A stretch of 64,000 nt of DNA from positions 64,001-128,000 of the IMG/VR virus record IMGVR_UViG_3300046615_000208; one strand, given 5' to 3'. The position numbers were made by a program, and so were the translations under genes. This stretch comes from a virus. Its lineage: Duplodnaviria > Caudoviricetes. The notes beneath the pieces are model-generated. The model worked only from the letters and a program-made list of their open reading frames with translations, ran no database searches and had not been told where the DNA came from. Positions 1 to 64,000 of the stretch are shown here, piece by piece (positions within the stretch are counted from its first letter, which is position 1; every line of letters begins with the position of its first letter).

Positions 1-60
1 CGTACCTGAACTGGCTACACTACGGACTGTGGCGACCACTAGTGAAAGGGGACAAATGAA

Positions 61-249
61 ATGGATGAATTGAAAGCTTTTATCGAGAATGAAATCAAGG
101 TGGCTGAAAATGCAGGGGCCTTCTTCGAATTCGCACAGGGGTACGCGGCGGGTTGTGAGACAATTCTAAAGCACGTTGAGACTATGGAAAAAGAGAAGGC
201 AGAGAAATCCAAGGTAATGCCAAACTTCGGGTTCGACGGTCAATTCTAA
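61..249 (+). CDS. hypothetical protein
   Basis: ORF with upstream AAAGGGG RBS, in a run of + strand genes. Confidence 0.7.
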   Translation: MDELKAFIENEIKVAENAGAFFEFAQGYAAGCETILKHVETMEKEKAEKSKVMPNFGFDGQF

Positions 250-268
250 TGGAACAGGGAAGAAACGA

Positions 269-454
269 ATGAGCGTAGGAAATACACACAGGCTCTATCT
301 GGTGGGACCAACACCGGAGAGCGCAATCAAAAACAGCGAGGTCTTCACGGAAGAGAAGTCTGTACAGGAAGGTGTGATCGATGGGTTCAACATTTACTCC
401 ATTGATGCTACACTGTTCGCTTCGAGGCTGAAGCCGGTAGAGAAATGGGATTGA
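269..454 (+). CDS. hypothetical protein
   Basis: ORF with RBS, tightly packed. Confidence 0.65.
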   Translation: MSVGNTHRLYLVGPTPESAIKNSEVFTEEKSVQEGVIDGFNIYSIDATLFASRLKPVEKWD

Positions 455-1110
455 CATGGAAGGTGACTCTTGTCCATGGTCCGGACAATGAGGACGTAGA
501 GACCCTTGGGAATCTACACGCCGCTATGGAGTGGGCAAGAATGAAGAGTGCAGAATACCACGACTATGGGGTGGATTGCCTTGGGCTGATGATGAACAAC
601 TTCGTCAAGGAGGACTTCACGGACGGTGCTTCGTTCCAGTACGGGATGAACTACCATTGGGTAACCTTTGAGAAATTGTCCGAGGACAAGCCCGTACCTG
701 CCGCTGTGACGCTCCCGGAAACGACGAGGGGGGTGGAACTGGACGTACTCTACCCTGCCAAGCCCGGAGAGGACGCGTCAGCGCATACGGACCGGCTTCT
801 CAAGCACGCACGCGAACATGGAACCAACCGGCAGTGTTCCATCGGCTGGCATGATGAATGCTCTGAGATAGACCGTGGAGACGACGCTGATTGTAACTGC
901 CTTTGTCATGCAGACGGTGCTGAGGTATACTCAGTGGAAGGACACGCTGAAGGCGGAGAGGTGACTGTGATCCGCGCAGAGCGTGGCAAGCACCACTGGC
1001 CCCCACAGAAGGGTGAGCCGAAAACCATGTGGGCTTGGTGGGTTCTGGGCAGGTCAGAGGTAGAGGCGGCGCTCAATGGTGCTGAGAAGGAAAGGAACAG
1101 ACTGGCATGA
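445..1110 (+). CDS. hypothetical protein, Cys/His cluster in C-terminal half
   Basis: 221-aa ORF overlapping upstream stop; CSIGWHDEC...CNCLCH. Confidence 0.75.
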   Translation: MGLTWKVTLVHGPDNEDVETLGNLHAAMEWARMKSAEYHDYGVDCLGLMMNNFVKEDFTDGASFQYGMNYHWVTFEKLSEDKPVPAAVTLPETTRGVELDVLYPAKPGEDASAHTDRLLKHAREHGTNRQCSIGWHDECSEIDRGDDADCNCLCHADGAEVYSVEGHAEGGEVTVIRAERGKHHWPPQKGEPKTMWAWWVLGRSEVEAALNGAEKERNRLA

Positions 1111-1192
1111 CGAATGGGCTACAGCTACAGAAGACAGTTGAGCAGGCAATCATTGAGACGCTGACCAATCTGGAGGACGGGGCAGGCAAGCC

Positions 1193-1507
1193 TTGACAGA
1201 CTGGACGTACGTTCCGGAGTACTGGGACATCGGGACGGTGGAGGAACGTATCCACCGTCTTCGGCGTATTGTCCTGCTGCACTCTGTACTCTACTACAGC
1301 ATGGGTGAGACTCTAGTCCCTGATGCACAGTTTGACAAGTGGGCGTATGAACTTGTGGAGTTACAAAAAACGCATCCTGAAGCTTCGGGACGTGTCTACT
1401 ACCACAGGGACGCGTTCGCTGACTTTACGGGAGAGACAGGCTTTGACCTACCCCTGACAGATGCAGGAGCGATCAGGGCGGCAGAGAGGATGAAGCTTTA
1501 CACATAG
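1193..1507 (+). CDS. stand-alone NAD-dependent DNA ligase domain Ia-like protein
   Basis: HSVLYY...LVPDAQFD...LVELQKTHPE resembles the LigA N-terminal HxxxYY-x5-(I/V)xDxx(Y/F)D-x4-EL-x2-LE-x2-HP pattern; no catalytic KxDG. Confidence 0.7.
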   Translation: MTDWTYVPEYWDIGTVEERIHRLRRIVLLHSVLYYSMGETLVPDAQFDKWAYELVELQKTHPEASGRVYYHRDAFADFTGETGFDLPLTDAGAIRAAERMKLYT

Positions 1508-1570
1508 CCAACGTAGTGCTAGAGTTCTGGAAGAACACAGGGTACAACGACAATGAAGGAGTAGATTCCA

Positions 1571-1849
1571 ATGAAAGCGACCATGAGCCGTGACCGGGAA
1601 TACCGCACCAACCTCAGGGTTGAATTCCGGCTGGACAAGGCAGAGGTGGCGAACCTGCTAGCGATCTACGCCACGACCTATGGTGAAGAGCATGAGGAAC
1701 TGTCCGAGAAGAAGCTGCTGGAGATGGTCAAGAAGCAGTTGATGTATCAGGGTCTGGACGTGCTCGAATTCGGAGCCAACGTGGACACCGACGATGCTGT
1801 ATTCGACTGGGCCAAGGAGCAGGTAGCGAAGTACTGGAAGGCCGCTTGA
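1571..1849 (+). CDS. hypothetical protein
   Basis: ORF with AAGGAG RBS. Confidence 0.75.
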   Translation: MKATMSRDREYRTNLRVEFRLDKAEVANLLAIYATTYGEEHEELSEKKLLEMVKKQLMYQGLDVLEFGANVDTDDAVFDWAKEQVAKYWKAA

Positions 1850-1919
1850 CACCAGCCTATCCATCGGGTAGGCTTTTGTTCTGTCAGGAAGAAACGTACA
1901 CCACCTAAAAGGAGAAGCC

Positions 1920-2351
1920 ATGAAACTCAAGCGCAAGAAGATCGGTGACCGGAACTACAACCTCGTGGATGCTGTGACGGGAGAGGTGATTGCCAACGCC
2001 GTCAAGACCGGGGAAGACGGACGGGACAACTACCCGTGGGAGTGGCATCTGGAGACTGGACTGATCTTCAACTCCATGCGTACGTCCGCCGGTAAGAGCG
2101 AGGAATCGCTCAAGGCGTGCGTGGAATACATTGAGGCACAGGCTAGCCGTCTGGGCATCCTCCGGTACGTCGGACCCATCGACCCGTACACCGTGACAGC
2201 CGGTCAGTTCTTCCGCTACGGCGGGGACTACTACCGGGCCGATTCGGACGCGTATGGCGAACACAACACCTACATACCCGTACTGAACTACAAGGAACAG
2301 CGCTCCGAGATCGTCGTGGCGCACGGAAACACGGTGAGCCTCTATGCTTGA
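1920..2351 (+). CDS. hypothetical protein
   Basis: AAAGGAG RBS; upstream TTGACA-17-TAGGCT promoter. Confidence 0.8.
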   Translation: MKLKRKKIGDRNYNLVDAVTGEVIANAVKTGEDGRDNYPWEWHLETGLIFNSMRTSAGKSEESLKACVEYIEAQASRLGILRYVGPIDPYTVTAGQFFRYGGDYYRADSDAYGEHNTYIPVLNYKEQRSEIVVAHGNTVSLYA

Positions 2352-2559
2352 GGGTAATGTTTTCATCCAGTACAAGGGCACTGATCTGTGCGCGGACATC
2401 TACTGCGAATGCGGGAAGCATCTGCACGTGGATGCTGGCTTTGCATACGCCGTCCAGTGCGGACACTGCCAGACCATCTACGAACTGCCCCAGATGGTAA
2501 CAGCAGTCAAAGTTGAGAGCACCCAGTACACTGTGCTGGTGCTGGAGGACGAAGACTAG
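2344..2559 (+). CDS. small zinc-ribbon protein
   Basis: CECG...CGHC. Confidence 0.7.
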   Translation: MLEGNVFIQYKGTDLCADIYCECGKHLHVDAGFAYAVQCGHCQTIYELPQMVTAVKVESTQYTVLVLEDED

Positions 2560-2612
2560 AGATTGACACGGCGGGCATAGGCGTGTAACGTAGTCTATGA
2601 GAAAGGTGAATC

Positions 2613-2966
2613 ATGCCATACAAGAATGAGAAGCCGGGGAACTACATCAAGCCCAAGGATGACCGACGACGCAAGCTGAGCGAGGCGGACAAGGAACGGA
2701 TACGGGAACTGTATAAGCTTCCCGACTGGTCCCAGCGCCGACTTGCCGGGGAGTTCGGGGTGAGCCGCAGGCTGATCCAGTTCGTCGTGGACCCTGACAA
2801 GGAAGCCAGAAACAAGGAAGCCTTTGCCGAACGCCAGAAGGACGGCAGATACTACGACCGTGAGACGCACAACGAGGCCGTAAAGCAGACACGCCGACAC
2901 CGGCAGGAGCTTTACCTCAAGGGCGAGTTGGAGAGTCCGCTTGACACTGACGGACCTGTGCCATAG
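2613..2966 (+). CDS. helix-turn-helix DNA-binding protein
   Basis: KLSEADKERIRELY...WSQRRLAGEFGVSRRLIQFVV HTH pattern. Confidence 0.8.
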   Translation: MPYKNEKPGNYIKPKDDRRRKLSEADKERIRELYKLPDWSQRRLAGEFGVSRRLIQFVVDPDKEARNKEAFAERQKDGRYYDRETHNEAVKQTRRHRQELYLKGELESPLDTDGPVP

Positions 2967-3007
2967 ACTATCTACGTAAGCAAGACCGACAAGCAAAGGA
3001 GAAGGAC

Positions 3008-3415
3008 ATGAGCTTCAACGAAGGCGACAAGGTGAAGGTTCTCACCAAGAACTCCATCCACGAGGGTAAGACTGGAGGGGTCACCCGCGTCTTCAGTGAC
3101 GAGAAAACATGCACCGTTCAACTCGATGGAGACCCTGTAGGTCTGGTCGTAGGGTTCTTCTTCAGCGAACTGGAGCTTGTTGATGTCGAGCGCGAGGCGC
3201 TGATCGAACTGGCCGAGACGCTGGACAAGGCACGGCTACAGGCGAACGCGATTCCGGCCATGGCCCCTCAGTCCGGTGTCTACGGGGACGTGTCCGAAGC
3301 CCTGAAGCGTGCGCTAGCATACGAGTTCGGTGTCTGGGTTGCAAATAAAATCTACGCTTCCCTGCTCGATGGCAACACCGTCCGTGAAGCAATCGCTGCG
3401 GTGGTGAAGAAGTGA
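3008..3415 (+). CDS. SH3/KOW-like domain protein
   Basis: FNEGDKVKV...HEGKTGGV N-terminus. Confidence 0.7.
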   Translation: MSFNEGDKVKVLTKNSIHEGKTGGVTRVFSDEKTCTVQLDGDPVGLVVGFFFSELELVDVEREALIELAETLDKARLQANAIPAMAPQSGVYGDVSEALKRALAYEFGVWVANKIYASLLDGNTVREAIAAVVKK

Positions 3416-3624
3416 TCAGCGACGACGAACCAATGGACTGGGATGCCCGGAGTAAACTCTGGGATAAGTACTACAGGCCCGACACCAACGACTGGGGCAT
3501 GCCTACGCGGGAGAGTCCACTGCGTGGCGTGGAAGTCTGCCAGCGCTGTAGCGCGTTGGTGGATGACACATGGAAGCATCTGGACTGGCACACGGCCCTA
3601 CAGGGAGAGGATTGGGAACGATGA
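3412..3624 (+). CDS. hypothetical protein (CxxC...HxxWH)
   Basis: GTGA overlap with upstream gene. Confidence 0.6.
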   Translation: MISDDEPMDWDARSKLWDKYYRPDTNDWGMPTRESPLRGVEVCQRCSALVDDTWKHLDWHTALQGEDWER

Positions 3625-3729
3625 ACAAGAAATGCACTAACGGACACGAGATGGTGGGTATTGACCTGCCCCAGTTTACTGAGATAGTCTGGTACTGTCT
3701 CGTGGAGGACTGTGCCGGGATAGAGGTAT

Positions 3730-3996
3730 TTGATGACTGACAAGTATATTCTCGTAAAGGTGCGGGACGCGACCAGCGAAATGCCCCCTAACGTTGTGGT
3801 GGCGAGAGGTAAGGTTATCATGCCGACAACGCCAATCGCTCATGTCCGTAAGGCCATCCACAAGGTGGCCGAGGACCAGTTCCTGAGCATAGCGGACATG
3901 GTGACGCACACGCGTTTCATGACGCAGGAAGAATCAGATACTGTGGCACGTGTATTCGAGAAGGCAATGAAACGAGCGAAGGAGAGACGTGGCTGA
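3730..3996 (+). CDS. hypothetical protein
   Basis: ORF with GAGG RBS. Confidence 0.65.
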   Translation: MMTDKYILVKVRDATSEMPPNVVVARGKVIMPTTPIAHVRKAIHKVAEDQFLSIADMVTHTRFMTQEESDTVARVFEKAMKRAKERRG

Positions 3997-4207
3997 GACT
4001 ACTGGTGACCCCGGAGTGGGTGGACCGAAGATGTCCAAGTCCGGAGACAACGGGGCGGAAGAACGCAACAAGTCCTATAACAAGGTGCTTGACTTGCAGG
4101 CCACGTACATCCGTCGAGTGCAGTCCGGACAGTTTGACGAGATTCCCAATGCACTCTTCCGCTGGAAAAGCAAATCAGAGTGGCACGAGAAAACATACGG
4201 CTGGTAA
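3989..4207 (+). CDS. hypothetical protein
   Basis: AAGGAG RBS, overlapping upstream stop. Confidence 0.6.
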   Translation: MAETTGDPGVGGPKMSKSGDNGAEERNKSYNKVLDLQATYIRRVQSGQFDEIPNALFRWKSKSEWHEKTYGW

Positions 4208-4219
4208 GAAAGGAAAAGC

Positions 4220-4663
4220 ATGAGCGAAGGTAAGTGGGTAAAGGTAAAGCATGGAGAGATCGAAGAGGGGGACGTTGTACGCGTCATCAGCAAGGATGGT
4301 CCGCAGACGATCACCACCGAGGGCAAGGTGACCTCGATTATTGTCCATCGGGACGGAGAAAAGGTCTGGAGTATCGAGAACTTCGAGAGCTTCTACTCAC
4401 GCGAATTCATCCCTGATGAGGACGGGAACTTCGCTACGCTGGAGCGTATCGTTCCACCGTTCAAGTGGCCTACCAAGCTGGGGGCTGTGGTGCGTGGCGA
4501 GAATGAGGACGAGGATGTGTACGCGGTTCTGGTCGAAGAGGCCAAGAGCAAGGATGACATTCCTGTCTTCTATACCAAGGAATGGGGAGTCGTCAACATG
4601 TATGACATCGAAGGTCTGGAGGATTTGACAGTGGTCTTCGAAGGTGTTACAGTAGAGGCATGA
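4220..4663 (+). CDS. hypothetical protein (SH3-like, paralog of 4660..5100)
   Basis: IEEGDVVRV; shared F-x-WP-x-x-(L/V)GA-x-V motif with next gene. Confidence 0.75.
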   Translation: MSEGKWVKVKHGEIEEGDVVRVISKDGPQTITTEGKVTSIIVHRDGEKVWSIENFESFYSREFIPDEDGNFATLERIVPPFKWPTKLGAVVRGENEDEDVYAVLVEEAKSKDDIPVFYTKEWGVVNMYDIEGLEDLTVVFEGVTVEA

Positions 4664-5100
4664 CAACAGACGCGGAAGTTAAGTGGGAAGAGATCGGCTC
4701 GCTGGAGCAGTTGAATCTCGGTGATGAAGTCGAGTACAGGTGTACAGGTGACAACAAGGAGTTCAAGTACTGGGGCAAGGTGCTTGAGGTTGCGAAGAAC
4801 TTCCGGGATGAGGTGGTGGTCGTCCGGATGGAGGGGGACTGGAATCTGCTCCCCTCCTCACTGACCGCCTGCGGGGCGAAGAATAAGGTCACCCGTAAGG
4901 TGGTCTCGTTCGTCTGGCCTAAGTACGTAGGAGCGTGCGTGCTAGCAACGAAGGATGACTCTGTATACCACTACGTGCGTGTGGCTGAATCCGGGCGCAA
5001 CGAGTGGGTCCTTGCGGAGACCGGTGAATTCTTCGCTATGTGGGAACTGGACCTGATCAGTACCGGCGTCACACACCGTGTCCTCGGCAGAGGGTACTAA
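4660..5100 (+). CDS. hypothetical protein (SH3-like, paralog of 4220..4663)
   Basis: LNLGDEVEY; FVWPKYVGACV. Confidence 0.75.
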   Translation: MTTDAEVKWEEIGSLEQLNLGDEVEYRCTGDNKEFKYWGKVLEVAKNFRDEVVVVRMEGDWNLLPSSLTACGAKNKVTRKVVSFVWPKYVGACVLATKDDSVYHYVRVAESGRNEWVLAETGEFFAMWELDLISTGVTHRVLGRGY

Positions 5101-5213
5101 ACGAGAAGAGCTTAGCGCACAGGAATTGTATAAACGGTCCCTGCGTGTTAGGCTTACTCGTGCTGGGCTGGTGAAGATCATGGAAGCCAATGAGGCTAGG
5201 GAAAGGGAAAAGA

Positions 5214-5528
5214 ATGAACTACAAGGAAAAGATTCTGGAACACGCGATAACGAACGTTCTGACTAACGCTCTGAACTATCCGGGCAATGTCACCCCGCAC
5301 GTGCTGGGTACGGACATGGCTAAAACCATCGGCGCTGTCAAGGAGGCTGTGACGAACACCGGCCTGTACATCATCGACAACGACTACATGCTGGCGCACG
5401 AACGGGTGAACCGCGTGGAACTGATCGACAACTCCGGACGCGCCTACGTGAAGTACGGCGTGGGGGATGTTATCACCCACTTGCAGGATGATGGACGCAC
5501 CCTGAAGCTCTTCCTTAGGGGTGGATAA
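5214..5528 (+). CDS. hypothetical protein
   Basis: ORF with AAAGGGA RBS. Confidence 0.75.
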   Translation: MNYKEKILEHAITNVLTNALNYPGNVTPHVLGTDMAKTIGAVKEAVTNTGLYIIDNDYMLAHERVNRVELIDNSGRAYVKYGVGDVITHLQDDGRTLKLFLRGG

Positions 5529-5950
5529 TGGGGCGCGAGTCGGCAGAGTTGGTAGTCGCTACGTGGGAGGTTTCGACCTACCTGCTGGCTGAGGACCCTC
5601 TGTTGAGATATCTGGACTCTGGGCTGGACGCACAGCTTATCGCGGACTGTGTGCCGGGAGTAACACCGGAGGAACTACGTGAGGCTGTTGTACACCTGTT
5701 CGAGCGCCTTAGGATGGGGGCTGATACGGAGTACGCCGGTGAGTATGTGGTGATGTTTCATCCGGCCCTTGTGGATTTCTTCTGGGTGACGCACAGGTTT
5801 GTCTTTGACAGGGAGTATCCGGGAAAGGTGAACCACCCGCTGGAGTCCATGGGTCTGCCTTATTACGTGGCGCTGTGGGGTCTGGTGGAGCGGATTCGTA
5901 TCTGGAACAACAACGCTGTTCGAATTGAATACACAGCACCTTCGCTGTGA
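5528..5950 (+). CDS. hypothetical protein
   Basis: TAATG coupling. Confidence 0.7.
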   Translation: MGRESAELVVATWEVSTYLLAEDPLLRYLDSGLDAQLIADCVPGVTPEELREAVVHLFERLRMGADTEYAGEYVVMFHPALVDFFWVTHRFVFDREYPGKVNHPLESMGLPYYVALWGLVERIRIWNNNAVRIEYTAPSL

Positions 5951-5965
5951 ACGGAAAGGATTAAT

Positions 5966-6295
5966 ATGCTAGGATGGACAGTAGCGGTTGACGAGGTCGA
6001 GAAGACAGAGCGGGGTCCTAGCATTGCCTACTGGTATGCTGACCCGGAGTTCCTGACCGAGATGGAGAATCTGGTCGAGGCAGGGGATGCGTTTCTTGTA
6101 GAAAGCAACGGGGGTTACCCCTACAGGTTCGAGGCCTACTCGGACATCCTGCGGGAGTGGCTGGAGGAAGACGACTCGCGTCTGCACCGGAAGTACCGGT
6201 TCTCGGACCTGTACAAATTTCACCTAGACTATGATAGGCTGGACAAAGTTCCAGACGGGGTCCTCCTGTCTGTTGTAATGTGGGACCAGTCCTAG
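5966..6295 (+). CDS. hypothetical protein
   Basis: AAAGGA RBS. Confidence 0.75.
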   Translation: MLGWTVAVDEVEKTERGPSIAYWYADPEFLTEMENLVEAGDAFLVESNGGYPYRFEAYSDILREWLEEDDSRLHRKYRFSDLYKFHLDYDRLDKVPDGVLLSVVMWDQS

Positions 6296-6309
6296 AGGAA
6301 GGAAAAGAT

Positions 6310-6765
6310 ATGACCAAGACAAGGATTGCATTCGAAGACGTCAAGGCAGGGGACCTGCTGGAGGTCGTGGTGGTGAACAGTGGCGTGAAAAGCGTCATTA
6401 CCGCCATAGCGTTCCAGCGTGAAGAACTGGTAACTGGCCGGGACTGGAAAGGGAACGAAGAACGTCAGGTTCTCTGGAACACCTCCGAGGGTGGTATGAT
6501 CGTGGCAAACGGAGAAGAGGCAGTGATCTACCGGATTGACGTGGCTGAGGCCGAGTTCAAGGACATCCGGAAGGGTGACCGAGTGCGCGTCACCGAAGAA
6601 GATTACCGTGGTCGCAAGACCACCACCGAAGATATGGTCGGCACTTTCGTGGACGGCATGAACCCGTTCTGGTTGAACGTGCAGGGCAGTGAGGTGGTTA
6701 TTTTCCAGAGGTACGAACACAAGGGCGTGGACCGCGTCATCGAGATTCTGGAACGGGGCGAGTGA
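6310..6765 (+). CDS. tandem SH3-like domain protein
   Basis: two repeats FEDVKAGDLL / FKDIRKGDRV. Confidence 0.75.
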   Translation: MTKTRIAFEDVKAGDLLEVVVVNSGVKSVITAIAFQREELVTGRDWKGNEERQVLWNTSEGGMIVANGEEAVIYRIDVAEAEFKDIRKGDRVRVTEEDYRGRKTTTEDMVGTFVDGMNPFWLNVQGSEVVIFQRYEHKGVDRVIEILERGE

Positions 6766-6772
6766 AGAAGTA

Positions 6773-7057
6773 ATGTTCAACTGCCTGAGGGATAAGGACC
6801 GGGACCGGGAGATTCGGCGGCAGTCGCTGAAGGACCGGAAGCAATCGCTGGAACAGCGGATCAAGCTGATCAACGAGATTCTGGATGTGAAGTGCGTGCG
6901 CGTGAACAAGCTACTGGACGAACGCGCTCTGGACATCGCCACTATGCTGTATGAAGGTTCGGAGATTACTAAGAAGATGACGCGTCTGCGTGAACTGGAA
7001 GATGAGCTTGTGGAAGTGATTAAGGAACAAGAGGCTATGGAGGAAGCCAAAGAATGA
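6773..7057 (+). CDS. coiled-coil hypothetical protein
   Basis: charged helical composition. Confidence 0.6.
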   Translation: MFNCLRDKDRDREIRRQSLKDRKQSLEQRIKLINEILDVKCVRVNKLLDERALDIATMLYEGSEITKKMTRLRELEDELVEVIKEQEAMEEAKE

Positions 7058-7233
7058 TTGCCTATGTGGTGGCGCTGGCGTTTGTGCTGGCGTTTGTACT
7101 GGGCATGCTCGCGCTGGTGGTCTCTGTCGTAGTGGGAGCAATGTCTGTAGGTAACCTATGGGTGTTGCTCCCTTTGGCGTCGTATGCTCTGGTGTTCTGG
7201 ATGCTTGCGCGATTGGCCAAAGACACTATGTAA
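7054..7233 (+). CDS. small membrane protein (2 TM)
   Basis: 59-aa hydrophobic ORF MIAYVVALAFVL..., ATGA overlap; below the ORF-track length cutoff. Confidence 0.65.
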   Translation: MIAYVVALAFVLAFVLGMLALVVSVVVGAMSVGNLWVLLPLASYALVFWMLARLAKDTM

Positions 7234-7270
7234 ATGTAATATGAAAGTACAACACAATTGAAAGGATGTA

Positions 7271-7555
7271 ATGAGCAATTTCGCTGGGGATGAAGAAAAA
7301 ATCACTTACACTGAGCCGGAAGGTGCCCTGATCTATCGCGGGGAGATCATACTGGCCTCTGAGTATAAAGATGACCGTGTGGGCCTGTGCGTGACTATGC
7401 ACGGTGGTGGGGACGCTGTTGCTGTGGGTATCGGGGATGAGGGTGATATCCAGCAGTTCCTCTATGAGGCGGCTGTACGGTCGAAGCTGATCAAGGACGG
7501 CGAGCCTCTGATCCTGATGAAGCGTGTTAGTGCTGACGCGGAAGATGTCGCGTGA
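7271..7555 (+). CDS. hypothetical protein
   Basis: AAAGGA RBS. Confidence 0.75.
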   Translation: MSNFAGDEEKITYTEPEGALIYRGEIILASEYKDDRVGLCVTMHGGGDAVAVGIGDEGDIQQFLYEAAVRSKLIKDGEPLILMKRVSADAEDVA

Positions 7556-7923
7556 GGTACGGAATCATGAGGTACAAAAAGGGGGACATGGTCGAGATCG
7601 ATGATCCCGGCTCTCCCTTCTATGGGCGGATCGGCAAGGTGATCTACACGGACCACGAGGCCCTGAGGGTGGATGTCGCGCCCAAGTGGTACTGGGGTGA
7701 GGGCGATGTCAGGGAAGCCATGTGGGAGTCCCAGACGAGCCTGATGGCGCTTCCGATGGGTACCATCGTGGAGGACAAGACAGGAGTCGAGTGGGTGAAG
7801 ATCGGGAGTGACATTTGGGCCACGACGCAACTGGGCAGTAACGGCAGTACACTGACCGGAGTCGAGTCCTTGAACCTCGCAGGTCGCTACGTAAAGCGTA
7901 CGTTTTTGGGGAAACTGGATTAG
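7552..7923 (+). CDS. SH3/KOW-like domain protein
   Basis: YKKGDMVEI...FYGRIGKV. Confidence 0.7.
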   Translation: MRYGIMRYKKGDMVEIDDPGSPFYGRIGKVIYTDHEALRVDVAPKWYWGEGDVREAMWESQTSLMALPMGTIVEDKTGVEWVKIGSDIWATTQLGSNGSTLTGVESLNLAGRYVKRTFLGKLD

Positions 7924-7964
7924 TATGCTAAGCTGGGGCTAAGCAAACAAAGGAAGGGACAAAG

Positions 7965-8156
7965 ATGAGTATATTGAGGGGTCGGACGGAACGTCTGTCG
8001 ATCTATGGCATGGCCGGGATGCTGTTCTTCTTCGCTGGCTGTGCGGCTGTCGTACTGGCTGCTGCGCTGTCGGTGGAGTGGCTGCTGGTCCTGTGGGGCG
8101 TGTCGTGGGTTGCCTCTGTGGTCATGGCTGTGGTAGGGTCGGTGAAGAGTGACTGA
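7965..8156 (+). CDS. small membrane protein (2 TM)
   Basis: two hydrophobic helices. Confidence 0.7.
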   Translation: MSILRGRTERLSIYGMAGMLFFFAGCAAVVLAAALSVEWLLVLWGVSWVASVVMAVVGSVKSD

Positions 8157-8361
8157 GTTCTTCAAGGACAGGAACAACCACAACCTGATCCGCTACGTGG
8201 GATTCTCCATGGCAGTGGTGGGGATACTGGTAGCAATCGGAGCGGCAATTTTTGCCGGGGTTATCGGGTCTGGGGGCTTGGGGTTCGGCGCGGCAGGAAT
8301 GTTTGTGCTGAGCTTTGCATTGTTGCCTGTGACCGATATCAACTTCTCGAAGTGGAACTGA
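8149..8361 (+). CDS. small membrane protein (2 TM)
   Basis: two hydrophobic helices. Confidence 0.7.
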   Translation: MTEFFKDRNNHNLIRYVGFSMAVVGILVAIGAAIFAGVIGSGGLGFGAAGMFVLSFALLPVTDINFSKWN

Positions 8362-8362
8362 T

Positions 8363-8602
8363 ATGTGGGTCTATAAGCTGGTGGCGAAACTGCTGACGCA
8401 CACGGTACTGTATGGACTTGCAAACATCATGATCTTTGGCGGGATGCTTCTGTGTGTCGTGGGAGGGTTATTGTTTGTGGTCACGCCATGGGTCACGTGG
8501 ATCGGTATGGCGGTGTTTATTGGCGGACTCTGTGTGCTGGGCTGGTCGGACCAGTATCTGCCATCGGAGGAAAAGAAAAGGAGTGAGAATGGAAATGGGT
8601 AA
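8363..8602 (+). CDS. small membrane protein (2 TM)
   Basis: two hydrophobic helices. Confidence 0.7.
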   Translation: MWVYKLVAKLLTHTVLYGLANIMIFGGMLLCVVGGLLFVVTPWVTWIGMAVFIGGLCVLGWSDQYLPSEEKKRSENGNG

Positions 8603-8804
8603 GTTGGTGACCCGGTTCGCGGACTGGGTGGACTCGCACGGTGAAGGTGCTGATGACCACATGGTGGCCGGGATGGTCATTGGCGCAATGGTGGCGGGGG
8701 TTCTCGGCGTTGTGGCCGCTGTGGCACTGGAGTCTGGCCCGCTGTTGATTCTGGGGTTTGTGGTGTTCACCGTGCACATGATCTATGCAATGGCGGTGCT
8801 GTGA
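8589..8804 (+). CDS. small membrane protein (2 TM)
   Basis: AAGGAG RBS; two hydrophobic helices. Confidence 0.7.
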   Translation: MEMGKLVTRFADWVDSHGEGADDHMVAGMVIGAMVAGVLGVVAAVALESGPLLILGFVVFTVHMIYAMAVL

Positions 8805-9022
8805 TGGTGAAGTGGATTAAGGGTAAGTTTGGGGAGGGTGCTGTGCCGTGGTTCTTCCTCTGCGCCCCCATTGTCTTGGGTGTGGCGGGGATTGCGGGGA
8901 CCATCTTCTTCGCTGTGACAGGGATCGTGGCTGGCCTGTGGGTGAGTGTGCCTGCCATTGTCGTGGGTCTTGTTGGAGTCCCGGTCACCGGGATGATTCT
9001 GGAGGATAAGAACTATGTCTGA
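8801..9022 (+). CDS. small membrane protein (2 TM)
   Basis: two hydrophobic helices. Confidence 0.7.
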   Translation: MMVKWIKGKFGEGAVPWFFLCAPIVLGVAGIAGTIFFAVTGIVAGLWVSVPAIVVGLVGVPVTGMILEDKNYV

Positions 9023-9215
9023 GTGGTGGGCTGCGTTGGGTCGCGAGAGACTGGGCTGGTTTCTTCTGTCGGGGTTTCTGGCACTGATCGTGGTAGGAAT
9101 GGCTGTCGGGATCGTGGCACTTAACTGTGTGCCTTTTGTGGAACCTCTGGTGCATCTGGGCTTTGCCACAGCGGTCTTGGGGTTTGTGGGTGCGTTGGTG
9201 GCGGTTATATGGTGA
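9015..9215 (+). CDS. small membrane protein (2 TM)
   Basis: GGAGG RBS; two hydrophobic helices. Confidence 0.7.
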   Translation: MSEWWAALGRERLGWFLLSGFLALIVVGMAVGIVALNCVPFVEPLVHLGFATAVLGFVGALVAVIW

Positions 9216-9222
9216 GGATGTG

Positions 9223-9516
9223 ATGGTGGAGTACACGACGGACTACACGGCGCTGGAGTTGGCTCTGGCGGCTGTGTTTGACGAGGAACAGGCCTGTGAG
9301 TCTTCGGAACATTTGACGCGCCCTGAGGGCCACGCAGGGGCTGCTGAGTGGTATGTGCATGTGAAGCACGAGTGCGGGCATGACGTGGTGAGGGCGTACT
9401 GTGACAAATTTAAAGGCATGATTACGTTGCCTACCTCTCTTGCAATCTGTGGCGGGTGTGGTGTAGAGTTGGTGGCATCGGAAGTTGTACAGAGTACTAC
9501 AAGGATTGGAGCGTAA
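9223..9516 (+). CDS. Cys/His-rich hypothetical protein
   Basis: HECG, YCDK, CGGC motifs. Confidence 0.7.
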   Translation: MVEYTTDYTALELALAAVFDEEQACESSEHLTRPEGHAGAAEWYVHVKHECGHDVVRAYCDKFKGMITLPTSLAICGGCGVELVASEVVQSTTRIGA

Positions 9517-9857
9517 TGGACAAGGAAACGGAACGTTTGGGGAAGTCTGCGGCAGAGTGGCTACAGAGTGAGGTGGACGGCGGTGAGCTTGTGCGTATGC
9601 TGGTGGACCGCTCGGACCTACAGGATTTGCTGGACTACGTCAAGGCTCTGGAGGAACCGCCTGTGAAGGTGACCACAGATGTTTACCTGATGGGGGAGTG
9701 GTACAAGACGATTCTGAAGGTGGACCTGACGAGGGACCAGAAGGAACTCTTGAAGGGACTGGAAGAGCGATGCGGAGAGTGGAGTACTAGGCTGGAAGTG
9801 CGTGACCACAACCCGGACTACCCCCTGCCCAACTGGAAAGGATACACAAGGAAGTGA
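9516..9857 (+). CDS. hypothetical protein
   Basis: TAATG coupling. Confidence 0.7.
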   Translation: MDKETERLGKSAAEWLQSEVDGGELVRMLVDRSDLQDLLDYVKALEEPPVKVTTDVYLMGEWYKTILKVDLTRDQKELLKGLEERCGEWSTRLEVRDHNPDYPLPNWKGYTRK

Positions 9858-10042
9858 TGCCTAAGTTCTTGCGTAGAGTGTCTGCCATTCTGCTCTACCT
9901 GCTCTTTACTGTGTTGGCAGGGATCGGCGGCGGGCTGATTATACACCTCGGACTGGGGCTGTATGTACTGTACCTGCTGTTCTTGTTCTTCGTGGCGGGC
10001 CGTATTTTGACGGAGACTTGCATGACATTGTGGGAAATGTAG
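9854..10042 (+). CDS. small membrane protein (2 TM)
   Basis: hydrophobic ORF. Confidence 0.65.
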   Translation: MMPKFLRRVSAILLYLLFTVLAGIGGGLIIHLGLGLYVLYLLFLFFVAGRILTETCMTLWEM

Positions 10043-10720
10043 GCAAGTCTGACTCGGTCGGATTCGTTTTTCGAGGGGTGTTTTCGGGGTGTTTTGGGGT
10101 CAAAATCTTATCAAACTGCTCTCTCTGGCTGGTGTCGGAGGGGGCAGTTTTTCTATAGTATTAGTGTAACAAGTAGGTAACGGGGCCAGTACTGGGGCGG
10201 CAGGATGGGGCAAAAATTTATAGTGTTTGTGAGACACGAACGGTTCTGGCTGGAGGGCTGGTTGACGCTTAAATGTGTAGGTTGAGGGGTGTTTCTTACT
10301 ACAATAAGGGTGTTTACCATGTCTAACATGGTTTGCTAGAGTAGGTGAGTAGTGAGTTAAACATCTTTTAAAGTATGTAGGTTTGAGGGGATGTTAGAGT
10401 CGTTTTGAGAAGCTCGGAAGTAAGGTCGTTTCCTACTAAATCAAAGGGTTTTGGATCGGTTGACCCTCTGGTTTGGGGCCAAAAACCCTCTAATTCTCTA
10501 CTATTACTTACTACTATTTTTTACTAACTCTTACTTAGTAAGTAGTAAGAAGTATGTATATACTTCTTACTAGGTGGGTTTACGTTGGGACCTCTTATAA
10601 ACGTATTTTCGTCTCTTTTTGTATGCCACGGCTGTCGGGCTTGAAACCACTTAGTAAGACTGGGTGGTTGAGGGAGTGAGGGGTTGACAAGTGAGTGACG
10701 GAGTGACATACTAGGAAACT
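10043..10720. other. long AT-rich non-coding region, candidate replication origin
   Basis: about 680 bp without a credible ORF; 13-bp inverted repeat 10543-10572; imperfect direct repeats TGTAGGTT(T)GAGGGG. Confidence 0.4.
10094..10153 (+). terminator. intrinsic terminator
   Basis: AAACTGCTCTCTCTGGC...GTCGGAGGGGGCAGTTT followed by T run. Confidence 0.6.
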
Positions 10721-10794
10721 GGGTGATTTGCTTTCGGTCCTCTCTTGTGGTAGAATTGATCTATAAGTTAAGGAACAAGAGATTGGAGGCTGTT

Positions 10795-11127
10795 GTGGCC
10801 GAAGAGAACAAATATGTAGAAGGCAAGAAGAATTCCCGAGCCACTAAGACAGCCCGTAAGCTGTGGGTTGAGGACAAGATTCGTACCTACCAGCGTGAGC
10901 TTGAAGGGCTGGACATCGAGATTGGTTCGGACGACAAGGTTATCACAAAGCTGGAGAGGTTGGACTCGGAACGTTCCTCTTTGCTGGAGAGTCAGGCATC
11001 TGCACAGCGACGGATGACGGAGTTGGAGGGTGAAGCATTCGATGCTACACTGGACACCTACATGGCTATCAAGTCCAAGGTTGCGAAGGTTGAAGCTGAG
11101 ATGAGGTCAGCCTACTATGGACGATAG
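10795..11127 (+). CDS. coiled-coil hypothetical protein
   Basis: GGAGG RBS before GTG. Confidence 0.7.
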   Translation: MAEENKYVEGKKNSRATKTARKLWVEDKIRTYQRELEGLDIEIGSDDKVITKLERLDSERSSLLESQASAQRRMTELEGEAFDATLDTYMAIKSKVAKVEAEMRSAYYGR

Positions 11128-11557
11128 GGAAGCACTCGCACGCGTTGCCAAGATGAAGGCCGACAAGGAAGCCGCCAAAGCTAAGAAGGAAGCAGACCGT
11201 AAGACTTTCCTGAGCTTTGATCTCCCTCTCGAAGAGATGCTGAGGCAGAGCAGGGCACGTAAGAACTACATGGCCTCCCACCGGTTTGATATGAGTATCC
11301 CGGATACACTGGAGTGGGGGCTACCTGCGAGAGCGGCCTCACGTCACCAACAGTTTGAAGATAACATCAGGCAGTATGAACAAGCCGAGGCTTTGTATCA
11401 GGCGGCTCTGAGAAACGGAGACCCAGACCTGATCAAGGAACATCGTAAGGAAGCTGACAAGCGTTTGTCAATTTGTCTGTTCGCTTCCTACGCTGTTGGA
11501 ATGTTGTACAGACAGTTTGTTGACGGTGCACAAAGGAGAGCAGGTTTGGATGGATGA
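11117..11557 (+). CDS. hypothetical protein
   Basis: 146-aa ORF, overlapping coupling. Confidence 0.75.
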   Translation: MDDREALARVAKMKADKEAAKAKKEADRKTFLSFDLPLEEMLRQSRARKNYMASHRFDMSIPDTLEWGLPARAASRHQQFEDNIRQYEQAEALYQAALRNGDPDLIKEHRKEADKRLSICLFASYAVGMLYRQFVDGAQRRAGLDG

Positions 11558-12101
11558 CGACGAAGAACAGGTGACAGGGTTTGCTCGCGGAGCGGGTGTT
11601 GTGATAACCTGTGATGTTCCGGAGGGTACCGAGAAGTACATCGGGTATGTGATTGGGATGGACGACCTGTATCTCTACGCTCGGGTGACCCACACGTGGG
11701 GTGAGCGGGTGGCTGAGGTTACCGAGGAAAGTGTATCGGTACTGAAGGGCATGCTCATGCAGAGGCCGGTATGGTTGCTTCGGGTGCAGGTTCTGTCTAA
11801 GGGGATTATGCCCCTGTGGTTGAACAAGGAACAACTGGTTGAGGTGTTGTCGGATGTGATGCAGGGAGAGGCTGTGAGACAGGCTGGACCGCAGGGAGGA
11901 TTCATTGCTGAAGTGTTGCCTACGGAAATGAGTCTGCCGCACTTCTCGGTTCGGAACATCAAGTCTTTGGCGGATGTGATGGCGGGATCGGTTTTGACCA
12001 GTCTTGACTTTGCACCGGAACTAACGTATACTGAAGAGTCGGACGTAGAGGAAGGTGACCATGGAGACAAAGGCACAGAAGGCCCTGCGAGTGGTGACTA
12101 A
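11550..12101 (+). CDS. hypothetical protein
   Basis: long ORF, coupled to upstream gene. Confidence 0.75.
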   Translation: MDDDEEQVTGFARGAGVVITCDVPEGTEKYIGYVIGMDDLYLYARVTHTWGERVAEVTEESVSVLKGMLMQRPVWLLRVQVLSKGIMPLWLNKEQLVEVLSDVMQGEAVRQAGPQGGFIAEVLPTEMSLPHFSVRNIKSLADVMAGSVLTSLDFAPELTYTEESDVEEGDHGDKGTEGPASGD

Positions 12102-12276
12102 CATCAACTGGTTCATCTTCGGGGCGGTGTTCGGGAGCGTAGGAATGTTTCTCATCACCGGAGGTACAGGCTGGGCGGTAGTCGGATTCGTGTCGGCGTT
12201 CCTGTTTGGAATGGGAACCGCCGCCGTATCTGGGGCCAAATCAATTGTAAGCAGAGAAGAAGTCAAGGAAAGGTAG
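12061..12276 (+). CDS. small membrane protein (2 TM)
   Basis: hydrophobic helices. Confidence 0.65.
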   Translation: METKAQKALRVVTNINWFIFGAVFGSVGMFLITGGTGWAVVGFVSAFLFGMGTAAVSGAKSIVSREEVKER

Positions 12277-12279
12277 AGC

Positions 12280-13119
12280 ATGGAATTTGAAATCGGAGAT
12301 AAGGTAAAGACCATCACAGGCCTGTACATGTCTGGAGCATGGCGCGAGGCGGGTCTGAAGGGTAAGGTTCTCGAAAGCCCGAACGAGTACGGATCGCTGA
12401 CCGTGAAGTTCAAGGGCATGGACGAGCATCGTCTCATCCGTCCGGAGTACGTCGTCCTTCGGAAGAAGGCGGCAGAGACGGACACTGAAGCTGTGGCGGA
12501 AGAGGAATCGGAAGACCTAAAGGCCTATTACGACGCTCACCGTTTTGTTGAGGATGAGTCGAAGATTACCCCCGGAGCAACGGTAGTGGTGGTCGGAGAT
12601 GTGGAGACCAATGACAACTATATCGAAGAGCTTACTACCGGGGTTATCAAGTCCGTTGACACCACGGATAGGACGGCTGTTGTGAAACTCACGGATGAGG
12701 GCGCGGACTTCCACTACACTGATACCCTGAAGTTTGACGAGTTCACGGTTGTGGATGCTGCATCGGAGGCCGGGTATTCCCCTGAGGTTGTCGAGGCGCT
12801 GAATCAGATTCTGGCGAACATCGAAGAGATCAAGGAACTGCTGACCACCAAGCCGCAGAACGAGTTCCACATCTACACGTCCGAAGCGTCTTTTGTAACT
12901 CCTGAGAAGGAGGAAGAGCCAGCACCGGAGCCTGTCTTCAAGAAGGCTAAGGAAGTCAAGGTGGGCGATATGCTGTACACCGACGAGGGTGCGTACGATA
13001 AGGTGCACCGCGTTGAGACCAAGTCCAGCGGGTATACGTCGCTGTTCGGGGCATTCGGGAACAAGATCGTTCAGGTACCTTCGGCCCGACCGCTGAGGGT
13101 TCTGGAAGAAGTTTCGTAA
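12280..13119 (+). CDS. multi-SH3-like domain acidic protein
   Basis: FEIGDKVK..., ITPGATVV..., VKVGDMLY repeats. Confidence 0.8.
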   Translation: MEFEIGDKVKTITGLYMSGAWREAGLKGKVLESPNEYGSLTVKFKGMDEHRLIRPEYVVLRKKAAETDTEAVAEEESEDLKAYYDAHRFVEDESKITPGATVVVVGDVETNDNYIEELTTGVIKSVDTTDRTAVVKLTDEGADFHYTDTLKFDEFTVVDAASEAGYSPEVVEALNQILANIEEIKELLTTKPQNEFHIYTSEASFVTPEKEEEPAPEPVFKKAKEVKVGDMLYTDEGAYDKVHRVETKSSGYTSLFGAFGNKIVQVPSARPLRVLEEVS

Positions 13120-13159
13120 GGACTTGACAGAAGGGCCGTGAGCAGGTAAAGTTACATAC

Positions 13160-13777
13160 ATGGAAATCATTTTGAGCCTCATGTTTGTTACACCGTTGCT
13201 CACGGCCCTTCTTCTTGCTTTGGGGGCCATTGGCAAGCCAACCCGCAAGCGCCTGTACAAGGTGGCACGAGCGCACTGGGCACCCAAGTTCAAGCGAAAG
13301 TCTCTGGCACCTTCCATCGTCCCGGAAGGACTGGTGAAGCTCGAACCCCGCAACAAGGACTGGGGTCCGGACGGGCGGCTGACCCAGATGTGGAATGACG
13401 CGTTCGAGTACTGGCAGTTGGAGGACCCGAAGGGTACACTGGAATCGTACCGGATCAAACAGCACGAGTGGGAACAGAAGCGGCTCGCGTTGCAGCAAAG
13501 GATCAGCGTGGGGGAAGCGGCCTACAACCTGTACGTCAATGGACGCGGACGCGGAAACCTTAATGACGCTGTGGAGGGCAAGATGAAGGCCGACAAGGCA
13601 CGAGACGACCTGCGCTCCCATGGTACTGGGCCTAAGTCTCTTACCTCAGCCGAGCGTGTTGTGGCTGGGCTTGCGAAGCGCTACGGTGCTGAGGTATTCT
13701 ACAACAACGACATGGTCCGACTGTCTGCACAGAAGAACATGCCGACATTTGACTACATCGCACTGACTAGTGTATGA
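13160..13777 (+). CDS. N-terminally anchored membrane protein
   Basis: N-terminal TM; TTGACA-17-TAAAGT promoter just upstream (leaderless). Confidence 0.75.
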   Translation: MEIILSLMFVTPLLTALLLALGAIGKPTRKRLYKVARAHWAPKFKRKSLAPSIVPEGLVKLEPRNKDWGPDGRLTQMWNDAFEYWQLEDPKGTLESYRIKQHEWEQKRLALQQRISVGEAAYNLYVNGRGRGNLNDAVEGKMKADKARDDLRSHGTGPKSLTSAERVVAGLAKRYGAEVFYNNDMVRLSAQKNMPTFDYIALTSV

Positions 13778-13809
13778 TGGTTACACCAACGAACAAGAAA
13801 AGGAAACAC

Positions 13810-14142
13810 ATGACTAACGCAACTGGTAGCAACAACATCGTAGGACTTCTCGGAGGTCTGGCGGATGTCATCGAGACGGTGGTGGAGATTGCAGAGCAGA
13901 AGCTCTCGGACTTCATGGAGGGCGAAGAGACCGACAAGTCGATGATGGAAGAGCCGGGGGAGCGTGTCACCTATAAGCACGTGGCAGAGCTTGGTCTGGC
14001 TGACGCACTGATTCTCGATGACGGAAGCTGGCAGGTCATGGGTGTCCAGAGTGACGGGTTCGATCATGACATCGTGTCGGTGACGCTGGAGAACGGTGAA
14101 AGCTACGACCTGATCCGTTCGTCTCTGGTGCGTGTGGTGTGA
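13810..14142 (+). CDS. hypothetical protein
   Basis: AAAGGA RBS. Confidence 0.75.
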   Translation: MTNATGSNNIVGLLGGLADVIETVVEIAEQKLSDFMEGEETDKSMMEEPGERVTYKHVAELGLADALILDDGSWQVMGVQSDGFDHDIVSVTLENGESYDLIRSSLVRVV

Positions 14143-14633
14143 GCGCACGGAAGTTTGCAGACGGCGACCGGGTCATTGTCTCACAGACGGTGGACGACTC
14201 GGACAAGCAGTACTCCGGTAAGATCGGTACCGTGACCTCCCTAAGCCACCGGAACAGGGATATGGATGTCTACTACGTGGCGTTGGATGATAGGGCGGCG
14301 GAGGGCTACGAGCTTGCCTTCTACGATCAGGACCTGCTCCCGTATGACGGACTGGAAGCACTCCGGGAAGAGCTTGCACAGGCAGAGGCCAAGGTGGTAT
14401 CCTTGAAAGAGGCGATCAAGCTGAAGGAGCGGAACGCCGCAGAGCTTCCCGTTGCCTCTGTGGTGTCCTACAAGGACACCTATGGTCCTGCGGCCATGAC
14501 CAAGCAGTCGGATGATATCTGGCTGAACATCTTCCCGACCCAGCACGGTAATGCGAATACGGAGTATCTGAGCGACTACAAGGTCACCCAGTTGCTCATC
14601 AACAATGCGAGTGCTGTAGTCCGAAAGCCCTAG
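14139..14633 (+). CDS. SH3/KOW-like + coiled-coil protein
   Basis: KFADGDRVIV...YSGKIGTV. Confidence 0.75.
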   Translation: MSARKFADGDRVIVSQTVDDSDKQYSGKIGTVTSLSHRNRDMDVYYVALDDRAAEGYELAFYDQDLLPYDGLEALREELAQAEAKVVSLKEAIKLKERNAAELPVASVVSYKDTYGPAAMTKQSDDIWLNIFPTQHGNANTEYLSDYKVTQLLINNASAVVRKP

Positions 14634-14863
14634 ACAAAACCACCGAGAGGTGGTAAACTAGAGAATGTAAACGAAGGAACTTATCGTTAAGCGAAGGGAG
14701 GAATCATGTAGATGAACTGAAACCGCTGGAAAGACTGCATGGCGCAGGGGCGGAGCAAGACAACTAATAATAGGCTTACCTTAATGTAACGGTTTGACGG
14801 ACGAGGCACCTAGGCTAGTGGAATCCATGGCCTAAGGTGCCTCTCCCATTTGGAAGGAAGAGG

Positions 14864-15151
14864 ATGAAGAGAAACACTATTTCAATGTTGCTGGCAATAC
14901 TGCTGGTTATCCCTATCGCACCAGTACTGTATGCACTTCTGGGTGGCGGATTGGTGGGAAGCGTGGCGTGTCTCCTGCTGGGTGTAGTGACTGCCGCATG
15001 CATGATCAGAGCAGTCAACGGGACGGTAGAGGTCTATAACTGGATCAAGCACCGTAACGTACACATAGAAGAGCCTAAGCCTATGCCTGTACCCCAGCAC
15101 ACTGCCTATGAGATCGACTGGACAAAGATCACCAAGGATGATAGACTGTAG
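14864..15151 (+). CDS. membrane protein (2 TM)
   Basis: hydrophobic N-terminal half; RBS. Confidence 0.7.
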   Translation: MKRNTISMLLAILLVIPIAPVLYALLGGGLVGSVACLLLGVVTAACMIRAVNGTVEVYNWIKHRNVHIEEPKPMPVPQHTAYEIDWTKITKDDRL

Positions 15152-15153
15152 TC

Positions 15154-15438
15154 ATGGAAACAGTAGACAAGAGGACCGAAGAGCAGGAAGGCTTTCTTCA
15201 CCTTCAGGAACCGACCAAGTTCGTTGTGGATGACCGCGTGAGCATGTTCGTACAGGATGGGGAGGTTACCTTCATCGACCACGAGACGGGTGATTCCGTC
15301 ACCATGTCCGAATGGAACTTCTCGGAGGTTGACCTCGCCTATCTTTATGTTAGGCTTGAGGAAAAGAATCCAACGCTCAAGGCCAACCGTCTTGAGCGCG
15401 AGGCGTACGAAGCAGAACAGGAGCAGAACAATGATTAG
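15154..15438 (+). CDS. hypothetical protein
   Basis: ORF, packed. Confidence 0.7.
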   Translation: METVDKRTEEQEGFLHLQEPTKFVVDDRVSMFVQDGEVTFIDHETGDSVTMSEWNFSEVDLAYLYVRLEEKNPTLKANRLEREAYEAEQEQNND

Positions 15439-15631
15439 TGCATCGCGCAAGTATGAACTGGAAATGATCGCGGACAATGAGATTCGGTACCGAGGATTCA
15501 ACTCCGGTGAGGCGTACCTCAAGAAGACCTACGCCATCTACGACCTGACGGACGGAGAGGCGCAGGCTGTCAGCTTCCTCATCCGGAACGCAGTCATTGA
15601 TTTCCCGCCATTCCCCCAGCACTTGGTCTGA
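15431..15631 (+). CDS. hypothetical protein
   Basis: AGGAG RBS. Confidence 0.65.
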   Translation: MISASRKYELEMIADNEIRYRGFNSGEAYLKKTYAIYDLTDGEAQAVSFLIRNAVIDFPPFPQHLV

Positions 15632-15661
15632 CAACCGCCCACAAGAAAGGTATTACATTTA

Positions 15662-15883
15662 ATGGCAGAACACCTATTGACAGAAAAAGAAGTAACGGGA
15701 TTCCAGACGGGTGACTACGTAGAGTCCTACTACAACGGCTCACGGTACACAGGTGTGTTGGGTGAGATCAACACCCAATGGATGTTCGCACAGTTGCGTA
15801 TGTCTCCGGGAGTTGATATGATCCTCCCGCTGAGTACGATGGCCGTCATCCCGGAAGAGGAATTTGATGAACTGGACGGATAG
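15662..15883 (+). CDS. SH3-like small protein
   Basis: FQTGDYVE. Confidence 0.65.
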   Translation: MAEHLLTEKEVTGFQTGDYVESYYNGSRYTGVLGEINTQWMFAQLRMSPGVDMILPLSTMAVIPEEEFDELDG

Positions 15884-16052
15884 CGAGAAGAAGCATGCCG
15901 ATGAGGTAGCATGGGACATGGACCTCATGGAACGGGCACGTAAGCTTGTGGACATGGACGATACGGCTTACGACACGCAGACCGTGTTGGAGACAGTGCA
16001 CGAGACTTATCAGGGTGGCATTGTCCAGTTCCACTTGCAGAACCGGTTCTAA
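15867..16052 (+). CDS. hypothetical protein
   Basis: GAGGA RBS. Confidence 0.6.
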   Translation: MNWTDSEKKHADEVAWDMDLMERARKLVDMDDTAYDTQTVLETVHETYQGGIVQFHLQNRF

Positions 16053-16237
16053 TGCGTTACCTTGTAAAGAGCAGGATCGTAATAGTAGACCCGTTCGAGG
16101 ACACGCCGGTTATTGCATCAGCCCACCGGTTCAAGTTCTCAGCCCTAGCACAGTCTAGGATGATGAACAAGCTCAACAAAGAGTTCATTATCCAGTGGTA
16201 CGTACTTGACACAAAGACTATGAAGAAGTATGTTTAA
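16052..16237 (+). CDS. hypothetical protein
   Basis: TAATG coupling. Confidence 0.6.
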   Translation: MRYLVKSRIVIVDPFEDTPVIASAHRFKFSALAQSRMMNKLNKEFIIQWYVLDTKTMKKYV

Positions 16238-16268
16238 GTAACAAGCCAACGCAAAGGAAAGGGACATC

Positions 16269-16670
16269 ATGTTCGTAGCAGGAGACGTAGTAAAGAACAA
16301 GCTCAACAGCAAGCTCGCCACCGTCACTGACGTACTGAAGGGTGACATGATCCGGGTCCGGTTCGATGGGGACACTGGCACGGTCGAACTCCACGCGTCC
16401 CGGTTCCAAGCACATACGGGTCCGAACTTCGAACAGCCGTTCGAACACGTTGATCCCGAGACCTTCAAGAAGGGTGACTACATTCAGGTCACAGACGGCA
16501 ATGGGGTGACCGTCAAGGGTGCCGCTCTTACCGAACTGAACACGTCCGGGTATGCGACCTTCGACCTGCTGACCGATGACGGACGGTACCTTGACTTCAA
16601 CAACAACTACGTCAACGTCAACGTCTTGTTCCGTGCAGACATCGCACGCGGTCAGATGCCTGCGTACTGA
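16269..16670 (+). CDS. tandem SH3-like domain protein
   Basis: FVAGDVV / FKKGDYI repeats. Confidence 0.75.
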   Translation: MFVAGDVVKNKLNSKLATVTDVLKGDMIRVRFDGDTGTVELHASRFQAHTGPNFEQPFEHVDPETFKKGDYIQVTDGNGVTVKGAALTELNTSGYATFDLLTDDGRYLDFNNNYVNVNVLFRADIARGQMPAY

Positions 16671-16721
16671 GGTTACAAAAAGCGCATATGGTATCATGGT
16701 ATAAGCCTACTAAGGAGAACC

Positions 16722-17390
16722 ATGGTACGACACCGCGCAAACCTACGAGACCGAGTAAGGACATGGTGGGACAAGAAGCCTGTGTCCCCTGTAGTTCTTC
16801 CGATTGTAGGAGGGGTATTGTCAGTCCTGTTGTTGATAGGGCTGGCATTAACCATTCCTCCGATCATCCACGACATCATCACGCCCAAGGTACCGGAGAA
16901 GACTACCCAACAGACGACGCCCACACCGGAGCAGAGTCTTCCGCCTGTGTTGCAGGTGCCTACTACACAGCCAAGCCCTAAGGCCACACAGGAACCTGTA
17001 CCTGTTCAGGCACCACAACCGGTAGCACCGGGGCCTCAGAACATTCCAGAGCCTGTAGCTCCACAGCCAGTGCCCGTACAGCCGGTGCAACCCTTCCAGC
17101 CGCAACCTGTACCGCAGAAACCACAGCCGGTACCTGTACAACCACCGCAGGTACCACAGGTGCCACACCTACCACCGCTACCGCCTCTGTTGCCAGTACC
17201 ACAGCCACTGCCGTTGCCATTACCATTGCCAAGTCTTCCAGAGGTCCTAGAGCCTGTTGTACCACCTATCCTAGGTCCGGTATTGGAGAAGCCACTGGAC
17301 ACACTAGATAAGGCTGTGGGAGGCACGCTGGACACAGTTGATAAGACAGTGGACGGTGTCACCGGAATCGTCGGAGGATTACTTCCATAG
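16722..17390 (+). CDS. membrane-anchored Pro/Gln-rich protein
   Basis: one TM followed by PQP/PVP low-complexity stalk and LDTxDKxV repeats. Confidence 0.75.
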   Translation: MVRHRANLRDRVRTWWDKKPVSPVVLPIVGGVLSVLLLIGLALTIPPIIHDIITPKVPEKTTQQTTPTPEQSLPPVLQVPTTQPSPKATQEPVPVQAPQPVAPGPQNIPEPVAPQPVPVQPVQPFQPQPVPQKPQPVPVQPPQVPQVPHLPPLPPLLPVPQPLPLPLPLPSLPEVLEPVVPPILGPVLEKPLDTLDKAVGGTLDTVDKTVDGVTGIVGGLLP

Positions 17391-17452
17391 TTACAAGAAA
17401 CGCTTAGAGGCATCAGCTTGCGTAGCTGGTGCCTCTTTGCTATTCTAGAGGC

Positions 17453-17986
17453 ATGAGAACGAAATGCGTACTTTGTAACTGTCGGATCAAAGACCGCCAC
17501 GCGGAACGTAAGACCTGCTCTACCGAATGCCGAAGCTCGTACAAGTGGAAGATGCGGACCATGGCTAAACACCACGACCGAAGCACTTCCGGTCAGCGCC
17601 CCAGCTTCAAGCCCGAAGACTGGACAAGCATCCTGAACAGGCATGGCAGGCGTTGTGCGTACTGCGGTACCAAGAAGGGGAAGATGACAATGGACCATGT
17701 CCTACCGCTCTCACGTGGCGGACGACACTGTGTCTCCAACGTCGTCCCTGCTTGCGGCCAGTGCAACAAGACCAAGGCTGACATGACCCTCATGGAGTGG
17801 AAGCGGAAGAACCTGTACGATCTGCGTCCGTGGACCATGACCACCAACGGGATCAAGATGAAGCGAGCCAAGTCTGGTAAGCTGAACTCCACTCCGCTCT
17901 TCGAGCAGATGCTGAGGGAGATGGCTGACAGGGCGCTTCTGGAGAAGTACCCGCTGACAGTTGACTACACTGACATACTGGTGTAA
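17453..17986 (+). CDS. HNH endonuclease
   Basis: CAYCG...TMDHVLPLSRGG...SNVVPACGQCNKTK; N-terminal CxxC...CxxxC; leaderless after TTGCGT-17-TATTCT. Confidence 0.9.
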   Translation: MRTKCVLCNCRIKDRHAERKTCSTECRSSYKWKMRTMAKHHDRSTSGQRPSFKPEDWTSILNRHGRRCAYCGTKKGKMTMDHVLPLSRGGRHCVSNVVPACGQCNKTKADMTLMEWKRKNLYDLRPWTMTTNGIKMKRAKSGKLNSTPLFEQMLREMADRALLEKYPLTVDYTDILV

Positions 17987-18017
17987 GCTGGAGGTAAGAC
18001 TAGAGAAAGGACAACTT

Positions 18018-18392
18018 ATGTTCGGGCGCAACAAGGGTAGGGGTTCCTATCCTGACCCGCCACAGGAGGCACCACGCCAGCGTATGCGGGCCTCATTCGG
18101 TGGCAGTAGGGGAGAGGATGTAATCTCCCGTAGGCTGGACCGACAGGACCCGGTACCGACTCCAGAAGAAAAGTCTGCGGCACTGGAAGCAATCATCAAC
18201 GCTGTACGTACAGCACAGGAACTGGGAGCATCACCGCACGAGGTTGACTCCGCTGTTCGTGGGTTCAACGTAGCAGTTACAAGAAACGCACAGGAAGGAT
18301 ATAACAATGGCGGACTACTACCCGAAGAGCCGTACGGATCACATCGCCAAGGCGATGAAGCTGGACCCCATCAAGGAGGAAATGGCTTCTAA
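18018..18392 (+). CDS. hypothetical protein
   Basis: AAAGGA RBS. Confidence 0.6.
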   Translation: MFGRNKGRGSYPDPPQEAPRQRMRASFGGSRGEDVISRRLDRQDPVPTPEEKSAALEAIINAVRTAQELGASPHEVDSAVRGFNVAVTRNAQEGYNNGGLLPEEPYGSHRQGDEAGPHQGGNGF

Positions 18393-18534
18393 GATTTACG
18401 CCGAACGGTACTCCGACTGCTTCTGCCGAGAGGATCACGACATCAATCCGCCGTGCGGGTCTGTGGTGTGGGCACGAAAAAAGGTGGATGAAATCTTGGC
18501 AATCGCAGAGAAAGCTGGTATGCTGAAGTCATGA
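18307..18534 (+). CDS. hypothetical protein
   Basis: AAGGA RBS. Confidence 0.65.
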   Translation: MADYYPKSRTDHIAKAMKLDPIKEEMASKIYAERYSDCFCREDHDINPPCGSVVWARKKVDEILAIAEKAGMLKS

Positions 18535-18719
18535 AACAGCGAGTAGTAATCCAAGACCTGCACAGTGCCACCATGCCAGTGATCACAGAAATGATCGTGT
18601 CTGACGTCCAAGCCATAACAGGAGACCTGATCCGGTTCGAGCATGATAATGGTAGCGTTACCATCATCAACATCGCTTCGGGCTGGAATGTCTCCATCTC
18701 CGAATATGATGAAGACTGA
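18531..18719 (+). CDS. hypothetical protein
   Basis: ATGA overlap. Confidence 0.6.
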   Translation: MKQRVVIQDLHSATMPVITEMIVSDVQAITGDLIRFEHDNGSVTIINIASGWNVSISEYDED

Positions 18720-19032
18720 TATGAAGATCATGCGGAGCAACTACGACAAGGCGCACCGTTGTCCCGGATGGGCAGGCCCAGCCCTCAAGGGCATCGAGCC
18801 GTCCATCTGCGCCAGTGGGTCCTTTGCCAAAGAGTTCCACATCCAGCAGTACTGGTATAACAAGGACCCGTACTGGCGCTTCCATAAGTGCCGCACGTGT
18901 GGTACGGTTGTACTCCCCAGCAACTTCCGTAAGTTCGATCCGGTGTGGTGGAAGTTCGCCGCTCAACGGAAGTGGGACAACTGGAAGTACGAACGAGAAC
19001 TTGACAAACGGAACAAGAACAACCTAGAATAG
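18706..19032 (+). CDS. Zn-binding hypothetical protein
   Basis: HRC...C...HKCRTCG. Confidence 0.65.
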   Translation: MMKTDMKIMRSNYDKAHRCPGWAGPALKGIEPSICASGSFAKEFHIQQYWYNKDPYWRFHKCRTCGTVVLPSNFRKFDPVWWKFAAQRKWDNWKYERELDKRNKNNLE

Positions 19033-19036
19033 GAAC

Positions 19037-19423
19037 ATGATGAAGAAACTTATTATTGCAGGCGTTATCGCCATTGCCGCTTTCTCGCTGACCGGCTGTC
19101 AGAACCTCGTCCAGAACGAACCGGTTGTGTGTACGGTGGTGGACAAGGACCGATCAACCGAATCCTCGAAGAACGGTTCCAAGTCCGTCTTCCGTATCTA
19201 CACCGAGAACTGTGGTGAGGACAACGAGACGCTGGGTCTTGCCGACAACATCTTGCAGGGCAACTTGCGCTCGTCGGACATGTACGCCAAGATCAAGGTA
19301 GGCGAGACCTACCGGTTCGAGACCGTAGGTATCCGTAACGGAGCCTTCTCATCCTTCCGCGAGATCGTACGGTTCACCAAGGTGTCGGCACCAGTGCCGG
19401 GAATGACGGAGCCTGCCAAGTGA
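19037..19423 (+). CDS. lipoprotein
   Basis: signal peptide with lipobox LTGC. Confidence 0.8.
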   Translation: MMKKLIIAGVIAIAAFSLTGCQNLVQNEPVVCTVVDKDRSTESSKNGSKSVFRIYTENCGEDNETLGLADNILQGNLRSSDMYAKIKVGETYRFETVGIRNGAFSSFREIVRFTKVSAPVPGMTEPAK

Positions 19424-19644
19424 CCAAGCTCCAGAAGATCATCAGCCTTACGGCGGCGTTCGTCCTCATGGTAGGCTTGAGTGCCTGTGCCACTGACGGG
19501 ACAGTATACAACGCGGACAAGACGTACGAGTTTACAATGACCATGAATGATGGTACGGTTGTACCATGCATCAAGCACGAGGACTTCTACGGGTTCGCTT
19601 GCAACTTCGACAAGGCAGTCCGGTCCAACACACCGAAGCCATGA
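19420..19644 (+). CDS. small lipoprotein
   Basis: signal peptide with lipobox LSAC. Confidence 0.75.
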   Translation: MTKLQKIISLTAAFVLMVGLSACATDGTVYNADKTYEFTMTMNDGTVVPCIKHEDFYGFACNFDKAVRSNTPKP

Positions 19645-19826
19645 CCGAAGACGGGACTTTCGAAAAGGGAGACCGTGTCAAGATCAACGCTCCGAAGGAG
19701 ACCTGCCACGGACGGACTGGCGTAGTTGACAACTACACCGAGTCTGGTAAGCTCATCTACGTAACCACTCAGACCGGCAGGGTCTGGGTGTATCCGTGGG
19801 AGATAGCCCTACACAAGGAGAGGTAG
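19641..19826 (+). CDS. SH3/KOW-like small protein
   Basis: FEKGDRVKI...HGRTGVV. Confidence 0.7.
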   Translation: MTEDGTFEKGDRVKINAPKETCHGRTGVVDNYTESGKLIYVTTQTGRVWVYPWEIALHKER

Positions 19827-19828
19827 CA

Positions 19829-20011
19829 ATGTACAAAGAAGGCGACAAGGTCCGCATCATTGCCAAGGATGATTCCGAGTACGGCAGGGTATGTCCTGTT
19901 CACGGTATGTCCGGAGACCACACCGTGTGGGTCAACGTAGGGTTCGGTATGGCTTGGCGCTACCGACCCGATGAAGTAGAAGCAGTAACCGACAACCAAG
20001 AAGGAGAATAG
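19829..20011 (+). CDS. SH3/KOW-like small protein
   Basis: YKEGDKVRI. Confidence 0.7.
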   Translation: MYKEGDKVRIIAKDDSEYGRVCPVHGMSGDHTVWVNVGFGMAWRYRPDEVEAVTDNQEGE

Positions 20012-20014
20012 ACA

Positions 20015-20152
20015 ATGGCACGATTCAATGGTAAGCAGTACAAGGGTGCGCAGAAGGCACTCAAGGAAATCCGCCGAGAAGAGGCAGAGAAGCGTGACGC
20101 GCAGACCCTGCCCGAGAACCGCCGTCAGGCGCGTCTTACAAAAGACGCATAG
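20015..20152 (+). CDS. small basic protein
   Basis: AAGGAG RBS; MARFNGKQYKGAQK...LTKDA, whose last codons are the repeat motif. Confidence 0.65.
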   Translation: MARFNGKQYKGAQKALKEIRREEAEKRDAQTLPENRRQARLTKDA

Positions 20153-20241
20153 CTCGACCTCATGCGGCTACCGTGTTGACAGCAGCACGGTGGCCGTATA
20201 AGCTTTAGCTACAAGATCAAATCAAACCGAAAGGGAAGATC

Positions 20242-20730
20242 ATGAAGTTTGCAGTCGGAGACAAGGTAACCATCAAATCCGCGAGCAAGACGTGGAGCGG
20301 GGTACGTGCCGTGGTTAAGGAGCATGATTCCGAAGAGAAGATGTACCCGTACACGCTGACCCTGATCGATGATACCAGTACCGGATCGTACAAGAGCGGC
20401 GATACCGCCGAGGCATTCCGAGAGGATGAACTGGTGGCGATGGCTGACGTGGTTGCGGCAGACATCGAGAAGGCCAAGCAACTGCTCCAGAAGCACGGTA
20501 TCCCCTTCCGCATCTACTCTCGCGAGGACGTGGACAAGATGCTGAACGTGTACGAACAGGACCCGAACGATCCACTGGATACCCGTACGTTCCGCAGTGA
20601 GATCGCCGCCTTCATCATGGAGGGGCAGGACTGGAAGAATCTCTCTGACAAGGGGCAGGACGACGAGGCCGCTATCTGGGACATGGTAGAGGGTGCACGT
20701 AACGATCACCCGGAATGGTTCGTGAACTGA
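20242..20730 (+). CDS. SH3-like domain protein
   Basis: FAVGDKVTI. Confidence 0.75.
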   Translation: MKFAVGDKVTIKSASKTWSGVRAVVKEHDSEEKMYPYTLTLIDDTSTGSYKSGDTAEAFREDELVAMADVVAADIEKAKQLLQKHGIPFRIYSREDVDKMLNVYEQDPNDPLDTRTFRSEIAAFIMEGQDWKNLSDKGQDDEAAIWDMVEGARNDHPEWFVN

Positions 20731-20918
20731 TGGCACGGATGAGTTTCACGGTTGAGGCCGTGGGTGAGAAAGTACGACTAAAGCAGGAGGACGGTACCTA
20801 CACGGACTTCTCCCCTGCTCCTGCCAACCAGATGGCAGGAGGTTTAATTAAGGCGGCGATGGAAGCAAACGGGCAGATACCCCCGAAGGCACTTACGATC
20901 ACGTTTCACTTCGAATAG
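20730..20918 (+). CDS. hypothetical protein
   Basis: TGATG coupling. Confidence 0.6.
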   Translation: MARMSFTVEAVGEKVRLKQEDGTYTDFSPAPANQMAGGLIKAAMEANGQIPPKALTITFHFE

Positions 20919-20968
20919 TTACAAGAAACGCATTTGACACCCCCGACCGAGGAAGGTAGGCTGTAGGT

Positions 20969-21256
20969 ATGAAGACAGACGGAACACCAGAGACCGAGTT
21001 CGAAGAGGCCATGCCGCTGCTCGCCGCTATCGTAGGGCAGAACGCACGTGACCTCCAGTGGACTAACGACCAACTGCTGGCAAGCAAGGAGCGACAGCTT
21101 CGCCAGATGCAACAGGACTACGTGAAGCTGTACGCGTCCATGCAGAAGGTGGCAGAACGTACCGACTCCGCCACTGCCTACAGCGCACTGGACAGGTTCT
21201 GGCACGTGAACGAAGATGCCAAGAAAGAACTTGCCAAACCGGATGATGTGTACTAG
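20969..21256 (+). CDS. coiled-coil hypothetical protein
   Basis: leaderless after TTGACA-17-TAGGCT. Confidence 0.7.
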   Translation: MKTDGTPETEFEEAMPLLAAIVGQNARDLQWTNDQLLASKERQLRQMQQDYVKLYASMQKVAERTDSATAYSALDRFWHVNEDAKKELAKPDDVY

Positions 21257-21288
21257 ACTGGTATTACACCAAGCGAAAGGAAAAGAAC

Positions 21289-21648
21289 ATGTGGCAAGAT
21301 AAGCTTAAGTTCAGCGTCGGAGACACCGTCAAGATCGTCCGGGACAACAAGGTCTGGAACGGATCGGTGGCAAAGATCGCGGCAATCACCAACGACGCAC
21401 GGTACCCCTACCTGCTTCACTTCATTTCCTCATCGCGGCCCAACACCGTGGGCGAGAAGTTTGAGTGGGACGAGGAATCGCTCGACCGCCATGACATGAA
21501 CCAGCGTGTCAAGCTGGAGCGGATCATTGCGGAGAAGTTCTCCCATCCGGTAGATGTGTTCTACTCACCGACTACCGGCTGTGCGGTAGTCATGGCACCG
21601 AACGGATACCTGTTCCGTATCCTTGCCGATGGGACCATCGACAAGTGA
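21289..21648 (+). CDS. SH3-like domain protein
   Basis: FSVGDTVKI; resembles the N-terminus of 20242..20730. Confidence 0.75.
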   Translation: MWQDKLKFSVGDTVKIVRDNKVWNGSVAKIAAITNDARYPYLLHFISSSRPNTVGEKFEWDEESLDRHDMNQRVKLERIIAEKFSHPVDVFYSPTTGCAVVMAPNGYLFRILADGTIDK

Positions 21649-21802
21649 TGTGTAATGAATGCAAGTTAGACAACGGCTGGCACCACGTAGAGTGTAGTCA
21701 AAAGGTATCCATACTCTGGACCACTACACTCACCAAATAAATAGAACCGACCCGAAGGGCCATCCACTTGACAGTGAGTGGCCCTTTGTGTATGCTAGAG
21801 AT

Positions 21803-22015
21803 ATGAAGAAAGCATGGCAGTACCGTAAAGGTGTAGTCCTCATTAAGGGAGACACCGACCCGCTGTTGTCCGCTACGCTGACCAAGGTGGGCTGGAACAA
21901 GTGGCGGCATCACTACTACAGGCAGACCGACCCCAACCTAGACGGCTGGGAGATACGGACTGACAAGCATGTTCAGACACTAATTGACAACAGAGCAGTG
22001 GAGAGGGTAGTGTAG
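21803..22015 (+). CDS. hypothetical protein (paralog of next gene)
   Basis: YRKGVV...ATLTKVGWNKW. Confidence 0.7.
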   Translation: MKKAWQYRKGVVLIKGDTDPLLSATLTKVGWNKWRHHYYRQTDPNLDGWEIRTDKHVQTLIDNRAVERVV

Positions 22016-22019
22016 AGAT

Positions 22020-22238
22020 ATGAAGAAGCCAAGCAGATACCGTGTCGGATCAGTGTTCATCTACAACGCAGGTCACCCGATGTTCGAAGCCACTTTGTCC
22101 AAGGTAGGACCGGACCACTGGATGAAGGTCAACCACAAGAGCAAGGTCCGCCAGTACTACAGTAACAAAACGGTAGAGGACCTGTTCGCTACCAAGCTGT
22201 TGACTCTGATTCATGACTCTGGTAAGGTGGAGCGGTAG
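22020..22238 (+). CDS. hypothetical protein (paralog of previous gene)
   Basis: YRVGSV...ATLSKVGPDHW. Confidence 0.7.
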   Translation: MKKPSRYRVGSVFIYNAGHPMFEATLSKVGPDHWMKVNHKSKVRQYYSNKTVEDLFATKLLTLIHDSGKVER

Positions 22239-22342
22239 GTTGACAAGGGTGCGGTAAGTGTGTATATTATCTACTTCCAAGGTTTACGGTATAATAGAGG
22301 TAGAAGCACAATCCTCTAGATACTAAAGCACTAGGAACTAAG

Positions 22343-22942
22343 ATGTCAGAAAATCCCTTCCTGTCACCCCCACCGCCCCCTCCGTTCAACCCCGAGGACA
22401 CTACCGTTGTGTCCCGAAGTGCCGGAAAGAACTCTGCCGCAGAGCAGGGCCAGAACATCCCAATGGGATGGAAACCGACAGCCGCAGAACCCGTTGCCGT
22501 AATTCGTTGCACCGGTACCGCCAGCACTACGGGTGAGCAGTGCAAGCGTTGGAGCCTACGTGGCACCAACGTCTGCACTAAGCACGGTGGACAGCTACCG
22601 TCAGTCCGTGAGCACGCCGAGGCGGTGGTGGAATCAGCCCGCATGAGGTTGATGGGAATGGCTGACGATGCCGTAGACGGACTGGAAGACCTCATTGCTA
22701 TCGGCACTGCGCCACAGATTCGGCTTGCCGCTATCAAGGAAGTTCTGGACCGCTCAGGCGTGAAGGGTGGACCCGACCTATCCGTTGAGGTCACGCACTC
22801 CGTATCATACAAAGACGAAATCTTCAACCGCCTCAAGGAAATCAAAGAGCGCAAGGAAGCCATGGAGAAAGAGAAGGCTGCAATCCTTGGAGAAGATATT
22901 GTTGATGCCGAGGTAGTTGACGAAGCCGAAGAAACCGAGTAA
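22343..22942 (+). CDS. HGGxSTG-like Zn-finger protein, possible terminase small subunit
   Basis: RCTG..STTGEQCKRW....TNVCTKHGG, then helical IRLAAIKEVLDRSG segment typical of TerS-like proteins. Confidence 0.55.
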   Translation: MSENPFLSPPPPPPFNPEDTTVVSRSAGKNSAAEQGQNIPMGWKPTAAEPVAVIRCTGTASTTGEQCKRWSLRGTNVCTKHGGQLPSVREHAEAVVESARMRLMGMADDAVDGLEDLIAIGTAPQIRLAAIKEVLDRSGVKGGPDLSVEVTHSVSYKDEIFNRLKEIKERKEAMEKEKAAILGEDIVDAEVVDEAEETE

Positions 22943-22951
22943 GCTGTAGCC

Positions 22952-23269
22952 ATGGAAGATAATGTAGAGGATGGGACCGAGGGCGGCTACACCGCTTCTG
23001 CGGAAATCCCACCAGAAGAGCTAGAGAAGATGCGGCGAATGCGCCCGCAGTTTTTCACCGACAACATTGACGAGCAATACGACGAGGCCATGGAACTCTT
23101 CGGAGGCAAACCGATCCCCAAGATCGGAGAGCCTGCCGAGTACATCATCACCGACCGAAACATGGTGCCGTCCCTCTCCGAGGCCTACCGTAAGGCCCTC
23201 ATCGAGAAGTACGGGCACATCCCCGAACTGAACGAAATGGTTGCGGTGGACGAGGAACCCGACGACTAG
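22952..23269 (+). CDS. acidic hypothetical protein
   Basis: ORF whose stop overlaps the repeat motif. Confidence 0.7.
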   Translation: MEDNVEDGTEGGYTASAEIPPEELEKMRRMRPQFFTDNIDEQYDEAMELFGGKPIPKIGEPAEYIITDRNMVPSLSEAYRKALIEKYGHIPELNEMVAVDEEPDD

Positions 23270-23330
23270 TTACAAGAAACGCACAGCGGCTCCACTTGAC
23301 GGTGGGGCCGTTTGCATGTAAGCTGTAACC

Positions 23331-23957
23331 ATGAACACATTCAAAGAAGGCGACCGTGTCTCCCACCCGAACTACGGAGAGGGTACCGTTACCAGTCCTT
23401 ACCCCGGAACCGGATGGCCTACCGTTCGGTTCGACACCGATGGATTGATCTCGACCGATGCTTCCCTGCTGACACCGGTACGGGCAACTCCTGCCCCACT
23501 TTTCAAGACAGGCGACCGCGTCATTCATCCGCTCCATGGTCCCGCTGGTGTTCTCGGATACGATGCGGCCCGTAAGCTGGTGGAGATCGTGCCGAACACG
23601 TACGGTGGGAACTCCACTCACGTCCATCCGTCCAGCTTGACACTGGCCGAACCGCCCACTAAGTTCAAGGTAGGAGACCGAGTCTCCCACCGCATCCACC
23701 GTGACGGTACCGTGGAAGACATACAGGCCAACGGGTTGCATGTCGTGAACATCGGCGGTAACCGTGTCTACATGGCACTGGAACACCAGATCAGCCATGC
23801 GGTACCGGAACCGACCTACCACATCTGCATCGAAGAGATTACCGGTGCCGCTCATGTTCCCGGTAGCCTTACCGCAAAAGAAGTTGCCAACTACATCGAG
23901 CATGCGCTAGACTGGCGGGTAGCTAAGGAAATCACGATCACCAAGGAAGGAAACTAA
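23331..23957 (+). CDS. triple SH3-like (FKxGDRVxH) repeat protein
   Basis: three repeats FKEGDRVSHP, FKTGDRVIHP, FKVGDRVSHR. Confidence 0.8.
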   Translation: MNTFKEGDRVSHPNYGEGTVTSPYPGTGWPTVRFDTDGLISTDASLLTPVRATPAPLFKTGDRVIHPLHGPAGVLGYDAARKLVEIVPNTYGGNSTHVHPSSLTLAEPPTKFKVGDRVSHRIHRDGTVEDIQANGLHVVNIGGNRVYMALEHQISHAVPEPTYHICIEEITGAAHVPGSLTAKEVANYIEHALDWRVAKEITITKEGN

Positions 23958-24220
23958 TGACCGTCTTCCACAACCCTCCGAAGCCCGGAGACGAGGTCAC
24001 CCTGCTGGCCTACGTCAACACCGCCATCAACGACTTCGAACTCTCTCCCGGTGATACCGCTACCGTGTCCCGTATCGACGGGGACGAAATCTACCTTGAC
24101 GTGGTCTACACCTCAGCACACGCCAACTCACCCTATGCCGGTGAACATGAGGACTGGTTCACGGTCCCGTTTGACGAGGCCGACGAATACTTCGCAGGCA
24201 TCATCCGGATCGAAGAGTAG
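23957..24220 (+). CDS. hypothetical protein
   Basis: TAATG coupling. Confidence 0.7.
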   Translation: MTVFHNPPKPGDEVTLLAYVNTAINDFELSPGDTATVSRIDGDEIYLDVVYTSAHANSPYAGEHEDWFTVPFDEADEYFAGIIRIEE

Positions 24221-24250
24221 AGTTACAAAAAACGCATAGAAAGGAACAGC

Positions 24251-24391
24251 ATGGAAAATGAATTTGGAGAGAACCCGTCCTTCTACATCTGGCCCGAGGG
24301 CCACGAGGAAGGCACCGCCTATCCGGAGGACTTCGATGAGCGGCTAGCCCGAGCGCTCGCGACTGAAGGTCTGGACTACGAACGGGTCTAG
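24251..24391 (+). CDS. small acidic protein
   Basis: AAAGGA RBS; flanked by two repeat motifs. Confidence 0.65.
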   Translation: MENEFGENPSFYIWPEGHEEGTAYPEDFDERLARALATEGLDYERV

Positions 24392-24452
24392 TTACAAAAA
24401 ACGCATAGCGGTCACGGTTTACATCGTGGCCGCTTTTGTGTATATTAGAGGC

Positions 24453-24653
24453 ATGGAGACATTCAAAGTAGGAGACAGAGTTATCTTCCGTCCGTCACAG
24501 GGCGAGGCGCTAGACGCTACCGTGACAGATGTATTCGGTACCGCCGAAGCGTTCGGCGGATCATACGGAATCAATCTGGACGAACCGTGGGCGGTCATTG
24601 GTGGCGAGACCGAGACAGCCGCTCACGGTATGGAACTTACAAAAAACGCATAG
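24453..24653 (+). CDS. SH3-like small protein
   Basis: FKVGDRVIF; leaderless. Confidence 0.7.
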   Translation: METFKVGDRVIFRPSQGEALDATVTDVFGTAEAFGGSYGINLDEPWAVIGGETETAAHGMELTKNA

Positions 24654-24688
24654 TTGACTTAACCGACCCGAGAGGCTAGACTCAAACC

Positions 24689-25081
24689 ATGGACATCAAG
24701 ACAACCGCAGTATGGATCAATCCCGACGACGAGTTCACCGATGAGATGGGCCACCGCCACAAGGCGCTACGGATCGACCGTGTCGAACGGACGGACGGGT
24801 ACTACGTCTACGTGGAAGGTCAGGGCTACCCTGAATTCTACCTGCGCACGCATGCGGTCACCATCCACGTCCCCGATACCAAGTTCCAACCGGGTGACTG
24901 GGTCACCGCCCGATCCGGTAAGGGTGACGTGTACCAGATCAGCCGTGCCTTCAAGGATCGTTGGGGGAAGACCTACTACGTGTTCGACAACGGATCGGTG
25001 GATATCCGCAAGCGGAACCGCTCCGGTTGGCACGAGGCAGAACGGGCCAACAAAGGTTACAAAAAACTCTTAGACTCGTAA
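24689..25081 (+). CDS. hypothetical protein, two beta-barrel-like halves
   Basis: leaderless; FQPGDWV. Confidence 0.7.
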   Translation: MDIKTTAVWINPDDEFTDEMGHRHKALRIDRVERTDGYYVYVEGQGYPEFYLRTHAVTIHVPDTKFQPGDWVTARSGKGDVYQISRAFKDRWGKTYYVFDNGSVDIRKRNRSGWHEAERANKGYKKLLDS

Positions 25082-25117
25082 GTTGCATTCCACCGACCGA
25101 GAGGGTAAGCTAGAACC

Positions 25118-25255
25118 ATGACACATTACCTAGACCCTACGGGTGCCGTGTACTGCGGTGCGGTACTGGGACCGGATGACACCCCGGACACCATTGATTC
25201 TCCGCTTCCCGCTCACGAGGTCTGCCGCGAGTGCGACCGTCTAGCCTCCGCTTAG
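25118..25255 (+). CDS. small Cys-containing protein
   Basis: leaderless ATG after TAAGCT; stop overlaps motif. Confidence 0.55.
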   Translation: MTHYLDPTGAVYCGAVLGPDDTPDTIDSPLPAHEVCRECDRLASA

Positions 25256-25283
25256 TTACAAAAACCGCTTAGGAAGGAGCAAC

Positions 25284-25493
25284 ATGAGTAAGAAACGGGC
25301 ACCGTTCAGTCTGGACCTGAACCTGAAGCTAGCAACCGTCAACCGGGATACGGATACGTCTATGTCCATTGACTTCTGGGACCGCAACGATGAGCAGGTG
25401 GCTGTGATCAATTCCAGCCCCGCCCAGCTTCAGGCGTTCGCTCTTCGCATCCTCCAGCAGGTCCAGTACAACCTAGAGGACCGGGAGAAGTAG
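25284..25493 (+). CDS. hypothetical protein
   Basis: AAGGAG RBS; bounded by motifs. Confidence 0.7.
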   Translation: MSKKRAPFSLDLNLKLATVNRDTDTSMSIDFWDRNDEQVAVINSSPAQLQAFALRILQQVQYNLEDREK

Positions 25494-25595
25494 TTACAAA
25501 AAACTCTTAGACCGATAGGGTTGACAAATTTAATACGGGTGCCGTAGTGTTGTCCTCATCAACCGAAAGGATAGCACTACCGAAAGGACCCCGAA

Positions 25596-25976
25596 ATGTC
25601 AACTCCACTCCCTCCCCAGTACGCACCGTTCCAGTCCCAGCCTCAGCCTCCCGCACCGAAGAAGCGGTTCAACTGGAAGCTGGCGCTGGCCATCTTCGCC
25701 GCCGTCCTCATTGGCGGGGTCATCGGGTCCGTGTCCAATCCCGCACCGCCCCCGGTGGTGCAGGTACAGGAGAAGGAAGTGGAGGTGGAGAAGGAAGTCA
25801 CCCCGGCCTCCTGTCTTGAGGCTCTGGACCTCAACGAGGAAGCTTTCAGCTACCTGTCCGACTCATTGAGTTCCACCGCAGATCAGAATTACACCGCCGC
25901 ACGCCGATCAACCGACAAGGTGGTGGCACTGGTACCCAAGGTCAACGCCGCAAAGGCCGCTTGCCGAGCCAAGTAG
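25596..25976 (+). CDS. single-pass membrane protein
   Basis: Pro-rich N-terminus, TM, two Cys. Confidence 0.75.
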   Translation: MSTPLPPQYAPFQSQPQPPAPKKRFNWKLALAIFAAVLIGGVIGSVSNPAPPPVVQVQEKEVEVEKEVTPASCLEALDLNEEAFSYLSDSLSSTADQNYTAARRSTDKVVALVPKVNAAKAACRAK

Positions 25977-26064
25977 TTACAAGAAACGCTTAGCTCTCCT
26001 GACTTGCACCGACCGCACCGATGCGGTAAGCTGTAATCACAAGCCAAACGGAAAGGTTCACATC

Positions 26065-26349
26065 ATGTCAAACACCACACCGCAGGAACTGAACGAAGCC
26101 TACGAGGCAATCACCGCATCCGACAACCGTGCCAACGTTGGCCGTTCAGACGCGATCTACCACGTCGGGAAGCTCATGACCGGAGATTGGGCACCGGAGT
26201 TCGTGTCCGACCTTCAGGCCGGGATCGCGGACACCGCCGACTACGACTACGATGCACGGTACCACTACGGCTACCTGACCGCGTGGAACACCGTCGCCGG
26301 TCTGCTCAAGGGCGAACCGCTCAAGACCATTGCCAAGAACCACGGCTAG
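26065..26349 (+). CDS. hypothetical protein
   Basis: cassette gene with RBS. Confidence 0.75.
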   Translation: MSNTTPQELNEAYEAITASDNRANVGRSDAIYHVGKLMTGDWAPEFVSDLQAGIADTADYDYDARYHYGYLTAWNTVAGLLKGEPLKTIAKNHG

Positions 26350-26358
26350 GGGAAACCG

Positions 26359-26598
26359 ATGCTTATTTCCAAGGAACTCGAAGGGGCCACCGTAGAGCGT
26401 ATCTACTGGGCCGTACCGCCCAACACATGGATTCCTACCATCGGTGAGAAGTTCGACAGCTTCCGGGAGGCAGGAGACCACGCGCTCAAGATGGTCGATG
26501 GAGGCCGTGACGCCCTTATCATCAATCGTGTGGTCTTTCGGAAGCCGAACGGTACCACCGTTGACATGGAAGTCGGACGGGAACGACGGTTCGCGTAG
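26359..26598 (+). CDS. hypothetical protein
   Basis: stop overlaps motif. Confidence 0.7.
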   Translation: MLISKELEGATVERIYWAVPPNTWIPTIGEKFDSFREAGDHALKMVDGGRDALIINRVVFRKPNGTTVDMEVGRERRFA

Positions 26599-26686
26599 TT
26601 ACAAAAACCGCTTAGCTCACAGGACTTGCAGCCGAACCGCTGATGCGGTAAGCTGGTAACACAAGCCAACCAGAAGGAGAAACAAA

Positions 26687-27004
26687 ATGGCAAATCTCAA
26701 GTTCACCCCCCAGTCCCACGAAGAAGCTGCTAAGGTCCTGTCGTTCCGGGACTCGCTGATCATCGGCCACAACACCGAACTCCGCCGTCTAGGGGATGGT
26801 TCCATCGTTGCCACGTACCACGGCAACAGCATCGTACGGTACACCACTGAAGGTGTGTTCGCCACGTACGCAGGATGGGCCACCTCCACCACCACGAACC
26901 GCCTGAACCAGCTTGCACCGGCACGGTTCAACATCAAGAACCGGGAGCCGCAGATCAACGGTAAGACGCTGGAAGACTGGTCCGAATGGGTCAAGGTCAG
27001 CTAG
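26687..27004 (+). CDS. hypothetical protein
   Basis: AAGGAG RBS; YHGNSI..GWATSTTTNRLN. Confidence 0.75.
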   Translation: MANLKFTPQSHEEAAKVLSFRDSLIIGHNTELRRLGDGSIVATYHGNSIVRYTTEGVFATYAGWATSTTTNRLNQLAPARFNIKNREPQINGKTLEDWSEWVKVS

Positions 27005-27094
27005 TTACAAAAAACGCTTACCGTATCCGTTTGCTTCCCGCTTACGGATGCGGTAAGCTTGTTTTATCAGCCCAACCGATCCGAAAGGCACACA

Positions 27095-27253
27095 ATGCAA
27101 ACCGACACACCGTCACCGTTCACCGTAGTAGGTGCCGCCGTATACGATGCGGCTACGGATACATTGGAGGAACCGAACCGATGGGAGTCAGCCGGTAAGC
27201 TTCCCGCCGACCGTGCCCTCCACGTCACGCACGAGTACCGGGACACGCTGTGA
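27095..27253 (+). CDS. hypothetical protein
   Basis: AAAGG RBS. Confidence 0.55.
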   Translation: MQTDTPSPFTVVGAAVYDAATDTLEEPNRWESAGKLPADRALHVTHEYRDTL

Positions 27254-27573
27254 ACCAGAAACAGCGGGACGAGTTCTGGAAGGATGCGGCAGAGTATACC
27301 GGAGCGATACCGTACTACCGTTTCCACGACGAGTGGTATTACCTTGTCACCGATAGCGGATACACGCCGGTAGACGAGTACACGCTACGGGAGGCGCTGG
27401 ACCTGTTCCACGACGTTACGGACGGCGAGAACTGCGCCGTCTACCTCTACCGTGGCGGTGACCATCTGGCCACCTACAACGGCGGACAGTCCGATCCGGA
27501 GGGTGAAACCACCTACCACGTTACAAAAAGCGCATTGCCGGAATGGCTTGCGGCGCTGGCCGGAAGAGTGTAG
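27250..27573 (+). CDS. hypothetical protein
   Basis: GTGA overlap. Confidence 0.7.
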   Translation: MNQKQRDEFWKDAAEYTGAIPYYRFHDEWYYLVTDSGYTPVDEYTLREALDLFHDVTDGENCAVYLYRGGDHLATYNGGQSDPEGETTYHVTKSALPEWLAALAGRV

Positions 27574-27582
27574 GCTGTAGGT

Positions 27583-27729
27583 ATGAGGATAGGAAAAGCC
27601 ATCCTGAAGGAACGGATCGAAACCAAGATCGAAGAGTACCGTGAGTCTAGGGTACAGAACTATGATCCCTATCTGGATGGCATCATGGACGGTCTGGAAT
27701 TGGCTCTCGATATTCTCGAAGAGTCCTGA
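27583..27729 (+). CDS. small hypothetical protein
   Basis: leaderless after TAGGCT. Confidence 0.55.
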   Translation: MRIGKAILKERIETKIEEYRESRVQNYDPYLDGIMDGLELALDILEES

Positions 27730-27747
27730 CTACTGAGAGGTAACACC

Positions 27748-27969
27748 ATGTTCAAGAAAAGCAAGATCACCATCTGGACTGACGGACGGTTCGCACGCAC
27801 GGAGTTGGGCGAGTTGGAAAGCGTGGAGGACGTACAGTCCGACATGACGCATGACCGCCAGTCGCATGCCATGTACCCGTCTACTCTCGCCATCGAAGAG
27901 ACCGCTACCACTCTCGTTGTGGTCAAGGAGTCCGGGACGGTTCACGTCTACAACTGGTCCAAGGACTAG
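27748..27969 (+). CDS. hypothetical protein
   Basis: GAGG RBS; stop overlaps motif. Confidence 0.7.
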   Translation: MFKKSKITIWTDGRFARTELGELESVEDVQSDMTHDRQSHAMYPSTLAIEETATTLVVVKESGTVHVYNWSKD

Positions 27970-28053
27970 TTACAAAACACGCTTAGCATCCATCTTGCAT
28001 CTGGTGCGGATGGGTGCTAAGCTTGTGTTAACAGCCAATCGAAAGGGCATCCA

Positions 28054-28200
28054 ATGATCCGTCCAGTCGCACCGTCCGTTCCCGCAGACTCCACCAAGCC
28101 GGAAGACATCAAGGCATGGGACGACTACTACGCCGCTTGCGAAACCTATGCGGACATGTTGAAGCCTTGCATGGATCGTAGTTGGGATGGCGGCTGGTAG
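28054..28200 (+). CDS. small hypothetical protein
   Basis: AAAGGG RBS; stop overlaps motif. Confidence 0.6.
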   Translation: MIRPVAPSVPADSTKPEDIKAWDDYYAACETYADMLKPCMDRSWDGGW

Positions 28201-28290
28201 TTACAAAAAGCGCATCACCGCTAGGTTTGACAGCCTAGCGGTGATGCCGTAAGCTTTAGTTATCAGCCAAACCAACCGGGAGGAAAAGAA

Positions 28291-28584
28291 ATGATGCAGT
28301 TCTCGAAAACCACCATCCAATCCGCAGCCGATGACGTAGCACGATCCGCAGACATTGAACTGGTGTTCAACCAGTCCGACCTTTTCGTGATCGCGGATAG
28401 CTCGGAAGCGATCAACGAGTTTGAGACGCGTCTCGCGGCTCACACGGTAGTCTGGGAGGGTCCGACCGCCTTGGACGCCGCAGGCATGTTGCGGACGCTT
28501 ACGGACTTGCAGGGCGAGCGTGCCGAGTTCCGTCCCCGCCACACCGAGGGGTGGCAAGCCCGATACAACATCGTGGCCCGGTAG
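28291..28584 (+). CDS. hypothetical protein
   Basis: GGAGG RBS; cassette. Confidence 0.75.
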   Translation: MMQFSKTTIQSAADDVARSADIELVFNQSDLFVIADSSEAINEFETRLAAHTVVWEGPTALDAAGMLRTLTDLQGERAEFRPRHTEGWQARYNIVAR

Positions 28585-28668
28585 TTACAAAAGACGCATA
28601 GCGGATCGCCTTGACAGGTGGTCCGCTGTGCCATAGACTGGAGTCACCAACAAGCCAAGGAGGCCACA

Positions 28669-28878
28669 ATGTCTTTCCCGTTCACAGCAACCGCCGTAAC
28701 AACCGTCATCATGGGTGACAACATACCCGCCCACGACGAGACGCTAGACCTTGCCGAGACCATCGGCCAAAAGCTGGACGAGTTCCGCGAGTACATCACC
28801 AGCGTACGGGACGCGGAACAGGCCCACGATGCGGTAAAGGAACTCCTAGCGGCTCTGCTGGAAGAGGCCAGCAAGTAG
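28669..28878 (+). CDS. hypothetical protein
   Basis: AAGGAGG RBS; cassette. Confidence 0.75.
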   Translation: MSFPFTATAVTTVIMGDNIPAHDETLDLAETIGQKLDEFREYITSVRDAEQAHDAVKELLAALLEEASK

Positions 28879-29004
28879 TTACAAAACACGCATAGCGGTC
28901 CCAGTTGACACTGGGGCCGCAGGTGTGTATACTGGTAGTAGATGGTAAGCCATTGATATCGGCCCTGTAGCGGGGTCGGGGGGAAGGCCCACCCTAAACG
29001 CGTT

Positions 29005-29067
29005 TCGGCCCATTATTTTTGGGGTCTCCCGGTGACCCTGCCCCGCTCCTTTGCGGCTCCGCTTCAT
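29005..29067 (-). ncRNA. candidate small RNA, ATGAAGC...GGG..ACYRG..GACCC family, copy 1
   Basis: follows TTGCAT promoter; ATGAAGC-N19-GCAGGGTCACCGGGAGACCCCAAAAATAATGGGCC. Confidence 0.5.
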
Positions 29068-29215
29068 ACCTTGATTCTTTCACATTTTTGCGCCGGATGC
29101 AAGTCCGGAGCGTTACAAGAAACGCATTGTGATTTGGGTTTGCATGTGGCGTACGTATGCCGTAGAGTATTCATATCGGGTTCATCCGGAACCCCTCAAG
29201 CCTTGGAGGTCTCCC

Positions 29216-29845
29216 GTGGGCGCACCCCGTATCGGTAACGTTCTGAACGTTCCCACTAAGCGTGTTTATGCCGCTAACCCTAACTCGGCCCGTATCGTGG
29301 ACGTATGGCGGCAGGCTACCGTCTCTGAGCTTGTGGAGGGTATGGAATGGTACAAAGACGCGCACGCGCTCGCCGTCCGTCTCTCCCCTGCTGATCCGGC
29401 GCAGGCCGCTGGCGTTATCGCCGCGCTGTCTCCCATGATGGCATGGGGACAGAATGTCAATCTCGCCGTACGTGCCTATGCGGACGGTAAAGCATCCGGT
29501 GCGCTCTTTAGCAACGTTGCTAAAGCCAACCGTATCCTGTCCGGTGAGCGTCCGGAGGACGTACTGGGCGGCGATAAAGTACGCGCATTCTATGGCGTGA
29601 TCGCTAACCCTACGTCGGATGCGGTTGTCGTTGACCGGCACGCGTTTGACATCGCTGTAGGCCGCGTGACTAACAATGAGACGCGGCAGGCACTGGGCCG
29701 TAAGGGTGTCTATGAATCATTCGCTAGCGCCTATGTGCGGGCAGCTAAGACCATTGCACGTGAGACTGGCATGGATGTATCCGCCAGTCAGGTGCAGGCC
29801 GTTACGTGGACGGTATGGCGCAGGCTCAAGGGACTGGCCGAGTAG
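29216..29845 (+). CDS. conserved phage protein (DUF7178-like, glycosylase-like C-terminal motifs)
   Basis: WYKDAH...AGVIAALSP...W..N...KVRAFY...VVVDRHA...VQAVTW; GGAGG RBS before GTG. Confidence 0.65.
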   Translation: MGAPRIGNVLNVPTKRVYAANPNSARIVDVWRQATVSELVEGMEWYKDAHALAVRLSPADPAQAAGVIAALSPMMAWGQNVNLAVRAYADGKASGALFSNVAKANRILSGERPEDVLGGDKVRAFYGVIANPTSDAVVVDRHAFDIAVGRVTNNETRQALGRKGVYESFASAYVRAAKTIARETGMDVSASQVQAVTWTVWRRLKGLAE

Positions 29846-29940
29846 TTACAAGAAACGCATAGGCGGCAGGACTAGACACCCTGCCGCTTATGCCATAGAC
29901 TTTATTCATCGGAACAATCCGAATCACTTAGGAGGCCACC

Positions 29941-30300
29941 ATGGCAAGCATCGCAGAAACTCTTCTCACTCGCACGGCACGCGACGGCGGCGTGACTGTC
30001 TCACTCGTTAGCGGCGACGTTGCCGCCCACACATCGGGCTTCTACGTCGGCGGACGCGTCACTGAGACGCTGGTGACGGACCCCTCAGACATCGGTGACT
30101 ACCTGTCTGCCGTCTCCACCATTACGCGGCGTGCTGGCGGCGTAGGCTACATCGGCGCATGGAAGAACCACGAAACGGGTATGGTGCACGTGGATGCATC
30201 GGATCACGTGGAAGACTTCGGTTCCGCCGTACGGATCGCGCAGGAGCGCGGCGAACTGGCGATTTGGGAGATCGCTGGCGGGACCGAATTCCGGCTCTAG
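29941..30300 (+). CDS. hypothetical protein (paralog of 41062..41493)
   Basis: GGVT...G(F/Y)YV...GxW...A...ER..LA(I/V)W. Confidence 0.8.
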   Translation: MASIAETLLTRTARDGGVTVSLVSGDVAAHTSGFYVGGRVTETLVTDPSDIGDYLSAVSTITRRAGGVGYIGAWKNHETGMVHVDASDHVEDFGSAVRIAQERGELAIWEIAGGTEFRL

Positions 30301-30398
30301 TTACAAGAAACGCATAGCGGGTTGGCTTGCGGACGGTAAGCCAACCTGCTAATCTTGAACCATAAGCAAGGCCCAACAAACCAAAAGGGAGTTACAAA

Positions 30399-30674
30399 AT
30401 GCGCGTTGTAAAAGAAACTGCACTCATTGGGGAAGCCATGTTTTTTCTGGCCGCTCGCTCCAAGGCTGTCGGCGGCGTTACGGCAGGCGTGGAGTCTGCC
30501 AGTAACGACAAGGTACCGGCCAAATTCCACGGCGAGTACGTGGTGACGGGCAACGGCGGACGTTGGGAGTGTACCAACCTTGTTCGGGCCGTGGTGACGC
30601 TTAGGAGCGTCCGGAATGCCGAGAACCTGTGGCAGATCAAGGACGGCAAGCGGACGCGTCTGGCGTACAGCTAG
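30399..30674 (+). CDS. hypothetical protein
   Basis: cassette gene. Confidence 0.7.
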   Translation: MRVVKETALIGEAMFFLAARSKAVGGVTAGVESASNDKVPAKFHGEYVVTGNGGRWECTNLVRAVVTLRSVRNAENLWQIKDGKRTRLAYS

Positions 30675-30759
30675 CGGTTACAAAAAACGCATACGGGCAG
30701 GACTAGACACCCTGCCCGTATGCGGGTAAGCTTGGACCATACCAACCGAAAGGAACACA

Positions 30760-30921
30760 ATGAAAGACTTTTCTGAGCTTATGGTTGCAGTTCTTGCCAT
30801 ATTCCCCGAAGCTACGGTGGAACAGGATCGATACGGGCAGATAGTGATCCACACTAACCTTACCGAAGACGGTAAGGGTGGTTTCGCACCGTTTCAGGTA
30901 CTGGAAGAGTACGGCGACTAA
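30760..30921 (+). CDS. small hypothetical protein
   Basis: AAAGGA RBS; stop overlaps motif. Confidence 0.6.
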   Translation: MKDFSELMVAVLAIFPEATVEQDRYGQIVIHTNLTEDGKGGFAPFQVLEEYGD

Positions 30922-31012
30922 CTACAAAAAACGCTTAGGGATAGGACTTGCATCTAGCGGTCCCATCCCCTAGAATTGAAGTATCAGCCAAACAACGGGA
31001 GAGGAACCCAAA

Positions 31013-31216
31013 ATGGATTGGATCACTGTAACACCGGCTTACGGACGCGACTACAAGAACCAGAAGGACGCGGCGGCAGACTGGAACGCCAATCTCGATT
31101 TCCGCGAAACATCCACCGGCCAGTACACAAACAAGGCCGACTGCCAGCGGATGGGAAAGAAGGTCATCATCCGCTACGGGAAGCTCATGAAGACCATGCA
31201 GGCCCCAATGAAGTAG
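31013..31216 (+). CDS. hypothetical protein
   Basis: TPAYGRDYK...ADW...DF; GAGGA RBS. Confidence 0.75.
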   Translation: MDWITVTPAYGRDYKNQKDAAADWNANLDFRETSTGQYTNKADCQRMGKKVIIRYGKLMKTMQAPMK

Positions 31217-31224
31217 CCGACTTA

Positions 31225-31260
31225 CAAAAGACGCTTAGCCGAAAGGCTAAGCGTCTTTTG
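31225..31260 (+). terminator. terminator hairpin built from the repeat motif
   Basis: CAAAAGACGCTTAGCC-GAAA-GGCTAAGCGTCTTTTG. Confidence 0.8.
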
Positions 31261-31437
31261 CGTGTTGCGGCCTAAAAAATAAGGCCAGACTCGGCCTTCC
31301 CCGCCACCCGTCTCAGGGCGGCTATCATGTGGGCCTTCCGGCTTAATACAAGCTTAGCACCTATCGGATGCGGATGCAAGCCTACAAAAAACGCATTGGG
31401 TGTTGCGGATGCGCTCGCATGCGTGTACGCTTAGGGT

Positions 31438-31620
31438 ATGGCAACCCAACTAGACATGGTACAGCGTATGTTCGCTAATGGCGGCGTGACCTGTCCCATC
31501 AGTGGCGACAGGATCGCTACGGCTAAGTCTGACCCTCCCAAGCTGTCAGAGATAGTTGACTGGGAAGCGGATTCATACTACCGTGGAGTAGGGCAACCCA
31601 AAGAGACAGTTAGGAGCTAG
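31438..31620 (+). CDS. hypothetical protein
   Basis: leaderless after TACGCT. Confidence 0.55.
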   Translation: MATQLDMVQRMFANGGVTCPISGDRIATAKSDPPKLSEIVDWEADSYYRGVGQPKETVRS

Positions 31621-31624
31621 GACA

Positions 31625-31909
31625 ATGGCAAACTACACGCGGACCCAGTTTACTCGACTCGGAGACTTCGGAGTCTCGGAGGAATGGCGTACGGAGACAC
31701 AGCCCAGCGCCACGCTGGCGTACGTGGATCACTACAACGGCGCTATCAGTACCGCGCAGGTTTTCGACCCCGCTACGGGTCACACGCGGACGTACCCGTT
31801 CCGTTCCAAGGATCGGGCAATGGCCATTGTGGAGCGTCACCTAGAACGCAATGGTTACAAAAAATGCGTAGAGTTCCGCGACTTGACAGGCAATGTCTCG
31901 GAGTACTAA
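31625..31909 (+). CDS. hypothetical protein
   Basis: AGGAG RBS. Confidence 0.7.
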   Translation: MANYTRTQFTRLGDFGVSEEWRTETQPSATLAYVDHYNGAISTAQVFDPATGHTRTYPFRSKDRAMAIVERHLERNGYKKCVEFRDLTGNVSEY

Positions 31910-31941
31910 GCTCTAAGTGACAACCACCTAGGAGGCGGACC

Positions 31942-32256
31942 ATGGCACGCAAACCACGCGCTAGCGAAGTAGCTACAAGAAACGCATTCTTGGATTATTT
32001 GGAGTCGTTGGAGACTCGCGCCACGGATGAGATTTGCGGCGTCTGGTACAACCGTCTGGGAGCCTCTAAGCATGCGGCAGGGGAATTGTGCCAGTGGGAT
32101 ATGTTCAGCCGCCCATGGTGCCACGTAGCGCGTTACGCGTCCGAAGAGCTTACGGAGTGGTTCGCTCGCAATGGCCGGATGACGTTTTCCGAGTGGCGCG
32201 AAAGTGAGCGCGAATTCATGCGGGAACAGTTTGACATGTACGCACAAAGCGCGTAG
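31942..32256 (+). CDS. hypothetical protein
   Basis: AGGAGG RBS; YASEEL..WF....RMTF.EW. Confidence 0.75.
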   Translation: MARKPRASEVATRNAFLDYLESLETRATDEICGVWYNRLGASKHAAGELCQWDMFSRPWCHVARYASEELTEWFARNGRMTFSEWRESEREFMREQFDMYAQSA

Positions 32257-32434
32257 TCTTTAGGTATCAGTTCAACCAACTTAGGAGTCGGTCATGGAAA
32301 AGGAAGAACCCAGCTACATGATGTTTGCAAGGGCAAACGTGCGGGACGGGTACCAAACGTCACCCCGAGTAGTCCGCGAACTACTCGCCCGAATTGACCG
32401 GCTCGAATCTACAAAAGACGCTTAGGAGAAGATC

Positions 32435-32617
32435 ATGGACACGAAAGAAATGGGCACATCGGACCTTGTACGGGAGTTCGCAGACATCAAGTGCGAAGGT
32501 GTACGGCGAGCGTTCAAGGGTGAACGCGTGACCAGCGCCGAACACTCTCGGCTCTGTGATGTTGTCCACGAACTGCGCGTCCGTGGTGTGCTTGACAGAG
32601 GCACACCTGCCCTGTAG
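32435..32617 (+). CDS. hypothetical protein
   Basis: AGGAG RBS. Confidence 0.65.
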   Translation: MDTKEMGTSDLVREFADIKCEGVRRAFKGERVTSAEHSRLCDVVHELRVRGVLDRGTPAL

Positions 32618-32658
32618 GCTCTAGGTAACAACCAAACACAACGGCTTAGGAGGCCACA

Positions 32659-33042
32659 GTGAACCACGATCTTACCACCGAAGAGGGACGCATCGAGGCG
32701 GCGAAGGAAGCAGGCCGTAACATCGCGGCCTACGAAATCCGTAGCGGGTACACGCTACTACGTGACTGGAACAAGGACGACGTACAGAACGCACGCGCAT
32801 TCTCTCACCTTGCCGCCGTTGGGTTTACCCGTGCGGGTACGCGGATGTTCTCGCAGACGTTCGTGGACGCCTACAGGGCTGAATTCATCCGCCTGCGGCT
32901 GGAACACCTGCGCGGAATTCTGAGGGCTGAGAGCATCAGCTACGGCGAACTGGTGGAGCTTCAGGGACTGGCTGAACACATCCAGCCGGGAGACGTGGAA
33001 CTGTTGGAGGCGGCAGGGGTTCCGGAGTTCCCGGAAGACTAA
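32659..33042 (+). CDS. hypothetical protein
   Basis: AGGAGG RBS. Confidence 0.75.
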   Translation: MNHDLTTEEGRIEAAKEAGRNIAAYEIRSGYTLLRDWNKDDVQNARAFSHLAAVGFTRAGTRMFSQTFVDAYRAEFIRLRLEHLRGILRAESISYGELVELQGLAEHIQPGDVELLEAAGVPEFPED

Positions 33043-33132
33043 GCGTTTTTTGTAAGGGAGCCGGTGTTGACAGCATCGGCTCCCTTGCACTAGATTAGGT
33101 ATTACAAACCAACTAGTCCACAGGAGGACATC

Positions 33133-33531
33133 ATGGCAAAGCTCATCAAGCTGGACAACCAGACCATCAACGAACTGTTGGAAAGCCTGAAGCTCGTTGC
33201 GGGACAGAGCGGAGACTGGCGCGGAGTGCTGGACGGCGCAATCGACACCGTGGAGTCGTGGGCTGAGGCCACGGACGTACCGGAGCGCGTGATCTTCCGG
33301 AAGTTCCCCCACAACGGGGAAGTGATCGCCCTGTTCCCCGACCAGTACAACGAGCGGAACGGTAACATCGGGAGCTACATGCACAACGGACAGCACGCGG
33401 AAACGGCTCCCGACTTCGGAGACACCAAGCCTGCGGAGGCGCACGAGTACTACCACCTACAGCAGGAACTCATCCGGCAGGGATACCACAACCTGCGGAT
33501 CGTGAAGCGCTTCGGCAAGCTGGGCAAATAG
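33133..33531 (+). CDS. hypothetical protein
   Basis: AGGAGG RBS; VIFRK..EVIALFP..SYMHNGQH. Confidence 0.8.
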   Translation: MAKLIKLDNQTINELLESLKLVAGQSGDWRGVLDGAIDTVESWAEATDVPERVIFRKFPHNGEVIALFPDQYNERNGNIGSYMHNGQHAETAPDFGDTKPAEAHEYYHLQQELIRQGYHNLRIVKRFGKLGK

Positions 33532-33624
33532 TTACAAAAAACGCATACAGTCTAGGATTTGTGTCCTAGGCCGTATGCGTGTAGTCTTTAGGTATCGGTT
33601 CATCAACGGCTTAGGAGGCCCACC

Positions 33625-34095
33625 ATGGTACACATGCTCACCATCAAGGATTTGGAAACCCGTTCGGACGGTACCTACTACACCGGACCACTGGAAGAGG
33701 CTAAGGCTTTCATCCACGACTGGATCGCCTCAACGGAGGCCCGATACAGCGACAAGAACGGGGAGGACAAGTACACCGTCCTGCTGGCCTACAGCGCTCC
33801 GAATGGCGAGATGGTGGAGACTGCCAACTACGACGAGTACGGGACCGGGAGGACCATGGAAGAGGCGTGGCGGTATGCTCTGGGCGCAGAGTTCGGTCCT
33901 GCCGACGACGAGTTCAACGCGTTCCCGCTGACACACGACAAGCGTGAAGCTGTCGCGGCCATGGTGGAACACCACTTCCCGGAACGTCTGGACACATTCT
34001 ACTCGGAGAGTACGGGACTGGCCGCAGTCGAGGACACGGATGGGAACATGTGGCGCGTATGGCCGGATGGGGACATTGAGGTCTACCGGCGCTAG
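33625..34095 (+). CDS. acidic hypothetical protein
   Basis: AGGAGG RBS; cassette. Confidence 0.8.
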   Translation: MVHMLTIKDLETRSDGTYYTGPLEEAKAFIHDWIASTEARYSDKNGEDKYTVLLAYSAPNGEMVETANYDEYGTGRTMEEAWRYALGAEFGPADDEFNAFPLTHDKREAVAAMVEHHFPERLDTFYSESTGLAAVEDTDGNMWRVWPDGDIEVYRR

Positions 34096-34189
34096 GTTAC
34101 AAAAAACGCATATCGGGTGGGATTTGCATCCTGCCCGATATGCGTGTAATCTTTAGGTACAAGGTAAGAACAACGGCTAGGAGGCCACC

Positions 34190-34435
34190 ATGAACAAGGC
34201 AAAAGCACTCAAGGTTCTGGCAGAGGTTGAAGAGCAGTTCAAGCTCTACATCGAAGCAGGGTACCCGCAACCGAACCTGCGGGACGCGGACCATGAGGAA
34301 CTGCCCAAGGGTTCATGGTCCATCGATTGGGAGGACGGTCCCGACGAATGGTGCTACGCAATGCCTGCGTCGAAGATTCCCGGTGTGTTCGTGGAACCGA
34401 TCATGTCGTTCATTCTCGGAGTCTACGACGACTAA
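34190..34435 (+). CDS. hypothetical protein
   Basis: AGGAGG RBS. Confidence 0.75.
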   Translation: MNKAKALKVLAEVEEQFKLYIEAGYPQPNLRDADHEELPKGSWSIDWEDGPDEWCYAMPASKIPGVFVEPIMSFILGVYDD

Positions 34436-34494
34436 GACACCCTGAGAGGCCCTAGGAACCGCCTAGGGTCTCTCACTACCTGAGAGGCTACACA

Positions 34495-34710
34495 ATGTCC
34501 GCAAAGACGCTTACAAAGGCCGTAGCGATACGGGAAGGCTTGGCAGACTTCCAAGAGCAGGAACGGGAGGCGTGGCGGGCCTATGAAGAGGCTAACGCGT
34601 GCCACTGTTGCTGTTGTACCGGAGAGTGCTCCTACGCGTTCCAAGAGTCCACACCGGAGGAACAGGAAGCGTGGATGCGGAACTACTGGGACTGGTGGGA
34701 GAACCGATAG
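34495..34710 (+). CDS. Cys-rich small protein
   Basis: CHCCCCTGEC. Confidence 0.65.
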   Translation: MSAKTLTKAVAIREGLADFQEQEREAWRAYEEANACHCCCCTGECSYAFQESTPEEQEAWMRNYWDWWENR

Positions 34711-34813
34711 TTACAAAAACCGCTTAGGCCGGTGGACTTGTGTCCATCGGCCATAGCGGGTAGAATCGTAGTATCGGGAACAAAGGGTTCCCCTGAAACC
34801 TTAGGAGGCTACA

Positions 34814-35047
34814 ATGGCAACACCACAGCATGCGGTCAAGGTAACACCGGCAGTAGTGGCACAGCGTTTTGCAATGGTGGAAAACGCGCCCACGGCTCCC
34901 ACAATCAACGGAAACCCTGCCAAGGTGTCCGGGTTCGCAAACCGGTTCGCGACGGTCACAGACAGCTTCACAGGCCTCTCTGCCGAGTGGTCTTGGGAGT
35001 CCGTCGAGCATGTAGTGAACAACCGGTTCGCGGCGTTCAAGGCATGA
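34814..35047 (+). CDS. hypothetical protein
   Basis: AGGAGG RBS. Confidence 0.75.
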   Translation: MATPQHAVKVTPAVVAQRFAMVENAPTAPTINGNPAKVSGFANRFATVTDSFTGLSAEWSWESVEHVVNNRFAAFKA

Positions 35048-35181
35048 TCACGGTCACGGTCACATTCAAGGATGGGTCAGTAGACAACTGGTCTACCACC
35101 TTGGATTACGCGGTACATCTCACCGGCCAGTTGCTCATCGATCCGGACATTGTGGACGTGAGGCTATCGCGTCACGGATAG
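35044..35181 (+). CDS. small hypothetical protein
   Basis: ATGA overlap; stop overlaps motif. Confidence 0.55.
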   Translation: MITVTVTFKDGSVDNWSTTLDYAVHLTGQLLIDPDIVDVRLSRHG

Positions 35182-35271
35182 TTACAAGAAACGCATAGCG
35201 GCTAGGACTTGCACCTAGCGGCTTTTGCGTGTAACCTTGAGGTATCAAGTCAAGCACTCAAGGGAGACACA

Positions 35272-35442
35272 ATGAACTTCGAAGCCGGAACCAAAGTCGA
35301 AATCCTCGAACGCGGCGCATGGGTAGGCCCGTTTGTCGTAACGCCTCATACGGCACGTACCGCCGATCATCTGGTACTCACCGGACCTAGCGGACTCTTC
35401 GAAGTCTACAACGACGCACCGTTCAACATCCGTAAGGCTTAG
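35272..35442 (+). CDS. small hypothetical protein
   Basis: AAGGGAG RBS; cassette. Confidence 0.7.
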   Translation: MNFEAGTKVEILERGAWVGPFVVTPHTARTADHLVLTGPSGLFEVYNDAPFNIRKA

Positions 35443-35539
35443 TTACAAAAACCGCTTAGGCCCTAGGACTTGCACCTAGGGCCTTAGGCGTGTAATGTTG
35501 TTCTTAGAGGGAGAGAGGGACTCTTCCGGATAGGGCACC

Positions 35540-35725
35540 ATGGAACTCTACAAGATCACCACAGCGGTCAAGGTCACTGAAAACCTCACGTGGGACCGCG
35601 TGTGTGACATTCTGGCAGTCTCCGACGATGGAGACGCGTGGGGCGCTCACGAGTGGCTCGAAGAGCGTGGAGAGTACCCGTTCCTGTCCGCCTACGGCGA
35701 CCAGATGATCCTGACTCGCATGTAG
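35540..35725 (+). CDS. hypothetical protein
   Basis: cassette gene. Confidence 0.7.
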   Translation: MELYKITTAVKVTENLTWDRVCDILAVSDDGDAWGAHEWLEERGEYPFLSAYGDQMILTRM

Positions 35726-35827
35726 GTTACAAAAACCGCTTAGGGAGTCGGACTTGCATCCGGCTCCCCTAGCGGGTAAGCTTTAGGTAATGGAGCAACC
35801 GGCTCCCGGAAGTCCTAGGAGGACACA

Positions 35828-36091
35828 ATGGGTTACATGGAAGAATCAGACCGCCTCGAAGAAGCAGCGAACAAGAACCCGCTCAAAGAAGGCGTAGTCG
35901 GAAGCAAGCTCGTTGCGTACTTCGAGAACCTTGACGGACGCGTAGCGGTCGATGCCGAGTCCATCGAACACGTGGGCGTGGCCCAGCACGACTACAAGAT
36001 CACCTTCGAGGGTGGACTCGTTCAGGCCTACCGCGTGACGTTCGCGGACGGCATGAGCTCCGAGATTCTGGACGCAACGCCGCTCAACTAG
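35828..36091 (+). CDS. hypothetical protein
   Basis: AGGAGG RBS; cassette. Confidence 0.75.
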   Translation: MGYMEESDRLEEAANKNPLKEGVVGSKLVAYFENLDGRVAVDAESIEHVGVAQHDYKITFEGGLVQAYRVTFADGMSSEILDATPLN

Positions 36092-36186
36092 TTACAAAAA
36101 CCGCTTAGGGTCCGGACTAGACATTCGGACCCTAAGCCGGTAGACTCATCACAACGGAACAATCCGGAAACCAAAAGGAGCAAGTC

Positions 36187-36474
36187 ATGAAGTCGGTAAT
36201 CACCAAGCTGGAAGTCTCGGAGCGTCTGCTGGGCGTGGATCGCTACGAACTGGAAGTCAAGGGCCAAAAGGCCCACAACACCATCGTGGAACTCCACACG
36301 GACATCAACACCGGAGACCGCCACGTCTTCGTCCAGACGCCGGTAAACGGCGGCCTGACGCCGTCCACGGCTGATGCAGTCGCTCGACGCCTCATCGACG
36401 GTGCACGGAAGTACGCGGGAAACCACGTGACACCCGCCAGCGTGGTACGGGTTGGACGCTACGCGGCCAGCTAG
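36187..36474 (+). CDS. hypothetical protein
   Basis: AAGGAG RBS; cassette. Confidence 0.75.
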   Translation: MKSVITKLEVSERLLGVDRYELEVKGQKAHNTIVELHTDINTGDRHVFVQTPVNGGLTPSTADAVARRLIDGARKYAGNHVTPASVVRVGRYAAS

Positions 36475-36568
36475 TTACAAAACACGCGTAGAGCCTCGGA
36501 CTTGTGTCTGAGGCTCTTTGCGTGTAAGCTCTAAGTATCGGAACAATCCGAAGACGAAAGGCAAGACA

Positions 36569-36826
36569 ATGAACATCAAGCTCATTCACAACATCGTGGA
36601 CATGACCCAGATGCACGGATTCGGCAACGATTTCTCGCTGGTCTACGGCTTCGATAACGGCACCAAGATGGCCGTATCGCGTAACCCCATGACAGGTGGA
36701 CACAAGGCCGGTTTCATGGCCGTCCTGCCCTACGACAAGGCCGGTAACCAGATTGACGAGCGTGCCGAGTCGTGGCTCACCCCGCAGGAAGTCGCGGAGA
36801 AGATGGAAATCCTCGCCAGCGAGTAG
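36569..36826 (+). CDS. hypothetical protein
   Basis: AAAGG RBS; cassette. Confidence 0.75.
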   Translation: MNIKLIHNIVDMTQMHGFGNDFSLVYGFDNGTKMAVSRNPMTGGHKAGFMAVLPYDKAGNQIDERAESWLTPQEVAEKMEILASE

Positions 36827-36909
36827 TTACAAGAAACGCGTAGGGCCTAAGTTGACTTCGGTCAGCTTAGGCCTTATGCTTGTAGTACACACCAACGAAA
36901 GAGGAAACC

Positions 36910-37116
36910 ATGGCTCGCTACTCCACTCCAGCAACTCGCGCCTACGCTCGTGACAAGGCCGAAATCATCGGCGCGGCTGAGCGCGTGATCTACGGCGAAA
37001 TCCTCGACTTTGTCCTGCGGGTAGGCAGGCACAAGGCTACGCCGTTCCTCGCCGTACTGGGCGGGTTCGCGTACATCATCTTTGGTCACGGGCTTGTGAA
37101 CTCCATAAACCTGTGA
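36910..37116 (+). CDS. small protein with C-terminal TM
   Basis: GAGGA RBS. Confidence 0.65.
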   Translation: MARYSTPATRAYARDKAEIIGAAERVIYGEILDFVLRVGRHKATPFLAVLGGFAYIIFGHGLVNSINL

Positions 37117-37393
37117 TACAATAAACTCACAGACATACACTGAAGCCTCCGGAGATGACCACCAAATCTCTCCGGAGGCTTCGCCAATTGTGGGATAGTT
37201 GGCTTACAAAAAACGCGTAGCGGATAGGTTTGCATTCCGGCGCAAAGGTGGTAAGCTTAGAACATGGAAGGGGAGGTTAGGAGCCTCCACCCGCCAGACT
37301 AAGAATCTGGGGGTTCGGGAAGTGATCGCCCACCGATCACCGGCAGGCCAGTCCGCAACTGGCCGTATAACTCAACAGTGAAAGGTGGACACC

Positions 37394-37603
37394 ATGGTAG
37401 AAGTTCCCATGGAAGAGGCTGACGTTCTGGAACAGGTCAAGGCCAAGACGGGAGCGGTAGACGCGAAGGTGTCTGGGAGGCCCACAAACTGGGTCTGGTC
37501 GGTCCTGCTGGCATTCCCGGATGGTCCGGACGCCTACACGTTCCAGACGCGTCTGGTGGACGTAGAAGGCCCTGAGATTCGGTTCGTCGGCTTCGACTTC
37601 TAG
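37394..37603 (+). CDS. hypothetical protein
   Basis: stop overlaps motif. Confidence 0.7.
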   Translation: MVEVPMEEADVLEQVKAKTGAVDAKVSGRPTNWVWSVLLAFPDGPDAYTFQTRLVDVEGPEIRFVGFDF

Positions 37604-37712
37604 TTACAAAAAGCGCATAGCCTGTCTTCGGACAGGCTATTTGCATTTGGGCGCAAAGGTGGTAAGCTTATTCCATAAGCAGTTCACAACTCCACAGAGA
37701 AAAGAGAGACCA

Positions 37713-37919
37713 GTGAAGGTTTTCTTCGAAGCACTTGTCGATGGACAGTACGTCAACCAGAAGCGCCTCGCGGATATCCCGGATGAGAAAGCTTACGCTA
37801 GGGCGGCTAAGGCCTACCCGAACGATCCGGACTACGTGGAGGAAATGCTCGACGGACGCGGCTACATCACCATCAAGGGCCACAACTGCCGGTTCACTTA
37901 CCAGCAGGACAGCCTCTAG
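37713..37919 (+). CDS. hypothetical protein
   Basis: cassette gene. Confidence 0.7.
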   Translation: MKVFFEALVDGQYVNQKRLADIPDEKAYARAAKAYPNDPDYVEEMLDGRGYITIKGHNCRFTYQQDSL

Positions 37920-38022
37920 TTACAAATAGCGCATAGGGCCTCTACGGAGGCCCTATTTGCATTTGGGCGCAAAGGTGGTATCGTTGAGTTATCGGCAAGG
38001 GTTGCCGGTGAGAGAGGGAACC

Positions 38023-38337
38023 ATGGACAAGTACACGACTGAAGCTCTGGAAGCTGCGAAGAACAGCACTAGCTCGATGAGCGCGGGGGATCGCAACGCC
38101 GCTCCCTACCTGCTCAAGCTGGACACTGTGGAGCAGCGTAAGCGTGCTGTAGGGGACGCGCACACTCGGATGAACCTCATGGGGTTCCGCTACTCCGAAG
38201 CTGTCTACCACTCCGTTAGTGACCTGCTGAAGAACATTGCCGCAGGGGAAGAGGACAAGCCACTCTATGGCGAAGCCACTGCGAAGAAGTACCGGGACGC
38301 GGAAAACGAACGCCGGAAGCTGGAACGCGGCTACTGA
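38023..38337 (+). CDS. hypothetical protein
   Basis: GAGGG RBS; last gene of the + arm. Confidence 0.75.
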   Translation: MDKYTTEALEAAKNSTSSMSAGDRNAAPYLLKLDTVEQRKRAVGDAHTRMNLMGFRYSEAVYHSVSDLLKNIAAGEEDKPLYGEATAKKYRDAENERRKLERGY

Positions 38338-38351
38338 TACAAAAAGCGCTT

Positions 38352-38382
38352 AGGCTCTCATCCTCCGGGGTGGGAGCCTTTT
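38352..38382 (+). terminator. intrinsic terminator ending the + arm
   Basis: AGGCTCTCATCC-TCCG-GGGTGGGAGCCT-TTT. Confidence 0.7.
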
Positions 38383-38607
38383 GCTTTGCCTGCGGGTGGC
38401 CCTCTGTGACGTTCTGGGAGCCTCTGAGGCTCGGGGTGGCACTCTCACCCACGCGGGCGATTCTAGGGCCTTAGACGGGCACGTAAGGCCTGCGGTAGGT
38501 CTACACGTGCTGTGCGACTCTGGGCGGCTGTTTAAGGGCCTAACTGGGCGCAGACGTACAAAGACCCCCAACCTTTCGGTTGAGGGCCTCTGTGGGGCTG
38601 TGAGGGC

Positions 38608-38871
38608 CTAGAACGGCGGTTCAAACTCTGGGAGGTAAGTCCGGAGTTCCGGAGCGGGAAGTTCGGGGACTACGTGACCGTAAGGGCAAGCGTTGTCGTA
38701 GTCGAGGTAGTCGTGCTCTTCGCAGTAGTAGGCCTGTTCATCCGCGAAGTGATCGACGTTGTCCGCCGCCATTGCTTCGCGCCACGCGGAGTCATCCCGG
38801 TTGTAGTCCTGCTCTTCCTGCCACTGTACCTGAGACATTTTTTCCTCTCGTGGCCGGTGTTTCCGGCTCAT
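38608..38871 (-). CDS. acidic hypothetical protein
   Basis: last gene of the - arm; promoter TTGCGC-17-TAAGCT. Confidence 0.7.
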   Translation of the reverse strand: MSRKHRPREEKMSQVQWQEEQDYNRDDSAWREAMAADNVDHFADEQAYYCEEHDYLDYDNACPYGHVVPELPAPELRTYLPEFEPPF

Positions 38872-38935
38872 GTACTGAGCTTAGCACGGCAAACAGAAAA
38901 CGCGCAACCCCGAAGGGTTACGCGTTTTTTGTAGG

Positions 38936-39169
38936 CTACAGATCGTTCCGGTGTTCGTAATCCGAAACCAGCTTAGCCTCGATAGCTTCGTCAAGCTCTT
39001 CCCGTGTCACGAACGGCTTGTTAGGGTGTTCGTGTGACTCCATGGCCTCGCACTTTTCGCAAGTCTCGTACAGGTCCGGGAGGTAGATTGCGGCAACCCA
39101 AGATTCTTCACCGGTAGCCTTCGTCCACTCGGCAGCGGCTTCGTTGAACGGGATGAGTGATGCGGACAT
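38936..39169 (-). CDS. hypothetical protein
   Basis: AAGGAG RBS. Confidence 0.75.
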   Translation of the reverse strand: MSASLIPFNEAAAEWTKATGEESWVAAIYLPDLYETCEKCEAMESHEHPNKPFVTREELDEAIEAKLVSDYEHRNDL

Positions 39170-39261
39170 TGGTTTCTCCTTGGTTGTTTTTGACCTTGTA
39201 CCTAAAGCATAGCACGGTTTGGTGGAGCGTGTCTAGTCGGGAGGCTGTGCGTTTTTTGTAA

Positions 39262-39312
39262 GTCCCATTTTTATTTTATGGGTCCTCCGGTTTCCCTGCT
39301 GGTGGGCTTCAT
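39262..39312 (-). ncRNA. candidate small RNA, copy 2
   Basis: TTGACA-17-TAGACT then ATGAAGCCCACCAGCAGGGAAACCGGAGGACCCATAAAATAAAAATGGGAC. Confidence 0.5.
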
Positions 39313-39404
39313 GGTTCAAGTCTAAGGCCTGTCGGCCTGAGTGTCAAGCCTACGGCAGACACAAAAGAGGGGAGCCTTTCGGCTCCCCTCTTATGCGTTT
39401 TTTG

Positions 39405-39662
39405 TTACCATGCGAAGTAGCTTGAGGTCCGCCAGCTACGGAGGATGGTGTAATCGGTAAGGCGTTCGGCCTGTTCCCACGTGGTGGGCTGTACAAGGCC
39501 CGTAGCGGGGTTCAGAATGGCTGGCTTGACCGCGTGTACGCCGATGAGGATTGCAGGCTCTCCTTCGAGCGTGAAGCGCTTTGCGGCGATTGCCTCGCGG
39601 CGTTCCATGCTCACGATGGTGAGCGGCTGAGTGGCGAGGATTCGAGCGACTGTGCGGAACAT
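39405..39662 (-). CDS. hypothetical protein
   Basis: AGGGAG RBS. Confidence 0.7.
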   Translation of the reverse strand: MFRTVARILATQPLTIVSMERREAIAAKRFTLEGEPAILIGVHAVKPAILNPATGLVQPTTWEQAERLTDYTILRSWRTSSYFAW

Positions 39663-39752
39663 TTTGACTCCCTGACTGGTGGCTTGCTGTTGGTACAAGC
39701 TTAGCATAGGTCCGGTGCTGTTGCCAACACCGAACCTATGCGTTTTTTGTAG

Positions 39753-39998
39753 CTAGTCGATGTCCACCGCGACACGTGCCAGCGATCCGGTACCGAAGTA
39801 GTCCACATTCAGCAGGTACTCCGCGCCATTCCAGCGAGCGCGTGCGCCGCTCCTGTAGCCGTTGTCGAGCATGTGATCAGCGATGGCCTCGCTGGATGCG
39901 TTCTCGATGGCGTAGGCCTTGCCACGGACGACGTAGCGGCTTCCGGCCACTCCGCGAACTGTGCGCTGGGTCTGGTTCTTCTTGATGGTCTTTCCCAT
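39753..39998 (-). CDS. hypothetical protein
   Basis: AAGGAG RBS. Confidence 0.75.
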   Translation of the reverse strand: MGKTIKKNQTQRTVRGVAGSRYVVRGKAYAIENASSEAIADHMLDNGYRSGARARWNGAEYLLNVDYFGTGSLARVAVDID

Positions 39999-40094
39999 TG
40001 TCTTTGTGCTCCTTGTGAAGTGTGTTGTTGAGTTGCCCTAGTTGGCATTCCCGCTTAGGTGATACTTGAGTGTACCACCTAAGCGAGCAAACCG

Positions 40095-40343
40095 CTAGGG
40101 GAGTTCCAGTAGCCAAGTGTCTGAGTAGACATTCTTTCGGATGATAACGGTATCATCCTTTGCCAGTTCTTCCAGCTTCCGGGAGTAGTTCCGGATGTTT
40201 TCCGGAGTCTCCGCTATGTCGTGGTAGGAGAGGACATTCTCTACCGTCTTCCGGATGAGCGTTGCGCGATCCTGTGAGTGGGAATCGTAGAATCCATCGT
40301 GCCATTCTTCGATGTACTGGAGGATGTTTGCTTCGCGTGACAT
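40095..40343 (-). CDS. hypothetical protein
   Basis: AAGGAG RBS. Confidence 0.75.
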   Translation of the reverse strand: MSREANILQYIEEWHDGFYDSHSQDRATLIRKTVENVLSYHDIAETPENIRNYSRKLEELAKDDTVIIRKNVYSDTWLLELP

Positions 40344-40433
40344 GTCCTGCTCCTTTGTTCTCGGCTTGTTCCGATAACTAGAGTCTACGCTAGTCCGGAG
40401 AGTTATGCAACCCTCCGGACTAAGCGTTTTTTG

Positions 40434-40625
40434 TTAGTCTTCGAGGTCTTCGATCTCTTCCGCCTCTGCGGGCTGGAATCCGTGCTGGTCTTCGAGTTCT
40501 TCGAGGGTGGTGTAGAAGAATCCACCGATCCCATCCGGAGTGATGAAGTACATGTCATCCTTGCGGATGTAGTAGGCCGTGTCCACGGCGAGTTCGGAAC
40601 GCGGGGTGATGGTTGCCTGTGCCAT
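40434..40625 (-). CDS. very acidic small protein
   Basis: AAAGGA RBS; E/D-rich C-terminus. Confidence 0.75.
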   Translation of the reverse strand: MAQATITPRSELAVDTAYYIRKDDMYFITPDGIGGFFYTTLEELEDQHGFQPAEAEEIEDLED

Positions 40626-40713
40626 TGTTTTTTCCTTTGTTTGAGTGGCTATGTATCTAGCTTAGCCTAGGTGAGGGAGTCTTGCAACTCCCCCACCTAA
40701 GCGTTTTTTGTAA

Positions 40714-40968
40714 CTACGCTTTACCGTAGTGGCCACCATCCGGCAGGCCAGCTGTGCAGGGGTAGAAGTGGATCGGCCACGCGGCATCTTCGCCACCCTC
40801 AGCGAGGAAATCCGAGTTGTAGTCGAGCCACAGATCACGCTTGGAGTCGAACTCGTCGTTAAACCAGTCGTGGCCTTTGGTGGCCTTTGCAACGTCTGCA
40901 CAGTCTGCGCGGTGGACGCTGACGTCGTAGTCGTTGTTCCCGTTGCCGTTAATGGTTACCAGCTTCAT
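40714..40968 (-). CDS. hypothetical protein
   Basis: AAGGAG RBS; VHRADCADV. Confidence 0.75.
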   Translation of the reverse strand: MKLVTINGNGNNDYDVSVHRADCADVAKATKGHDWFNDEFDSKRDLWLDYNSDFLAEGGEDAAWPIHFYPCTAGLPDGGHYGKA

Positions 40969-41061
40969 GATGACTCCTTAGGTCTCGGCTTGTTCCGATA
41001 TGACTAGCGTACACGCAAAAGGTCCGAGATACAAATCTCGGACCCTATGCGTTTTTTGTAG

Positions 41062-41493
41062 CTAGCCGATGTAGATGCTCACCTTGTTGGCAACATCCCA
41101 GACGGCGAGTTGTTCGCGTTCCTTGGCAACGAGAATGGCCATCTCGTAGTCTTCGAACCACTCTGAGGCCTCTGCGTAGACGACTCCGGACTCTACCCAT
41201 GTTCCCATGAGTCCGAGGCCGTCAGTGGCTGCGTAAGCCATTCCCAGAGCGAATTGGTAGTCTCGTGTGTCCGAGTCTGCGAGATTGAACATGTGGGGCT
41301 TGTGGAGGCCTGACACGTAGTAGCCGTGCGTGTGCGTGGCGATTGCCATTGTGGGGCTGGAGAGGTCCAGCGTTACGCCACCGTTGGCGTGTGTCTCACG
41401 TGAGAGGGTGACGCCGCGAATCTGACCATAGGTCCGGAGCTTCGGGGTGACGCCGGAGTTTTCGTTACGCATGGTTTCGACGGTGACAGTCAT
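41062..41493 (-). CDS. hypothetical protein (paralog of 29941..30300)
   Basis: AGGAGG RBS; shared motifs. Confidence 0.8.
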   Translation of the reverse strand: MTVTVETMRNENSGVTPKLRTYGQIRGVTLSRETHANGGVTLDLSSPTMAIATHTHGYYVSGLHKPHMFNLADSDTRDYQFALGMAYAATDGLGLMGTWVESGVVYAEASEWFEDYEMAILVAKEREQLAVWDVANKVSIYIG

Positions 41494-41628
41494 TGTTTCC
41501 TCCTGAGTGGATCGGATGGTTTGATATGAAGAGCATACCACTACTTTAGGAGATGATGCAAACTACGCGATTGTTACGTGCGTTTTTTGTAAGTTGCGTG
41601 TGAGCGCGGATGCGTGTATGCTCAGAGT

Positions 41629-41682
41629 ATGAAGCAACCGATTGAAGCTGGGTCACTGGAGGACCCCTAAAATAAGTGGGCC
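41629..41682 (+). ncRNA. candidate small RNA, copy 3
   Basis: TTGCGT-17-TATGCT then ATGAAGCAACCGATTGAAGCTGGGTCACTGGAGGACCCCTAAAATAAGTGGGCC. Confidence 0.5.
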
Positions 41683-41782
41683 GGAAAGTAGGCATCACTC
41701 CATTCTCTCATAGTTTTTGGGTGGTTGTCAAGCTGCCGGAGGGCAAAGAAAAGGGGAGCCTTTCGGCTCCCCTTCCCTCACC

Positions 41783-42094
41783 TTAGAGGGTTTCGTACTT
41801 GCCGTCCGCCTGACGGTACTTGATGTACGTGCAACCCGCGTCATGCGTGGCCCAGTCGAGCGGCTGGAACGCGTCCTCCGAGTCCGCGTCACCATAGAAG
41901 TAGCCGGTGAAGTAGCAGTTGTCGTCGTCGTCGTACAGCTTGAAGTGGGTGCCCTTGCCAGCCTTGCCAGCCTTGATCGCGTCACGCTCTGCGGGGCTGG
42001 TGCCGTACACGCGGGGCTTCTCCAGCTTCTCCAGCTTCTCACCGAAGTTCGGGTTGTTCTCTTCGATTGCCGAGTGAGTGATCGTGAATCCCAT
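41783..42094 (-). CDS. hypothetical protein
   Basis: AGGAG RBS; FKLYDDDDNCYF.G...FQPLDWA..DAGCT.I.Y. Confidence 0.8.
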   Translation of the reverse strand: MGFTITHSAIEENNPNFGEKLEKLEKPRVYGTSPAERDAIKAGKAGKGTHFKLYDDDDNCYFTGYFYGDADSEDAFQPLDWATHDAGCTYIKYRQADGKYETL

Positions 42095-42199
42095 TGTGAC
42101 TCCTAAGTCCGTTTCTCAAGCTCCCTGCTTGATGACTTAAGTCTCTCATACATTCCGGACGGATGCAACTCCATTCTGACAATGCGTTTTTTGTAAGTG

Positions 42200-42258
42200 T
42201 GGTTTGTGGAGGTTGGAGTTTTTGGGGTCCTCTGGTTTCCCTGCCTCCGGAGCTTCAT
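42200..42258 (-). ncRNA. candidate small RNA, copy 4
   Basis: TTGACT-17-TAGACT then ATGAAGCTCCGGAGGCAGGGAAACCAGAGGACCCCAAAAA. Confidence 0.5.
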
Positions 42259-42360
42259 AGTATGAGTCTAAGGCCTATTCGGCGCAGAGTCAAGCGGCGC
42301 TGTGTGGCGTTCTAAGCCACGCAAAAGGACCCTACCGTAGTAGGGTCCTAGTGGCCGGTG

Positions 42361-42633
42361 CTAGTCGCAGCAGTGGCGGCTGGTGCACGTGTGGTTGTGG
42401 ATGTTGCACGCGCTGTCCGTCAGGATTCCCTCGGTGGACTCGGTACGCTCCACTTCCTGCATCTCGGAGGGGTCAGCGTATCCGCCCAGTTCCTGATCGC
42501 ACTCGGTGCACTCGGTGTTGCTGGTGGAGTACTCGCCACAGTTGGAGCAGGCGAACAGGGTGGGGCAGTCGCACTCGGTGTTGGCCGGTTCCATGTTTTC
42601 GTACTGCCGCTGTGCTGAGGCGAATCCGCGCAT
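42361..42633 (-). CDS. Cys-rich zinc-binding protein
   Basis: CDC, CSNC, CTEC, CNIH motifs. Confidence 0.7.
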   Translation of the reverse strand: MRGFASAQRQYENMEPANTECDCPTLFACSNCGEYSTSNTECTECDQELGGYADPSEMQEVERTESTEGILTDSACNIHNHTCTSRHCCD

Positions 42634-42730
42634 CTTGACTCCTAAGTCGTATCGGCTTGTTCCGATGTACTAAGCCTAAGGCATGCGGTGAGGGATTGCA
42701 ACACCATGCGGTGAAGCGTTTCTTGTAACC

Positions 42731-43180
42731 CTATGCGGTGCACTCTGGGTAGCTCCACAGTTCGTCGTATTCGAACTGGTGAGCGTAGGCCTCAGCCTCG
42801 CACTCGTTGGCTCCCATAGTGTGTGCAAGCTCATGGAACAGGATGTGATTCCCCCACGCTGTGTAGGCAAGCTCAGGGGAGATAAGGACAGCGTACTGTC
42901 CATTGTCCATAGGGACAGTGCATCCTCCCTGCCCAACAGTGGAGAGTTCAGCGCCACAGTTGTCTTCATTCTGGAACAGGAACACCACGTTCTCAGGGTA
43001 GTCTACGCCACCATCAGCAAGGGCCTCACGCGCCCAGAGTGAGGGTAGCTTGAATGGTGCGAGGGATAGGGTGGTGGAGTAGTTGGCAGTCTCCCTAACA
43101 GGCGCTGACGTGGGCGCTGGGGCCTGCACTGGTGCAAAGATAGCTGACAGTGTGAGCAGGATGGTGAGCATGATGTTCAC
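42731..43180 (-). CDS. secreted HExxH metallopeptidase-like protein
   Basis: signal peptide; ILFHELAHTMG...ECEAEAYA. Confidence 0.7.
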   Translation of the reverse strand: MNIMLTILLTLSAIFAPVQAPAPTSAPVRETANYSTTLSLAPFKLPSLWAREALADGGVDYPENVVFLFQNEDNCGAELSTVGQGGCTVPMDNGQYAVLISPELAYTAWGNHILFHELAHTMGANECEAEAYAHQFEYDELWSYPECTA

Positions 43181-43214
43181 TGTGACTCCCTTGTGAGTGG
43201 TTGACTAAGTCAAT

Positions 43215-43470
43215 CCTCTCATGAGTTTGTCTCATGTGTCAACTCGAAACACTAAGCGTCTTTTGTAAAGTTTGTGCCTTGTTTCTACACACGCGCACAT
43301 GTGCACGCGATTGTCCTCTATTGTTTGGTGTTTGTCAACATGCTGGCCCTAAGAGTTTTTTGTAACCCTCGTGTGGGAGTGCGTGATTATCCTCTAGTTT
43401 TTTGGGATTGTCAATGGGTTTGGCAAAGAGTTTTTTGTAACCTCGTGCGCGTGAAGCGTTTTTTGTAACG
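43215..43470 (-). promoter_or_regulatory. three tandem leftward promoters, each preceded by the motif
   Basis: TTGACA on the - strand near 43238-43243, 43334-43339 and 43409-43414, each 13-14 bp after a motif copy. Confidence 0.7.
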
Positions 43471-43629
43471 TGTGGGTTGTGTGGGATGGGTTGCGCGATT
43501 TGACACGGTGTGGTAGGCTGGTAACGGATGCGGACCATTCTTCGAAACTTTCCGGGGTACCCCTTCCCTGCATACGGTTACCCCTCTCAAAAAATATAAG
43601 GTTTTTTGGCTAATATACACAGTTAAGTG

Positions 43630-43944
43630 TTAACTAGCGTCAAGTACCGCTCTCACTACATCATTCATGTCCTGCTCCACCCAGTATTCGTGCCCATCTG
43701 TCGTGGTTACCTTTGTCCGGAAGTAGTCCTTGAATTGAGGCTCCCCGTTAGGGAACTGAGTATCCATAGCAGCCTTTAGGCTTTCCATCTGATCAGGCGA
43801 CCCCTTGGCCCTTTCGATATCCCTCTTCGCCTTGAAGTGCGAAAGCGAATCTCGGCGGTACGCTTCGTGATCCATCATGCAGTCCACCGTAACGACATGC
43901 CTCACCACGATCTTCTTCCCATCAGGTGTCGATAGCAGCTTCAT
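43630..43944 (-). CDS. hypothetical protein
   Basis: AAGGAG RBS. Confidence 0.75.
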   Translation of the reverse strand: MKLLSTPDGKKIVVRHVVTVDCMMDHEAYRRDSLSHFKAKRDIERAKGSPDQMESLKAAMDTQFPNGEPQFKDYFRTKVTTTDGHEYWVEQDMNDVVRAVLDAS

Positions 43945-44213
43945 TTGCTCTCCTTCGGTTTCTTGATCGCTACCTTCTTAATCGCACACGGCCCGTAGTG
44001 CCCCTTCCATAATCCACAAGTCCCTTCAGCACACGGACCTTGCCGATCCATCAACTCCTGCTCACGCATAGCCAAGATGCGCTCCAGAACCTGAACACGC
44101 ACCCCCACACTCTCCCGGAGCCTCTTGTCGATCTTCTTCTCCGCAGCATCGAAGCTCGGAATCCCGAACGATTTCCCGTCTGCCAAAACACCCTCCCTTT
44201 TTCCAAATCCCAA
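43941..44213 (-). CDS. hypothetical protein
   Basis: coupled to next gene; start uncertain. Confidence 0.6.
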   Translation of the reverse strand: MGFGKREGVLADGKSFGIPSFDAAEKKIDKRLRESVGVRVQVLERILAMREQELMDRQGPCAEGTCGLWKGHYGPCAIKKVAIKKPKESK

Positions 44214-44257
44214 AAATAAAATAGAAAAAATTCTACATAACCATACACACTTACGTG

Positions 44258-44503
44258 TTAACTTCCATCCGCGAGTCCAGCAGCTAGCTCATCGGCTGAC
44301 AGGATATCCACTGTCACACCGACCTCAGCCAGTATCGCCTTTAGGTCTGCAATGTTCAGGCCGTCACCACTCCGGAGGTTTGCTGGCGCTGTACACGTCT
44401 TGCATTCCTCCACTAGCGGAATCGAATAGCTGTCAGAGTAGTCCACAGTCACTACGTCCTCCCAGCGTCGGAATCTGCCGCAGATATTACACTTGGCTGT
44501 CAT
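44258..44503 (-). CDS. zinc-ribbon protein
   Basis: CNICG...CKTC; ATGA overlap with thg1 stop. Confidence 0.65.
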   Translation of the reverse strand: MTAKCNICGRFRRWEDVVTVDYSDSYSIPLVEECKTCTAPANLRSGDGLNIADLKAILAEVGVTVDILSADELAAGLADGS

Positions 44504-45237
44504 ACGTTCACCACACCCAGAAGATCGGCTTCCATGAACCTCGGAGCAGGCTCCAGAATCCACTTCTTCCGTGTGAACTTCACCGTTTCCGTCACGCCGT
44601 TCTTGCGCGTGAAGGAGGTACTCCCCTGTGTAAGAGCGCGTCGGACCAAGGTTCCTTCCCGCACCCACGGAGCAACATGCTGGTAGTTCACCCCGATCTC
44701 GTCCAGCTTACGGATGCGCCCGTACGTGGACACCCCGTCCAGTTCCTTGTGCGAGAAGTGGTGCGAAGCCAGCATGCTCACGCTGTTCTTGATCGCATCC
44801 CCCTGCCGCCAGTCGAGGTAGGCCCTCACATCCCCAAGAGTATGCAAGTGATGGACTCGGGCGTCAAACAACGCCACATCCCCACTAGGCCGCAGGGAAT
44901 TGAACTTCGCAGTCGCCATGGCCGCAGTGATCGAGACGATCTTCTGGGTCTGACCGCCGAACCACCAGTCCGTGTTCTCACCAGCAAGATCGGAGAACAC
45001 CACGGAGATTTCATCCGACTGGGTGTATGCCAGCACAGCCCCGTCAATATTCTCACACAGGTACCGTGCAGTCTCCTGCATGTCCTGAGTGAATTCCGCG
45101 TCGAACGGTTTCTTCAGCTTCTTCGTGTACTTGGAGAAGCCCTTCCCGTCCACGCGCACCACGGCGTAGCTCTTCTTGGGGAGGTACAGCCTGTACTCCT
45201 TCTCCAAATCCTTCATTACGGTGTTCTCGTTATTCAT
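44500..45237 (-). CDS. thg1: tRNA(His) guanylyltransferase Thg1-like (3'-5' polymerase)
   Basis: VRVDGKGFSKYTK, KPFD, AYTQSDEIS, WFGG..QK, FDAR, WRQ.DA. Confidence 0.92.
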   Translation of the reverse strand: MNNENTVMKDLEKEYRLYLPKKSYAVVRVDGKGFSKYTKKLKKPFDAEFTQDMQETARYLCENIDGAVLAYTQSDEISVVFSDLAGENTDWWFGGQTQKIVSITAAMATAKFNSLRPSGDVALFDARVHHLHTLGDVRAYLDWRQGDAIKNSVSMLASHHFSHKELDGVSTYGRIRKLDEIGVNYQHVAPWVREGTLVRRALTQGSTSFTRKNGVTETVKFTRKKWILEPAPRFMEADLLGVVNV

Positions 45238-45246
45238 GCTTCTACT

Positions 45247-45480
45247 CTACACCTCTTCCCCATTATATGCAAGTCCAGCAGCCACCAATACCGACTTTAG
45301 AAGAAAAATCTCGTCTTCCATCTTCTCAATCTGACGCGCAGCGAACTTCGTCACACGTAGCAAAGCCTCCGGATCACCCTTGTACAACTCAATCGAATCC
45401 TCGATCTCGCTCAGGTAGTACTCGATGGATTCCTTGCGTGCCTCTATCATCTTCCGAACAGCGTCTTCAACGTTACCCAT
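45247..45480 (-). CDS. hypothetical protein
   Basis: coupled ORF. Confidence 0.65.
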   Translation of the reverse strand: MGNVEDAVRKMIEARKESIEYYLSEIEDSIELYKGDPEALLRVTKFAARQIEKMEDEIFLLKSVLVAAGLAYNGEEV

Positions 45481-45853
45481 CCAGTAGTAGTCCCGCCAAA
45501 GAGTCAAGCTCATCCAGTTCGTAGAGGTTCGCCCACACGGCATGGTTCTTGCCCAGCACAGTCTCTACCTGAATCTGCTTGTAGTAGTCGTCGGCCCTCG
45601 TGATGTTTGCCATCACGTCCTTGAACGCAGCATCCTTGTTGTACCCAATTCCAACCGTAGATACATACTCCGGATTCACCCACACATCCCTTGACAGTCT
45701 GAACAGTTCATGTGCAACGGGGTAAACGTCTTCCAATCCCACGGTACTGCCCGACACCAGCCGTGCAATCTGGTAGTCTTCCTTTCGCTCTACCGTCACG
45801 ATGTGGTCGAAGTTGACCGAACACCCGTCATCATCCAGCTTTACGCGCCTCAT
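45473..45853 (-). CDS. hypothetical protein (LytTR/FlbD-like beta repeats)
   Basis: VNFDHIVTVE and WVNPEYVSTV repeats. Confidence 0.65.
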   Translation of the reverse strand: MRRVKLDDDGCSVNFDHIVTVERKEDYQIARLVSGSTVGLEDVYPVAHELFRLSRDVWVNPEYVSTVGIGYNKDAAFKDVMANITRADDYYKQIQVETVLGKNHAVWANLYELDELDSLAGLLLDG

Positions 45854-46122
45854 TATGCCCTTTCCAGCCAAATCTCTACTTCGGTACGGGTATCTCCCGC
45901 GACCCACGACACCTTGATCCGATCTCCGTCCCATTCCTTCATCATCTCCAGACCAGACCCGCGTTCCCACCAGTCATCAGCCAGAGCCAGAAACTTCCAT
46001 CTAGCCACGTCATACGTGTCCCGGAACAACTCGTTCTCCTGCTCGGAGATCACGTTGCCCTTCTTCACACCCACACAGCGCATGGTGCCCTTGATGTACC
46101 CTCCATTGTCAGGTACCGTCAC
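45853..46122 (-). CDS. hypothetical protein
   Basis: coupled ORF. Confidence 0.65.
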   Translation of the reverse strand: MTVPDNGGYIKGTMRCVGVKKGNVISEQENELFRDTYDVARWKFLALADDWWERGSGLEMMKEWDGDRIKVSWVAGDTRTEVEIWLERA

Positions 46123-46481
46123 TCGGACACCCTGTACTTAGCTTCAGTCCGCACACGCAAAGCAGCGTACTCTGCCGCAACCGCATTTACCTGCATTGCC
46201 GCGTCCAAGTAGTGTAACCGCTCCGGAGAGTCATGCCGTTCTTTGTTAGCAGCCTCAACAAAGTGGTCCCACACTTCATGCAATACCTTCGAACGGAGCC
46301 TCATCGTTGCCAGTTCATCTGCTTTTCTATCTACTGAATCCATCTTTTTCCTCTCATCTTTATCACATCTGTGATAGCCTTTAGCAATCAGCGTGTCTGT
46401 AATCAGTCCCATTTTCGAGGGAGCCTTAGAAAACAGGCACTCCTGTACCAAGGCCATCATGTCAATGCGGTCATCCCACAT
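46119..46481 (-). CDS. hypothetical protein
   Basis: coupled ORF. Confidence 0.7.
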   Translation of the reverse strand: MWDDRIDMMALVQECLFSKAPSKMGLITDTLIAKGYHRCDKDERKKMDSVDRKADELATMRLRSKVLHEVWDHFVEAANKERHDSPERLHYLDAAMQVNAVAAEYAALRVRTEAKYRVSE

Positions 46482-46749
46482 CGTAGCCGCCTCTCAGGCC
46501 AGTAACCACGTATCCGACCAAGCTGTTTACTTCCTTGCCTCGCGGAACCATCCCACGGCGCTTCAAAAAGCTGTAGACAAACGGATAGGACCGAGACACG
46601 CTCTCATCTGAGAACATCACGGCGTCCGCAGCAGCCAGAACCCTTTCCATGCGGATTGTCGCAGAAGCGACGAGGTCCTGATCCTCCCATTCATCGATCT
46701 TCGGGTGCCCAGCTAAAAGAGCAGCCCTTAGTCTCGCTTCATCGTTCAA
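46471..46749 (-). CDS. hypothetical protein
   Basis: AAGGAG RBS. Confidence 0.65.
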   Translation of the reverse strand: MNDEARLRAALLAGHPKIDEWEDQDLVASATIRMERVLAAADAVMFSDESVSRSYPFVYSFLKRRGMVPRGKEVNSLVGYVVTGLRGGYDVG

Positions 46750-47099
46750 ATCTTATCTCCTTCTAGAGTTGGTGCAAGCCAGCAGTTGCAGTTACGGCGT
46801 ACGCTTACGGGACGCCCCCGGTAGAGTTCCCGGATTGGGAAGTAGACAGCGCATCGGTGGTCGTGCACGTCCCACTGCCGTTCGAAGGTGAGGATGATGG
46901 CTCGCTGGGTTTCAAAGTCCTCCGGAAACGGCTCGGAGAGCCAGCAGTCACACTGCGGGAAGATGTACACGTCGTACGTTTCGCCGGTTAGTTCGTTCGT
47001 GGGCGGGATGTAACGCTTCCGGGTGTTGCAGGAGGACTGGTGGAAGCCTTTGGCGTTGAATTCTAGTAGCAGTAGCTCAGCGCGTTCCTCAGGACTCAC
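46746..47099 (-). CDS. protein with two H-x3-C...CxCWL repeats
   Basis: HQSSC...CDCWL and HDHRC...CNCWL. Confidence 0.7.
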   Translation of the reverse strand: MSPEERAELLLLEFNAKGFHQSSCNTRKRYIPPTNELTGETYDVYIFPQCDCWLSEPFPEDFETQRAIILTFERQWDVHDHRCAVYFPIRELYRGRPVSVRRNCNCWLAPTLEGDKI

Positions 47100-47258
47100 C
47101 TAAGCCCCGCCAAAAACTTATCCACCCTAGCCAGTCGCTTTCGGGAATTCCTGATCTCAGCCAGTGCCCGAAGCTCGCCAACAGAGCACTTTGCAAGATG
47201 TTTGTCGAAGAACTCCCGGCTCAGCACCATAAGCTCTTCATCGTAATCGGACCTGTAA

Positions 47259-47504
47259 TCAGCCATTCTCTCTCGCTTTCTTCTTCAAATCAAAATGATA
47301 CCAGCGCACCTTGCGCCAGAAGATAGACCAGACCGGTCTGGAACCACCGGGTTGAGTCGCAACATCGGCGTACCAAAGCTGCCCACACGTTTTACACTCG
47401 ATGACAGCCCCGTGAGCTAGGCTAGGAGGCTCGAATGAGACGTAGAGGCCCGCATCACACTTGTGTGGCGGCTGGGGCTTCTCAGGGGCATACAGCGTGA
47501 TCAT
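47259..47504 (-). CDS. RWYH-family zinc-ribbon protein
   Basis: HKC...IECKTCGQLW...VRWYH. Confidence 0.7.
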   Translation of the reverse strand: MITLYAPEKPQPPHKCDAGLYVSFEPPSLAHGAVIECKTCGQLWYADVATQPGGSRPVWSIFWRKVRWYHFDLKKKARENG

Positions 47505-47505
47505 G

Positions 47506-47751
47506 TCAGGCAATTTTACTCCTAAGAACCCAGTGATACCAGCGCAGCTTTCGCCATTTATTCTTTCTACAGTCTCCGTAATCCACATGTGCCCACCAGC
47601 GCTGTGCACACTGGTCACACTCCATGATGGTGTACGGTTCTACCGGGAGATACTGGTTCAGCACGTTTAGTTTCGGCAGCTTGCACCGATGCTCGGCTGC
47701 CGGGTTGTACAGCAGTACCATTTCGTTCTGGTCAAATTCTCTCGATTCCAT
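47506..47751 (-). CDS. RWYH-family zinc-ribbon protein
   Basis: HRC...MECDQCAQRW...LRWYH. Confidence 0.75.
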   Translation of the reverse strand: MESREFDQNEMVLLYNPAAEHRCKLPKLNVLNQYLPVEPYTIMECDQCAQRWWAHVDYGDCRKNKWRKLRWYHWVLRSKIA

Positions 47752-47817
47752 TACTTCCTCCTTTTCTTTAGTCCACCCTCCATACTACCTGATTTTAACG
47801 ACAAAAGCAAGCCCACC

Positions 47818-48009
47818 CTAGAGGGGCCAGCGCTTGAGGAATTCCTCGTCTGAGACGATTTCCCACTCCGGTTCCCCTGCCCTGCAAGCCTCACAGTAGT
47901 CATTGGGTTGAGGCCCAACTACCACAGTCTCTCCGGATACGTAAACGTCGAATTCGTTGCACTCGGTGCAGATCGACCGGGAGCCATCTGCTGTTCGTAT
48001 GTGTGTCAT
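47818..48009 (-). CDS. small zinc-finger protein
   Basis: CTEC...CEAC. Confidence 0.65.
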   Translation of the reverse strand: MTHIRTADGSRSICTECNEFDVYVSGETVVVGPQPNDYCEACRAGEPEWEIVSDEEFLKRWPL

Positions 48010-48022
48010 CTTTCCTCCTTCC

Positions 48023-48394
48023 TTACAGGTCTTTGGCGATGCCACGGAGACGGTATGAAACATCCCGCATAGTCATCCGCAGTCGCAACATGTTCGTTTC
48101 CGTATTGGCGTCAGTCTCAAGCCTATCGGCAAGCTTGACAAGCTCAGCAGCAAGGCCCGGTTCTACATGTTCGGCGTTGATGTCCGTGTAGATGGCCTCA
48201 TTGATCTGAGCGGTAAGAACCGCTTCATGTTCTGCATCGGCAATGAGTTCCAGCGTGTCGTACGTCACCAACACAACCTTATTCTTCTCCCGGTCGAAGA
48301 CCACATCCACCTTGGACGGGTCAAACTGGTCGGAGATTACGGTACCGAACTTCTGCCGGTTGTAGAGGACCCGGTCGCCCTTCTTGAACCTCAT
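48023..48394 (-). CDS. SH3-like domain protein
   Basis: FKKGDRV. Confidence 0.7.
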   Translation of the reverse strand: MRFKKGDRVLYNRQKFGTVISDQFDPSKVDVVFDREKNKVVLVTYDTLELIADAEHEAVLTAQINEAIYTDINAEHVEPGLAAELVKLADRLETDANTETNMLRLRMTMRDVSYRLRGIAKDL

Positions 48395-48570
48395 GAGCCT
48401 AGGCTTTCTGAGCACTTGGTGCAGGTTACCTCGGTGACCTTGTGTTCCACGGCAGTAGGGTCCGGGACCTGCTTGCCACACAGGGTGGCCCACTTGTCCG
48501 TCTTGTAGTCCATGACGAACGCGGCATGGACCCTTCCGTGAAGGTGTACCGGGAAGATTGTTGTAGGCAT
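48391..48570 (-). CDS. small zinc-finger protein
   Basis: VH...TLCG...VTCTKC. Confidence 0.65.
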   Translation of the reverse strand: MPTTIFPVHLHGRVHAAFVMDYKTDKWATLCGKQVPDPTAVEHKVTEVTCTKCSESLGS

Positions 48571-48635
48571 CTCTCTTTCTCCTTTTCTATAGGCTTGATT
48601 GATGCCCCCTAGCATAGATGCACGGCCACCGTATG

Positions 48636-48890
48636 TCAAGCGCCCCGCACCGCATCGATTGCTACGCCGTAGAGTCTCCGCAACTCGCGAGCCTCAGCGG
48701 CTTCCTGTTTGGCGAGATCGCGGCTGGCTTTAATGGTGGGCAGACTCGGCAGGTCGTGTTCCTGATTAAAGATCATGTCTGCGTCGTACCGGTTCACCGT
48801 GGTGTCCCAGCGTTTTACCTCGGCGTTGGCTTGCTTCTCATCCGCTTCGAGGGCTATCAGCAGCTTCTCTTTGGGTGTTCGCTTTGACAC
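48636..48890 (-). CDS. hypothetical protein
   Basis: AAAGGAG RBS. Confidence 0.7.
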   Translation of the reverse strand: MSKRTPKEKLLIALEADEKQANAEVKRWDTTVNRYDADMIFNQEHDLPSLPTIKASRDLAKQEAAEARELRRLYGVAIDAVRGA

Positions 48891-49010
48891 GGTGACTCCT
48901 TTCGGACCAATAGGGATCAGAAGACCCTTCCCGGAGGAAGGGCCTTCTGTGGCGGATACCGCCTACCTGATACAGTATAATCCTACCGCACTGACCCGGC
49001 ATCTGTCAAC

Positions 49011-49373
49011 TCACCGGATCGGCATGATCCTTACCGGGTACGCCCCGGCAGGCCGTACAAATACTGCCTGCCTGTTCCCGTACCGTACCTGCTGAAGCTC
49101 CACAGAGTATACAGCAATCTTGTACCCGAGGTCCGCAAGCGAATCGTCATACCCGGCAAACCATTCCTCCAGAGCGCAAAGAGTAGGGAACCCGCACACC
49201 TCGTCCGGGTAGATTCCATCCAGCATGGGGTCGTCAAAGGGGTCCGGGTGTTCCTCATCCCCATGGACGGCAAACATGTGTGCCAGTTCTTCGTTGTCTT
49301 CGTTACCTGCATACGGCCCCGCACCGTGTGCAGACTCTACCCTAAACATAGAGACCTTCATTTTCCCTGCCAA
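49011..49373 (-). CDS. hypothetical protein (RVE...GPY...CGF...WF; possible ART-fold)
   Basis: FRVES..GAGPY...HP.P..D...CGF..L..L..WF...Q.VF. Confidence 0.65.
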   Translation of the reverse strand: MAGKMKVSMFRVESAHGAGPYAGNEDNEELAHMFAVHGDEEHPDPFDDPMLDGIYPDEVCGFPTLCALEEWFAGYDDSLADLGYKIAVYSVELQQVRYGNRQAVFVRPAGAYPVRIMPIR

Positions 49374-49515
49374 TCCATAATTACAGCCTTGCTATTTATG
49401 CCGGGACAAAAATATGGGCGCACCACTGGGGCACGCCTTCAACCCGCACCGTGTGTCCCGCACGGTGCATGTCTATGTAGTTGTCCGACCGGCAAGCTGC
49501 TTTACCGGATCAGGG

Positions 49516-49731
49516 TTACTTCTTCTTCAGGAGGGCCTTGCCGTGGCTGCTGCGTGTCGGCTCGGAGAGCCGTACCGCATCACCTATAAAACAGTAGGCC
49601 GCACCTTCATTCGTACTGACCCGCACCGTATCGCAGTTCAGTTGCCTGTCCTCTACCACGCCTTCAAGCCCCTTATAGGGTCCAGCCGTGATCCGTACCG
49701 CATCTCCAACATCAATAATGGCTTGGTTCAT
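49516..49731 (-). CDS. KOW-motif protein
   Basis: IDVGDAVRITAGPYKGLEGVV. Confidence 0.75.
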   Translation of the reverse strand: MNQAIIDVGDAVRITAGPYKGLEGVVEDRQLNCDTVRVSTNEGAAYCFIGDAVRLSEPTRSSHGKALLKKK

Positions 49732-49997
49732 ACCTAGAGCTTACCCGGCACTACTTGGTTTATCAAATCGATACGCATTATGACTACTTGACTTGACTTT
49801 TGGCACTACTTGTGTTTAGGATCAAAAACCCCGGAATCTAGCGGTTTTTAGGGTGCCACCACAGACGATTTCAAAAATAGGGGGTTGCATAGTGTTGCGT
49901 GTCGGCGTAGTGTTTGAGTCATGGAAAGCAGCCGACCAAGGAGGCCTACCAGACAACAAACAAATCAATCAAACACCAACCGAAAGGAAATCATATC

Positions 49998-51419
49998 ATG
50001 ACTACCAAGACCCTCACTCGCGGACAGAAGGCAGCAGCAACCCGTCGAAGCAACATCGAGAAGGCCGAGGCCATGGCAGCAGCGGTAAAGGAAGACGCGG
50101 CAGCAGCCCTCGCGGCGGAAAATCTTCCGAAGGGTTCAGCCGCTCCCAAGGTCGATCCGATGTTCTCGGACGAAATCGACCCCAACGAGAACATCGACAC
50201 CGAAGGTCTTCCCGAGGAAGTCGAGGACGAACTGGACGAGGAAGACACGCCGGAAGTGCAGAAGGAATTCCGGATGCAAATCCTGACGGAGTTCGTCCCC
50301 GGTAAGGCGGCACTCGCCACACTGACACCGCAGGCTCTGAAGTCTCTGGCGTTCGTCTCCACCTACAACACCATCGATGACCAGTCCTCCAGCCCACGCC
50401 AGCACGGCTACCAGCGCGATCCGCTGGACGCACGGTTCCCCGCCATCGGTCGGTACTTCGCCCAGCAGGAGGGTGACGGGGTCCACACCCACGCACACCT
50501 GATCACGCCGATCATCGCGTCGGTGCGCGTCTACTCCGACAAGGAGCGGGAAGAGTTCGTCAAGCTCTTCAACGAGGGCGACATCCACGCGATCCACGAA
50601 CGCTTCGGTCGCTCGGTGGTCTCCATCGTGGACGGCCAGCACCGAACCGGAGGCCTGTTCTGGGCTTGGGAGAAGGAACACGACTTCAACCCGGACGTGC
50701 CGGTGATGCTGTACTTCGGACTCCGCTACGCCGATGAGGCCACGCTGTTCGATGACATCAACACCAACCAGCGCAAGCTCCCCAAGGCGCTCATCGAGGC
50801 CACCAAGGTCCACATGGAGGCAGGCGAGAAGTCCCACGCCCAGACCATCCGTGAGGTTGCGTTCGACCTCGCACAGGACGGCGACTCTCCGTGGTACGGC
50901 CAGATCAACATGACCGGTGCACGCGACCCGGAGAAGCCCATCTCCTACGAGGGCCTGCGCCGTGCTACTGGCAACATGCTTCAGGAGAAGCTGATTGCCC
51001 GTCTGGAGCGGCAGGGGATGGCTCTGGACACGGTCGCCAAGAAGTACTGGGAGATGGTCGCTCGGGCCTGTGCCCCGGCATGGCAGGAGCGTCCGCGCAT
51101 CGTCCGCACCGACGAGGGGACCGAAGAGGAACAGGTCAAGTACCGCCTGAAGGATTTGGCTGGCGTGGCATCCGTGTCGCGTGTCGGCTTCGACATCCTG
51201 AACACGGCACTGGATCAGTCCAAGACCGACGAGGACTTCTGGAGCGCTGTGGCCTCCATGGTCTCCAAGCTCGGCGTCATCGACTGGGAGAAGCGTCCGG
51301 GCAACCCTTGGACCGCTGCCGGGGCCGGTTTCGCAGGAATGACCGGCCTCTACAAGATGCTCTACGAACTGGTGTACTTGGACAAGTCGCCCGGTGTCTC
51401 TGCCGAAGCTGAAGAGTAG
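49998..51419 (+). CDS. DGQHR/DndB-family ParB-like protein
   Basis: GYQR, SIVDGQHR, EATLFDDINTNQRKL; AAAGGA RBS; own promoter and terminator. Confidence 0.85.
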   Translation: MTTKTLTRGQKAAATRRSNIEKAEAMAAAVKEDAAAALAAENLPKGSAAPKVDPMFSDEIDPNENIDTEGLPEEVEDELDEEDTPEVQKEFRMQILTEFVPGKAALATLTPQALKSLAFVSTYNTIDDQSSSPRQHGYQRDPLDARFPAIGRYFAQQEGDGVHTHAHLITPIIASVRVYSDKEREEFVKLFNEGDIHAIHERFGRSVVSIVDGQHRTGGLFWAWEKEHDFNPDVPVMLYFGLRYADEATLFDDINTNQRKLPKALIEATKVHMEAGEKSHAQTIREVAFDLAQDGDSPWYGQINMTGARDPEKPISYEGLRRATGNMLQEKLIARLERQGMALDTVAKKYWEMVARACAPAWQERPRIVRTDEGTEEEQVKYRLKDLAGVASVSRVGFDILNTALDQSKTDEDFWSAVASMVSKLGVIDWEKRPGNPWTAAGAGFAGMTGLYKMLYELVYLDKSPGVSAEAEE

Positions 51420-51427
51420 CCCAGTAG

Positions 51428-51465
51428 GAAAGGCCCCGGTCCCCCCAAAGGACCGGGGTCTTTCT
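51428..51465 (+). terminator. intrinsic terminator
   Basis: GAAAGGCCCCGGTCC-loop-GGACCGGGGTCTTTC. Confidence 0.75.
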
Positions 51466-51469
51466 CTGG

Positions 51470-51588
51470 CCAAAAGAAGAGGCCACCCGGCCCGCACGTT
51501 GGGGGACTAGTCAAACCGGGTGACCTCATCAATCGGGGGGTTCCGACACCCACCTACCGCAACAAAGCCGTTCGCTCCTGTGTTGGTG
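51470..51588 (-). ncRNA. candidate small RNA with own promoter and terminator
   Basis: TTGTGA-17-TAGAAT (51622-51594); no credible ORF; ends in GAGGTCACCCGG...CCGGGTGGCCTC-TTCTTTT. Confidence 0.45.
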
Positions 51589-51654
51589 ATAAGATTCTAG
51601 CAAGAGGTGAGTCACCTCACAATAGGTGTACGGAAGTTAATAGGAGGTTGACAA

Positions 51655-51879
51655 ATGGCAAGGCGTCAGGTAGTACACAGCACATGCGACAGGTGCCACA
51701 AGGAAGTGACCACTCCGATGACCCCGAACAGACGGGGAGACGAGTTTCAGGTTCCGGATGGCTGGATACACATCTCGGCCAACGGTAGGAACACTACCCT
51801 CTTCGAGATGGACCTGTGCGACGACTGCAAGGGCATCGTAATCGAGGCGGCAGGACTGGCAGACCGGGTTCACTCCTAG
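51655..51879 (+). CDS. zinc-finger protein (paralog of 51984..52208)
   Basis: CDRCH...PDGWIH...DLCDDC. Confidence 0.75.
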   Translation: MARRQVVHSTCDRCHKEVTTPMTPNRRGDEFQVPDGWIHISANGRNTTLFEMDLCDDCKGIVIEAAGLADRVHS

Positions 51880-51983
51880 AGGGAAGAAGACCCCCACAAG
51901 ATAACCGGGGAAGGTTGATTGAGTGGGGGTCTTCCTGTGGGTAAGCTTACGCTGTCACTACCGGGCACGGAAGGGGTTGAGTT

Positions 51984-52208
51984 ATGTACCAGCAGGTGGT
52001 ACGATATGAATGCGATAGTTGTCACAAGATCGTGGAAGAGCCTATGGCTACCGGCTTCAAGTGGCGGGGCAGGGTTCCCAAGGACTGGCTACACGTGGAT
52101 GGCTTCACAAACAGCCATAGTGTGTTTAAGCTAGACCTCTGCGATGAGTGCAAAAAGGAAGTACTGGAGTTCACCCAGAGCGACCAGAGCAAGAACGTCG
52201 AGGAATAG
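51984..52208 (+). CDS. zinc-finger protein (paralog of 51655..51879)
   Basis: CDSCH...PKDWLH...DLCDEC. Confidence 0.75.
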   Translation: MYQQVVRYECDSCHKIVEEPMATGFKWRGRVPKDWLHVDGFTNSHSVFKLDLCDECKKEVLEFTQSDQSKNVEE

Positions 52209-52216
52209 GAGGATAC

Positions 52217-52459
52217 ATGTTTGTTGTAGCACGTGTCAAAGCAGATCGGGTCCATGAGGTAGAGGCATACCTGTACAACGGCCAGAATATTGTCTCTGAG
52301 CCGGTGCTGAATGAGTTCGGTTCGGCCATGGTCATTGTGGAGTCCGCCCACGGTCTGGCGGGTAAGATGCTGGCTGACAGGCTGGCATCAGGCCTCATGG
52401 GAGCGAGTCAGTTCCAGACCCGCGAAGAGGCAGACGCATATATCCAGTCGGAGATGTGA
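52217..52459 (+). CDS. hypothetical protein
   Basis: AGGAGG RBS. Confidence 0.7.
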   Translation: MFVVARVKADRVHEVEAYLYNGQNIVSEPVLNEFGSAMVIVESAHGLAGKMLADRLASGLMGASQFQTREEADAYIQSEM

Positions 52460-52520
52460 CGGGTAGGGGCCGGGAAGTCCGACCCCTACCGGTTACCCGA
52501 TGAGACCGTCTCGTATCCGT

Positions 52521-52781
52521 TCATCGCACGTACTTCCTCAGCCTGAAGTGGTACCAGCGTACCTTTGACCAGTGTACATGGTACTCCTTTGGGTCTAGGT
52601 ATTTGTCCTTACCTCCGGTGGTAAACACCGAGACCCACCAGAAGATGCCGCAGTCATTGCACTCGATGATCGTGCGGTCCTTGTAGCTTGGCATAGTACC
52701 GCCTGCATAGTTTTTAGGGCGACACTGGTGTGGCGGGATTGGGTCATCCGGAATGTGAACTGTCCTGTAGCGCTCGCTCAT
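52521..52781 (-). CDS. RWYH-family zinc-ribbon protein
   Basis: HQC...IIECNDCG.FW...VRWYH. Confidence 0.75.
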   Translation of the reverse strand: MSERYRTVHIPDDPIPPHQCRPKNYAGGTMPSYKDRTIIECNDCGIFWWVSVFTTGGKDKYLDPKEYHVHWSKVRWYHFRLRKYVR

Positions 52782-53020
52782 CGGTGCAGGTTCCTTTGCC
52801 ACTTGAAGTGGTACCACCTGAGCGGAATCCACTTGTTGCTGTAAGAGGCGTCTTTGTAGGTCATAGCAACCCACTTTTGCGCACATTCCTCACACTCGAT
52901 GATTGTTTGCCACCAGATTTTGTTGTCATCGTGGCGGTTGCGGGTGAGGTCCGGGAGATCGCACTTGTGTTCCTTTGCTGCGACTTCTCGCGGGTCATAT
53001 AGTACTACATACTTAGCCAT
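52778..53020 (-). CDS. RWYH-family zinc-ribbon protein
   Basis: HKC...IIECEECAQKW...LRWYH. Confidence 0.75.
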   Translation of the reverse strand: MAKYVVLYDPREVAAKEHKCDLPDLTRNRHDDNKIWWQTIIECEECAQKWVAMTYKDASYSNKWIPLRWYHFKWQRNLHR

Positions 53021-53283
53021 TATCTTCCTTTCCTTGTCGCTACGATGAACTGGAGCCGCATGTGGTACCACTTGAGGGGCTTCCACTCGTTCTTGTGGTC
53101 GTAATCTTCTCTGGCCCAGATAATGGCGTACCACTTCTTGGCACACTGTTCGCATTCGATCACAGCGCGGTACTCAAACTCTCCACCATCGTTCCCACTG
53201 ATCTTAGGCGGGTCGCACTTGTGCTTTGCTGCCATCTCCGTCTTGGGGTTGTAGAGTGTCACATAGCTCTTGCTATTTTCCAA
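53020..53283 (-). CDS. RWYH-family zinc-ribbon protein
   Basis: HKC...VIECEQCAKKW...LKWYH. Confidence 0.75.
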   Translation of the reverse strand: MENSKSYVTLYNPKTEMAAKHKCDPPKISGNDGGEFEYRAVIECEQCAKKWYAIIWAREDYDHKNEWKPLKWYHMRLQFIVATRKGR

Positions 53284-53512
53284 CGATGGCCTTCCTCATC
53301 CTGTAATGGTACCAGCGTACCCGCGTCCAAATTCGTGTGTCATCGATCCACTTTATCCTCACGTACCAGTGCCTGCCGCAGTCTTTGCAGCACACGATAC
53401 GGCCCTCTACGGAGTTCCCTGCCCCTCTTCGGCCCTTATCGAAACACCGGTGCTTGTCGAAGACCTCCTTACGATCTACGACAATCTCAAAGTCATCTAG
53501 GGTTCTAGCCAT
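53273..53512 (-). CDS. RWYH-family zinc-ribbon protein
   Basis: HRC...IVCCKDCGRHW...VRWYH. Confidence 0.75.
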   Translation of the reverse strand: MARTLDDFEIVVDRKEVFDKHRCFDKGRRGAGNSVEGRIVCCKDCGRHWYVRIKWIDDTRIWTRVRWYHYRMRKAIVGK

Positions 53513-53840
53513 TGGATTCCTCCGCAGCTACAACTGCACGGCCATAGGAAATTGCGTTGTTCATGATCTCCATGATATTCGAGAAGTCAACTTCTGTCAA
53601 CTCACAGAAAAACTCTACAGTGTCGATCCCGCCAGCAGACATAGGCGCACGCAGAGTCATCGCGAAAAGCTGCATCTCCATCGCCAATCCTGCGGCTCCG
53701 TATCCGCCGTCTTCGATGTCAAAGGTCTCGCGCCACAGTGCGGTCTCTCCACGCACGAGCGAGCGGGCAATCTCGACAGCCTTCAGGTGTCGATCCCATT
53801 GTTCCTGTTCATTCTCCATGTATTTCCCTTCCTTGTTCAT
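53505..53840 (-). CDS. hypothetical protein
   Basis: ORF, coupled. Confidence 0.7.
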   Translation of the reverse strand: MNKEGKYMENEQEQWDRHLKAVEIARSLVRGETALWRETFDIEDGGYGAAGLAMEMQLFAMTLRAPMSAGGIDTVEFFCELTEVDFSNIMEIMNNAISYGRAVVAAEESNG

Positions 53841-53887
53841 AACACAAGCCTACCCTGACCTAACCAAATGTCAAATCAGGGTAGACG

Positions 53888-54175
53888 CTAACTCTCTCCG
53901 CGTTCCAAAGCAATCATCGAGACCGCCATTTTATGCATGTCAAACGAACTTACTCCTGCAAAGTCACAGTACCGATCCGCCATGAGGAATGCTGCACCCC
54001 AGTATCCGCGCTTCATAGCGTATGCCGTCACGTAAAGCTGGAGGGCAATACCAGTCACAGACACACCGTCTTCGTCAGATTCCAGATTTTCTTCTTTCAG
54101 AATCTCCTGTATGTCCTTCAGCACTGCCGCACACGCCTTCTGCCTTGCCAGCAGTTCTTCTCCCGACTCACTCAT
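53888..54175 (-). CDS. hypothetical protein
   Basis: ATGA coupling. Confidence 0.7.
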   Translation of the reverse strand: MSESGEELLARQKACAAVLKDIQEILKEENLESDEDGVSVTGIALQLYVTAYAMKRGYWGAAFLMADRYCDFAGVSSFDMHKMAVSMIALERGES

Positions 54176-54495
54176 TGTCTACCCACTCGCTCGTTGTTAT
54201 TGCCCGACTCTGTCTCTTCCTCGGCCACAGGCGTAAACTTCTTCGCCCGTTCGATCTCGAACTCGCGCAGAGTCATCTTGGTCTCAACCAAGTGAATCTT
54301 CCCACTGCGTAGCGTGATCTTCAGTCCTCGGTCGTAAGGGTGAGGGCCAGCATTCATGTAAATCTGGGGACGACGATCAAACCGCGTCACAGATTCAATC
54401 TCATCTACATTCAAGAGTACATTGTTTTCCTCCGAACTCACGCTCTCCAGAAGGACCATCCGGTCTGCTGGTAGTTTAATGTCCGGCGTACTCAT
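54172..54495 (-). CDS. hypothetical protein (FlbD-like beta fold possible)
   Basis: AAGGAG RBS; LLNVDEIESV..KITLRSGK. Confidence 0.65.
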   Translation of the reverse strand: MSTPDIKLPADRMVLLESVSSEENNVLLNVDEIESVTRFDRRPQIYMNAGPHPYDRGLKITLRSGKIHLVETKMTLREFEIERAKKFTPVAEEETESGNNNERVGRQ

Positions 54496-54628
54496 CAGGC
54501 TCCTTGTGCCATGAGGTCCGCTCGGAACCCAATACCTCCAGAATCGCCGCCCGACGATAGTCAAACGAACTCCAGAACCCCGGATGCATCAGTTCCTCGA
54601 TCTTGGCAAGCTTCTCTTCTGCCGTCAT
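54476..54628 (-). CDS. small hypothetical protein
   Basis: AAGGA RBS. Confidence 0.55.
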   Translation of the reverse strand: MTAEEKLAKIEELMHPGFWSSFDYRRAAILEVLGSERTSWHKEPDEYAGH

Positions 54629-55023
54629 TTTGTCCTTGCCCTTTCCCTTGCCGCCAGTATCCAACGTGCCGCTGTATACCGGGATTCCTTTTGTAGTTTA
54701 GCTGCCAGATGACTGGGCGGTTTGGGGTCCTCATATTTCCGTCGATCCCAGCCGAACTTGATCTCTAGACGCTTATACAGAGGTGCCCAAGCCCATCCGG
54801 CCCATGCAATGTTGTCATGGGTAGAGTACCATTTACGGGCGCACTCCGGGCAAACAAAGGTTGAACCAAACGGAGTGTACGACCTTGGTGTGGGGCAGTC
54901 GCACCCCCATTCCTCGTCGCGCAGTGTCTCCCGTCTAAAGTACCACAGGTCGTAGAAAAAAGCAACCGCCTGTAGAATACTAAGACCTACAAAGCCCCAG
55001 AGTGCTAGGTTTGCGATGACCAT
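54625..55023 (-). CDS. membrane-anchored zinc-ribbon protein
   Basis: N-terminal TM; CDCP...CPECARKW. Confidence 0.7.
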   Translation of the reverse strand: MVIANLALWGFVGLSILQAVAFFYDLWYFRRETLRDEEWGCDCPTPRSYTPFGSTFVCPECARKWYSTHDNIAWAGWAWAPLYKRLEIKFGWDRRKYEDPKPPSHLAAKLQKESRYTAARWILAARERARTK

Positions 55024-55116
55024 TCCTTCTCCTTCCACATGTCGTCAAGCAGTTCGCAGTCTGCGGTGCTAGCTCTCCCGTAGAAGTCAAAGAACTCCCC
55101 CGAATAAATTAGTTCT

Positions 55117-55314
55117 TCAGTCTTCCAGTCCGTGGACAATGATGTATTCCCATTCTGCTAGGCTAATATCTGAATCTTTGAAAAGCTCTTCTTCCTCGAT
55201 GGAAGTCAGCCGGAATTCATCCCAGTCCTGCGAGCAAATGGCGCACAGGTCATACAGTCCATCCGAATATCCGGGATCAGCAGGTCCGCCACACTTACAG
55301 CACTCTAGGTCCAC
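55117..55314 (-). CDS. small zinc-finger protein
   Basis: CCKCG...LCAIC. Confidence 0.6.
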   Translation of the reverse strand: MDLECCKCGGPADPGYSDGLYDLCAICSQDWDEFRLTSIEEEELFKDSDISLAEWEYIIVHGLED

Positions 55315-55743
55315 TTAGAAATCCACTGGAAAAATCGCCGTAACCTTCAACTGCACGCCAAATCGCAGGCCATCCGGAGTCTCACCGTAGATTTCTACCG
55401 TGTCATCTTCTGTAATCTCCGACTCATCGAACTCAAAGTCCGAGAATCCTCCGAGGAAGTCCAGTTCTTTGAGGATTGTACGGGCATCAGGGAGCTTACG
55501 GTCCCGAAGCTGCTGCGGGGTCTTCACTAGGCGGACATTGTCCTTGCGTGCTGCAACCCAGCTATCCTGAGTGGTGTACCCGGAATAGACCTCGGAGTAA
55601 TACTCCGGATCGTCGTTGAACGGGGCGTAATCATCCACGATGAACTTCTGACCGCTATAAACCCGGTCTCCGCTGTCCTCCAAGGCCTCTGACTCGATGA
55701 CCTCAACCAGTGAGCCAATAGGGATGATGTTTTCTTTAGTCAT
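55315..55743 (-). CDS. acidic hypothetical protein
   Basis: ORF with RBS. Confidence 0.75.
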   Translation of the reverse strand: MTKENIIPIGSLVEVIESEALEDSGDRVYSGQKFIVDDYAPFNDDPEYYSEVYSGYTTQDSWVAARKDNVRLVKTPQQLRDRKLPDARTILKELDFLGGFSDFEFDESEITEDDTVEIYGETPDGLRFGVQLKVTAIFPVDF

Positions 55744-55801
55744 TTCTTTGCCCTTCCTGTTAGAATGAACCAAAAGGTCACCCATTTATCCTTTTTTCTT
55801 C

Positions 55802-56071
55802 TCAATTTTTCCCAACCAATGCCTCGATTGGGATGTCGATGCCGCTTTTTGTGGCTTCAATCATCAGGTCGCGAAGCTCTGTGTTCTGTTTTTGAAGCTT
55901 CGCGGCTCTGGCAGTCGCATATTCAAGCTCCGAAATGGCAGTAGCAAGGATCGAGTCGTCAGACTGCTTCAGCTTCTCCATCGTTTCGATCTGATCCACT
56001 AATGCTCGGATGAGGTCTCCATCACTGCTGAATTCAGCCCTGACACGTGCCTCATGTAGGTTTACTGCCAT
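55802..56071 (-). CDS. coiled-coil hypothetical protein
   Basis: AAAGG RBS. Confidence 0.7.
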   Translation of the reverse strand: MAVNLHEARVRAEFSSDGDLIRALVDQIETMEKLKQSDDSILATAISELEYATARAAKLQKQNTELRDLMIEATKSGIDIPIEALVGKN

Positions 56072-56139
56072 TTTGTAGCCTTTCTTTACTTATATTTCGT
56101 CTTTATCCCACGTTGGAATGCTCGCCTAGAACGATCCTA

Positions 56140-56421
56140 TCACTTTTCCTCCGGTTCGTCAACCCCCCGAGCCGAAAGTAGCTCAGAAGTCCACTTGATC
56201 TGGCTTTCAACGTATGCAACCTGACCTCTCAGATGCTCAATACCATGGTTCAGGCCGTGGATGTACCCCGACTGGTATGGGTCCTCTGTCTGGACATCCT
56301 TTAGAATGGCCTCGTGGTGCTCTTCAAGCTGGAGAATCCAGAGTCTAAGATGGTTGAGAACACTGGAACTCGCTGAATGCGACATTCGTAGGTATTCCTG
56401 TACCTTTTTGTCATCTGTCAT
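56140..56421 (-). CDS. hypothetical protein
   Basis: ATGA coupling. Confidence 0.7.
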   Translation of the reverse strand: MTDDKKVQEYLRMSHSASSSVLNHLRLWILQLEEHHEAILKDVQTEDPYQSGYIHGLNHGIEHLRGQVAYVESQIKWTSELLSARGVDEPEEK

Positions 56422-56972
56422 TTCTTGTGTTCCATTCCTGCTCGGTACCCTCTGCTAAAGGCAGCGGAGTACTCGTCTATGTTTTCATCGAGACCGGCAT
56501 TGTTCAGGTACGAACTTTCGGCTAACCCCCGGATGTGTTTAGTCAAAGCAGCTTCCGCAGCAGCAAGCTCCCGGTCCACCTTCTCGATGTTAGCAGCAAG
56601 CTCGCCCTTCTTCCATGGAAGCTCGACATCGCCTCTCTTAATAGTATACAGCAGCGACCAAGCACCGTCAACCAACTCGTAGATTTCCATCTCACAGCCG
56701 GTGTGCTTGAAGTCGTAGTCCCGCTCATCAAATCCGGTAACGTACTTTCCCCATCCCATCCCGCCGTGTCCCTCGTGGTACAGGTCTTCGCCCTTATACC
56801 CGATGAAGTAGTTGTTCACGGCGCTCTTGGCATGGTTCACCTGTTTGTGGATTTTGTCCATAGGGTGCCGAGATGGTATCCTGCTTAGAAACTGCTTGGT
56901 TGCAGCAATCGGCAGAGGCTTGGGATAGAGATCGCTCTCACTCATTGTCATTGTCTTCCTTCCAGAGGTCAT
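56418..56972 (-). CDS. hypothetical protein
   Basis: 184-aa ORF; start uncertain. Confidence 0.7.
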   Translation of the reverse strand: MTSGRKTMTMSESDLYPKPLPIAATKQFLSRIPSRHPMDKIHKQVNHAKSAVNNYFIGYKGEDLYHEGHGGMGWGKYVTGFDERDYDFKHTGCEMEIYELVDGAWSLLYTIKRGDVELPWKKGELAANIEKVDRELAAAEAALTKHIRGLAESSYLNNAGLDENIDEYSAAFSRGYRAGMEHKK

Positions 56973-57249
56973 CCAGACGCGCAGAAACCAAAAGAGCTTT
57001 GGCCGCGTCGTAGTCCATCATTGTCTTTTCCATTACAGACTCTACCATAGAATCGGTGATTTCCGCAATCGCCTCTGCTTCCATCTGCTTCTGCATATCG
57101 AGGATAACATCGAAGTTGGTGGACTCGATGACTCGGGCCATTGCGTCGATCTGCACAGCCAACAGACCCATACCCTTGCCTACCCGCCGAAGGGCCTTGT
57201 GGTGTTTACGGGATTCAGCACTGATTGTGCTATGATTGGTGTTATTCAT
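56938..57249 (-). CDS. hypothetical protein
   Basis: leaderless after TTGACA promoter on the - strand. Confidence 0.65.
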   Translation of the reverse strand: MNNTNHSTISAESRKHHKALRRVGKGMGLLAVQIDAMARVIESTNFDVILDMQKQMEAEAIAEITDSMVESVMEKTMMDYDAAKALLVSARLDDLWKEDNDNE

Positions 57250-57338
57250 CCGTCCATCGTACCTACGCAGGCCCTGTTTGTCAACAGGAGGTGTGCATGC
57301 GTTTGCAATCGGCGGCAGAATCTGGTAGGATAGAGGGC

Positions 57339-57737
57339 ATGTGGAAAAAGAAGACAACACGTAAGTGGGACGAGACAATCGTACCCGACAATTTCTCTGT
57401 GGTACGTGTCGAAGAGTACGCCGATGATGGGCGGTCCTATGGTTCGCACATAGAGCCACCTCTGTCCTCCTTTGAGGGTGCGAATGATCTTGACCGGCTC
57501 CGCTGGAATGCAGCGGTAGTGAGTCATGATTCTGGTATCAAAGTCAAAGTAGGCCCTGCAAAAGAGTGGGTCAACGGTAAATCGGTTACAGGTGTCTATG
57601 ACATCTATACCAAGAATAGTACACTGGGCGCAGGAGATTTTAATTCCTCGTGGAGTGTGCTTATAGGCATCTCGTTAGGCGCTGACGCTGCTAGAGAAGA
57701 ACTTCAAGGACAGGAATCAAATGGCTATCAGCCCTAA
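57339..57737 (+). CDS. hypothetical protein
   Basis: first gene of divergent + operon. Confidence 0.7.
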   Translation: MWKKKTTRKWDETIVPDNFSVVRVEEYADDGRSYGSHIEPPLSSFEGANDLDRLRWNAAVVSHDSGIKVKVGPAKEWVNGKSVTGVYDIYTKNSTLGAGDFNSSWSVLIGISLGADAAREELQGQESNGYQP

Positions 57738-57906
57738 GCAATTCGTAGCAACAACCGAGTTTCACCAGAAGAACCTCAATGCTCTACTGGAACAGTACAT
57801 CGACCTGCCAGAAGCCCCCGGTATTCTTGCAGCAATGCTCTACCTCCAGCGCTCTATTCAGGCCGCAAAGACGGCAGACTCCGAAATAGAAAAGGACAAA
57901 AAGTGA
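57721..57906 (+). CDS. hypothetical protein
   Basis: AGGA RBS. Confidence 0.65.
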   Translation: MAISPKQFVATTEFHQKNLNALLEQYIDLPEAPGILAAMLYLQRSIQAAKTADSEIEKDKK

Positions 57907-58223
57907 AGAACCTCATTACAAACGCGCAGGCCGGATTCGACTCCCTCTCCGATGTGGACAAAGAGGCCCTACAGGTGGCCGCACGTCTTCTCGGGCAGTC
58001 CCTCCTGTTCTCCCTCACGAAGGTCACCATCGTGCACGTCATGGGCCGTAAAATCGCGCCTAACGTCTTCAAAAACTGGGGACGTACATTCGCCGTGGTT
58101 TCTCTCATTGAGGCCGCTACGGGCCGCTACAAGGTCTCTGAAGAGGACAAGAAGACCGTCGCCAACATCAAGGAACGTCAGGCAGAGCAGAAGCTTGCCG
58201 AAATCCGGAAGTTCGGCGCATGA
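57903..58223 (+). CDS. hypothetical protein
   Basis: GTGA overlap. Confidence 0.7.
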   Translation: MKNLITNAQAGFDSLSDVDKEALQVAARLLGQSLLFSLTKVTIVHVMGRKIAPNVFKNWGRTFAVVSLIEAATGRYKVSEEDKKTVANIKERQAEQKLAEIRKFGA

Positions 58224-58435
58224 GTGCCCTTCCGGTCCTGAAATCCTCTGCCGACTGGCAAGAGATGGTGCAGGACAGGTACATCGTACGAGACCCGGAT
58301 GGCTGGGACCGGGCAAACTTTAGTATGTCGTGGGCAGAACTAATCACCTTCGAAGAGTTCGAGGAACGCGCCCACATGTCTACTATCCAGTTTACCCCCG
58401 AGTACATGCAAAAGCTACTCGAAGCACAAAAATAA
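58220..58435 (+). CDS. hypothetical protein
   Basis: DPDGWDR motif; ATGA overlap. Confidence 0.7.
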   Translation: MSALPVLKSSADWQEMVQDRYIVRDPDGWDRANFSMSWAELITFEEFEERAHMSTIQFTPEYMQKLLEAQK

Positions 58436-58503
58436 CCCTTTACCTAGACTATTCACATATTCGCGTGATAGAATAGAAAAACCCTATCAAAGGATGCAAC
58501 AAA

Positions 58504-58764
58504 ATGGCTACACCTACAGAAATCGCTAACCTTATCGCACAGGCATGGGAGCTTGACCCGGAGGAAAACTTCTTCGAGTTCCTGTACGACGTGCTCCAAA
58601 CAAACCAGACCCTGTTCGCACTGGGTGAAGTGACCAATGACCAGCTTCAGCAGACGCTGAACGCGTACATCGCGGCTGGGGGGAACACAGATGACGGGGA
58701 TACAAGCAGCGACTCTACAGGAGATTCGGGAAATCCGGAAGGGGATTCTACTAGCACACCATGA
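58504..58764 (+). CDS. acidic protein with Gly/Ser/Asp tail
   Basis: AAAGGA RBS. Confidence 0.65.
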   Translation: MATPTEIANLIAQAWELDPEENFFEFLYDVLQTNQTLFALGEVTNDQLQQTLNAYIAAGGNTDDGDTSSDSTGDSGNPEGDSTSTP

Positions 58765-58957
58765 CCACATGGTAGAATCCTTCAAGGCGAAGCACGAGAA
58801 CGAACCCTACGAGTTTATCCACGGCTGGCTCGAAATACAGGAGCATGCGGAAAAACTTATCACAGGTGGAGAAGTTCTCTCGGGCTTGACAATGAAGGCG
58901 TACTGGCGTACAAAGGATGCACTGAAGGGCTAAGACTAGCCCACCTACTACCAAGAA

Positions 58958-59215
58958 ATGACAAAGTTGCCTAAGAAGCAAAAGAAGTACATTGATATCC
59001 GTCTCCATCTCTCTTCAGAGATTGAAGACTTCGGCCCCGACGACACCTACGAACACTTCGAGATTGATGGCGTAGAGCGTATCAAGATCAAGGGTATCGA
59101 AGAGGACCAGCTTGACAACCTTGCAGAGACAGTGGCGCAGAGTGACCACTACCAGATTTATCTGTTTGGTGCCGTAACCACGGCCCTCGATACGGAGGGC
59201 GTCCATGAGCTTTGA
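58958..59215 (+). CDS. hypothetical protein
   Basis: coupled to macrodomain gene. Confidence 0.7.
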   Translation: MTKLPKKQKKYIDIRLHLSSEIEDFGPDDTYEHFEIDGVERIKIKGIEEDQLDNLAETVAQSDHYQIYLFGAVTTALDTEGVHEL

Positions 59216-59657
59216 GATCGTGAAGGGTGATCTTTTCCACCCTGTCTTCGAGTTTGACGGCATCTGTCAGGGAGTGAATACTCTGGGTGTAATGGGTGCA
59301 GGGATCGCTGTACCGTTCCGTGAGACGTGGCCTTCGATGTATAATGAGTACAGGCGTAACTGTAAGAGGTTCGGTGCGTCCCTAGCAGGGTCACTCCATA
59401 CGTGGTACGACCGGGAATCTGACCTCGTCATTTTCAACCTGTTCTCGCAGATCGAACCGGGCCGAAATGGTGACTACATTCTGCTCCGCAGGGCTGCTGT
59501 ACAGCTTGTCCTCGAAGCCGAATCGCGAAACCACGCACGTGTCGGACTGCCGTGGATTGGTTGCGGTATTGCTGGTCTTGCCAAGCACAATGTGGAAGAG
59601 ATTCTACATGAAGTGTTTGACGACTCTCCGGTGCATTTTGTACTAGTGGAGCAGTAG
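59205..59657 (+). CDS. macrodomain ADP-ribose processing protein (Poa1p/DarG-like)
   Basis: IVKGDLF, QGVN..GVMGAGIA..F, IFNLFSQ, LPWIGCGIAGL. Confidence 0.88.
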   Translation: MSFEIVKGDLFHPVFEFDGICQGVNTLGVMGAGIAVPFRETWPSMYNEYRRNCKRFGASLAGSLHTWYDRESDLVIFNLFSQIEPGRNGDYILLRRAAVQLVLEAESRNHARVGLPWIGCGIAGLAKHNVEEILHEVFDDSPVHFVLVEQ

Positions 59658-59829
59658 TCTGACATTTCTCAAGATTCTGTCGAGTAATCACATTACTTAT
59701 TAACTTCATGTTAACCTCAGAAGCCGGTACCTAAGCAGGTACCGGCCTCTGTGCTGCCCAATTACTTTTTAACACTACATATTCTCATAAATGCTATACT
59801 GGGTTGACCATCTATCAGAGGAAACCAGC

Positions 59830-60303
59830 ATGAGAAACAACCTAAAGCGTGTTCTGGGGGATACTCGGAAGGTGATATCTACGCGTTGGTCTGCTTCAAA
59901 CCTACATGTTCCGTCATGGGCAATCAACGCGGTTATCTATATAACTCTCATTCGATCCTTCTCGTACGGTGTTGAACTGTTTATCTTGGGTAACTCCGCC
60001 GCTGTATCCCCTCTGGCTGTCTACACAGCTATATTGGGAATCCATATTTGGGGGGCATTGATTCTTGTCGGTGTACTTGTACTGTCTACCGGTCTCCTGC
60101 TACGTAATTCCATAGTTGTCACTGTGGGTGTACTGCTGTGTGTCGCTGTGTGGGCTTCCCTCGGGATAACCCTCACTTTCGGGGCACTAGTAGTCGGCAC
60201 CGGACTCCGGTTTGCGATTGCTGCACTGGCAACTGCTGCGACATGGGCAGTATTCTTTGGCCTACAGCTAAAGACGATTCGCAGAAATGGGGTTGAATCG
60301 TAA
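59830..60303 (+). CDS. multi-pass membrane protein (about 4 TM)
   Basis: hydrophobic helices. Confidence 0.75.
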   Translation: MRNNLKRVLGDTRKVISTRWSASNLHVPSWAINAVIYITLIRSFSYGVELFILGNSAAVSPLAVYTAILGIHIWGALILVGVLVLSTGLLLRNSIVVTVGVLLCVAVWASLGITLTFGALVVGTGLRFAIAALATAATWAVFFGLQLKTIRRNGVES

Positions 60304-61010
60304 TGAAGTTTTACAGGTACCTTTCGTGGGTTATTATCGGCTTCACAGTCGTTGTCGCCCTGTTAGGTACAGTATCTGCGGCTGAGGCGTCGGTAACCCC
60401 GACAACGTCCGTTTCACAGGTACTCGTACCCACCCCGGCCCCTACGCCTAATACGGCAAAAGACCCGTCCACTGTGGCACAGCCTAGCTCACCGGGAGTA
60501 CTGGAGCAATTCGGTCCTCCGGGCGTTATCATTACTACTGTGTTGACAGGTGTCCTCATGATTATTAAGTCAATCAATGAAGGTAAGAAGATTGACGTAA
60601 CTACATATAAGGAACGAGCGGCTGATGCAGAAGCCCGTTCCAATGAGGAAATCGGTAAGGTCCACAAGAAGCTCGGGGAGCTTGAAAAGAAGCTTGACGA
60701 AGTTATTGCAGACCGAGATGAATACAGGGACACACTAGAAGAGCGCAAGGCACACTTCACACGGCAAATTCTGGATATGGAACGTCGTCACCAGAGGGAA
60801 CTCGAAGATATGCACTCTGCTCTAATGGTAGAAGTTCACACCCGTCACAGGCTCGAAAGAATCTTGGCGGAGAATGGAATAGCGGTACCACAAACACCGC
60901 CTCCATATACCCAATCCATGAAGGCAGAGGTCACAGTCCAAGACCGTGTAGAGGCTACAGCCTCCACAGCCTCCATGAGGGTACTACGAGAATCCGAAGA
61001 ATCAGAATAA
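60303..61010 (+). CDS. membrane protein with cytoplasmic coiled coil
   Basis: signal/TM, second TM, long coiled coil; lysis-cassette-like. Confidence 0.7.
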   Translation: MKFYRYLSWVIIGFTVVVALLGTVSAAEASVTPTTSVSQVLVPTPAPTPNTAKDPSTVAQPSSPGVLEQFGPPGVIITTVLTGVLMIIKSINEGKKIDVTTYKERAADAEARSNEEIGKVHKKLGELEKKLDEVIADRDEYRDTLEERKAHFTRQILDMERRHQRELEDMHSALMVEVHTRHRLERILAENGIAVPQTPPPYTQSMKAEVTVQDRVEATASTASMRVLRESEESE

Positions 61011-61029
61011 CATCCCCTAAGGAGTAAAC

Positions 61030-61464
61030 ATGGATGCAGCACTACTTATTTTCCTAGGCCTTTTGGCCCCGTTCCTCACAGCGGCACTTAACCGTGTAGG
61101 CTGGACAGCTAAGACCAAGCACCTCGTTGCGTTTGGTGTGTCCATTGTTCTTGCAGTGTTCTGGTTGGTAGTTACAGGCGGCTTTGCCGTCTTCGACGTA
61201 CCAGCTATTATTGCTGCAATGCCTGCAATTTACACCATCTCGCAGGCCGTATACGCATTCTTTGTCAAGAATATCGCTTCAAAACTGGAAGCAGCCACCG
61301 ACAAGAATGCTGTTGTCATTTCACCGGCTGAGGAACCTGACAAAGTGATCGTGACATCCAACGACACCATTGAGGTCTCCAACGAAACTGGCGCACCCGC
61401 CAACGTTGAGACTTCTGCCCCTGTCAGGGTAGACACCGTTGAAGAGAACGAACCACGAGGCTAA
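61030..61464 (+). CDS. putative holin
   Basis: 2-3 TM with LAPFLTAALNRVGW..KTKHLVAFGVS, like actinophage holins. Confidence 0.55.
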   Translation: MDAALLIFLGLLAPFLTAALNRVGWTAKTKHLVAFGVSIVLAVFWLVVTGGFAVFDVPAIIAAMPAIYTISQAVYAFFVKNIASKLEAATDKNAVVISPAEEPDKVIVTSNDTIEVSNETGAPANVETSAPVRVDTVEENEPRG

Positions 61465-61543
61465 CACTAAGTGAACACAGGGGGCATCCTACGGGGTGCC
61501 CTTTGTGTTTGACTGGACCTGTAAAATCGGGTATACTTATAGC

Positions 61544-61837
61544 ATGATGCACATTCGAACTGAAGAGGGGGTATACAGGATTGACCGATACCCTCACGAC
61601 ACAACAAAAATCATCGTTGTCTCGCGTAGCCGTGAGGCTCTGCTCTCTATGGTCGATAGCATCGAACTAGCGGGTACGGCTGAAGACGAAGACTTTGACG
61701 ACCTCTACATCTATTCACTCATGGATGATCAACTGCGTTTGTGGTACGAACTGGTCCTCGACCGTAGCACCTTGAAACTGTGGTTCAACTTTGAACTCGA
61801 ACACTATCAACATCTTGACGGGATTTTCAATGTTTAA
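61544..61837 (+). CDS. hypothetical protein
   Basis: leaderless after TTGACT-17-TATACT. Confidence 0.65.
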   Translation: MMHIRTEEGVYRIDRYPHDTTKIIVVSRSREALLSMVDSIELAGTAEDEDFDDLYIYSLMDDQLRLWYELVLDRSTLKLWFNFELEHYQHLDGIFNV

Positions 61838-62051
61838 AAAAGCTCTTGACTACCTTAGCGGCCTGTCATGGTTCCTGATTCTGGCCTTTGCACTCATGGC
61901 AGTATCCGTAGGCTACATGCTCTTCGGTTTACTTGGTTTTGCATTCTACTGGTTGCTGCTGGCCCTGTTCATGCTCGGTGCCTCGTTCCGCGAGCCGCCT
62001 AGAGTCATTACCAAAACCGCACAGGGCGTGAAGGTTACCACTAAGAAGTGA
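61830..62051 (+). CDS. small membrane protein (2 TM)
   Basis: hydrophobic helices. Confidence 0.7.
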   Translation: MFKKALDYLSGLSWFLILAFALMAVSVGYMLFGLLGFAFYWLLLALFMLGASFREPPRVITKTAQGVKVTTKK

Positions 62052-62413
62052 GAATACTGATTACTGGCTCCCGGACTTGGACAGATGTGTCCTGTATCAT
62101 CGAAGCAATCACCGATGTAGTCCGGGAGTCCGGTGTCTCCAAGGAAGACACCGTGATCGTACACGGAGCCTGCCCTCGCGGGGCAGACGCAATCGCGGAT
62201 GCACTGGCCGTCCAGTGGGGAGTTGCAGTAGAAAGACACGCCGCTAACTGGCGAGAACACGGGCGCAGAGCAGGTTTTGTCCGCAACGCCGAGATGGCCG
62301 AGCTTGGCGCTGACGTTTGCCTCGCTTTCAACCACAACAACTCAAACGGCACAAAGATGATGGCAGACCTGACTCAGAAAGCAGGCATCCCTACTAAAAT
62401 TTACAGGAGATAG
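62048..62413 (+). CDS. SLOG-family (YspA/DUF2493-like) protein
   Basis: RILITGSR.W, IVHGAC.RGAD, ANW...G..AG..RN..M, LAF...S.GT. Confidence 0.85.
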   Translation: MRILITGSRTWTDVSCIIEAITDVVRESGVSKEDTVIVHGACPRGADAIADALAVQWGVAVERHAANWREHGRRAGFVRNAEMAELGADVCLAFNHNNSNGTKMMADLTQKAGIPTKIYRR

Positions 62414-62414
62414 A

Positions 62415-62870
62415 ATGGACCCACTAATAGCTCTCACGATACTGGGAAGTGTCGTGGTGGCAATAATGCAGCACTATGCTTCGTGGAGTCGCGCGAAGAC
62501 GGAGCAGATCGAACAGGCACAGGTACAAGAAGAACCCATCGAGGATATCCTAGACCGGTATCGCAGGTCTCGCAGGCAGCGTAGGGTTGACCAGAAAACC
62601 GCATGGGACGAATGGTACTTTCTTTCCCTGCCTATAGAGGAACACCCTGAGTATTTCGAGTTGAACCTAGCAACAGACAATGTCGATTCCTTCACCCAGA
62701 AGAGTGCCGATGGTATGATCTGCGCACAGTTTGAATTCAGGTCGAACAGCCGAGGACAGGCATATAATCTGGAGATCGACCACGTAACCCAGATGGCAAA
62801 GGTAAGCACAGGAAAAATCTCTTGGGAAGTTCCGCTCCATCGAGTTGACAACTGGAGACAACTCACGTAG
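62415..62870 (+). CDS. N-terminally anchored hypothetical protein
   Basis: N-terminal TM. Confidence 0.7.
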   Translation: MDPLIALTILGSVVVAIMQHYASWSRAKTEQIEQAQVQEEPIEDILDRYRRSRRQRRVDQKTAWDEWYFLSLPIEEHPEYFELNLATDNVDSFTQKSADGMICAQFEFRSNSRGQAYNLEIDHVTQMAKVSTGKISWEVPLHRVDNWRQLT

Positions 62871-62879
62871 ACTATAGTC

Positions 62880-63788
62880 ATGATCACATACAAGGCAAAG
62901 ACAAGTAACGGAGAGATCATCAAGTCCGCTCTCTCCCCTTTCACCTTCCCAGCAGGGGAAGCGCACACAAAGCGCGAAGAGCGCCGCGAACTGGAACCCA
63001 CCGAGATCGCAATCCTCCAGTTCTCTCCCGAATCGATCCACGATGACCTGTTCCAGCTTGCCATGTGGAGCAATACGGTCTTCAGTGAATCCGGTAAGAT
63101 CAAGCGTGTTGCAATCATCCCTTACTTCCCCGGTGCACGTGCCGACCGTGGTACTCCTTTCGGCGCTGAAGTCTACGTGGAGTTCGTCTACTCCCTGATG
63201 CTCGATCAGGTCATCACCTACGACCCACACTCTGAGGTCTACGTTAAGCTTCTCCAGAATGATCCGGCCCTGACGGTCACTCCCGTCTACCCGCACGAGA
63301 CTCTGGGGACCATGACTGCACAGATCACTATGCCCAACGTCTATGACGGTGTCATTGCACCCGACAAGGGTGCAAAGGTGCGTGCAGGCGCTGTGGCTCG
63401 TGAACTAAATCTGCCTCTGTACACTGCCACCAAGACTCGTGACTTCGAGACAGGCAAGCTCAACGGTTTCGGTATGGAGCAGACTCTTCCCAATGATGGT
63501 CTTTACCTTATCGTGGACGACATCTGCGACGGTGGTGGTACCTTCGTCGGACTGGCTAACCACCTTCAGGAGACCACAGAGAACATCCGACTTGACTTGT
63601 ACGTCTCTCACGGTGTATTCTCTAAGAGTGCCCTAGAGAACCTCGAAAAGGCATTCTCCAAAATCTTCACCACAGACTCCTATGACCCGCATCGGAGCCT
63701 GACCACCCGAGTTTCCGAATTCCAAGATGACTCTACGTGTTTCCACCGTATTGACATCATTCGGCCCCTACTTCAGAAAGTGAACTAA
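62880..63788 (+). CDS. prs: ribose-phosphate pyrophosphokinase-like (Adps-type)
   Basis: FTFPAGE, PYFPGARADR, DPHS, IAPDKGA, IVDDICDGGGTF, LYVSHGVFS. Confidence 0.9.
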   Translation: MITYKAKTSNGEIIKSALSPFTFPAGEAHTKREERRELEPTEIAILQFSPESIHDDLFQLAMWSNTVFSESGKIKRVAIIPYFPGARADRGTPFGAEVYVEFVYSLMLDQVITYDPHSEVYVKLLQNDPALTVTPVYPHETLGTMTAQITMPNVYDGVIAPDKGAKVRAGAVARELNLPLYTATKTRDFETGKLNGFGMEQTLPNDGLYLIVDDICDGGGTFVGLANHLQETTENIRLDLYVSHGVFSKSALENLEKAFSKIFTTDSYDPHRSLTTRVSEFQDDSTCFHRIDIIRPLLQKVN

Positions 63789-63791
63789 GAC

Positions 63792-64000
63792 ATGTTTCTC
63801 CTTAACCCGCTTCTCGCAACCGACTCCTACAAGCTCTCCCACATCTTCATGTACCCGGATGGTCTGGAACATGTAGAGTCCAACTACACCAACCGCAAGT
63901 CCCGCGTCGAGGGAATCAACCATGTCGTCCAGTTCGGGCTTCAGGCGTGGCTGAAGGACCTGACCGAGTCCTACGAGCGCTTTTTCGCTGCGGACAAGGA
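63792..64000 (+). CDS. nadV: nicotinamide phosphoribosyltransferase-like (Namat-type), truncated by window end
   Basis: NPLLATDSYKLSH..MYP....V.SNYTNR....V.FGLQ, the NAMPT N-terminus. Confidence 0.88.
   Translation, partial: MFLLNPLLATDSYKLSHIFMYPDGLEHVESNYTNRKSRVEGINHVVQFGLQAWLKDLTESYERFFAADK

Follow-up and report, generated by a model that had tools for sequence, protein, structure and literature searches.

The first-step-transfer region of phage T5 is a cluster of pre-early genes lying in a long terminal repeat. SPO1 carries 24 genes in a terminal redundancy of 13,185 bp, which make up its host-takeover cluster (PMC10531801). Promoter-early stem-loops (PeSLs) have been described in T4-type phages (RB49/phi1, PST/T4 and nt-1/KVP40). 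These are small composite units, located between small orphan genes, in which an AT-rich stretch is combined with a stem-loop that serves as terminator and with an early promoter of host type; mini-circles have been demonstrated for them, as have the strength of the promoters and the activity of the terminators (PMC2839356, PMC4122927). The stoperators of Cluster A mycobacteriophages such as L5 are numerous asymmetric sites of about 14 nt, located in short intergenic gaps and oriented with transcription, which are spread over temperate phage genomes and bound by the immunity repressor; the monomeric two-domain repressor of these phages offers a model for the reading of an asymmetric site (PMC9283540, PMC6550527). 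Finally, Microbacterium phages of Cluster EC contain an 18-bp motif that is repeated 12 times (PMC7302621).

Here we describe an array of short sequence boxes in a phage genome of 171,752 bp, a single contig called linear and rated 99% complete, from which a stretch of 64,000 nt (the window) was analysed. The host is an actinobacterium; the portal protein is closest to those of Arthrobacter, Microbacterium and Gordonia phages, and the nearest cultured relatives are the Arthrobacter phages Racecar and Atuin, which share the same architecture and carry variants of the box. Allowing up to two mismatches, the sequence GTTACAAAAAACGC is matched 61 times in the window compared to 0.26 expected, a number reached by no shuffle, and 59 of these matches lie in the array at 16672..43469, in agreement with the roughly 60 copies originally predicted. 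They occupy the junctions of approximately 75 small genes at a median spacing of 383 nt (range 28–2351), and all matches with at most one mismatch in the whole genome fall inside the window. Outside the array, an exact copy at 1360 lies in a coding frame and is kept as coding sequence in a relative, while the match at 12886(-) is within a long open frame. The conserved core of the box extends from position -1 to +17, i.e. A-GTTACAAAAAACGC-(A/T)TAG (18 nt), with 10 positions invariant across the 59 copies and the G, C and T positions no less invariant than the A-run; the site is asymmetric and lacks inverted-repeat structure. In the related genome G001, 55 boxes are arranged in this way.

Boxes are co-oriented with transcription and form two convergent arms, a rightward arm on the + strand (16672..38349), with promoters at a fixed offset, and a leftward arm on the - strand (38922..43469). 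The last rightward box (38336-38349) is followed by a terminator hairpin with a T-run at 38352-38379 (together 38336..38379, + strand), where the arms converge. This is the layout given in the original prediction, with + orientation to 38353, - orientation from 38919 and terminators at about 38350-38600. There are two exceptions to the orientation rule. The match at 17466(-), within an HNH gene, is probably due to chance, and that at 33043..33056 (-), between the end of a + strand gene and the following + strand promoter, is a genuine inverted box.

The same composite module recurs at most junctions, beginning with the stop codon of the upstream gene. TA precedes 28 of the 59 boxes, so that a TAG overlaps the first G of the box, and 25 of 56 long upstream frames stop exactly at this TAG, as had been noted. 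More broadly, in 33 of 56 cases the upstream stop codon coincides with the start of the box or lies within 5 nt of it, and 30 of these 33 stops are TAG compared to 40% TAG elsewhere in the genome. Next comes a hairpin, whose base is often formed by the last bases of the box together with ATAG, and which is followed by a T-run in only some copies. A fold of -18 kcal/mol or better is found in 32/59 copies, compared to 6.4% of random 48-nt windows. The hairpin is selected as sense-strand RNA, and its arms vary among copies yet stay complementary: own arms match at 9.66 of 10 positions compared to 4.26 of 10 between copies, G.T pairs number 35 and A.C pairs 3, and in 31 of 32 copies it is the sense RNA that is the stabler strand (p=2.7e-6), as in 20/20 Racecar hairpins. 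Orthologous hairpins in G001 show compensatory changes.

A predicted promoter of actinobacterial type (-35 TTGnnn, 16-18 nt spacer, TAnnnT) lies no more than 30 nt past the box in 43 of 59 copies compared to 4.3% of random positions, and at an offset of 11-16 from the box in 36/59 compared to 0.7%, in line with the view that the cassettes are self-contained. In 35 copies, 13 or 14 nt separate the box from the -35, and in 45 the spacer to the -10 measures 17 nt. Most copies carry the -35 within the loop of the hairpin, or otherwise just past it, with the TAnnnT -10 next; from this order of parts the box would occupy approximately -63 to -46. The main geometry is illustrated at 34096..34152 (+), with a box at 34096-34109, an 18-bp hairpin at 34106-34145 that has compensatory changes in the G001 orthologue, a -35 in its loop at 34123-34128 and a -10 TAATCT at 34147-34152. 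In the second geometry (37603..37668, +) the box is followed by a hairpin with a UUCG loop (37617-37640), a -35 TTTGCA (37640-37645) and a -10 TAAGCT (37663-37668). Among promoter-like sites of the same genome, 24 of 35 inside the array have a box compared to none of 70 outside it, and the comparison shows a box restricted to one class of predicted promoter. The distance from box to -35 shifts by 1-2 bp within and between lineages and is far from the usual in seven copies, so that strict phasing is not evident, a point against the reading of the box proposed below.

In this region of a large soil phage, the boxes cut what appear to be early-type genes into cassettes. One cassette gene (23331..23957, +) encodes a Tudor protein with repeats of CarD/TRCF-RID and PcrA/UvrD-Tudor type and is a candidate RNA-polymerase binder; the CarD/TRCF-RID domain binds RNA polymerase in cellular proteins. 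No family match was found for nearly all other array genes. The Racecar box, GTTACAAAA-CTTGA-ATAG, lies at an equal distance from the -35 and has about 33 copies in a direct terminal repeat of 20,468 bp and three outside it, and 18 annotated Racecar genes terminate on the first base of a box. The gene order of the array differs from that of Racecar, and on the single contig available here the array may or may not lie in such a repeat. This homologous array within a terminal repeat and the CarD/TRCF-RID-type gene are indirect evidence that the genes may be early ones, as the original prediction had it. In Atuin, which infects the same host strain as Racecar, the box is CTTACAAAA-ATTTCG-GTAG. 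Only ACAAAA is common to the boxes of all three lineages, the variable half being AACGC here, CTTGA in Racecar and ATTTCG in Atuin.

Alignment to relatives, proposed with the original prediction as its test, does place gains and losses of genes at the motif. Among 40 indel events identified against 11 relatives (one 95-kb relative and ten metagenome fragments), homology resumes at -8 to +3 of the box start in 21, although breakpoints there are expected in part because almost all gene ends carry a box and a BLAST alignment runs on through any box that is shared. In 5/40 events the flanking alignments overlap by 18-55 nt beginning at the box, and in four of these five the crossover is inside the box, homology switching from the left to the right flank within 18-22 nt. 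For example, a rare-variant box pair (25056-25069 and 25493-25506, spanning 25056..25506, +) flanks a 437-bp segment that is missing in a metagenome fragment (L051), with the crossover within the shared 20 nt, and the boxes at 35442 and 35726 (35442..35739, +) flank one cassette that is missing in G001, with the crossover within the shared box plus TTAGG. Conversely, at the single box at 27004..27017 (+) G001 has an extra cassette of about 1 kb, between its boxes at 45284 and 46280. The alignments show that cassette breakpoints fall at boxes and mark the box as an apparent recombination hot spot.

We propose, with a probability of roughly 0.6, that these are PeSL-like early promoter/terminator cassettes in which the box would serve both as an upstream promoter element, probably protein-bound, and as a recombination hot spot. 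The 27-kb stretch would then be the early, host-takeover-type region of a 172-kb actinobacteriophage related to Racecar and Atuin. At each junction the upstream gene would end in a TAG overlapping the 18-nt box, and the hairpin after the box, in the sense RNA, would form the 3' end of the upstream message, acting as terminator, attenuator or stabiliser. A host SigA-type promoter, its -35 placed within the loop or immediately behind the hairpin and its -10 reading TAnnnT, would then drive a message with a leaderless start or with a short leader carrying a ribosome site. The box may thus define the promoter class by being the place where a protein in contact with RNA polymerase docks, and about 45 promoters would share this one handle. 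As the box is the only long identical stretch common to all junctions, homologous recombination between boxes would delete, insert or swap whole cassettes. We infer protein binding to the box and early timing, and likewise the direction of the effect (activation as against shut-off).

For the protein itself, a factor that the phage lineage encodes seems to us more probable than the alpha C-terminal domain of the host polymerase acting alone. Tentatively, the box may be the operator of a dedicated lineage-encoded protein that perhaps enters together with the DNA. Such a protein would switch some 45 early promoters as a single regulon, and its specificity would have co-evolved with the variable half of the box. 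However, the lineage-specific half could also come from concerted evolution via box recombination, in which case a lineage-specific reader is not needed. If the operator reading is true, regulation would be coupled to gene mobility: cassettes are exchanged by crossover at this very box, so that any gene gained there would belong to the regulon from the outset.

The box could alternatively act at the RNA level, as a 3'-untranslated signal between stop codon and terminator hairpin (a processing or stability site, a termination helper, or a spacer holding the terminating ribosome off the hairpin), its place upstream of promoters being a by-product of the close packing of terminator and promoter. 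Its position on or close to so many stop codons, its contribution to the base of the hairpin and the selection of the hairpin as sense RNA all fit this account, as do the box-only copies at within-operon junctions, where RNA is made without a promoter. There are three such promoterless junctions (18276, 24222 and 25255); at 24222..24235 (+) a ribosome site and ATG come straight after the box, neither hairpin nor promoter is present, and the box is kept in G001, which counts against a pure promoter element since one would be expected to decay there. However, the head of the leftward arm (43256..43469, -) consists of four boxes and three tandem promoters of consensus type (TTGACA) without a hairpin or upstream gene, so that the box is tied to promoters and not only to the 3' ends of genes. 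Approximately 17 boxes have a promoter but no strong hairpin, a spacer would need length rather than 10 invariant positions, and no Rfam family matches. We consider an RNA-level role unlikely.

It is also conceivable, if rather improbable, that the box has no specific reader, its A-run serving the polymerase alpha subunit as a generic element of UP or bent-DNA type and the remainder kept alike by gene conversion and the spread of cassettes via box recombination. The A-run lies near -57 to -52, and distal subsites of UP elements in E. coli are found around these same positions; the restriction of common sequence to ACAAAA and the directly seen box-to-box recombination also agree with this account. 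An UP element is an A/T-rich tract between -40 and -60 which increases the output of a promoter by way of the alpha subunit; the position and A-run of the box fit one, but the invariant G/C positions and the restriction to one promoter class are atypical. Against this account also stand the invariance of the G, C and T positions, which equals that of the A-run, and the 70 other promoter-like sites in the genome that have no box. Moreover, the adjoining hairpin arms have not been homogenised, so that conversion tracts would need to end at the edge of the box.

The original prediction named L5 stoperators as an analogue. In a role akin to theirs, a phage repressor would bind boxes in one orientation, block initiation as well as passing polymerase, and silence or shut off the region. 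The boxes have in common with the sites of Cluster A mycobacteriophages their asymmetry, a length of about 14 nt, co-orientation and a place in short intergenic gaps, often over stop codons (PMC9283540, PMC6550527), and box-only junctions are compatible with a block to elongation. However, no match to a tyrosine or serine integrase (PF00589, PF00239) was found in this genome rated 99% complete, so that nothing points to a temperate life style; nor was a resolvase found. In addition, the sites are limited to a single 27-kb region instead of being spread over both genome arms, belong to one promoter class, and precede the -35 by a fixed distance without overlapping promoters. The analogy is therefore a weak one and the mechanism very doubtful, although a shut-off repressor acting in lytic growth may overlap with our preferred explanation. 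The least probable account is an integron-like system, in which a dedicated recombination enzyme would cut out and insert cassettes at the box: crossovers within the box, one small gene whose junction differs between two genomes, two junctions where one genome has a bare box and the other a gene, and the position of the box at gene 3' ends like attC are all in keeping with it, but the genome contains no recognisable integrase, resolvase, RecA, RecT or Erf, other crossovers fall past the promoter or between ribosome sites rather than at one fixed point, as in general short-homology recombination, most cassettes have their own promoter, and the box has no inverted repeat of attC type, whereas integron cassettes are promoterless with an imperfect inverted-repeat site and have a site-specific tyrosine recombinase beside the array.

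Composite early promoter/terminator cassettes that mediate shuffling, and early genes in long terminal repeats, are both already known, so the claim of an undescribed system was too strong for the kind of arrangement seen here; we found no description in the literature of this particular box, of its density or of a geometry that places the -35 inside the loop of a hairpin. The motifs of Cluster EC phages resemble the box in being short, asymmetric, in one orientation, conserved within the cluster and located in small intergenic gaps upstream of genes, but motifs of that type have 5-12 copies compared to about 60 here, and neither a hairpin/promoter composite nor recombination junctions have been reported for them. 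The stoperators of L5 differ in that the boxes are in one region, at a fixed place upstream of a promoter and beside a hairpin. As in the SPO1 and T5 regions, the genes of the array are small, densely packed and mostly orphans, they have strong promoters of host type (here predicted), and at least one product looks aimed at RNA polymerase (CarD/TRCF-RID type). In the cultured relative Racecar the array also lies in a direct terminal repeat (20,468 bp), which may or may not be so in the present phage. The phage has no sequence relation to either, and a non-exhaustive literature check found no description of a comparable shared upstream box in them.

The closest likeness is to the PeSLs, and here the original analogy holds, with units of promoter, stem-loop and AT-rich box in which indels end. 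In both systems relatives differ by insertion, deletion or replacement of genes at the units, each cassette has its own regulation, and a host SigA-type promoter (here predicted, 43/59) adjoins a stem-loop; in both, the crossover is placed in the AT-rich part (by proposal in PeSLs), which is here the box with its A-run at about -63 to -46. There are also differences: the AT-rich part is here a near-invariant 18-nt box rather than merely AT-rich, the -35 is mostly in the hairpin loop whereas that of a PeSL is downstream of the stem-loop, and the stop codon of the upstream gene belongs to the unit. As the phage has an actinobacterial host and is unrelated to T4, it would be an analogue and not a member by descent, and we regard the boxes as the actinobacterial-phage version of the T4-type promoter/stem-loop cassettes.

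The box, a short repeated motif built on the 14-mer GTTACAAAAAACGC, matches the window 61 times with up to two mismatches compared to an expectation of 0.26, and when the whole 171,752-bp record was searched, in which the window spans 64001–128000, all matches with at most one mismatch fell within the window. Fifty-nine copies (median spacing 383 nt) lie at 16672–43469, in an array of small-gene cassettes with boxes at their junctions, and occupy the + strand through 38336 but the - strand from 38922 onward. There are two exceptions: 33043(-) is an inverted copy, and 17466(-), with two mismatches, falls within an HNH gene. A-GTTACAAAAAACGC-(A/T)TAG forms the conserved core, 18–19 nt long with ten invariant positions; its A-run accepts G at position 8 and either C or G at positions 10–11. 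TA directly precedes 28 copies, giving a TAG that overlaps the first G of the box, and 25 long upstream frames stop exactly at this codon. Of 33 stops lying no more than 5 nt from a box, 30 are TAG, compared to 40% of stops in the rest of the genome, and the two TAGs of the box unit, read directly from the sequence, shut two of the three reading frames. A literature search found no published description of the box in a relevant context, nor any on the genomics of the nearest cultured relatives, Arthrobacter phages Racecar and Atuin. A further exact match (14/14) at 1360–1373 (+) lies within a 116-codon frame, where it encodes ELQKTH, and is kept in G001, a 95-kb IMG/VR relative, as coding sequence without hairpin or promoter. 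The surrounding protein stretch is presumably similar to the N-terminal part of NAD-dependent DNA ligases, and this match is probably a coding coincidence.

We propose, with a probability of about 0.6, that the array consists of early cassettes like the promoter/stem-loop (PeSL) cassettes of T4-type phages, with the box as both upstream promoter element and recombination joint. The box would define this promoter class, would be bound by a protein contacting RNA polymerase, and would serve as the crossover point for cassettes because it is the only long stretch common to all junctions. A junction module, named here by the start of its box, comprises upstream stop, box, RNA hairpin, -35 and -10. 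In 35 copies the -35 is placed 13 or 14 nt past the 14-mer, and in 45 the -35/-10 spacer is 17 nt, the most frequent hexamers being TTGACA or TTGCAT (-35) and TAAGCT (-10). Using an actinobacterial promoter definition with random controls, a promoter was found within 30 nt of the box in 43/59 copies (4.3% of random positions), and at an offset of 11–16 in 36/59 (0.7%). This definition was used in place of an E. coli-type scan, whose enrichment was weak (15 vs 8.4) owing to the TAnnnT form of the -10. The geometry places the box at about -63 to -46; odd spacings are about one helical turn closer (20918, 24636) or further (37603, 37919), too few to establish phasing. With one definition applied genome-wide, the box accompanies 24 of 35 promoter-like sites inside the array but 0 of 70 beyond it, and is thus tied to one promoter class. 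A second promoter-like class, the box-free TTGACA-N17-(TG)GTAGAAT, occurs often in the genome's first 25 kb.

At three junctions (18276, 24222 and 25255, the second retained in G001) a ribosome site and ATG come immediately after the box, which counts against a purely promoter-bound role. In eight modules (20918, 23269, 24391, 24636, 25056, 27520, 31381 and 37203) an ATG lies 6–7 nt past the -10, suggesting from sequence that their messages are leaderless; such messages are common in Actinobacteria. A 15-nt mini-hairpin, ATCGGAACAATCCGA, occurs in six copies (0.11 expected), at 29908, 36153 and 36537 (+) and at 40361, 40985 and 42652 (-), in each case a few bases past the -10 and thus at the extreme 5' end of a predicted leader; Racecar leaders carry similar mini-hairpins.

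Between box and -10, 32 copies contain a hairpin of -18 kcal/mol or below, compared to 6.4% of random 48-nt windows, and most of these hairpins have the core of the -35 as their loop. A tetraloop hairpin comes first in five modules (31221, 37603, 37919, 38922 and 39395), with the -35 after it in all except 31221. As the hairpin arms share no sequence, RNAalifold detected no structure when 24 modules were simply aligned, and the hairpins were instead analysed by per-copy folding and by comparing own-arm with cross-copy complementarity. No Rfam family was found in the array. Arms vary among copies, each complementing its own partner at 9.66/10 positions compared to 4.26/10 across copies, and every stem position shows all Watson-Crick pair types. 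G.T pairs outnumber A.C pairs by 35 to 3, and sense RNA folds more stably than antisense in 31/32 copies (means -26.9 vs -21.9 kcal/mol, p=2.7e-6), which argues that the hairpin is selected as RNA in the gene direction. Compensatory changes preserve pairing in the orthologous G001 hairpins (e.g. 17390, 34096, 40424). Lying upstream of the next start site, the hairpin forms part of the upstream message's 3' end, and since a T-run follows the stem in some copies only, it may act as terminator, attenuator or 3' stabiliser. An antisense terminator, with the reverse-complement box as the T-run after the hairpin, was rejected on the G.T/A.C ratio and the sense stability, and also by the Racecar box, which places no T-run beside the stem.

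With such a hairpin adjoining it, the box might itself be a signal at the RNA level, which we consider unlikely: about 17 boxes have a promoter without a strong hairpin, and at the head of the leftward arm (43256–43469) four boxes stand ahead of three TTGACA promoters of consensus type, with neither hairpin nor upstream gene.

The genome encodes rIIA, PhoH, primase and portal proteins, the portal being nearest to those of Arthrobacter phages Racecar, Mimi, Talia1610 and Atuin (54–58% identity), followed by large Microbacterium and then Gordonia phages; a 16-kb megablast search of the phage collection gave no match. The TAnnnT -10 boxes and several apparently leaderless cassettes fit an actinobacterial host. 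An adenylosuccinate-synthetase-family gene at genome positions 211–1674 (+), labelled PurZ type (2-aminoadenine pathway) by PHROGs, has no homologue in Racecar, and the adjacent ORFs that were scanned included nothing like datZ or mazZ; were 2-aminoadenine present in the DNA, minor-groove readers would meet an altered A-run in the box.

The same architecture recurs in relatives. G001, the only other IMG/VR contig with the window-type box, has 55 copies, likewise in two arms. The Racecar box, GTTACAAAA-CTTGA-ATAG, which was not found in IMG/VR, lies at the same distance from the -35 as in the window phage, with TTGAC in the hairpin loop; the ends of 18 annotated genes coincide with a box's first base, and 20/20 hairpins fold more stably as sense RNA. 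About 33 copies lie inside Racecar's direct terminal repeat of exactly 20,468 bp and three outside; Microbacterium phage Cece, with a terminal repeat of 18,079 bp, lacks a high-copy box. Gene order around the array is unlike that of Racecar, so synteny did not locate a terminal repeat in the window phage, whose record is a single contig. A 501-aa protein (49914–51419, +), 61% identical to a Racecar 'ParB-like nuclease domain' product, is encoded 6 kb outside the array; in Racecar its gene lies within the terminal repeat on the opposite strand, indicating that the region has been rearranged. The annotated start of Racecar gene 15 (7224) lies inside its module's predicted promoter/hairpin, well upstream of a ribosome site and ATG, and may have been called too early.

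Atuin, isolated on Racecar's host strain, has the box CTTACAAAA-ATTTCG-GTAG. Across lineages ACAAAA and the stem-base TAG are common and the middle is lineage-specific, and that two lineages sharing a host strain differ in the middle favours a reader encoded by the phage; alternatively, the difference may reflect concerted evolution through recombination between boxes. That the box is a generic A-tract, kept alike by conversion, would suit its A-run and is doubtful given the ten invariant positions. Stoperator-like silencing sites would also be numerous and junctional, and are improbable for boxes held at a narrow distance from one promoter class.

The window and G001 share collinear blocks of 77–92% identity interrupted by many indels and replacements, and a metagenome scan provided ten more fragments of related arrays. 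In 21 of 40 indel events in the array core, not all independent as some are shared by descent, homology resumes -8 to +3 from a box start, involving 13 different boxes. However, because boxes are alike and stand at nearly every gene end, alignments run into them whatever the true crossover, and the specific evidence is five events in which the flanking alignments overlap by 18–55 nt beginning at the box. Three-way alignments show similarity switching from left to right flank within the shared 18–22 nt in four of these five pairs: 25056/25493 (metagenome fragment L051), 28200/28584 (fragment L061), 35442/35726 (G001) and 27004, where G001 has an additional cassette. ORF-level blastp, used as tblastx was too noisy, identified one small gene at different junctions in the two phages. 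A dedicated recombination site, to which such crossovers might point, is the least credible reading, as some junctions instead lie past the promoter or between ribosome sites, where general recombination acting on short homology, not a site-specific enzyme, would be expected to place them, and no integrase, resolvase, RecA, RecT or Erf was recognisable in the genome.

Of the array genes tested against Pfam, only three match above the family cut-off and 25 do not. The three are the HNH endonuclease gene (17429–17986, +), predicted to be expressed, apparently leaderless, from module 17390; the DUF7178 gene (29129–29845, +; E=1e-51), the largest in the array at 238 aa; and a 208-aa gene (23331–23957, +) with a CarD/TRCF RNA-polymerase-interacting domain (E=7e-8). 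The last product also scores 22.5 bits against the PcrA/UvrD Tudor domain, under the family cut-off of 23.9, and gives a weak alignment with the C-terminal Tudor domain of UvrD (7egt). Its FK(E/V)GD signature also opens two small genes nearby, 24426–24653 and 19796–20011, and on sequence grounds all three products are candidates for binding the beta subunit of host RNA polymerase.

About 75 candidate host-takeover genes are collected in the array, of which at least one resembles an RNA-polymerase binder; the design is compact, with the predicted terminator hairpin of one gene holding the -35 of the next. As Racecar and Atuin are cultured SEA-PHAGES isolates that can be freely obtained, grow on the laboratory strain Arthrobacter globiformis NRRL B-2979 and have the same architecture, the function of the box, its presumed binder and cassette excision are directly testable. 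We regard the array as the actinobacteriophage counterpart of the host-takeover region in the long terminal repeat of SPO1 (PMC10531801), a terminal repeat being seen in Racecar, and of the PeSL cassettes of T4-type phages (PMC2839356, PMC4122927). The idea of regulatory cassettes doubling as recombination joints, known from T4-type phages that infect Gram-negative bacteria, would thereby reach large actinobacteriophages, and the marker is unusually sharp here: one box of about 18 nt in about 60 copies.

Follow-up and report, generated by a model that had tools for sequence, protein, structure and literature searches.

An array of small genes and the box between them

The window, the whole 64,000-nt stretch of DNA analysed here, belongs to a 172-kb phage genome (G000) that looks actinobacterial. 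Its central feature, and one typical intergenic cassette within it, are as follows.

16672 to 43469, both strands: array of some 75 small genes, most of them lacking known relatives, with about 60 copies of a sequence box between them
28582 to 28601, plus strand: typical box, with the stop TAG at 28582-28584 (the upstream ORF ends at its G), TTACAAAAGACGC at 28585-28597 and ATAG at 28598-28601
28596 to 28631, plus strand: predicted hairpin of the same cassette (fold, MFE -29.3), about 16 pairs with a 4-nt loop within the -35, reaching from the GC-ATAG of the box to a few bases short of the -10
28611 to 28639, plus strand: promoter of the same cassette, TTGACA, 17-bp spacer, TAGACT, at a gap of 13

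Cassettes occupy the plus strand from 16.6 to 38.4 kb and the minus strand from 43.5 down to 38.6 kb, and the two blocks therefore converge. Among 73 array proteins, matches were limited to DUF7178, HNH, a Tudor/CarD-RID-like domain and a weak M12; neither a candidate DNA-binding protein nor a repressor-like family was found in this set. An alternative genetic code was considered behind the scarcity of long ORFs, yet no code gave a coherent map, and the genes are simply small.

The box, (TAG)TTACAAAAAACGC(W)TAG, spans 17-20 nt and is present in some 60-62 copies at gene ends, oriented as transcription is, with its start at or overlapping the upstream stop codon in most copies. All strict copies of the 172-kb genome fall between 1361 and 43469 of the window, nearly all of them at 16.6-43.5 kb. 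Across 96 copies from two genomes, at least 10 positions carry 1.7-2 bits. TTACAA and CGC reach 2 bits, above the conservation of the promoter itself; the TTAC and CGC flanks are invariant, while the 3' half of the box is lineage-specific. Two other functions were discarded. The box holds stops in three frames in Racecar (TAG, TGA, TAG) and in two in G000, but a three-frame stop is ruled out by Atuin, where both stops share one frame; a second promoter is ruled out by the lack of any -10-like hexamer at the right distance.

Box and spacing recur in the second genome, G001, and in two cultured Arthrobacter phages: Racecar, whose array lies within a terminal repeat of about 20.5 kb, and Atuin, where the stop-codon overlap differs (TAA inside TAACAAAA). 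Streptomyces phage Jay2Jay carries a different upstream box, and the box is absent from other phages encoding a DUF7178 protein. Looser patterns yielded only single chance matches in IMG/VR. Bacterial genomes yielded 2 chance matches and no repeated occurrence of the box, and there is thus no sign that it copies a host site. The parS sites present in Atuin have no counterpart in the window, and literature searches returned no description of the box in actinobacterial phages.

Host sigma-70/sigma-A-type promoters (TTGnnn, 17 bp, TAnnnT) were called behind the boxes in 43 units of G000, using a matrix built from the cassettes. Eight cassettes place an ATG exactly 6 nt past TAnnnT, and we therefore regard the promoters as genuine. 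A scan with the E. coli consensus, which is not the -10 type here, returned only 9 sites because the -10 is TAAGCT-like.

Distance between box and promoter

The earlier note had described a gap from the last base of the box to the -35 that varies in sequence while its length is held, and every gap length that it quoted was reproduced. The gap is 13 at 23269, 28200, 28584, 28878, 30300 and 40701 (minus strand), and 14 at 17390, 25976, 34096 (13 if the -35 is read as TTTGCA), 35181, 35726 and the minus-strand box near 41049-41061. The scan generalizes this: the distance from TTACAA to the start of the -35 is 25-28 nt (gap 12-15) in 36 of the 43 G000 promoters (binomial P ~1e-32 against a uniform 13-61), in 38 of 44 in G001 (41 of 44 within 24-29), in 21 of 23 in Racecar and in 8 of 12 in Atuin. 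No scored promoter lies at 18-22 or 32-34 nt; one read by eye (31382, gap 8) lies at 21. Pairwise identity is 0.85 in the box versus 0.36-0.40 in the gap. With a standard deviation of 0.76 as compared with 0.37 for the -35/-10 spacer, the box-to-promoter distance is about as tightly held as the core-promoter spacer. Indels are frequent elsewhere in the cassettes, as in the stretch from the -10 to the start codon, where the standard deviation is 10.5.

The exceptions were likewise recovered, namely short gaps of 2 (20918) and 4 (24636), long gaps of 23-24 (37603 and 37919) and off-phase gaps of 8 (31382), 18 (41592, minus strand, a real divergent pair) and 27 (20136). These cassettes, together with two informative arrangements at standard distance, are listed here.

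20919 to 20971, plus strand: short class, gap 2; box abuts TTGACA (20934), -10 TAGGCT (20957-20962), no hairpin, leaderless with ATG 6 nt after the -10
24637 to 24691, plus strand: short class, gap 4; TTGACT (24654), TAGACT (24677-24682), no hairpin, leaderless ATG at 24689
37604 to 37668, plus strand: long class, gap 23-24; complete 10-bp TTCG hairpin (37617-37640) between the box and TTGCAT (37641), -10 TAAGCT
37920 to 37984, plus strand: long class, paralogue of the preceding cassette; hairpin at 37933-37956, then TTGCAT; ortholog in G001 at 55327
20136 to 20204, plus strand: off-phase, gap 27; hairpin encloses the -35 (TTGACA at 20176), box 13 nt further upstream
31382 to 31437, plus strand: off-phase, gap 8; variant box CTACAAAAAACGC, TTGCGG, 17-bp spacer, TACGCT
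41532 to 41632, minus strand: off-phase, gap 18, conserved in G001; box 41592 is common to a divergent plus-strand promoter 1 nt away (TTGCGT, 17-bp spacer, TATGCT, ATG 6 nt later)
43181 to 43480, minus strand: four boxes (43468, 43440, 43365, 43268) and three tandem hairpin-less promoters, gap 13-14, within a 450-bp intergenic region
33039 to 33096, plus strand: inverted box CTAAGCGTTTTTTGTAAG (33039-33059), 11 nt upstream of TTGACA (33067), 18-bp spacer, TAGATT; hairpin encloses the -35

The spacing is also held where no hairpin is predicted: 25 of 35 hairpin-less cassettes have the -35 at 25-29 nt (a further 6 of 35 at 15-17 nt), and the three tandem promoters keep a gap of 13-14 although their boxes (43268-43440, minus strand) do not abut a stop codon. 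Gap sequences in these hairpin-less and tandem cassettes are unrelated. Atuin cassettes with a separate upstream terminator still hold 25-28 nt, and both inverted boxes, in G000 (33039-33059) and in Racecar (5942), have the box centre at the usual distance from the -35, their near end being 11-13 nt away.

The hairpin around the -35

About two thirds of the cassettes have a hairpin of 12-19 bp: the gap makes up its 5' arm, its loop lies inside the -35, and its 3' arm fills the 17-bp spacer; such a hairpin encloses the -35 in 77 of 120 cassettes. Stem mismatches comprise 78 G:T versus 9 A:C, so the hairpin is selected in sense-strand RNA, and stem covariation is found in register 0 only. The gap is thus fixed in length and free in sequence because most gaps are the 5' arm of a covarying sense-RNA hairpin with the -35 at its apex. 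The hairpin is probably a terminator or attenuator of the upstream gene. In a canonical intrinsic terminator a GC-rich hairpin leads straight into a U-tract; here the predicted hairpins are strong (MFE -23 to -35), the -10 region serves as their tail (e.g. GTAAGCTTTAGG), T-runs occur in only some cassettes, and the box is always predicted unpaired immediately 5' of the stem. An antisense terminator, with the reverse complement of the box (GCG-TTTTTT-GTAAC) following the stem, was rejected as wobble pairs occur on the sense strand only and as the Racecar A-run does not adjoin the stem; a double-stranded protein palindrome or cruciform was rejected on the variable stems and strand-asymmetric mismatches. 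An Rfam search matched no family.

The hairpin also accounts for what had been taken as helical periodicity. Off-mode cassettes are in phase in 7 of 12 independent cases from four genomes (no more than 1.5 bp off a multiple of 10.5; P = 0.13), and six of these seven are boxes abutting the -35; without them, one of six is in phase. Gaps of 2-4 and 23-24, previously read as one turn shorter or longer, belong to cassettes lacking the arm or carrying a whole hairpin before the -35, so the shift by about 10 reflects arm length. Nor do the non-consensus -35 boxes provide evidence of activator dependence, as the note had proposed, since such hexamers are normal among actinobacterial sigma-A promoters and the -35 here sits in a hairpin loop. 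True helical phasing of the box with RNA polymerase is no more than plausible.

Boxes are also found apart from promoters, and the box is therefore not solely a promoter part.

18277 to 18306, plus strand: box without promoter or hairpin, with a ribosome site and ATG immediately behind it
31222 to 31263, plus strand: box contributing its AAAAGACGCTTAGCC as 5' arm to a long terminator hairpin with T-run; no promoter

Further promoter-less boxes lie at 24223, 25256 and 32409, and such boxes are kept in G001 at 37781, 42030 and 42323; boxes with a terminator only recur at 38337-38390 and, on the minus strand, at 39407. This arrangement would suit a box acting in RNA, as an unpaired signal in the upstream gene's transcript, at the base of the hairpin on its 5' side, with a distance to the -35 that only reflects the hairpin. 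It could be, for instance, where the RNA is processed, an element for the 3' end or for stability, or the place where a termination or antitermination factor docks. Congruent with such a role are the selection on sense RNA, the unpaired state of the box, its co-orientation with transcription directly after the stop, its presence before the promoter-less terminators at 31222, 38337 and 39407, and the gap-23/24 cassettes, which keep box and hairpin adjacent though the promoter moves. However, the standard distance is also seen at promoters without hairpin, the Atuin box often follows a complete T-run terminator and accompanies the promoter, inverted boxes stand upstream of promoters, and no Rfam family corresponds, making a role in RNA decidedly improbable.

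Overall, the units are a variant of the promoter/stem-loop cassettes of T4-type phages, the promoter-early stem-loops or PeSLs (Arbiol et al. 2010, PMC2839356; Comeau et al. 2014, PMC4122927). Both are composite intergenic units, set among arrays of small genes whose function is unknown, in which an upstream stop in an A/T-rich stretch is followed by a host-type promoter, a ribosome site and a start codon; in both, the stem-loop may overlap the -35 or the spacer with G-T pairs tolerated, and the breakpoints of genes gained, lost or replaced between relatives coincide with the units. In PeSLs the stem-loop acts as a transcription terminator, and the units give rise to mini-circles by recombination. 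Here, we find the host-type promoter in 43 units, the stem-loop at the promoter in 77 of 120, and a small-gene array with unit-bounded replacements. The present cassettes, known from sequence, differ in their sharply defined 17-20 nt box, better conserved than the promoter and at one fixed distance, in a hairpin apex that is nearly always the -35 itself, and in an apparently actinobacterial host (TAnnnT -10, leaderless starts).

This kinship raises the alternative that the spacing is a by-product. The box would then mark the gene end or cassette junction, combining a stop codon with a PeSL-type patch of recombination homology, hairpin geometry and descent would set the distance, and nothing bound to the box would touch RNA polymerase. 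Indeed, blocks of homology shared by G000 and G001 have their boundaries at boxes (offsets -4 to +31), insertion or replacement affecting entire cassettes, and PeSLs act likewise (PMC2839356, PMC4122927). The box lies at a stop codon in most copies, by another overlap in Atuin, some boxes lack a promoter, and the arm explains the modal gap, its loss or an insertion explaining gaps of 2-4 and 23-24. On the other hand, 25 of 35 hairpin-less cassettes retain the spacing, as do tandem promoters with boxes away from stop codons, although their gap sequences are unrelated; lineages that differ in hairpin geometry share it, and inverted boxes take the same position. Moreover, 2-bit conservation of TTACAA and CGC, exceeding that of the promoter, is more than a homology patch requires. 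We consider a by-product unlikely.

The box as a putative upstream promoter element

The best reading, which we hold at about even confidence, is that the box is a DNA-level upstream promoter element centred near -55, because the spacing persists without the hairpin, in Racecar and Atuin, and at the two inverted boxes. Each intergenic unit would be a compact gene-end/gene-start cassette of three separable modules: the box, beginning at the upstream stop codon; a hairpin forming in read-through RNA of the upstream gene, which most likely ends or attenuates that transcript right at the next promoter, since the -35 forms its apex and the spacer accommodates its 3' arm; and the sigma-A-type promoter, often leaderless. 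With the transcription start taken from leaderless cassettes, the box lies at about -62 to -46, and its A-run is centred near -55 in the main class, -45 in the short and -65.5 in the long class. The earlier proposal of a protein bound at about -50 to -63 and facing RNA polymerase thus stands in part: the set distance in hairpin-less, tandem, distant-relative and inverted cases fits a DNA-level element at a set place, whereas the hairpin arm alone gives a fixed length. What the sequences show is the cassette anatomy and its distances, selection on the hairpin in the sense strand, conservation among relatives and breaks in homology at boxes; that a protein binds the box, touches RNA polymerase and shifts promoter output up or down is what we infer.

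Several observations run counter to the element: 77 of 120 gaps are a hairpin arm, whose length is fixed without any protein; hairpin-less cassettes could have inherited their spacing; the phase test is non-significant; boxes occur without promoters or before plain terminators; and neither the 73 array proteins nor bacterial genomes yielded a candidate binding protein or a repeated box, respectively.

UP elements are degenerate A/T tracts read via the minor groove, bound by alpha-CTD and able to raise transcription without other factors; their function is poorly characterised in Actinobacteria. A class I activator site is one where a known activator binds upstream on the same helix face, and it tolerates whole-turn shifts only. 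The A-run resembles an UP element in being rich in A/T, in its placement at about -40 to -60 on the side facing the polymerase, roughly a helical turn ahead of the -35, and in having variant classes shifted by about 10 bp in either direction. Centred at about -45, -55 and -65.5, it is displaced some 2 bp upstream from the alpha-CTD subsites of E. coli, which are centred near -43, -53 and -63 (PMC3326320). The box is, however, far more specific than a plain A/T tract, and its invariant TTAC and CGC flanks and lineage-specific 3' half suggest a sequence-specific protein, host or virion-delivered, rather than alpha-CTD alone. An extension of the element reading, in which a dedicated host or injected factor activates about 50 early promoters from the same face at about -45, -55 and -65, while the terminator hairpin with the -35 in its loop releases RNA polymerase onto the next promoter and so couples termination to initiation, is improbable.

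A box-bound protein could also silence. In cluster A mycobacteriophages, stoperators are asymmetric, numerous, co-oriented with transcription and placed at gene ends. An operator for a phage-made shut-off protein, whether a stoperator-like roadblock or a repressor holding RNA polymerase, would silence about 50 early units together, and the asymmetric box, in about 60 co-oriented copies at stop codons and also where no promoter follows, shares these formal traits. Stoperators, however, bind the cognate immunity repressors of temperate phages, are 13 bp long and keep no set distance from a -35. No repressor-type family emerged from the 73 array proteins, and the phage looks lytic, given rIIA and the long terminal repeat of its relatives. 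The core promoter lies outside a site at -62 to -46, and a roadblock has no need of a tight distance to the -35. We regard a shut-off operator as very improbable. The terminal-repeat host-takeover modules of the large lytic phages SPO1 and T5 also comprise dozens of small early genes with a strong host-type promoter for every gene, but we know of no comparable fixed stop-codon box or hairpin with the -35 in its loop in these modules.

The cassettes also caution that a gap of fixed length and variable sequence beside a promoter can be an RNA stem and not a protein-spacing rule, and the -35 in a probable terminator loop shows how tightly termination and initiation signals can overlay. If the dedicated factor and the coupled hairpin both held true, this would be an actinophage early-transcription design without a described counterpart. 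If the box is a real promoter element, it would offer strong, transferable promoter/terminator units for use in Actinobacteria, whose upstream promoter elements are poorly understood, and would constitute the early-promoter code of a group of large actinobacterial phages, including the cultured Racecar and Atuin, which allow the box to be tested directly.

The box and its distance to the promoter

The source virus record measures 171,752 bp (rated 99% complete, 53% G+C), of which the window covers bases 64001-128000. The nearest counterparts of its rIIA-like and portal proteins occur in Racecar, Mimi and Atuin, Arthrobacter phages of about 194 kb, and in Streptomyces phages of the Jay2Jay type, with 32-34% identity to these relatives for rIIA. 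The repeated box at gene ends upstream of promoters (GTTACAAAA) follows the motif (TAG)TTACAA[A/G]A..CGC[A/T]TAG, the opening TAG usually being the stop codon of the upstream ORF. The strict pattern GTTACAARA-N0-2-CGC yields 36 matches against 0.01 expected and a looser one 50-52, the total rising to about 62 once the variants CTACAAAAAACGC and TAACAAAAAACGC are added. All copies of the 172-kb genome fall within window 1361-43469, and their strand follows that of the genes (plus at 16.6-38.3 kb, minus at 38.6-43.5 kb).

A promoter matrix, for which the cassettes (box with hairpin and/or promoter) served as training set, gave a -35/-10 pair behind 43 boxes of the source genome. We defined D as the distance between the first bases of TTACAA and of the -35 element, equal to the gap between box end and -35 plus 13. 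D is 25-28 for 36 of the 43 promoters (P about 1e-32 for this 4-nt window, uniform null), the rest showing 15, 17, 31, 37 (twice), 40 and 60, and one extra cassette, read by eye, 21. Every gap listed in the earlier note was reproduced. Its view that gap length is held while sequence varies is likewise borne out: the SD of D is 0.76, and between-cassette identity is 36-40% in the arm, from box to -35, versus 85% in the box, the information content of which exceeds that of the promoter hexamers. By comparison, the 17-bp spacer has an SD of 0.37 and the stretch from -10 to start codon one of 10.5, the latter contrast with D indicating that indels are frequent in cassettes but spare the box-to--35 interval.

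Eight genes begin exactly 6 nt past the -10, which provides independent support for the promoter calls.

Leaderless cassettes, ATG exactly 6 nt past TAnnnT
17441-17455, leaderless start
20957-20971, leaderless start
23319-23333, leaderless start
24441-24455, leaderless start
24677-24691, leaderless start
25106-25120, leaderless start
27571-27585, leaderless start
41585-41632, plus strand, leaderless start

Leaderless mRNAs are typical of Actinobacteria, and an actinobacterial host would be compatible with these starts and the TAnnnT form of the -10. Family matches are absent for nearly all 73 proteins of the small-gene array (16672..43469). Two early proteins (23331-23957 and 24453-24653) share an N-terminal Tudor/KOW-like GDRV motif; partial Pfam matches link the larger one to the RNA-polymerase-interacting domain of CarD/TRCF and to the tudor domain of PcrA/UvrD, and it may be a phage-encoded modulator of host RNA polymerase. 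Beyond the array, a DndB-like domain (DNA-sulfur modification-associated) occurs in the 473-aa product of 49998-51419.

A stem-loop overlaid on the promoter

Folding of each cassette returned a 12-19 bp stem in about two thirds of them, with MFE of -23 to -35 kcal/mol. The stem begins at the box CGC or WTAG and stops 0-3 nt short of the -10, its 4-nt loop falls inside the -35 hexamer, and the left arm, 16-17 nt long and made up of CGC and the 13-14 nt gap, mirrors the 17-bp spacer. In an ungapped alignment of 31 cassettes, 62% of cells are paired in the proposed register; shuffles give 51%, with 0 of 500 attaining 62%, and slid registers 32-47%. Covariation scores twice as high as in the shuffles. 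A mismatch-neutral palindrome search, covering 49 stems of four genomes, recovered 78 G:T versus 9 A:C mismatches (P = 7e-15), an excess indicating that folding is needed on the sense strand only. Its position ahead of the start site of the promoter it overlaps means that the hairpin can form only in read-through transcripts of the upstream gene. Read most simply, it would be a terminator/attenuator or a 3'-end stabiliser superimposed on the next promoter, the same overlay as in the promoter-early stem-loops (PeSLs) of T4-type phages (PMC2839356, PMC4122927).

Cassettes with gaps of 2 and 4 lack the hairpin, and those with gaps of 23-24 carry a complete 10-bp tetraloop hairpin before the -35. 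Thus, the deviations previously taken as single helical turns correspond to one missing arm or one added small hairpin. The sense-RNA hairpin is the main cause of the gap's fixed length and free sequence.

Two further arrangements were seen. At 20131-20148, the box core of the gap-27 cassette forms the loop between the arms of a small inverted repeat (GCGTC TTACAAAA GACGC). At 17466-17478 (minus strand), an inverted imperfect box, GTTACAAAGTACGC, lies within the opening codons of the gene that the 17391 cassette serves, and is conserved in the relative G001, IMGVR_UViG_3300013308_000019 (35442).

Spacing without the hairpin and position relative to RNA polymerase

Among hairpin-less cassettes of four genomes, D is 25-29 in 25 of 35 and 15-17 in six, with none at 18-24. 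Three tandem promoters at 43268-43440 (minus) keep a gap of 13-14 without hairpin and with unrelated gap sequences, and their boxes adjoin no stop codon. The roughly 20.5-kb terminal repeat of Racecar has the same design (TAG followed by TTACAAAACTTGAATAG, arm, TTGACA, arm, TAGTCT), and in Atuin the box reads TAA followed by CAAAAACTTCGGTAG or CTTACAAAAAGTTCGGTAG; D is 25-28 for 21/23 promoters in the former and 8/12 in the latter. In several Atuin cassettes a full terminator with T-run precedes the box, and D of 25-28 is still kept. Inverted boxes lie 11 nt (window 33039-33096) and 13 nt (Racecar) from the -35, offsets at which the centre of the box keeps its usual distance. Although such spacing could be inherited, these observations favour a DNA-level constraint separate from the hairpin.

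With +1 set from the leaderless cassettes, the box spans about -62 to -46 and its A-run centres near -55, shifting to near -45 in the short class and -65.5 in the long class. These positions lie about 2 bp upstream of the centres of E. coli alpha-CTD sites, near -43, -53 and -63 on one helix face (PMC3326320), a suggestive fit. Formal support for periodicity is weak. The earlier note placed the box in helical phase with the -35: its distances are correct and it describes a real, conserved element, but its interpretation is only half borne out. The phase of the exceptions is not significant (7/12 independent off-mode cassettes in phase, P = 0.13), six of those seven being boxes abutting the -35; the remaining D values are 21, 23, 31, 40 and 60, plus a single family at 37. 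Nor do the non-consensus -35 sequences imply activator dependence, a reading that the note had considered consistent with them. The best single reading, a DNA-level upstream element near -55, has in our estimate an even chance of being right.

The 450-bp intergenic region 43181-43629 combines three tandem strong -35 promoters with CA-rich repeats (CCCACAC...), an arrangement reminiscent of the major early promoter clusters in other lytic phages. In the Atuin terminal repeat (about 15,100-16,300, minus strand, intergenic), perfect parS-like palindromes, TGTTTCACGTGAAACA, lie just upstream of box-promoter cassettes, and that of Racecar holds a gene with a ParB-like nuclease domain; no such palindromes were found in the 64-kb window. 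In Jay2Jay (1-10,400, minus strand), each small gene of the terminal repeat precedes, in order, a GC hairpin, a conserved box of a different kind (CCGGACA...) and a TTGnnn/TAGACT promoter; upstream boxes specific to a lineage may be general in this phage group.

Boxes beyond promoters and modular exchange

Certain boxes are found at other elements.

Boxes at ribosome sites and terminators
18277, box directly before ribosome site, retained in G001
24223, box directly before ribosome site, retained in G001
25256, box directly before ribosome site, retained in G001
32409, box directly before ribosome site
31222, box forming the 5' arm of plain terminator or immediately ahead of it
38337, box forming the 5' arm of plain terminator or immediately ahead of it
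39407, minus strand, box forming the 5' arm of plain terminator or immediately ahead of it

The source genome and G001 share 80-90% identity in blocks, which begin or end at box offsets -4 to +31, with entire cassettes inserted or replaced. Boxes, which also occur before ribosome sites, at plain terminators and at homology seams, are thus not components of promoters alone. The insertion and replacement of cassettes at boxes is akin to the modular shuffling of PeSLs, and the cassettes represent a variant of promoter/stem-loop units.

Follow-up and report, generated by a model that had tools for sequence, protein, structure and literature searches.

The A modules and their surroundings

Four short units, here called A modules, lie in the window, the whole 64,000-nucleotide stretch of phage DNA that was analysed. 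They start at 29067 (minus strand), 39312 (minus), 41629 (plus) and 42258 (minus), as an earlier sequence-only reading had placed them, and each is an exact match to the pattern ATGAAGC-N(6-25)-GGGWMACYRGRRGACCC, which gave four matches against 0.00 expected from 100 shuffles. The core occurs only four times across the full 171,752-bp genome, and in both the window and the whole genome the copies are dispersed singly, without tandem repetition. The surrounding array is hyperplastic, with about 60 promoter cassettes, and leaderless genes with the same -10-to-ATG geometry are common in it. With the orientation of the TTACAAAAAACGCA cassette motif (about 60 copies) used to define the direction of each arm, units 1 and 3 are the two that run antisense to their arm, and the tail AAAATAA-N-TGGG(C/A)C is absent from unit 4; both points agree with the earlier reading. 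The features of the locus, with predicted promoters, are as follows.

28905..28933, plus: sRNA B-beta promoter, TTGACA-17-TATACT, convergent with unit 1 (promoter scan)
28940..29020, plus: sRNA B-beta (structure and comparison with relatives)
29007..29067, minus: unit 1, A module of type 1 (pattern match; 47.9 bits)
29074..29102, minus: unit 1 promoter, TTGCAT-17-AAGAAT (read from the sequence; same geometry in all aligned copies)
31272..31379, minus: sRNA B-alpha, stand-alone paralogue (sequence comparison and promoter scan)
39262..39312, minus: unit 2, A module, solitary and co-directional (pattern match)
39319..39347, minus: unit 2 promoter, TTGACA-17-TAGACT (promoter scan)
39365..39392, minus: strong intrinsic terminator immediately preceding the unit 2 promoter (terminator scan)
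41594..41622, plus: unit 3 promoter, TTGCGT-17-TATGCT (read from the sequence; compared with relatives)
41629..41685, plus: unit 3, A module of type 3, downstream antisense member of the bracket (pattern match)
41695..41731, minus: mini-unit C, TTGACA-18-GAGAAT, start ATGCC (41695), facing unit 3 (promoter scan)
41753..41772, unstranded: terminator hairpin separating the cargo gene from unit 3 (read from the sequence)
41783..42094, minus: cargo gene X, 103 aa, no assigned function, bracketed by units 4 and 3
42095..42133, minus: 5' leader of the cargo slot, AUCAAGCAGGGAGCUUGAG...UUAGGAG (conserved; common to unrelated cargo genes)
42215..42258, minus: unit 4, A module of type 4, upstream sense member of the bracket (pattern match)
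42265..42293, minus: unit 4 promoter, TTGACT-17-TAGACT (promoter scan)
near 42328-42349: terminator hairpin upstream of the unit 4 promoter (read from the sequence)

Unit 1 consists, in order, of ATGAAGC, an insert hairpin (CCGC/GCGG), the core, AAAAATAA and TGGGCC, and its predicted transcript runs on antisense through sRNA B-beta. That unit 1 overlaps a distinct structured sRNA gene on the opposite strand had escaped the earlier reading. B-beta has a P1 hairpin (AUGG-UAAG-CCAU) and a P2 helix (28959-28965/28973-28979), besides a G-rich tract and a U-tract complementary to the AAAAATAA of unit 1. The P2 helix is 100% paired, with three compensatory pairs and an invariant G.U, and was equalled by none of 500 shuffles. 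Comparative evidence of this kind supports B well as a true structured RNA, on the strand opposite unit 1. Orthologues of unit 1 also face B in contigs G001, G003, L011, L190, L191 and L202 and in phage Racecar. The paralogue B-alpha has a promoter, TTGCAT-17-TAAGCT, at 31351-31379, a predicted start near 31344, and a terminator (31281-31298) plus U-tract. Unit 1 and B are small convergent units with overlapping 3' ends and in this respect resemble type I toxin-antitoxin loci with convergent RNAs, such as par of pAD1 and txpA/RatA. We rejected membership of that class, as there is no small hydrophobic toxin ORF on either strand and no conserved ORF in B.

Downstream of unit 2, with no intervening terminator, lie a cassette motif (39248-39261), a promoter and a gene at 38936-39169. 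Units 4 and 3 face each other across a single gene, an arrangement that the earlier reading did not remark on. This type of inward-facing bracket recurs in ten contigs, and its cargo comprises at least five unrelated families, all behind one conserved leader. Hairpins equivalent to that at 41753..41772 were found in other brackets, and mini-unit C is conserved in G001, G003 and L198.

Start site, coding potential and RNA structure

In each unit the -10 box ends 6 nt before ATGAAGC, as in a promoter of the sigma-70/sigma-A type and as the earlier reading had it. Read from the sequence, all four copies have the geometry TTGnnn-17-nAnnnT, then 6 nt, then ATG; a consensus promoter scan independently recovers the unit 2 and unit 4 promoters, as well as those facing units 1 and 3. 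The spacing of 6 nt holds in every family copy inspected, and an A at -11 and a T at -7 are found in 41 regex-defined copies. In the family alignment, identity is 0.46-0.47 over -50..-1 versus 0.86-0.88 over +1..+40, and within one subtype the initial 24-33 nt are identical across 8 contigs (24 nt in unit 3, 27-33 nt in unit 4). In distant phages, sequence that matches the window is confined to the A and B units (94-95% identity), and the genes flanking these units are at most 69% identical. The onset of conservation thus coincides exactly with the predicted start site, and the units are predicted to be promoter-driven, as had been proposed.

The constraint is at the nucleotide and not the peptide level, which bears out another claim of the sequence-only reading. 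Stops and frames differ between copies: the ORFs have 62 codons in unit 1, 51 in unit 4 and 13 in units 2 and 3, so that the reported differences in frame stand but the 13-codon stop occurs in two copies and not in one. No ORF is conserved across the family (lengths of 8-62 codons, three frames in use), the copy at 22893 of relative G003 has a stop codon inside the core, and there are no synonymous changes despite the saturated divergence of neighbouring genes. These findings largely refute the possibility that the modules are leaderless micro-protein genes, or regulatory upstream ORFs with functional peptides, and we regard it as very improbable even though about two-thirds of the first 14 copies share a core frame, ..G(N/H)(Q/R)(R/E)TPK.., and 46 of the 47 known copies begin with a 5' AUG.

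That AUG is nevertheless what a leaderless start (AUG or GUG at +1) would look like. For leaderless translation in mycobacteria, an ATG or GTG at the 5' end is both required and sufficient (PMC4633059). The modules resemble actinobacterial leaderless short ORFs (Shell et al. 2015, PMC4633059) in having an AUG at +1, at a distance of 6-7 nt from the -10 box, and, in units 2 and 4, a short ORF upstream of an annotated gene. They differ in that their nucleotides are invariant while the peptide is not conserved, and in that half of them are antisense with no downstream gene. One copy in Racecar, copy a, does not have the 5' AUG, and ribosome loading therefore cannot be universal. The SD-like tract pairs with the anti-SD over 4-5 nt only.

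Two RNA pairings proposed earlier did not hold up. In 22 copies, 69% of cells are paired at the GGGTC/GACCC helix, equal to shuffles, and the CCC/GGG hairpin has a mean stem of 3.7 bp versus 3.1 bp in shuffles, a marginal difference that does not confirm selection. No column pair shows Watson-Crick covariation among the 47 copies, and the module RNA folds no better than shuffled sequences. A lambda-type nut/put (boxB-like) element was likewise rejected: its CUGG-GNNA-CCAG stem is paired in 79.5% of cells, as in shuffles, and has no double changes. Pairing of the type-4 GCUCC with the cargo SD shows no covariation.

Conserved sequence without RNA structure, always promoter-proximal (+14 to +35), could also indicate a DNA operator, that is, a roadblock or shut-off site downstream of the promoters at which a phage or host protein binds the double-stranded core. 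Swaps of the whole tract from A to T in three copies would on this account preserve bent or easily melted DNA. However, promoter and core lie at distances that differ by up to 16 nt because of hairpin inserts, which form six distinct stems and point to selection at the RNA level. The core has no dyad symmetry, it keeps one orientation to the promoter in all 47 copies, and an operator leaves the invariant first 7 transcribed nucleotides unexplained. We consider an operator quite improbable.

The family in related phages and the arrangement of its copies

Sequence comparison places the A modules in a family of short RNA start modules, each driven by a promoter, that has not been described before and belongs to a group of large Arthrobacter-type phages. 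At least 15 related phage contigs together carry 47 distinct copies, at a density of up to 9 in 13.8 kb. Modules are present in the Arthrobacter phages Racecar and Mimi and absent from phage Atuin, the Microbacterium phages Cece and A3Wally, and DSL-LC01. Paralogues in one genome keep distinct subtypes without homogenisation, and the core variant GCTGCC occurs in different subtypes. The Rfam comparison suggested earlier placed the A modules in no Rfam family: covariance models gave no match at the gathering score in the whole window, and at E<=5 over 28.5-42.5 kb the sole match was a chance one to STnc250, elsewhere than the units. Searches with the core gave 96 single scattered matches in 596 Gb of genomes, none within arrays, and no match in 201 genomes of a host-related order.

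The suggested comparisons with host CRISPR repeats and type III antitoxins gave no support either. A CRISPR repeat or RNA anti-CRISPR was rejected, there being no CRISPR-like arrays and no host copies of the core, and so was a mimic of a type III (ToxI-like) antitoxin, the copies being single and dispersed and host arrays absent. Complementarity to rRNA is no greater than in shuffles, which leaves an anti-rRNA role unsupported.

The copies are arranged in a way that the earlier reading overlooked, in that two-thirds of the family face another unit. By predicted promoters, 31 of 47 copies do so, with convergent promoters and overlapping predicted transcripts. The facing arrangements comprise ten inward-facing brackets (modules 518-835 bp apart), five face-to-face pairs, eight copies against sRNA B and three against the 3' ends of genes. 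The other 16, unit 2 included, are co-directional and face nothing.

The suggestion that the units are phage sRNAs survives in part: they are predicted to be promoter-driven and are constrained at the nucleotide level, but a free trans-acting form is unsupported, as units 2 and 4 read into the next gene without a terminator. A trans-acting sRNA or decoy would be a conserved 45-nt RNA that titrates a host or phage protein, or ribosomes via the 5' AUG and the SD-like tract, its position being secondary. Strong sequence conservation without structure would fit a platform for protein or ribosome binding, there are several promoter-driven copies per genome, and the U-tract that replaces the A-tract in three relatives could yield short terminated RNAs. 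Yet most copies are without any terminator, no host sequence resembling or complementary to the core or the type-3 5' segment was found, and a decoy leaves the position-specific subtypes and paired architecture unexplained. Inward-facing pairs, and opposition to a small RNA gene, look like a built-in control frame and not like free decoys. A decoy thus appears unlikely.

Proposed cis-acting control and cargo exchange

Face-to-face promoters 100-800 bp apart, with sense and antisense transcripts predicted to overlap, recall the control by cis-antisense RNA and convergent promoters at lambda OOP/cII, P22 sar/ant, coliphage 186 pR/pL and pCF10 prgQ/prgX. Here unit 1 spans sRNA B completely, and the 3' flank of the cargo unit is overlapped by unit 3. 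In the systems named, one pair serves one specific locus, whereas the A module is reused at many loci with unrelated targets. We tentatively favour, as possible and somewhat short of probable, the reading that the A modules are portable leaderless 5' modules which set up sense/antisense transcription at accessory-gene slots, and which may also be recombination anchors.

Host sigma-A/sigma-70 RNA polymerase would begin transcription precisely on the A of ATGAAGC. Over its first 35-55 nt the transcript would be unstructured, and this would be the conserved functional part, made up of the 5'-terminal AUG, a variable insert, GC(A/U)GGG..AC, the purine SD-like tract, a C-run and an A-run; the sequence beyond is variable. 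The 5' AUG would load ribosomes as a leaderless start, as is expected because the host is an actinobacterium, and these ribosomes might shield the transcript, otherwise non-coding, against Rho as well as 5'-end-dependent RNases. Each module would work in cis as a portable leader at the edge of a small early transcription unit, and most would fire towards another unit. Around the cargo gene, unit 4 would be the sense and unit 3 the antisense member, and unit 1 would read antisense through sRNA B. Convergent transcription and the overlap of sense and antisense RNA could then give a generic, cargo-independent control of early genes and sRNAs, while the conserved flanks may double as homology arms for cargo exchange between related phages. 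Convergent transcription alone does not explain 25-50 nt of unstructured conservation, which calls for a protein, a ribosome or a nucleic acid as sequence-specific partner.

Among the nearest relatives in kind are the promoter-early stem-loop (PeSL) cassettes that T4-type phages carry (Arbiol et al. 2010, PMC2839356; Comeau et al. 2014, PMC4122927), which likewise are short, conserved and multi-copy, have strong early promoters of the sigma-70 type, and lie in hyperplastic regions of small function-unassigned genes, flanking genes that differ between relatives. Each A module has a strong sigma-70-like predicted early promoter, and the flanking genes are inserted, deleted or replaced among relatives. 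A conserved stem-loop terminator was not found within the unit; the terminators lie outside the A module. PeSLs conserve the promoter and terminator stem-loop, whereas A modules conserve the first 35-55 transcribed nucleotides, without a stem-loop, and have unconserved promoter spacers. A modules also form inward-facing inverted pairs, and their host is Gram-positive and high-GC and uses leaderless translation.

PeSL cassettes (PMC2839356) are also the precedent for an account in which the modules are kept mainly as homology arms that shuffle early accessory genes between co-infecting phages. Unrelated cargo between the same conserved flanks in different phages, nucleotide-level identity without structure or coding signal, a hyperplastic setting and the sharing of GCTGCC between subtypes all agree with this. 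Yet anchors do not predict the exact +1 boundary with unconserved promoter spacers in every copy, or the invariant 5' AUG; the leader and terminator beside the cargo already supply homology, and paralogues within a genome are not homogenised. That recombination is the main reason for keeping the modules is therefore of low probability.

A more ambitious form of the cis-acting reading, which we offer as speculation and think rather improbable, is that inverted ribosome-engaging A modules, leader and terminator make up a dedicated plug-and-play slot for accessory genes in a clade of large actinophages, distinct from both PeSLs and integrons, with cargo-independent sense/antisense control, sites of cargo exchange and a sequence-specific, possibly phage-encoded partner that reads the 5' RNA.

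Large actinophages have long arrays of tiny early genes, and the A module would be a conserved, multi-copy transcribed mark of the borders of such genes. The bracket would be a frame in which unrelated genes interchange, and B a new structured sRNA with a dedicated antisense partner. Inward-facing modules may provide a handle for finding accessory and anti-host genes in metagenomic phage contigs, and Racecar with Arthrobacter globiformis would be a tractable system for studying antisense control and leaderless translation during infection.

The phage and its array of small-gene cassettes

The virus record (171,752 bp, about 99% complete, with the window as its bases 64001-128000) has no megablast match among isolate phages. 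Its portal protein is 54-58% identical to the portals of the Arthrobacter globiformis phages Racecar, Mimi, Talia1610 and Atuin; for large Microbacterium phages the figure is about 42%. The genome encodes PurZ-like and RIIA-like proteins. From these portal relatives and the gene content we therefore conclude that the host is an actinobacterium. The PurZ-like 2-aminoadenylosuccinate synthetase (phrog_1211, E=9e-68; G000 211-1674, outside the window) suggests that the phage may carry 2-aminoadenine in its DNA.

About 60 copies of the motif TTACAAAAAACGCA occupy positions 16673-43468 of the window (about 16.6-43.5 kb); copies up to 38 kb are in plus orientation and those from 38.9 kb onwards in minus orientation. 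Downstream of each copy come a sigma-70-like promoter (TTGACA/TTGCAT, 17 nt, TAAGCT/TAGACT) and one small gene, and nearly all ordinary cassettes are co-directional with their own arm. Many of the small genes are leaderless, with an ATG 6 nt after the -10 box. The motif usually comes immediately after a TAG stop codon, and the -35 box, 26-29 bp further on, is placed inside an inverted-repeat loop. The location of the motif fits a putative UP-element or factor site. Relatives carry the variants TTACAAAAATTGA and TTGCAAAAATTGCAA in its place. A 5'-terminal hairpin, AUCGGAACAAUCCGA, recurs at the predicted +1 of many cassette mRNAs (for example at 29905-29922, 36535-36552 and 40360-40380) and may act as a 5' stabiliser. 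The minus arm has, at its outer end (43255-43468, minus strand), four motif copies with promoter-like boxes packed into about 210 bp, and no genes between them.

The A module: occurrence, conservation and structure

Four units in this array share what we call the A module, a 5' segment, predicted to be transcribed from its own promoter, that consists of ATGAAGC, a variable insert and a conserved core.

29007-29067, minus strand: unit 1
39262-39312, minus strand: unit 2
41629-41685, plus strand: unit 3
42215-42258, minus strand: unit 4

The sequence-only reading had described these units as a family conserved at the nucleotide level, each copy starting 6 nt after a -10 box, and the description is borne out. 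The pattern matches exactly four times against 0.00 expected, the units are the sole copies of the core in the whole genome (171,752 bp), and the promoter geometry is present in all four. The ORFs from the ATG run for 62, 13, 13 and 51 codons in units 1-4, and the core falls in three frames. A consensus promoter scan independently calls the promoters of units 2 and 4, both of which have a strong terminator upstream and none of their own.

Pattern matching in IMG/VR and in metagenomes, with a sequence profile (R1) as the second step, brings the family to 47 distinct copies. They come from at least 15 contigs or genomes, one of which, a contig of 13.8 kb, has up to nine. Racecar and Mimi have two loci each, duplicated within their terminal repeats; none was found in Atuin, in the Microbacterium phages Cece and A3Wally or in phage DSL-LC01. 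All four units are syntenic in the closest relative, contig G001 (82-87% nucleotide identity). In more distant phages, matches to the window are essentially limited to the A units (94-95% over 43-50 nt) and to the elements of a small RNA, B, described below; a DUF7178 gene common to these phages and the window is 69% identical. At 20969-21256 (plus strand) a leaderless gene of 95 aa, unscored in the profile search, has a start, ATGAAGACAGACGGAACACCAGAGACC, with a loose likeness to the A module that is probably due to chance.

Conservation begins at the predicted start site. Among eight type-3 and eight type-4 copies (two of the subtypes) from different contigs, mean pairwise identity is 0.46-0.47 from -50 to -1, with little beyond the promoter hexamers, and 0.86-0.88 from +1 to +40; the first 24 nt in type 3 and the first 27-33 nt in type 4 are identical. 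The 5' ATG is present in 46 of the 47 copies, the exception being the B-facing copy of Racecar, and one relative has a stop codon within the core. A peptide constraint is excluded by identical third codon positions, differing stop sites and the use of three reading frames. For leaderless translation in mycobacteria, a 5'-terminal ATG or GTG on the mRNA is both necessary and sufficient (PMC4633059), and by this rule A transcripts should therefore load ribosomes, without a selected peptide. The purine tract of the core is kept as GGAGG, AGAGG, GGGAG or AGGAG and is followed by C-rich and then A-rich runs. We considered the tract as a Shine-Dalgarno sequence for a small downstream ORF and rejected this, as the AUG or GUG after AAAATAA, 12-15 nt from the tract, is not conserved in relatives; a programmed frameshift, suggested by a dnaX-like resemblance (Shine-Dalgarno plus A-run), has no conserved downstream frame.

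The core does not appear to fold. The GGGTC/GACCC hairpin proposed in the sequence-only reading is paired in 69% of cells on 22 copies, a value equalled by shuffles, as its GGGTC side alternates with GGGAA opposite a fixed GACCC, and the CCC/GGG hairpin likewise finds no support. An alternative tetraloop hairpin, CUGG-GNNA-CCAG, fares equally. RNAalifold gives only -2.7 kcal/mol and no covariation, an all-against-all comparison of the columns of 47 copies reveals none of the Watson-Crick kind, and single-sequence folds of the four window units are no better than shuffles (z-scores +0.5 to -0.5). The only structural hint is in the insert between ATGAAGC and GC(A/T)GGG, which forms a hairpin with six different stem sequences (types 1, 5 and Racecar a).

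Searches for known families and targets gave nothing comparable. No Rfam family matches the A modules at the gathering score or at a permissive E-value, and a search of 201 and 61 genomes from the order of a Curtobacterium genome yielded no host copy or antisense target of the core or the type-3 5' segment. Mimicry of host CRISPR repeats or arrays, also considered in the earlier reading, is not supported: the core has only scattered single chance matches, some within purL-like coding sequence, and none in arrays. Complementarity of A or B to an actinobacterial 16S-23S-5S operon does not exceed that of shuffles, and we found nothing relevant in the literature on actinophage sRNAs.

Transcription units that face A modules

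Of the 47 A copies, 31 point at another transcription unit; the other 16 are co-directional. Six co-directional copies, unit 2 among them, are solitary. Unit 1 is faced by a near-consensus promoter (28905-28933) that drives a G-rich RNA, B, on the opposite strand.

28940-29020, plus strand: B, opposite unit 1
about 31272-31344, minus strand: B paralogue, with its own promoter and terminator

Both have two helical elements, the P1 hairpin (its loop is often a GNRA) and the P2 helix, together with a G-rich single strand, GGGGGGAAGG, and a terminator. The family comprises 13 copies from nine phages, including Racecar, and a phage has two paralogous types under separate promoters. P2 is 100% paired, with three compensatory pairs and an invariant G.U, and 0 of 500 shuffles beat it; read from the opposite strand, the wobble pairs would become A.C mismatches, which identifies B as the RNA strand. 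With no Rfam match and only five chance matches in bacterial genomes, B is, as judged from its sequence, a new structured sRNA family. Eight A-family members face a B gene, and in Racecar and Mimi one of the two A loci per genome copy does so. The U-tract of the B terminator is complementary to AAAAATAA in unit 1. A B-like sequence 3' of two relatives' modules proved to be the GIGPxC motif of DUF6011 genes. In Racecar, gene 22 (MN234206.2, 10692-10844, equivalent to L018 1486-1638; hypothetical protein, 153 nt) overlaps the conserved B sRNA and an A module and is probably not a protein gene.

Units 4 and 3 face inward around a single gene, X, in this order:

unit 4
cassette motif and promoter
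42095-42133, minus strand: conserved 5' leader
41783-42094, minus strand: X
terminator hairpin
41695-41731, minus strand: C, a small promoter facing unit 3
unit 3

The same frame, with a plus module on the left and a minus module on the right 518-835 bp apart, is found in ten contigs with differing cargo: the X family, a 91-aa family, singletons of 86 and 96 aa, and a DUF6011 protein. By BLASTP no cargo family is related to another. The leader, with a hairpin (CAAGC-AGGGA-GCUUG) and a UUAGGAG ribosome-binding site, recurs in different phages ahead of at least four cargo genes that are unrelated to one another. It begins with AUCAAGC, preceded by a TGAnnn discriminator, and this start resembles the AUGAAGC of the A module. 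Pairing of the type-4 GCUCC with the cargo Shine-Dalgarno sequence is possible but shows no covariation. For an early gene, X (103 aa; HFKLYDDD...PLDWA...GCTYIKYR) is conserved to an unusual degree, with 27 clusters at 53-89% identity. It has a confident AlphaFold model (pLDDT 86) of an alpha/beta domain; it has no Pfam match and no fold match in the PDB, and its PHROG is a group of unknown function. Five more A pairs stand face to face, with their starts 104-110 bp apart. A reading of such pairs as empty slots was not established: in the related contigs L006, L007 and L009 such a pair precedes an X-like gene instead of occupying an orthologous empty site.

Function of the A module

The A element is real, conserved and previously undescribed. 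Its sharp +1 boundary, obligatory promoter, fixed orientation and insert hairpins argue for function in the transcript and not in the DNA alone. The sequence-only reading had suggested free decoy RNAs. This is not supported: the modules lack terminators, their subtypes are position-specific, and they are placed in pairs, mostly convergent, which argues for a cis-acting, portable 5' module instead. On these two grounds we favour a role in which A modules would frame accessory early genes and sRNA B with generic sense/antisense control, and in which leaderless ribosome loading would protect the A transcripts. Given the interchangeable cargo, a second role as recombination anchors is plausible, by analogy with that of the promoter-early stem-loop cassettes (PeSLs) of T4-type phages (PMC2839356). 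All of these models are weakest in accounting for the factor that would read the invariant primary sequence. The interesting part is the architecture: inward-facing pairs, variable cargo and an antisense relation to a structured sRNA.
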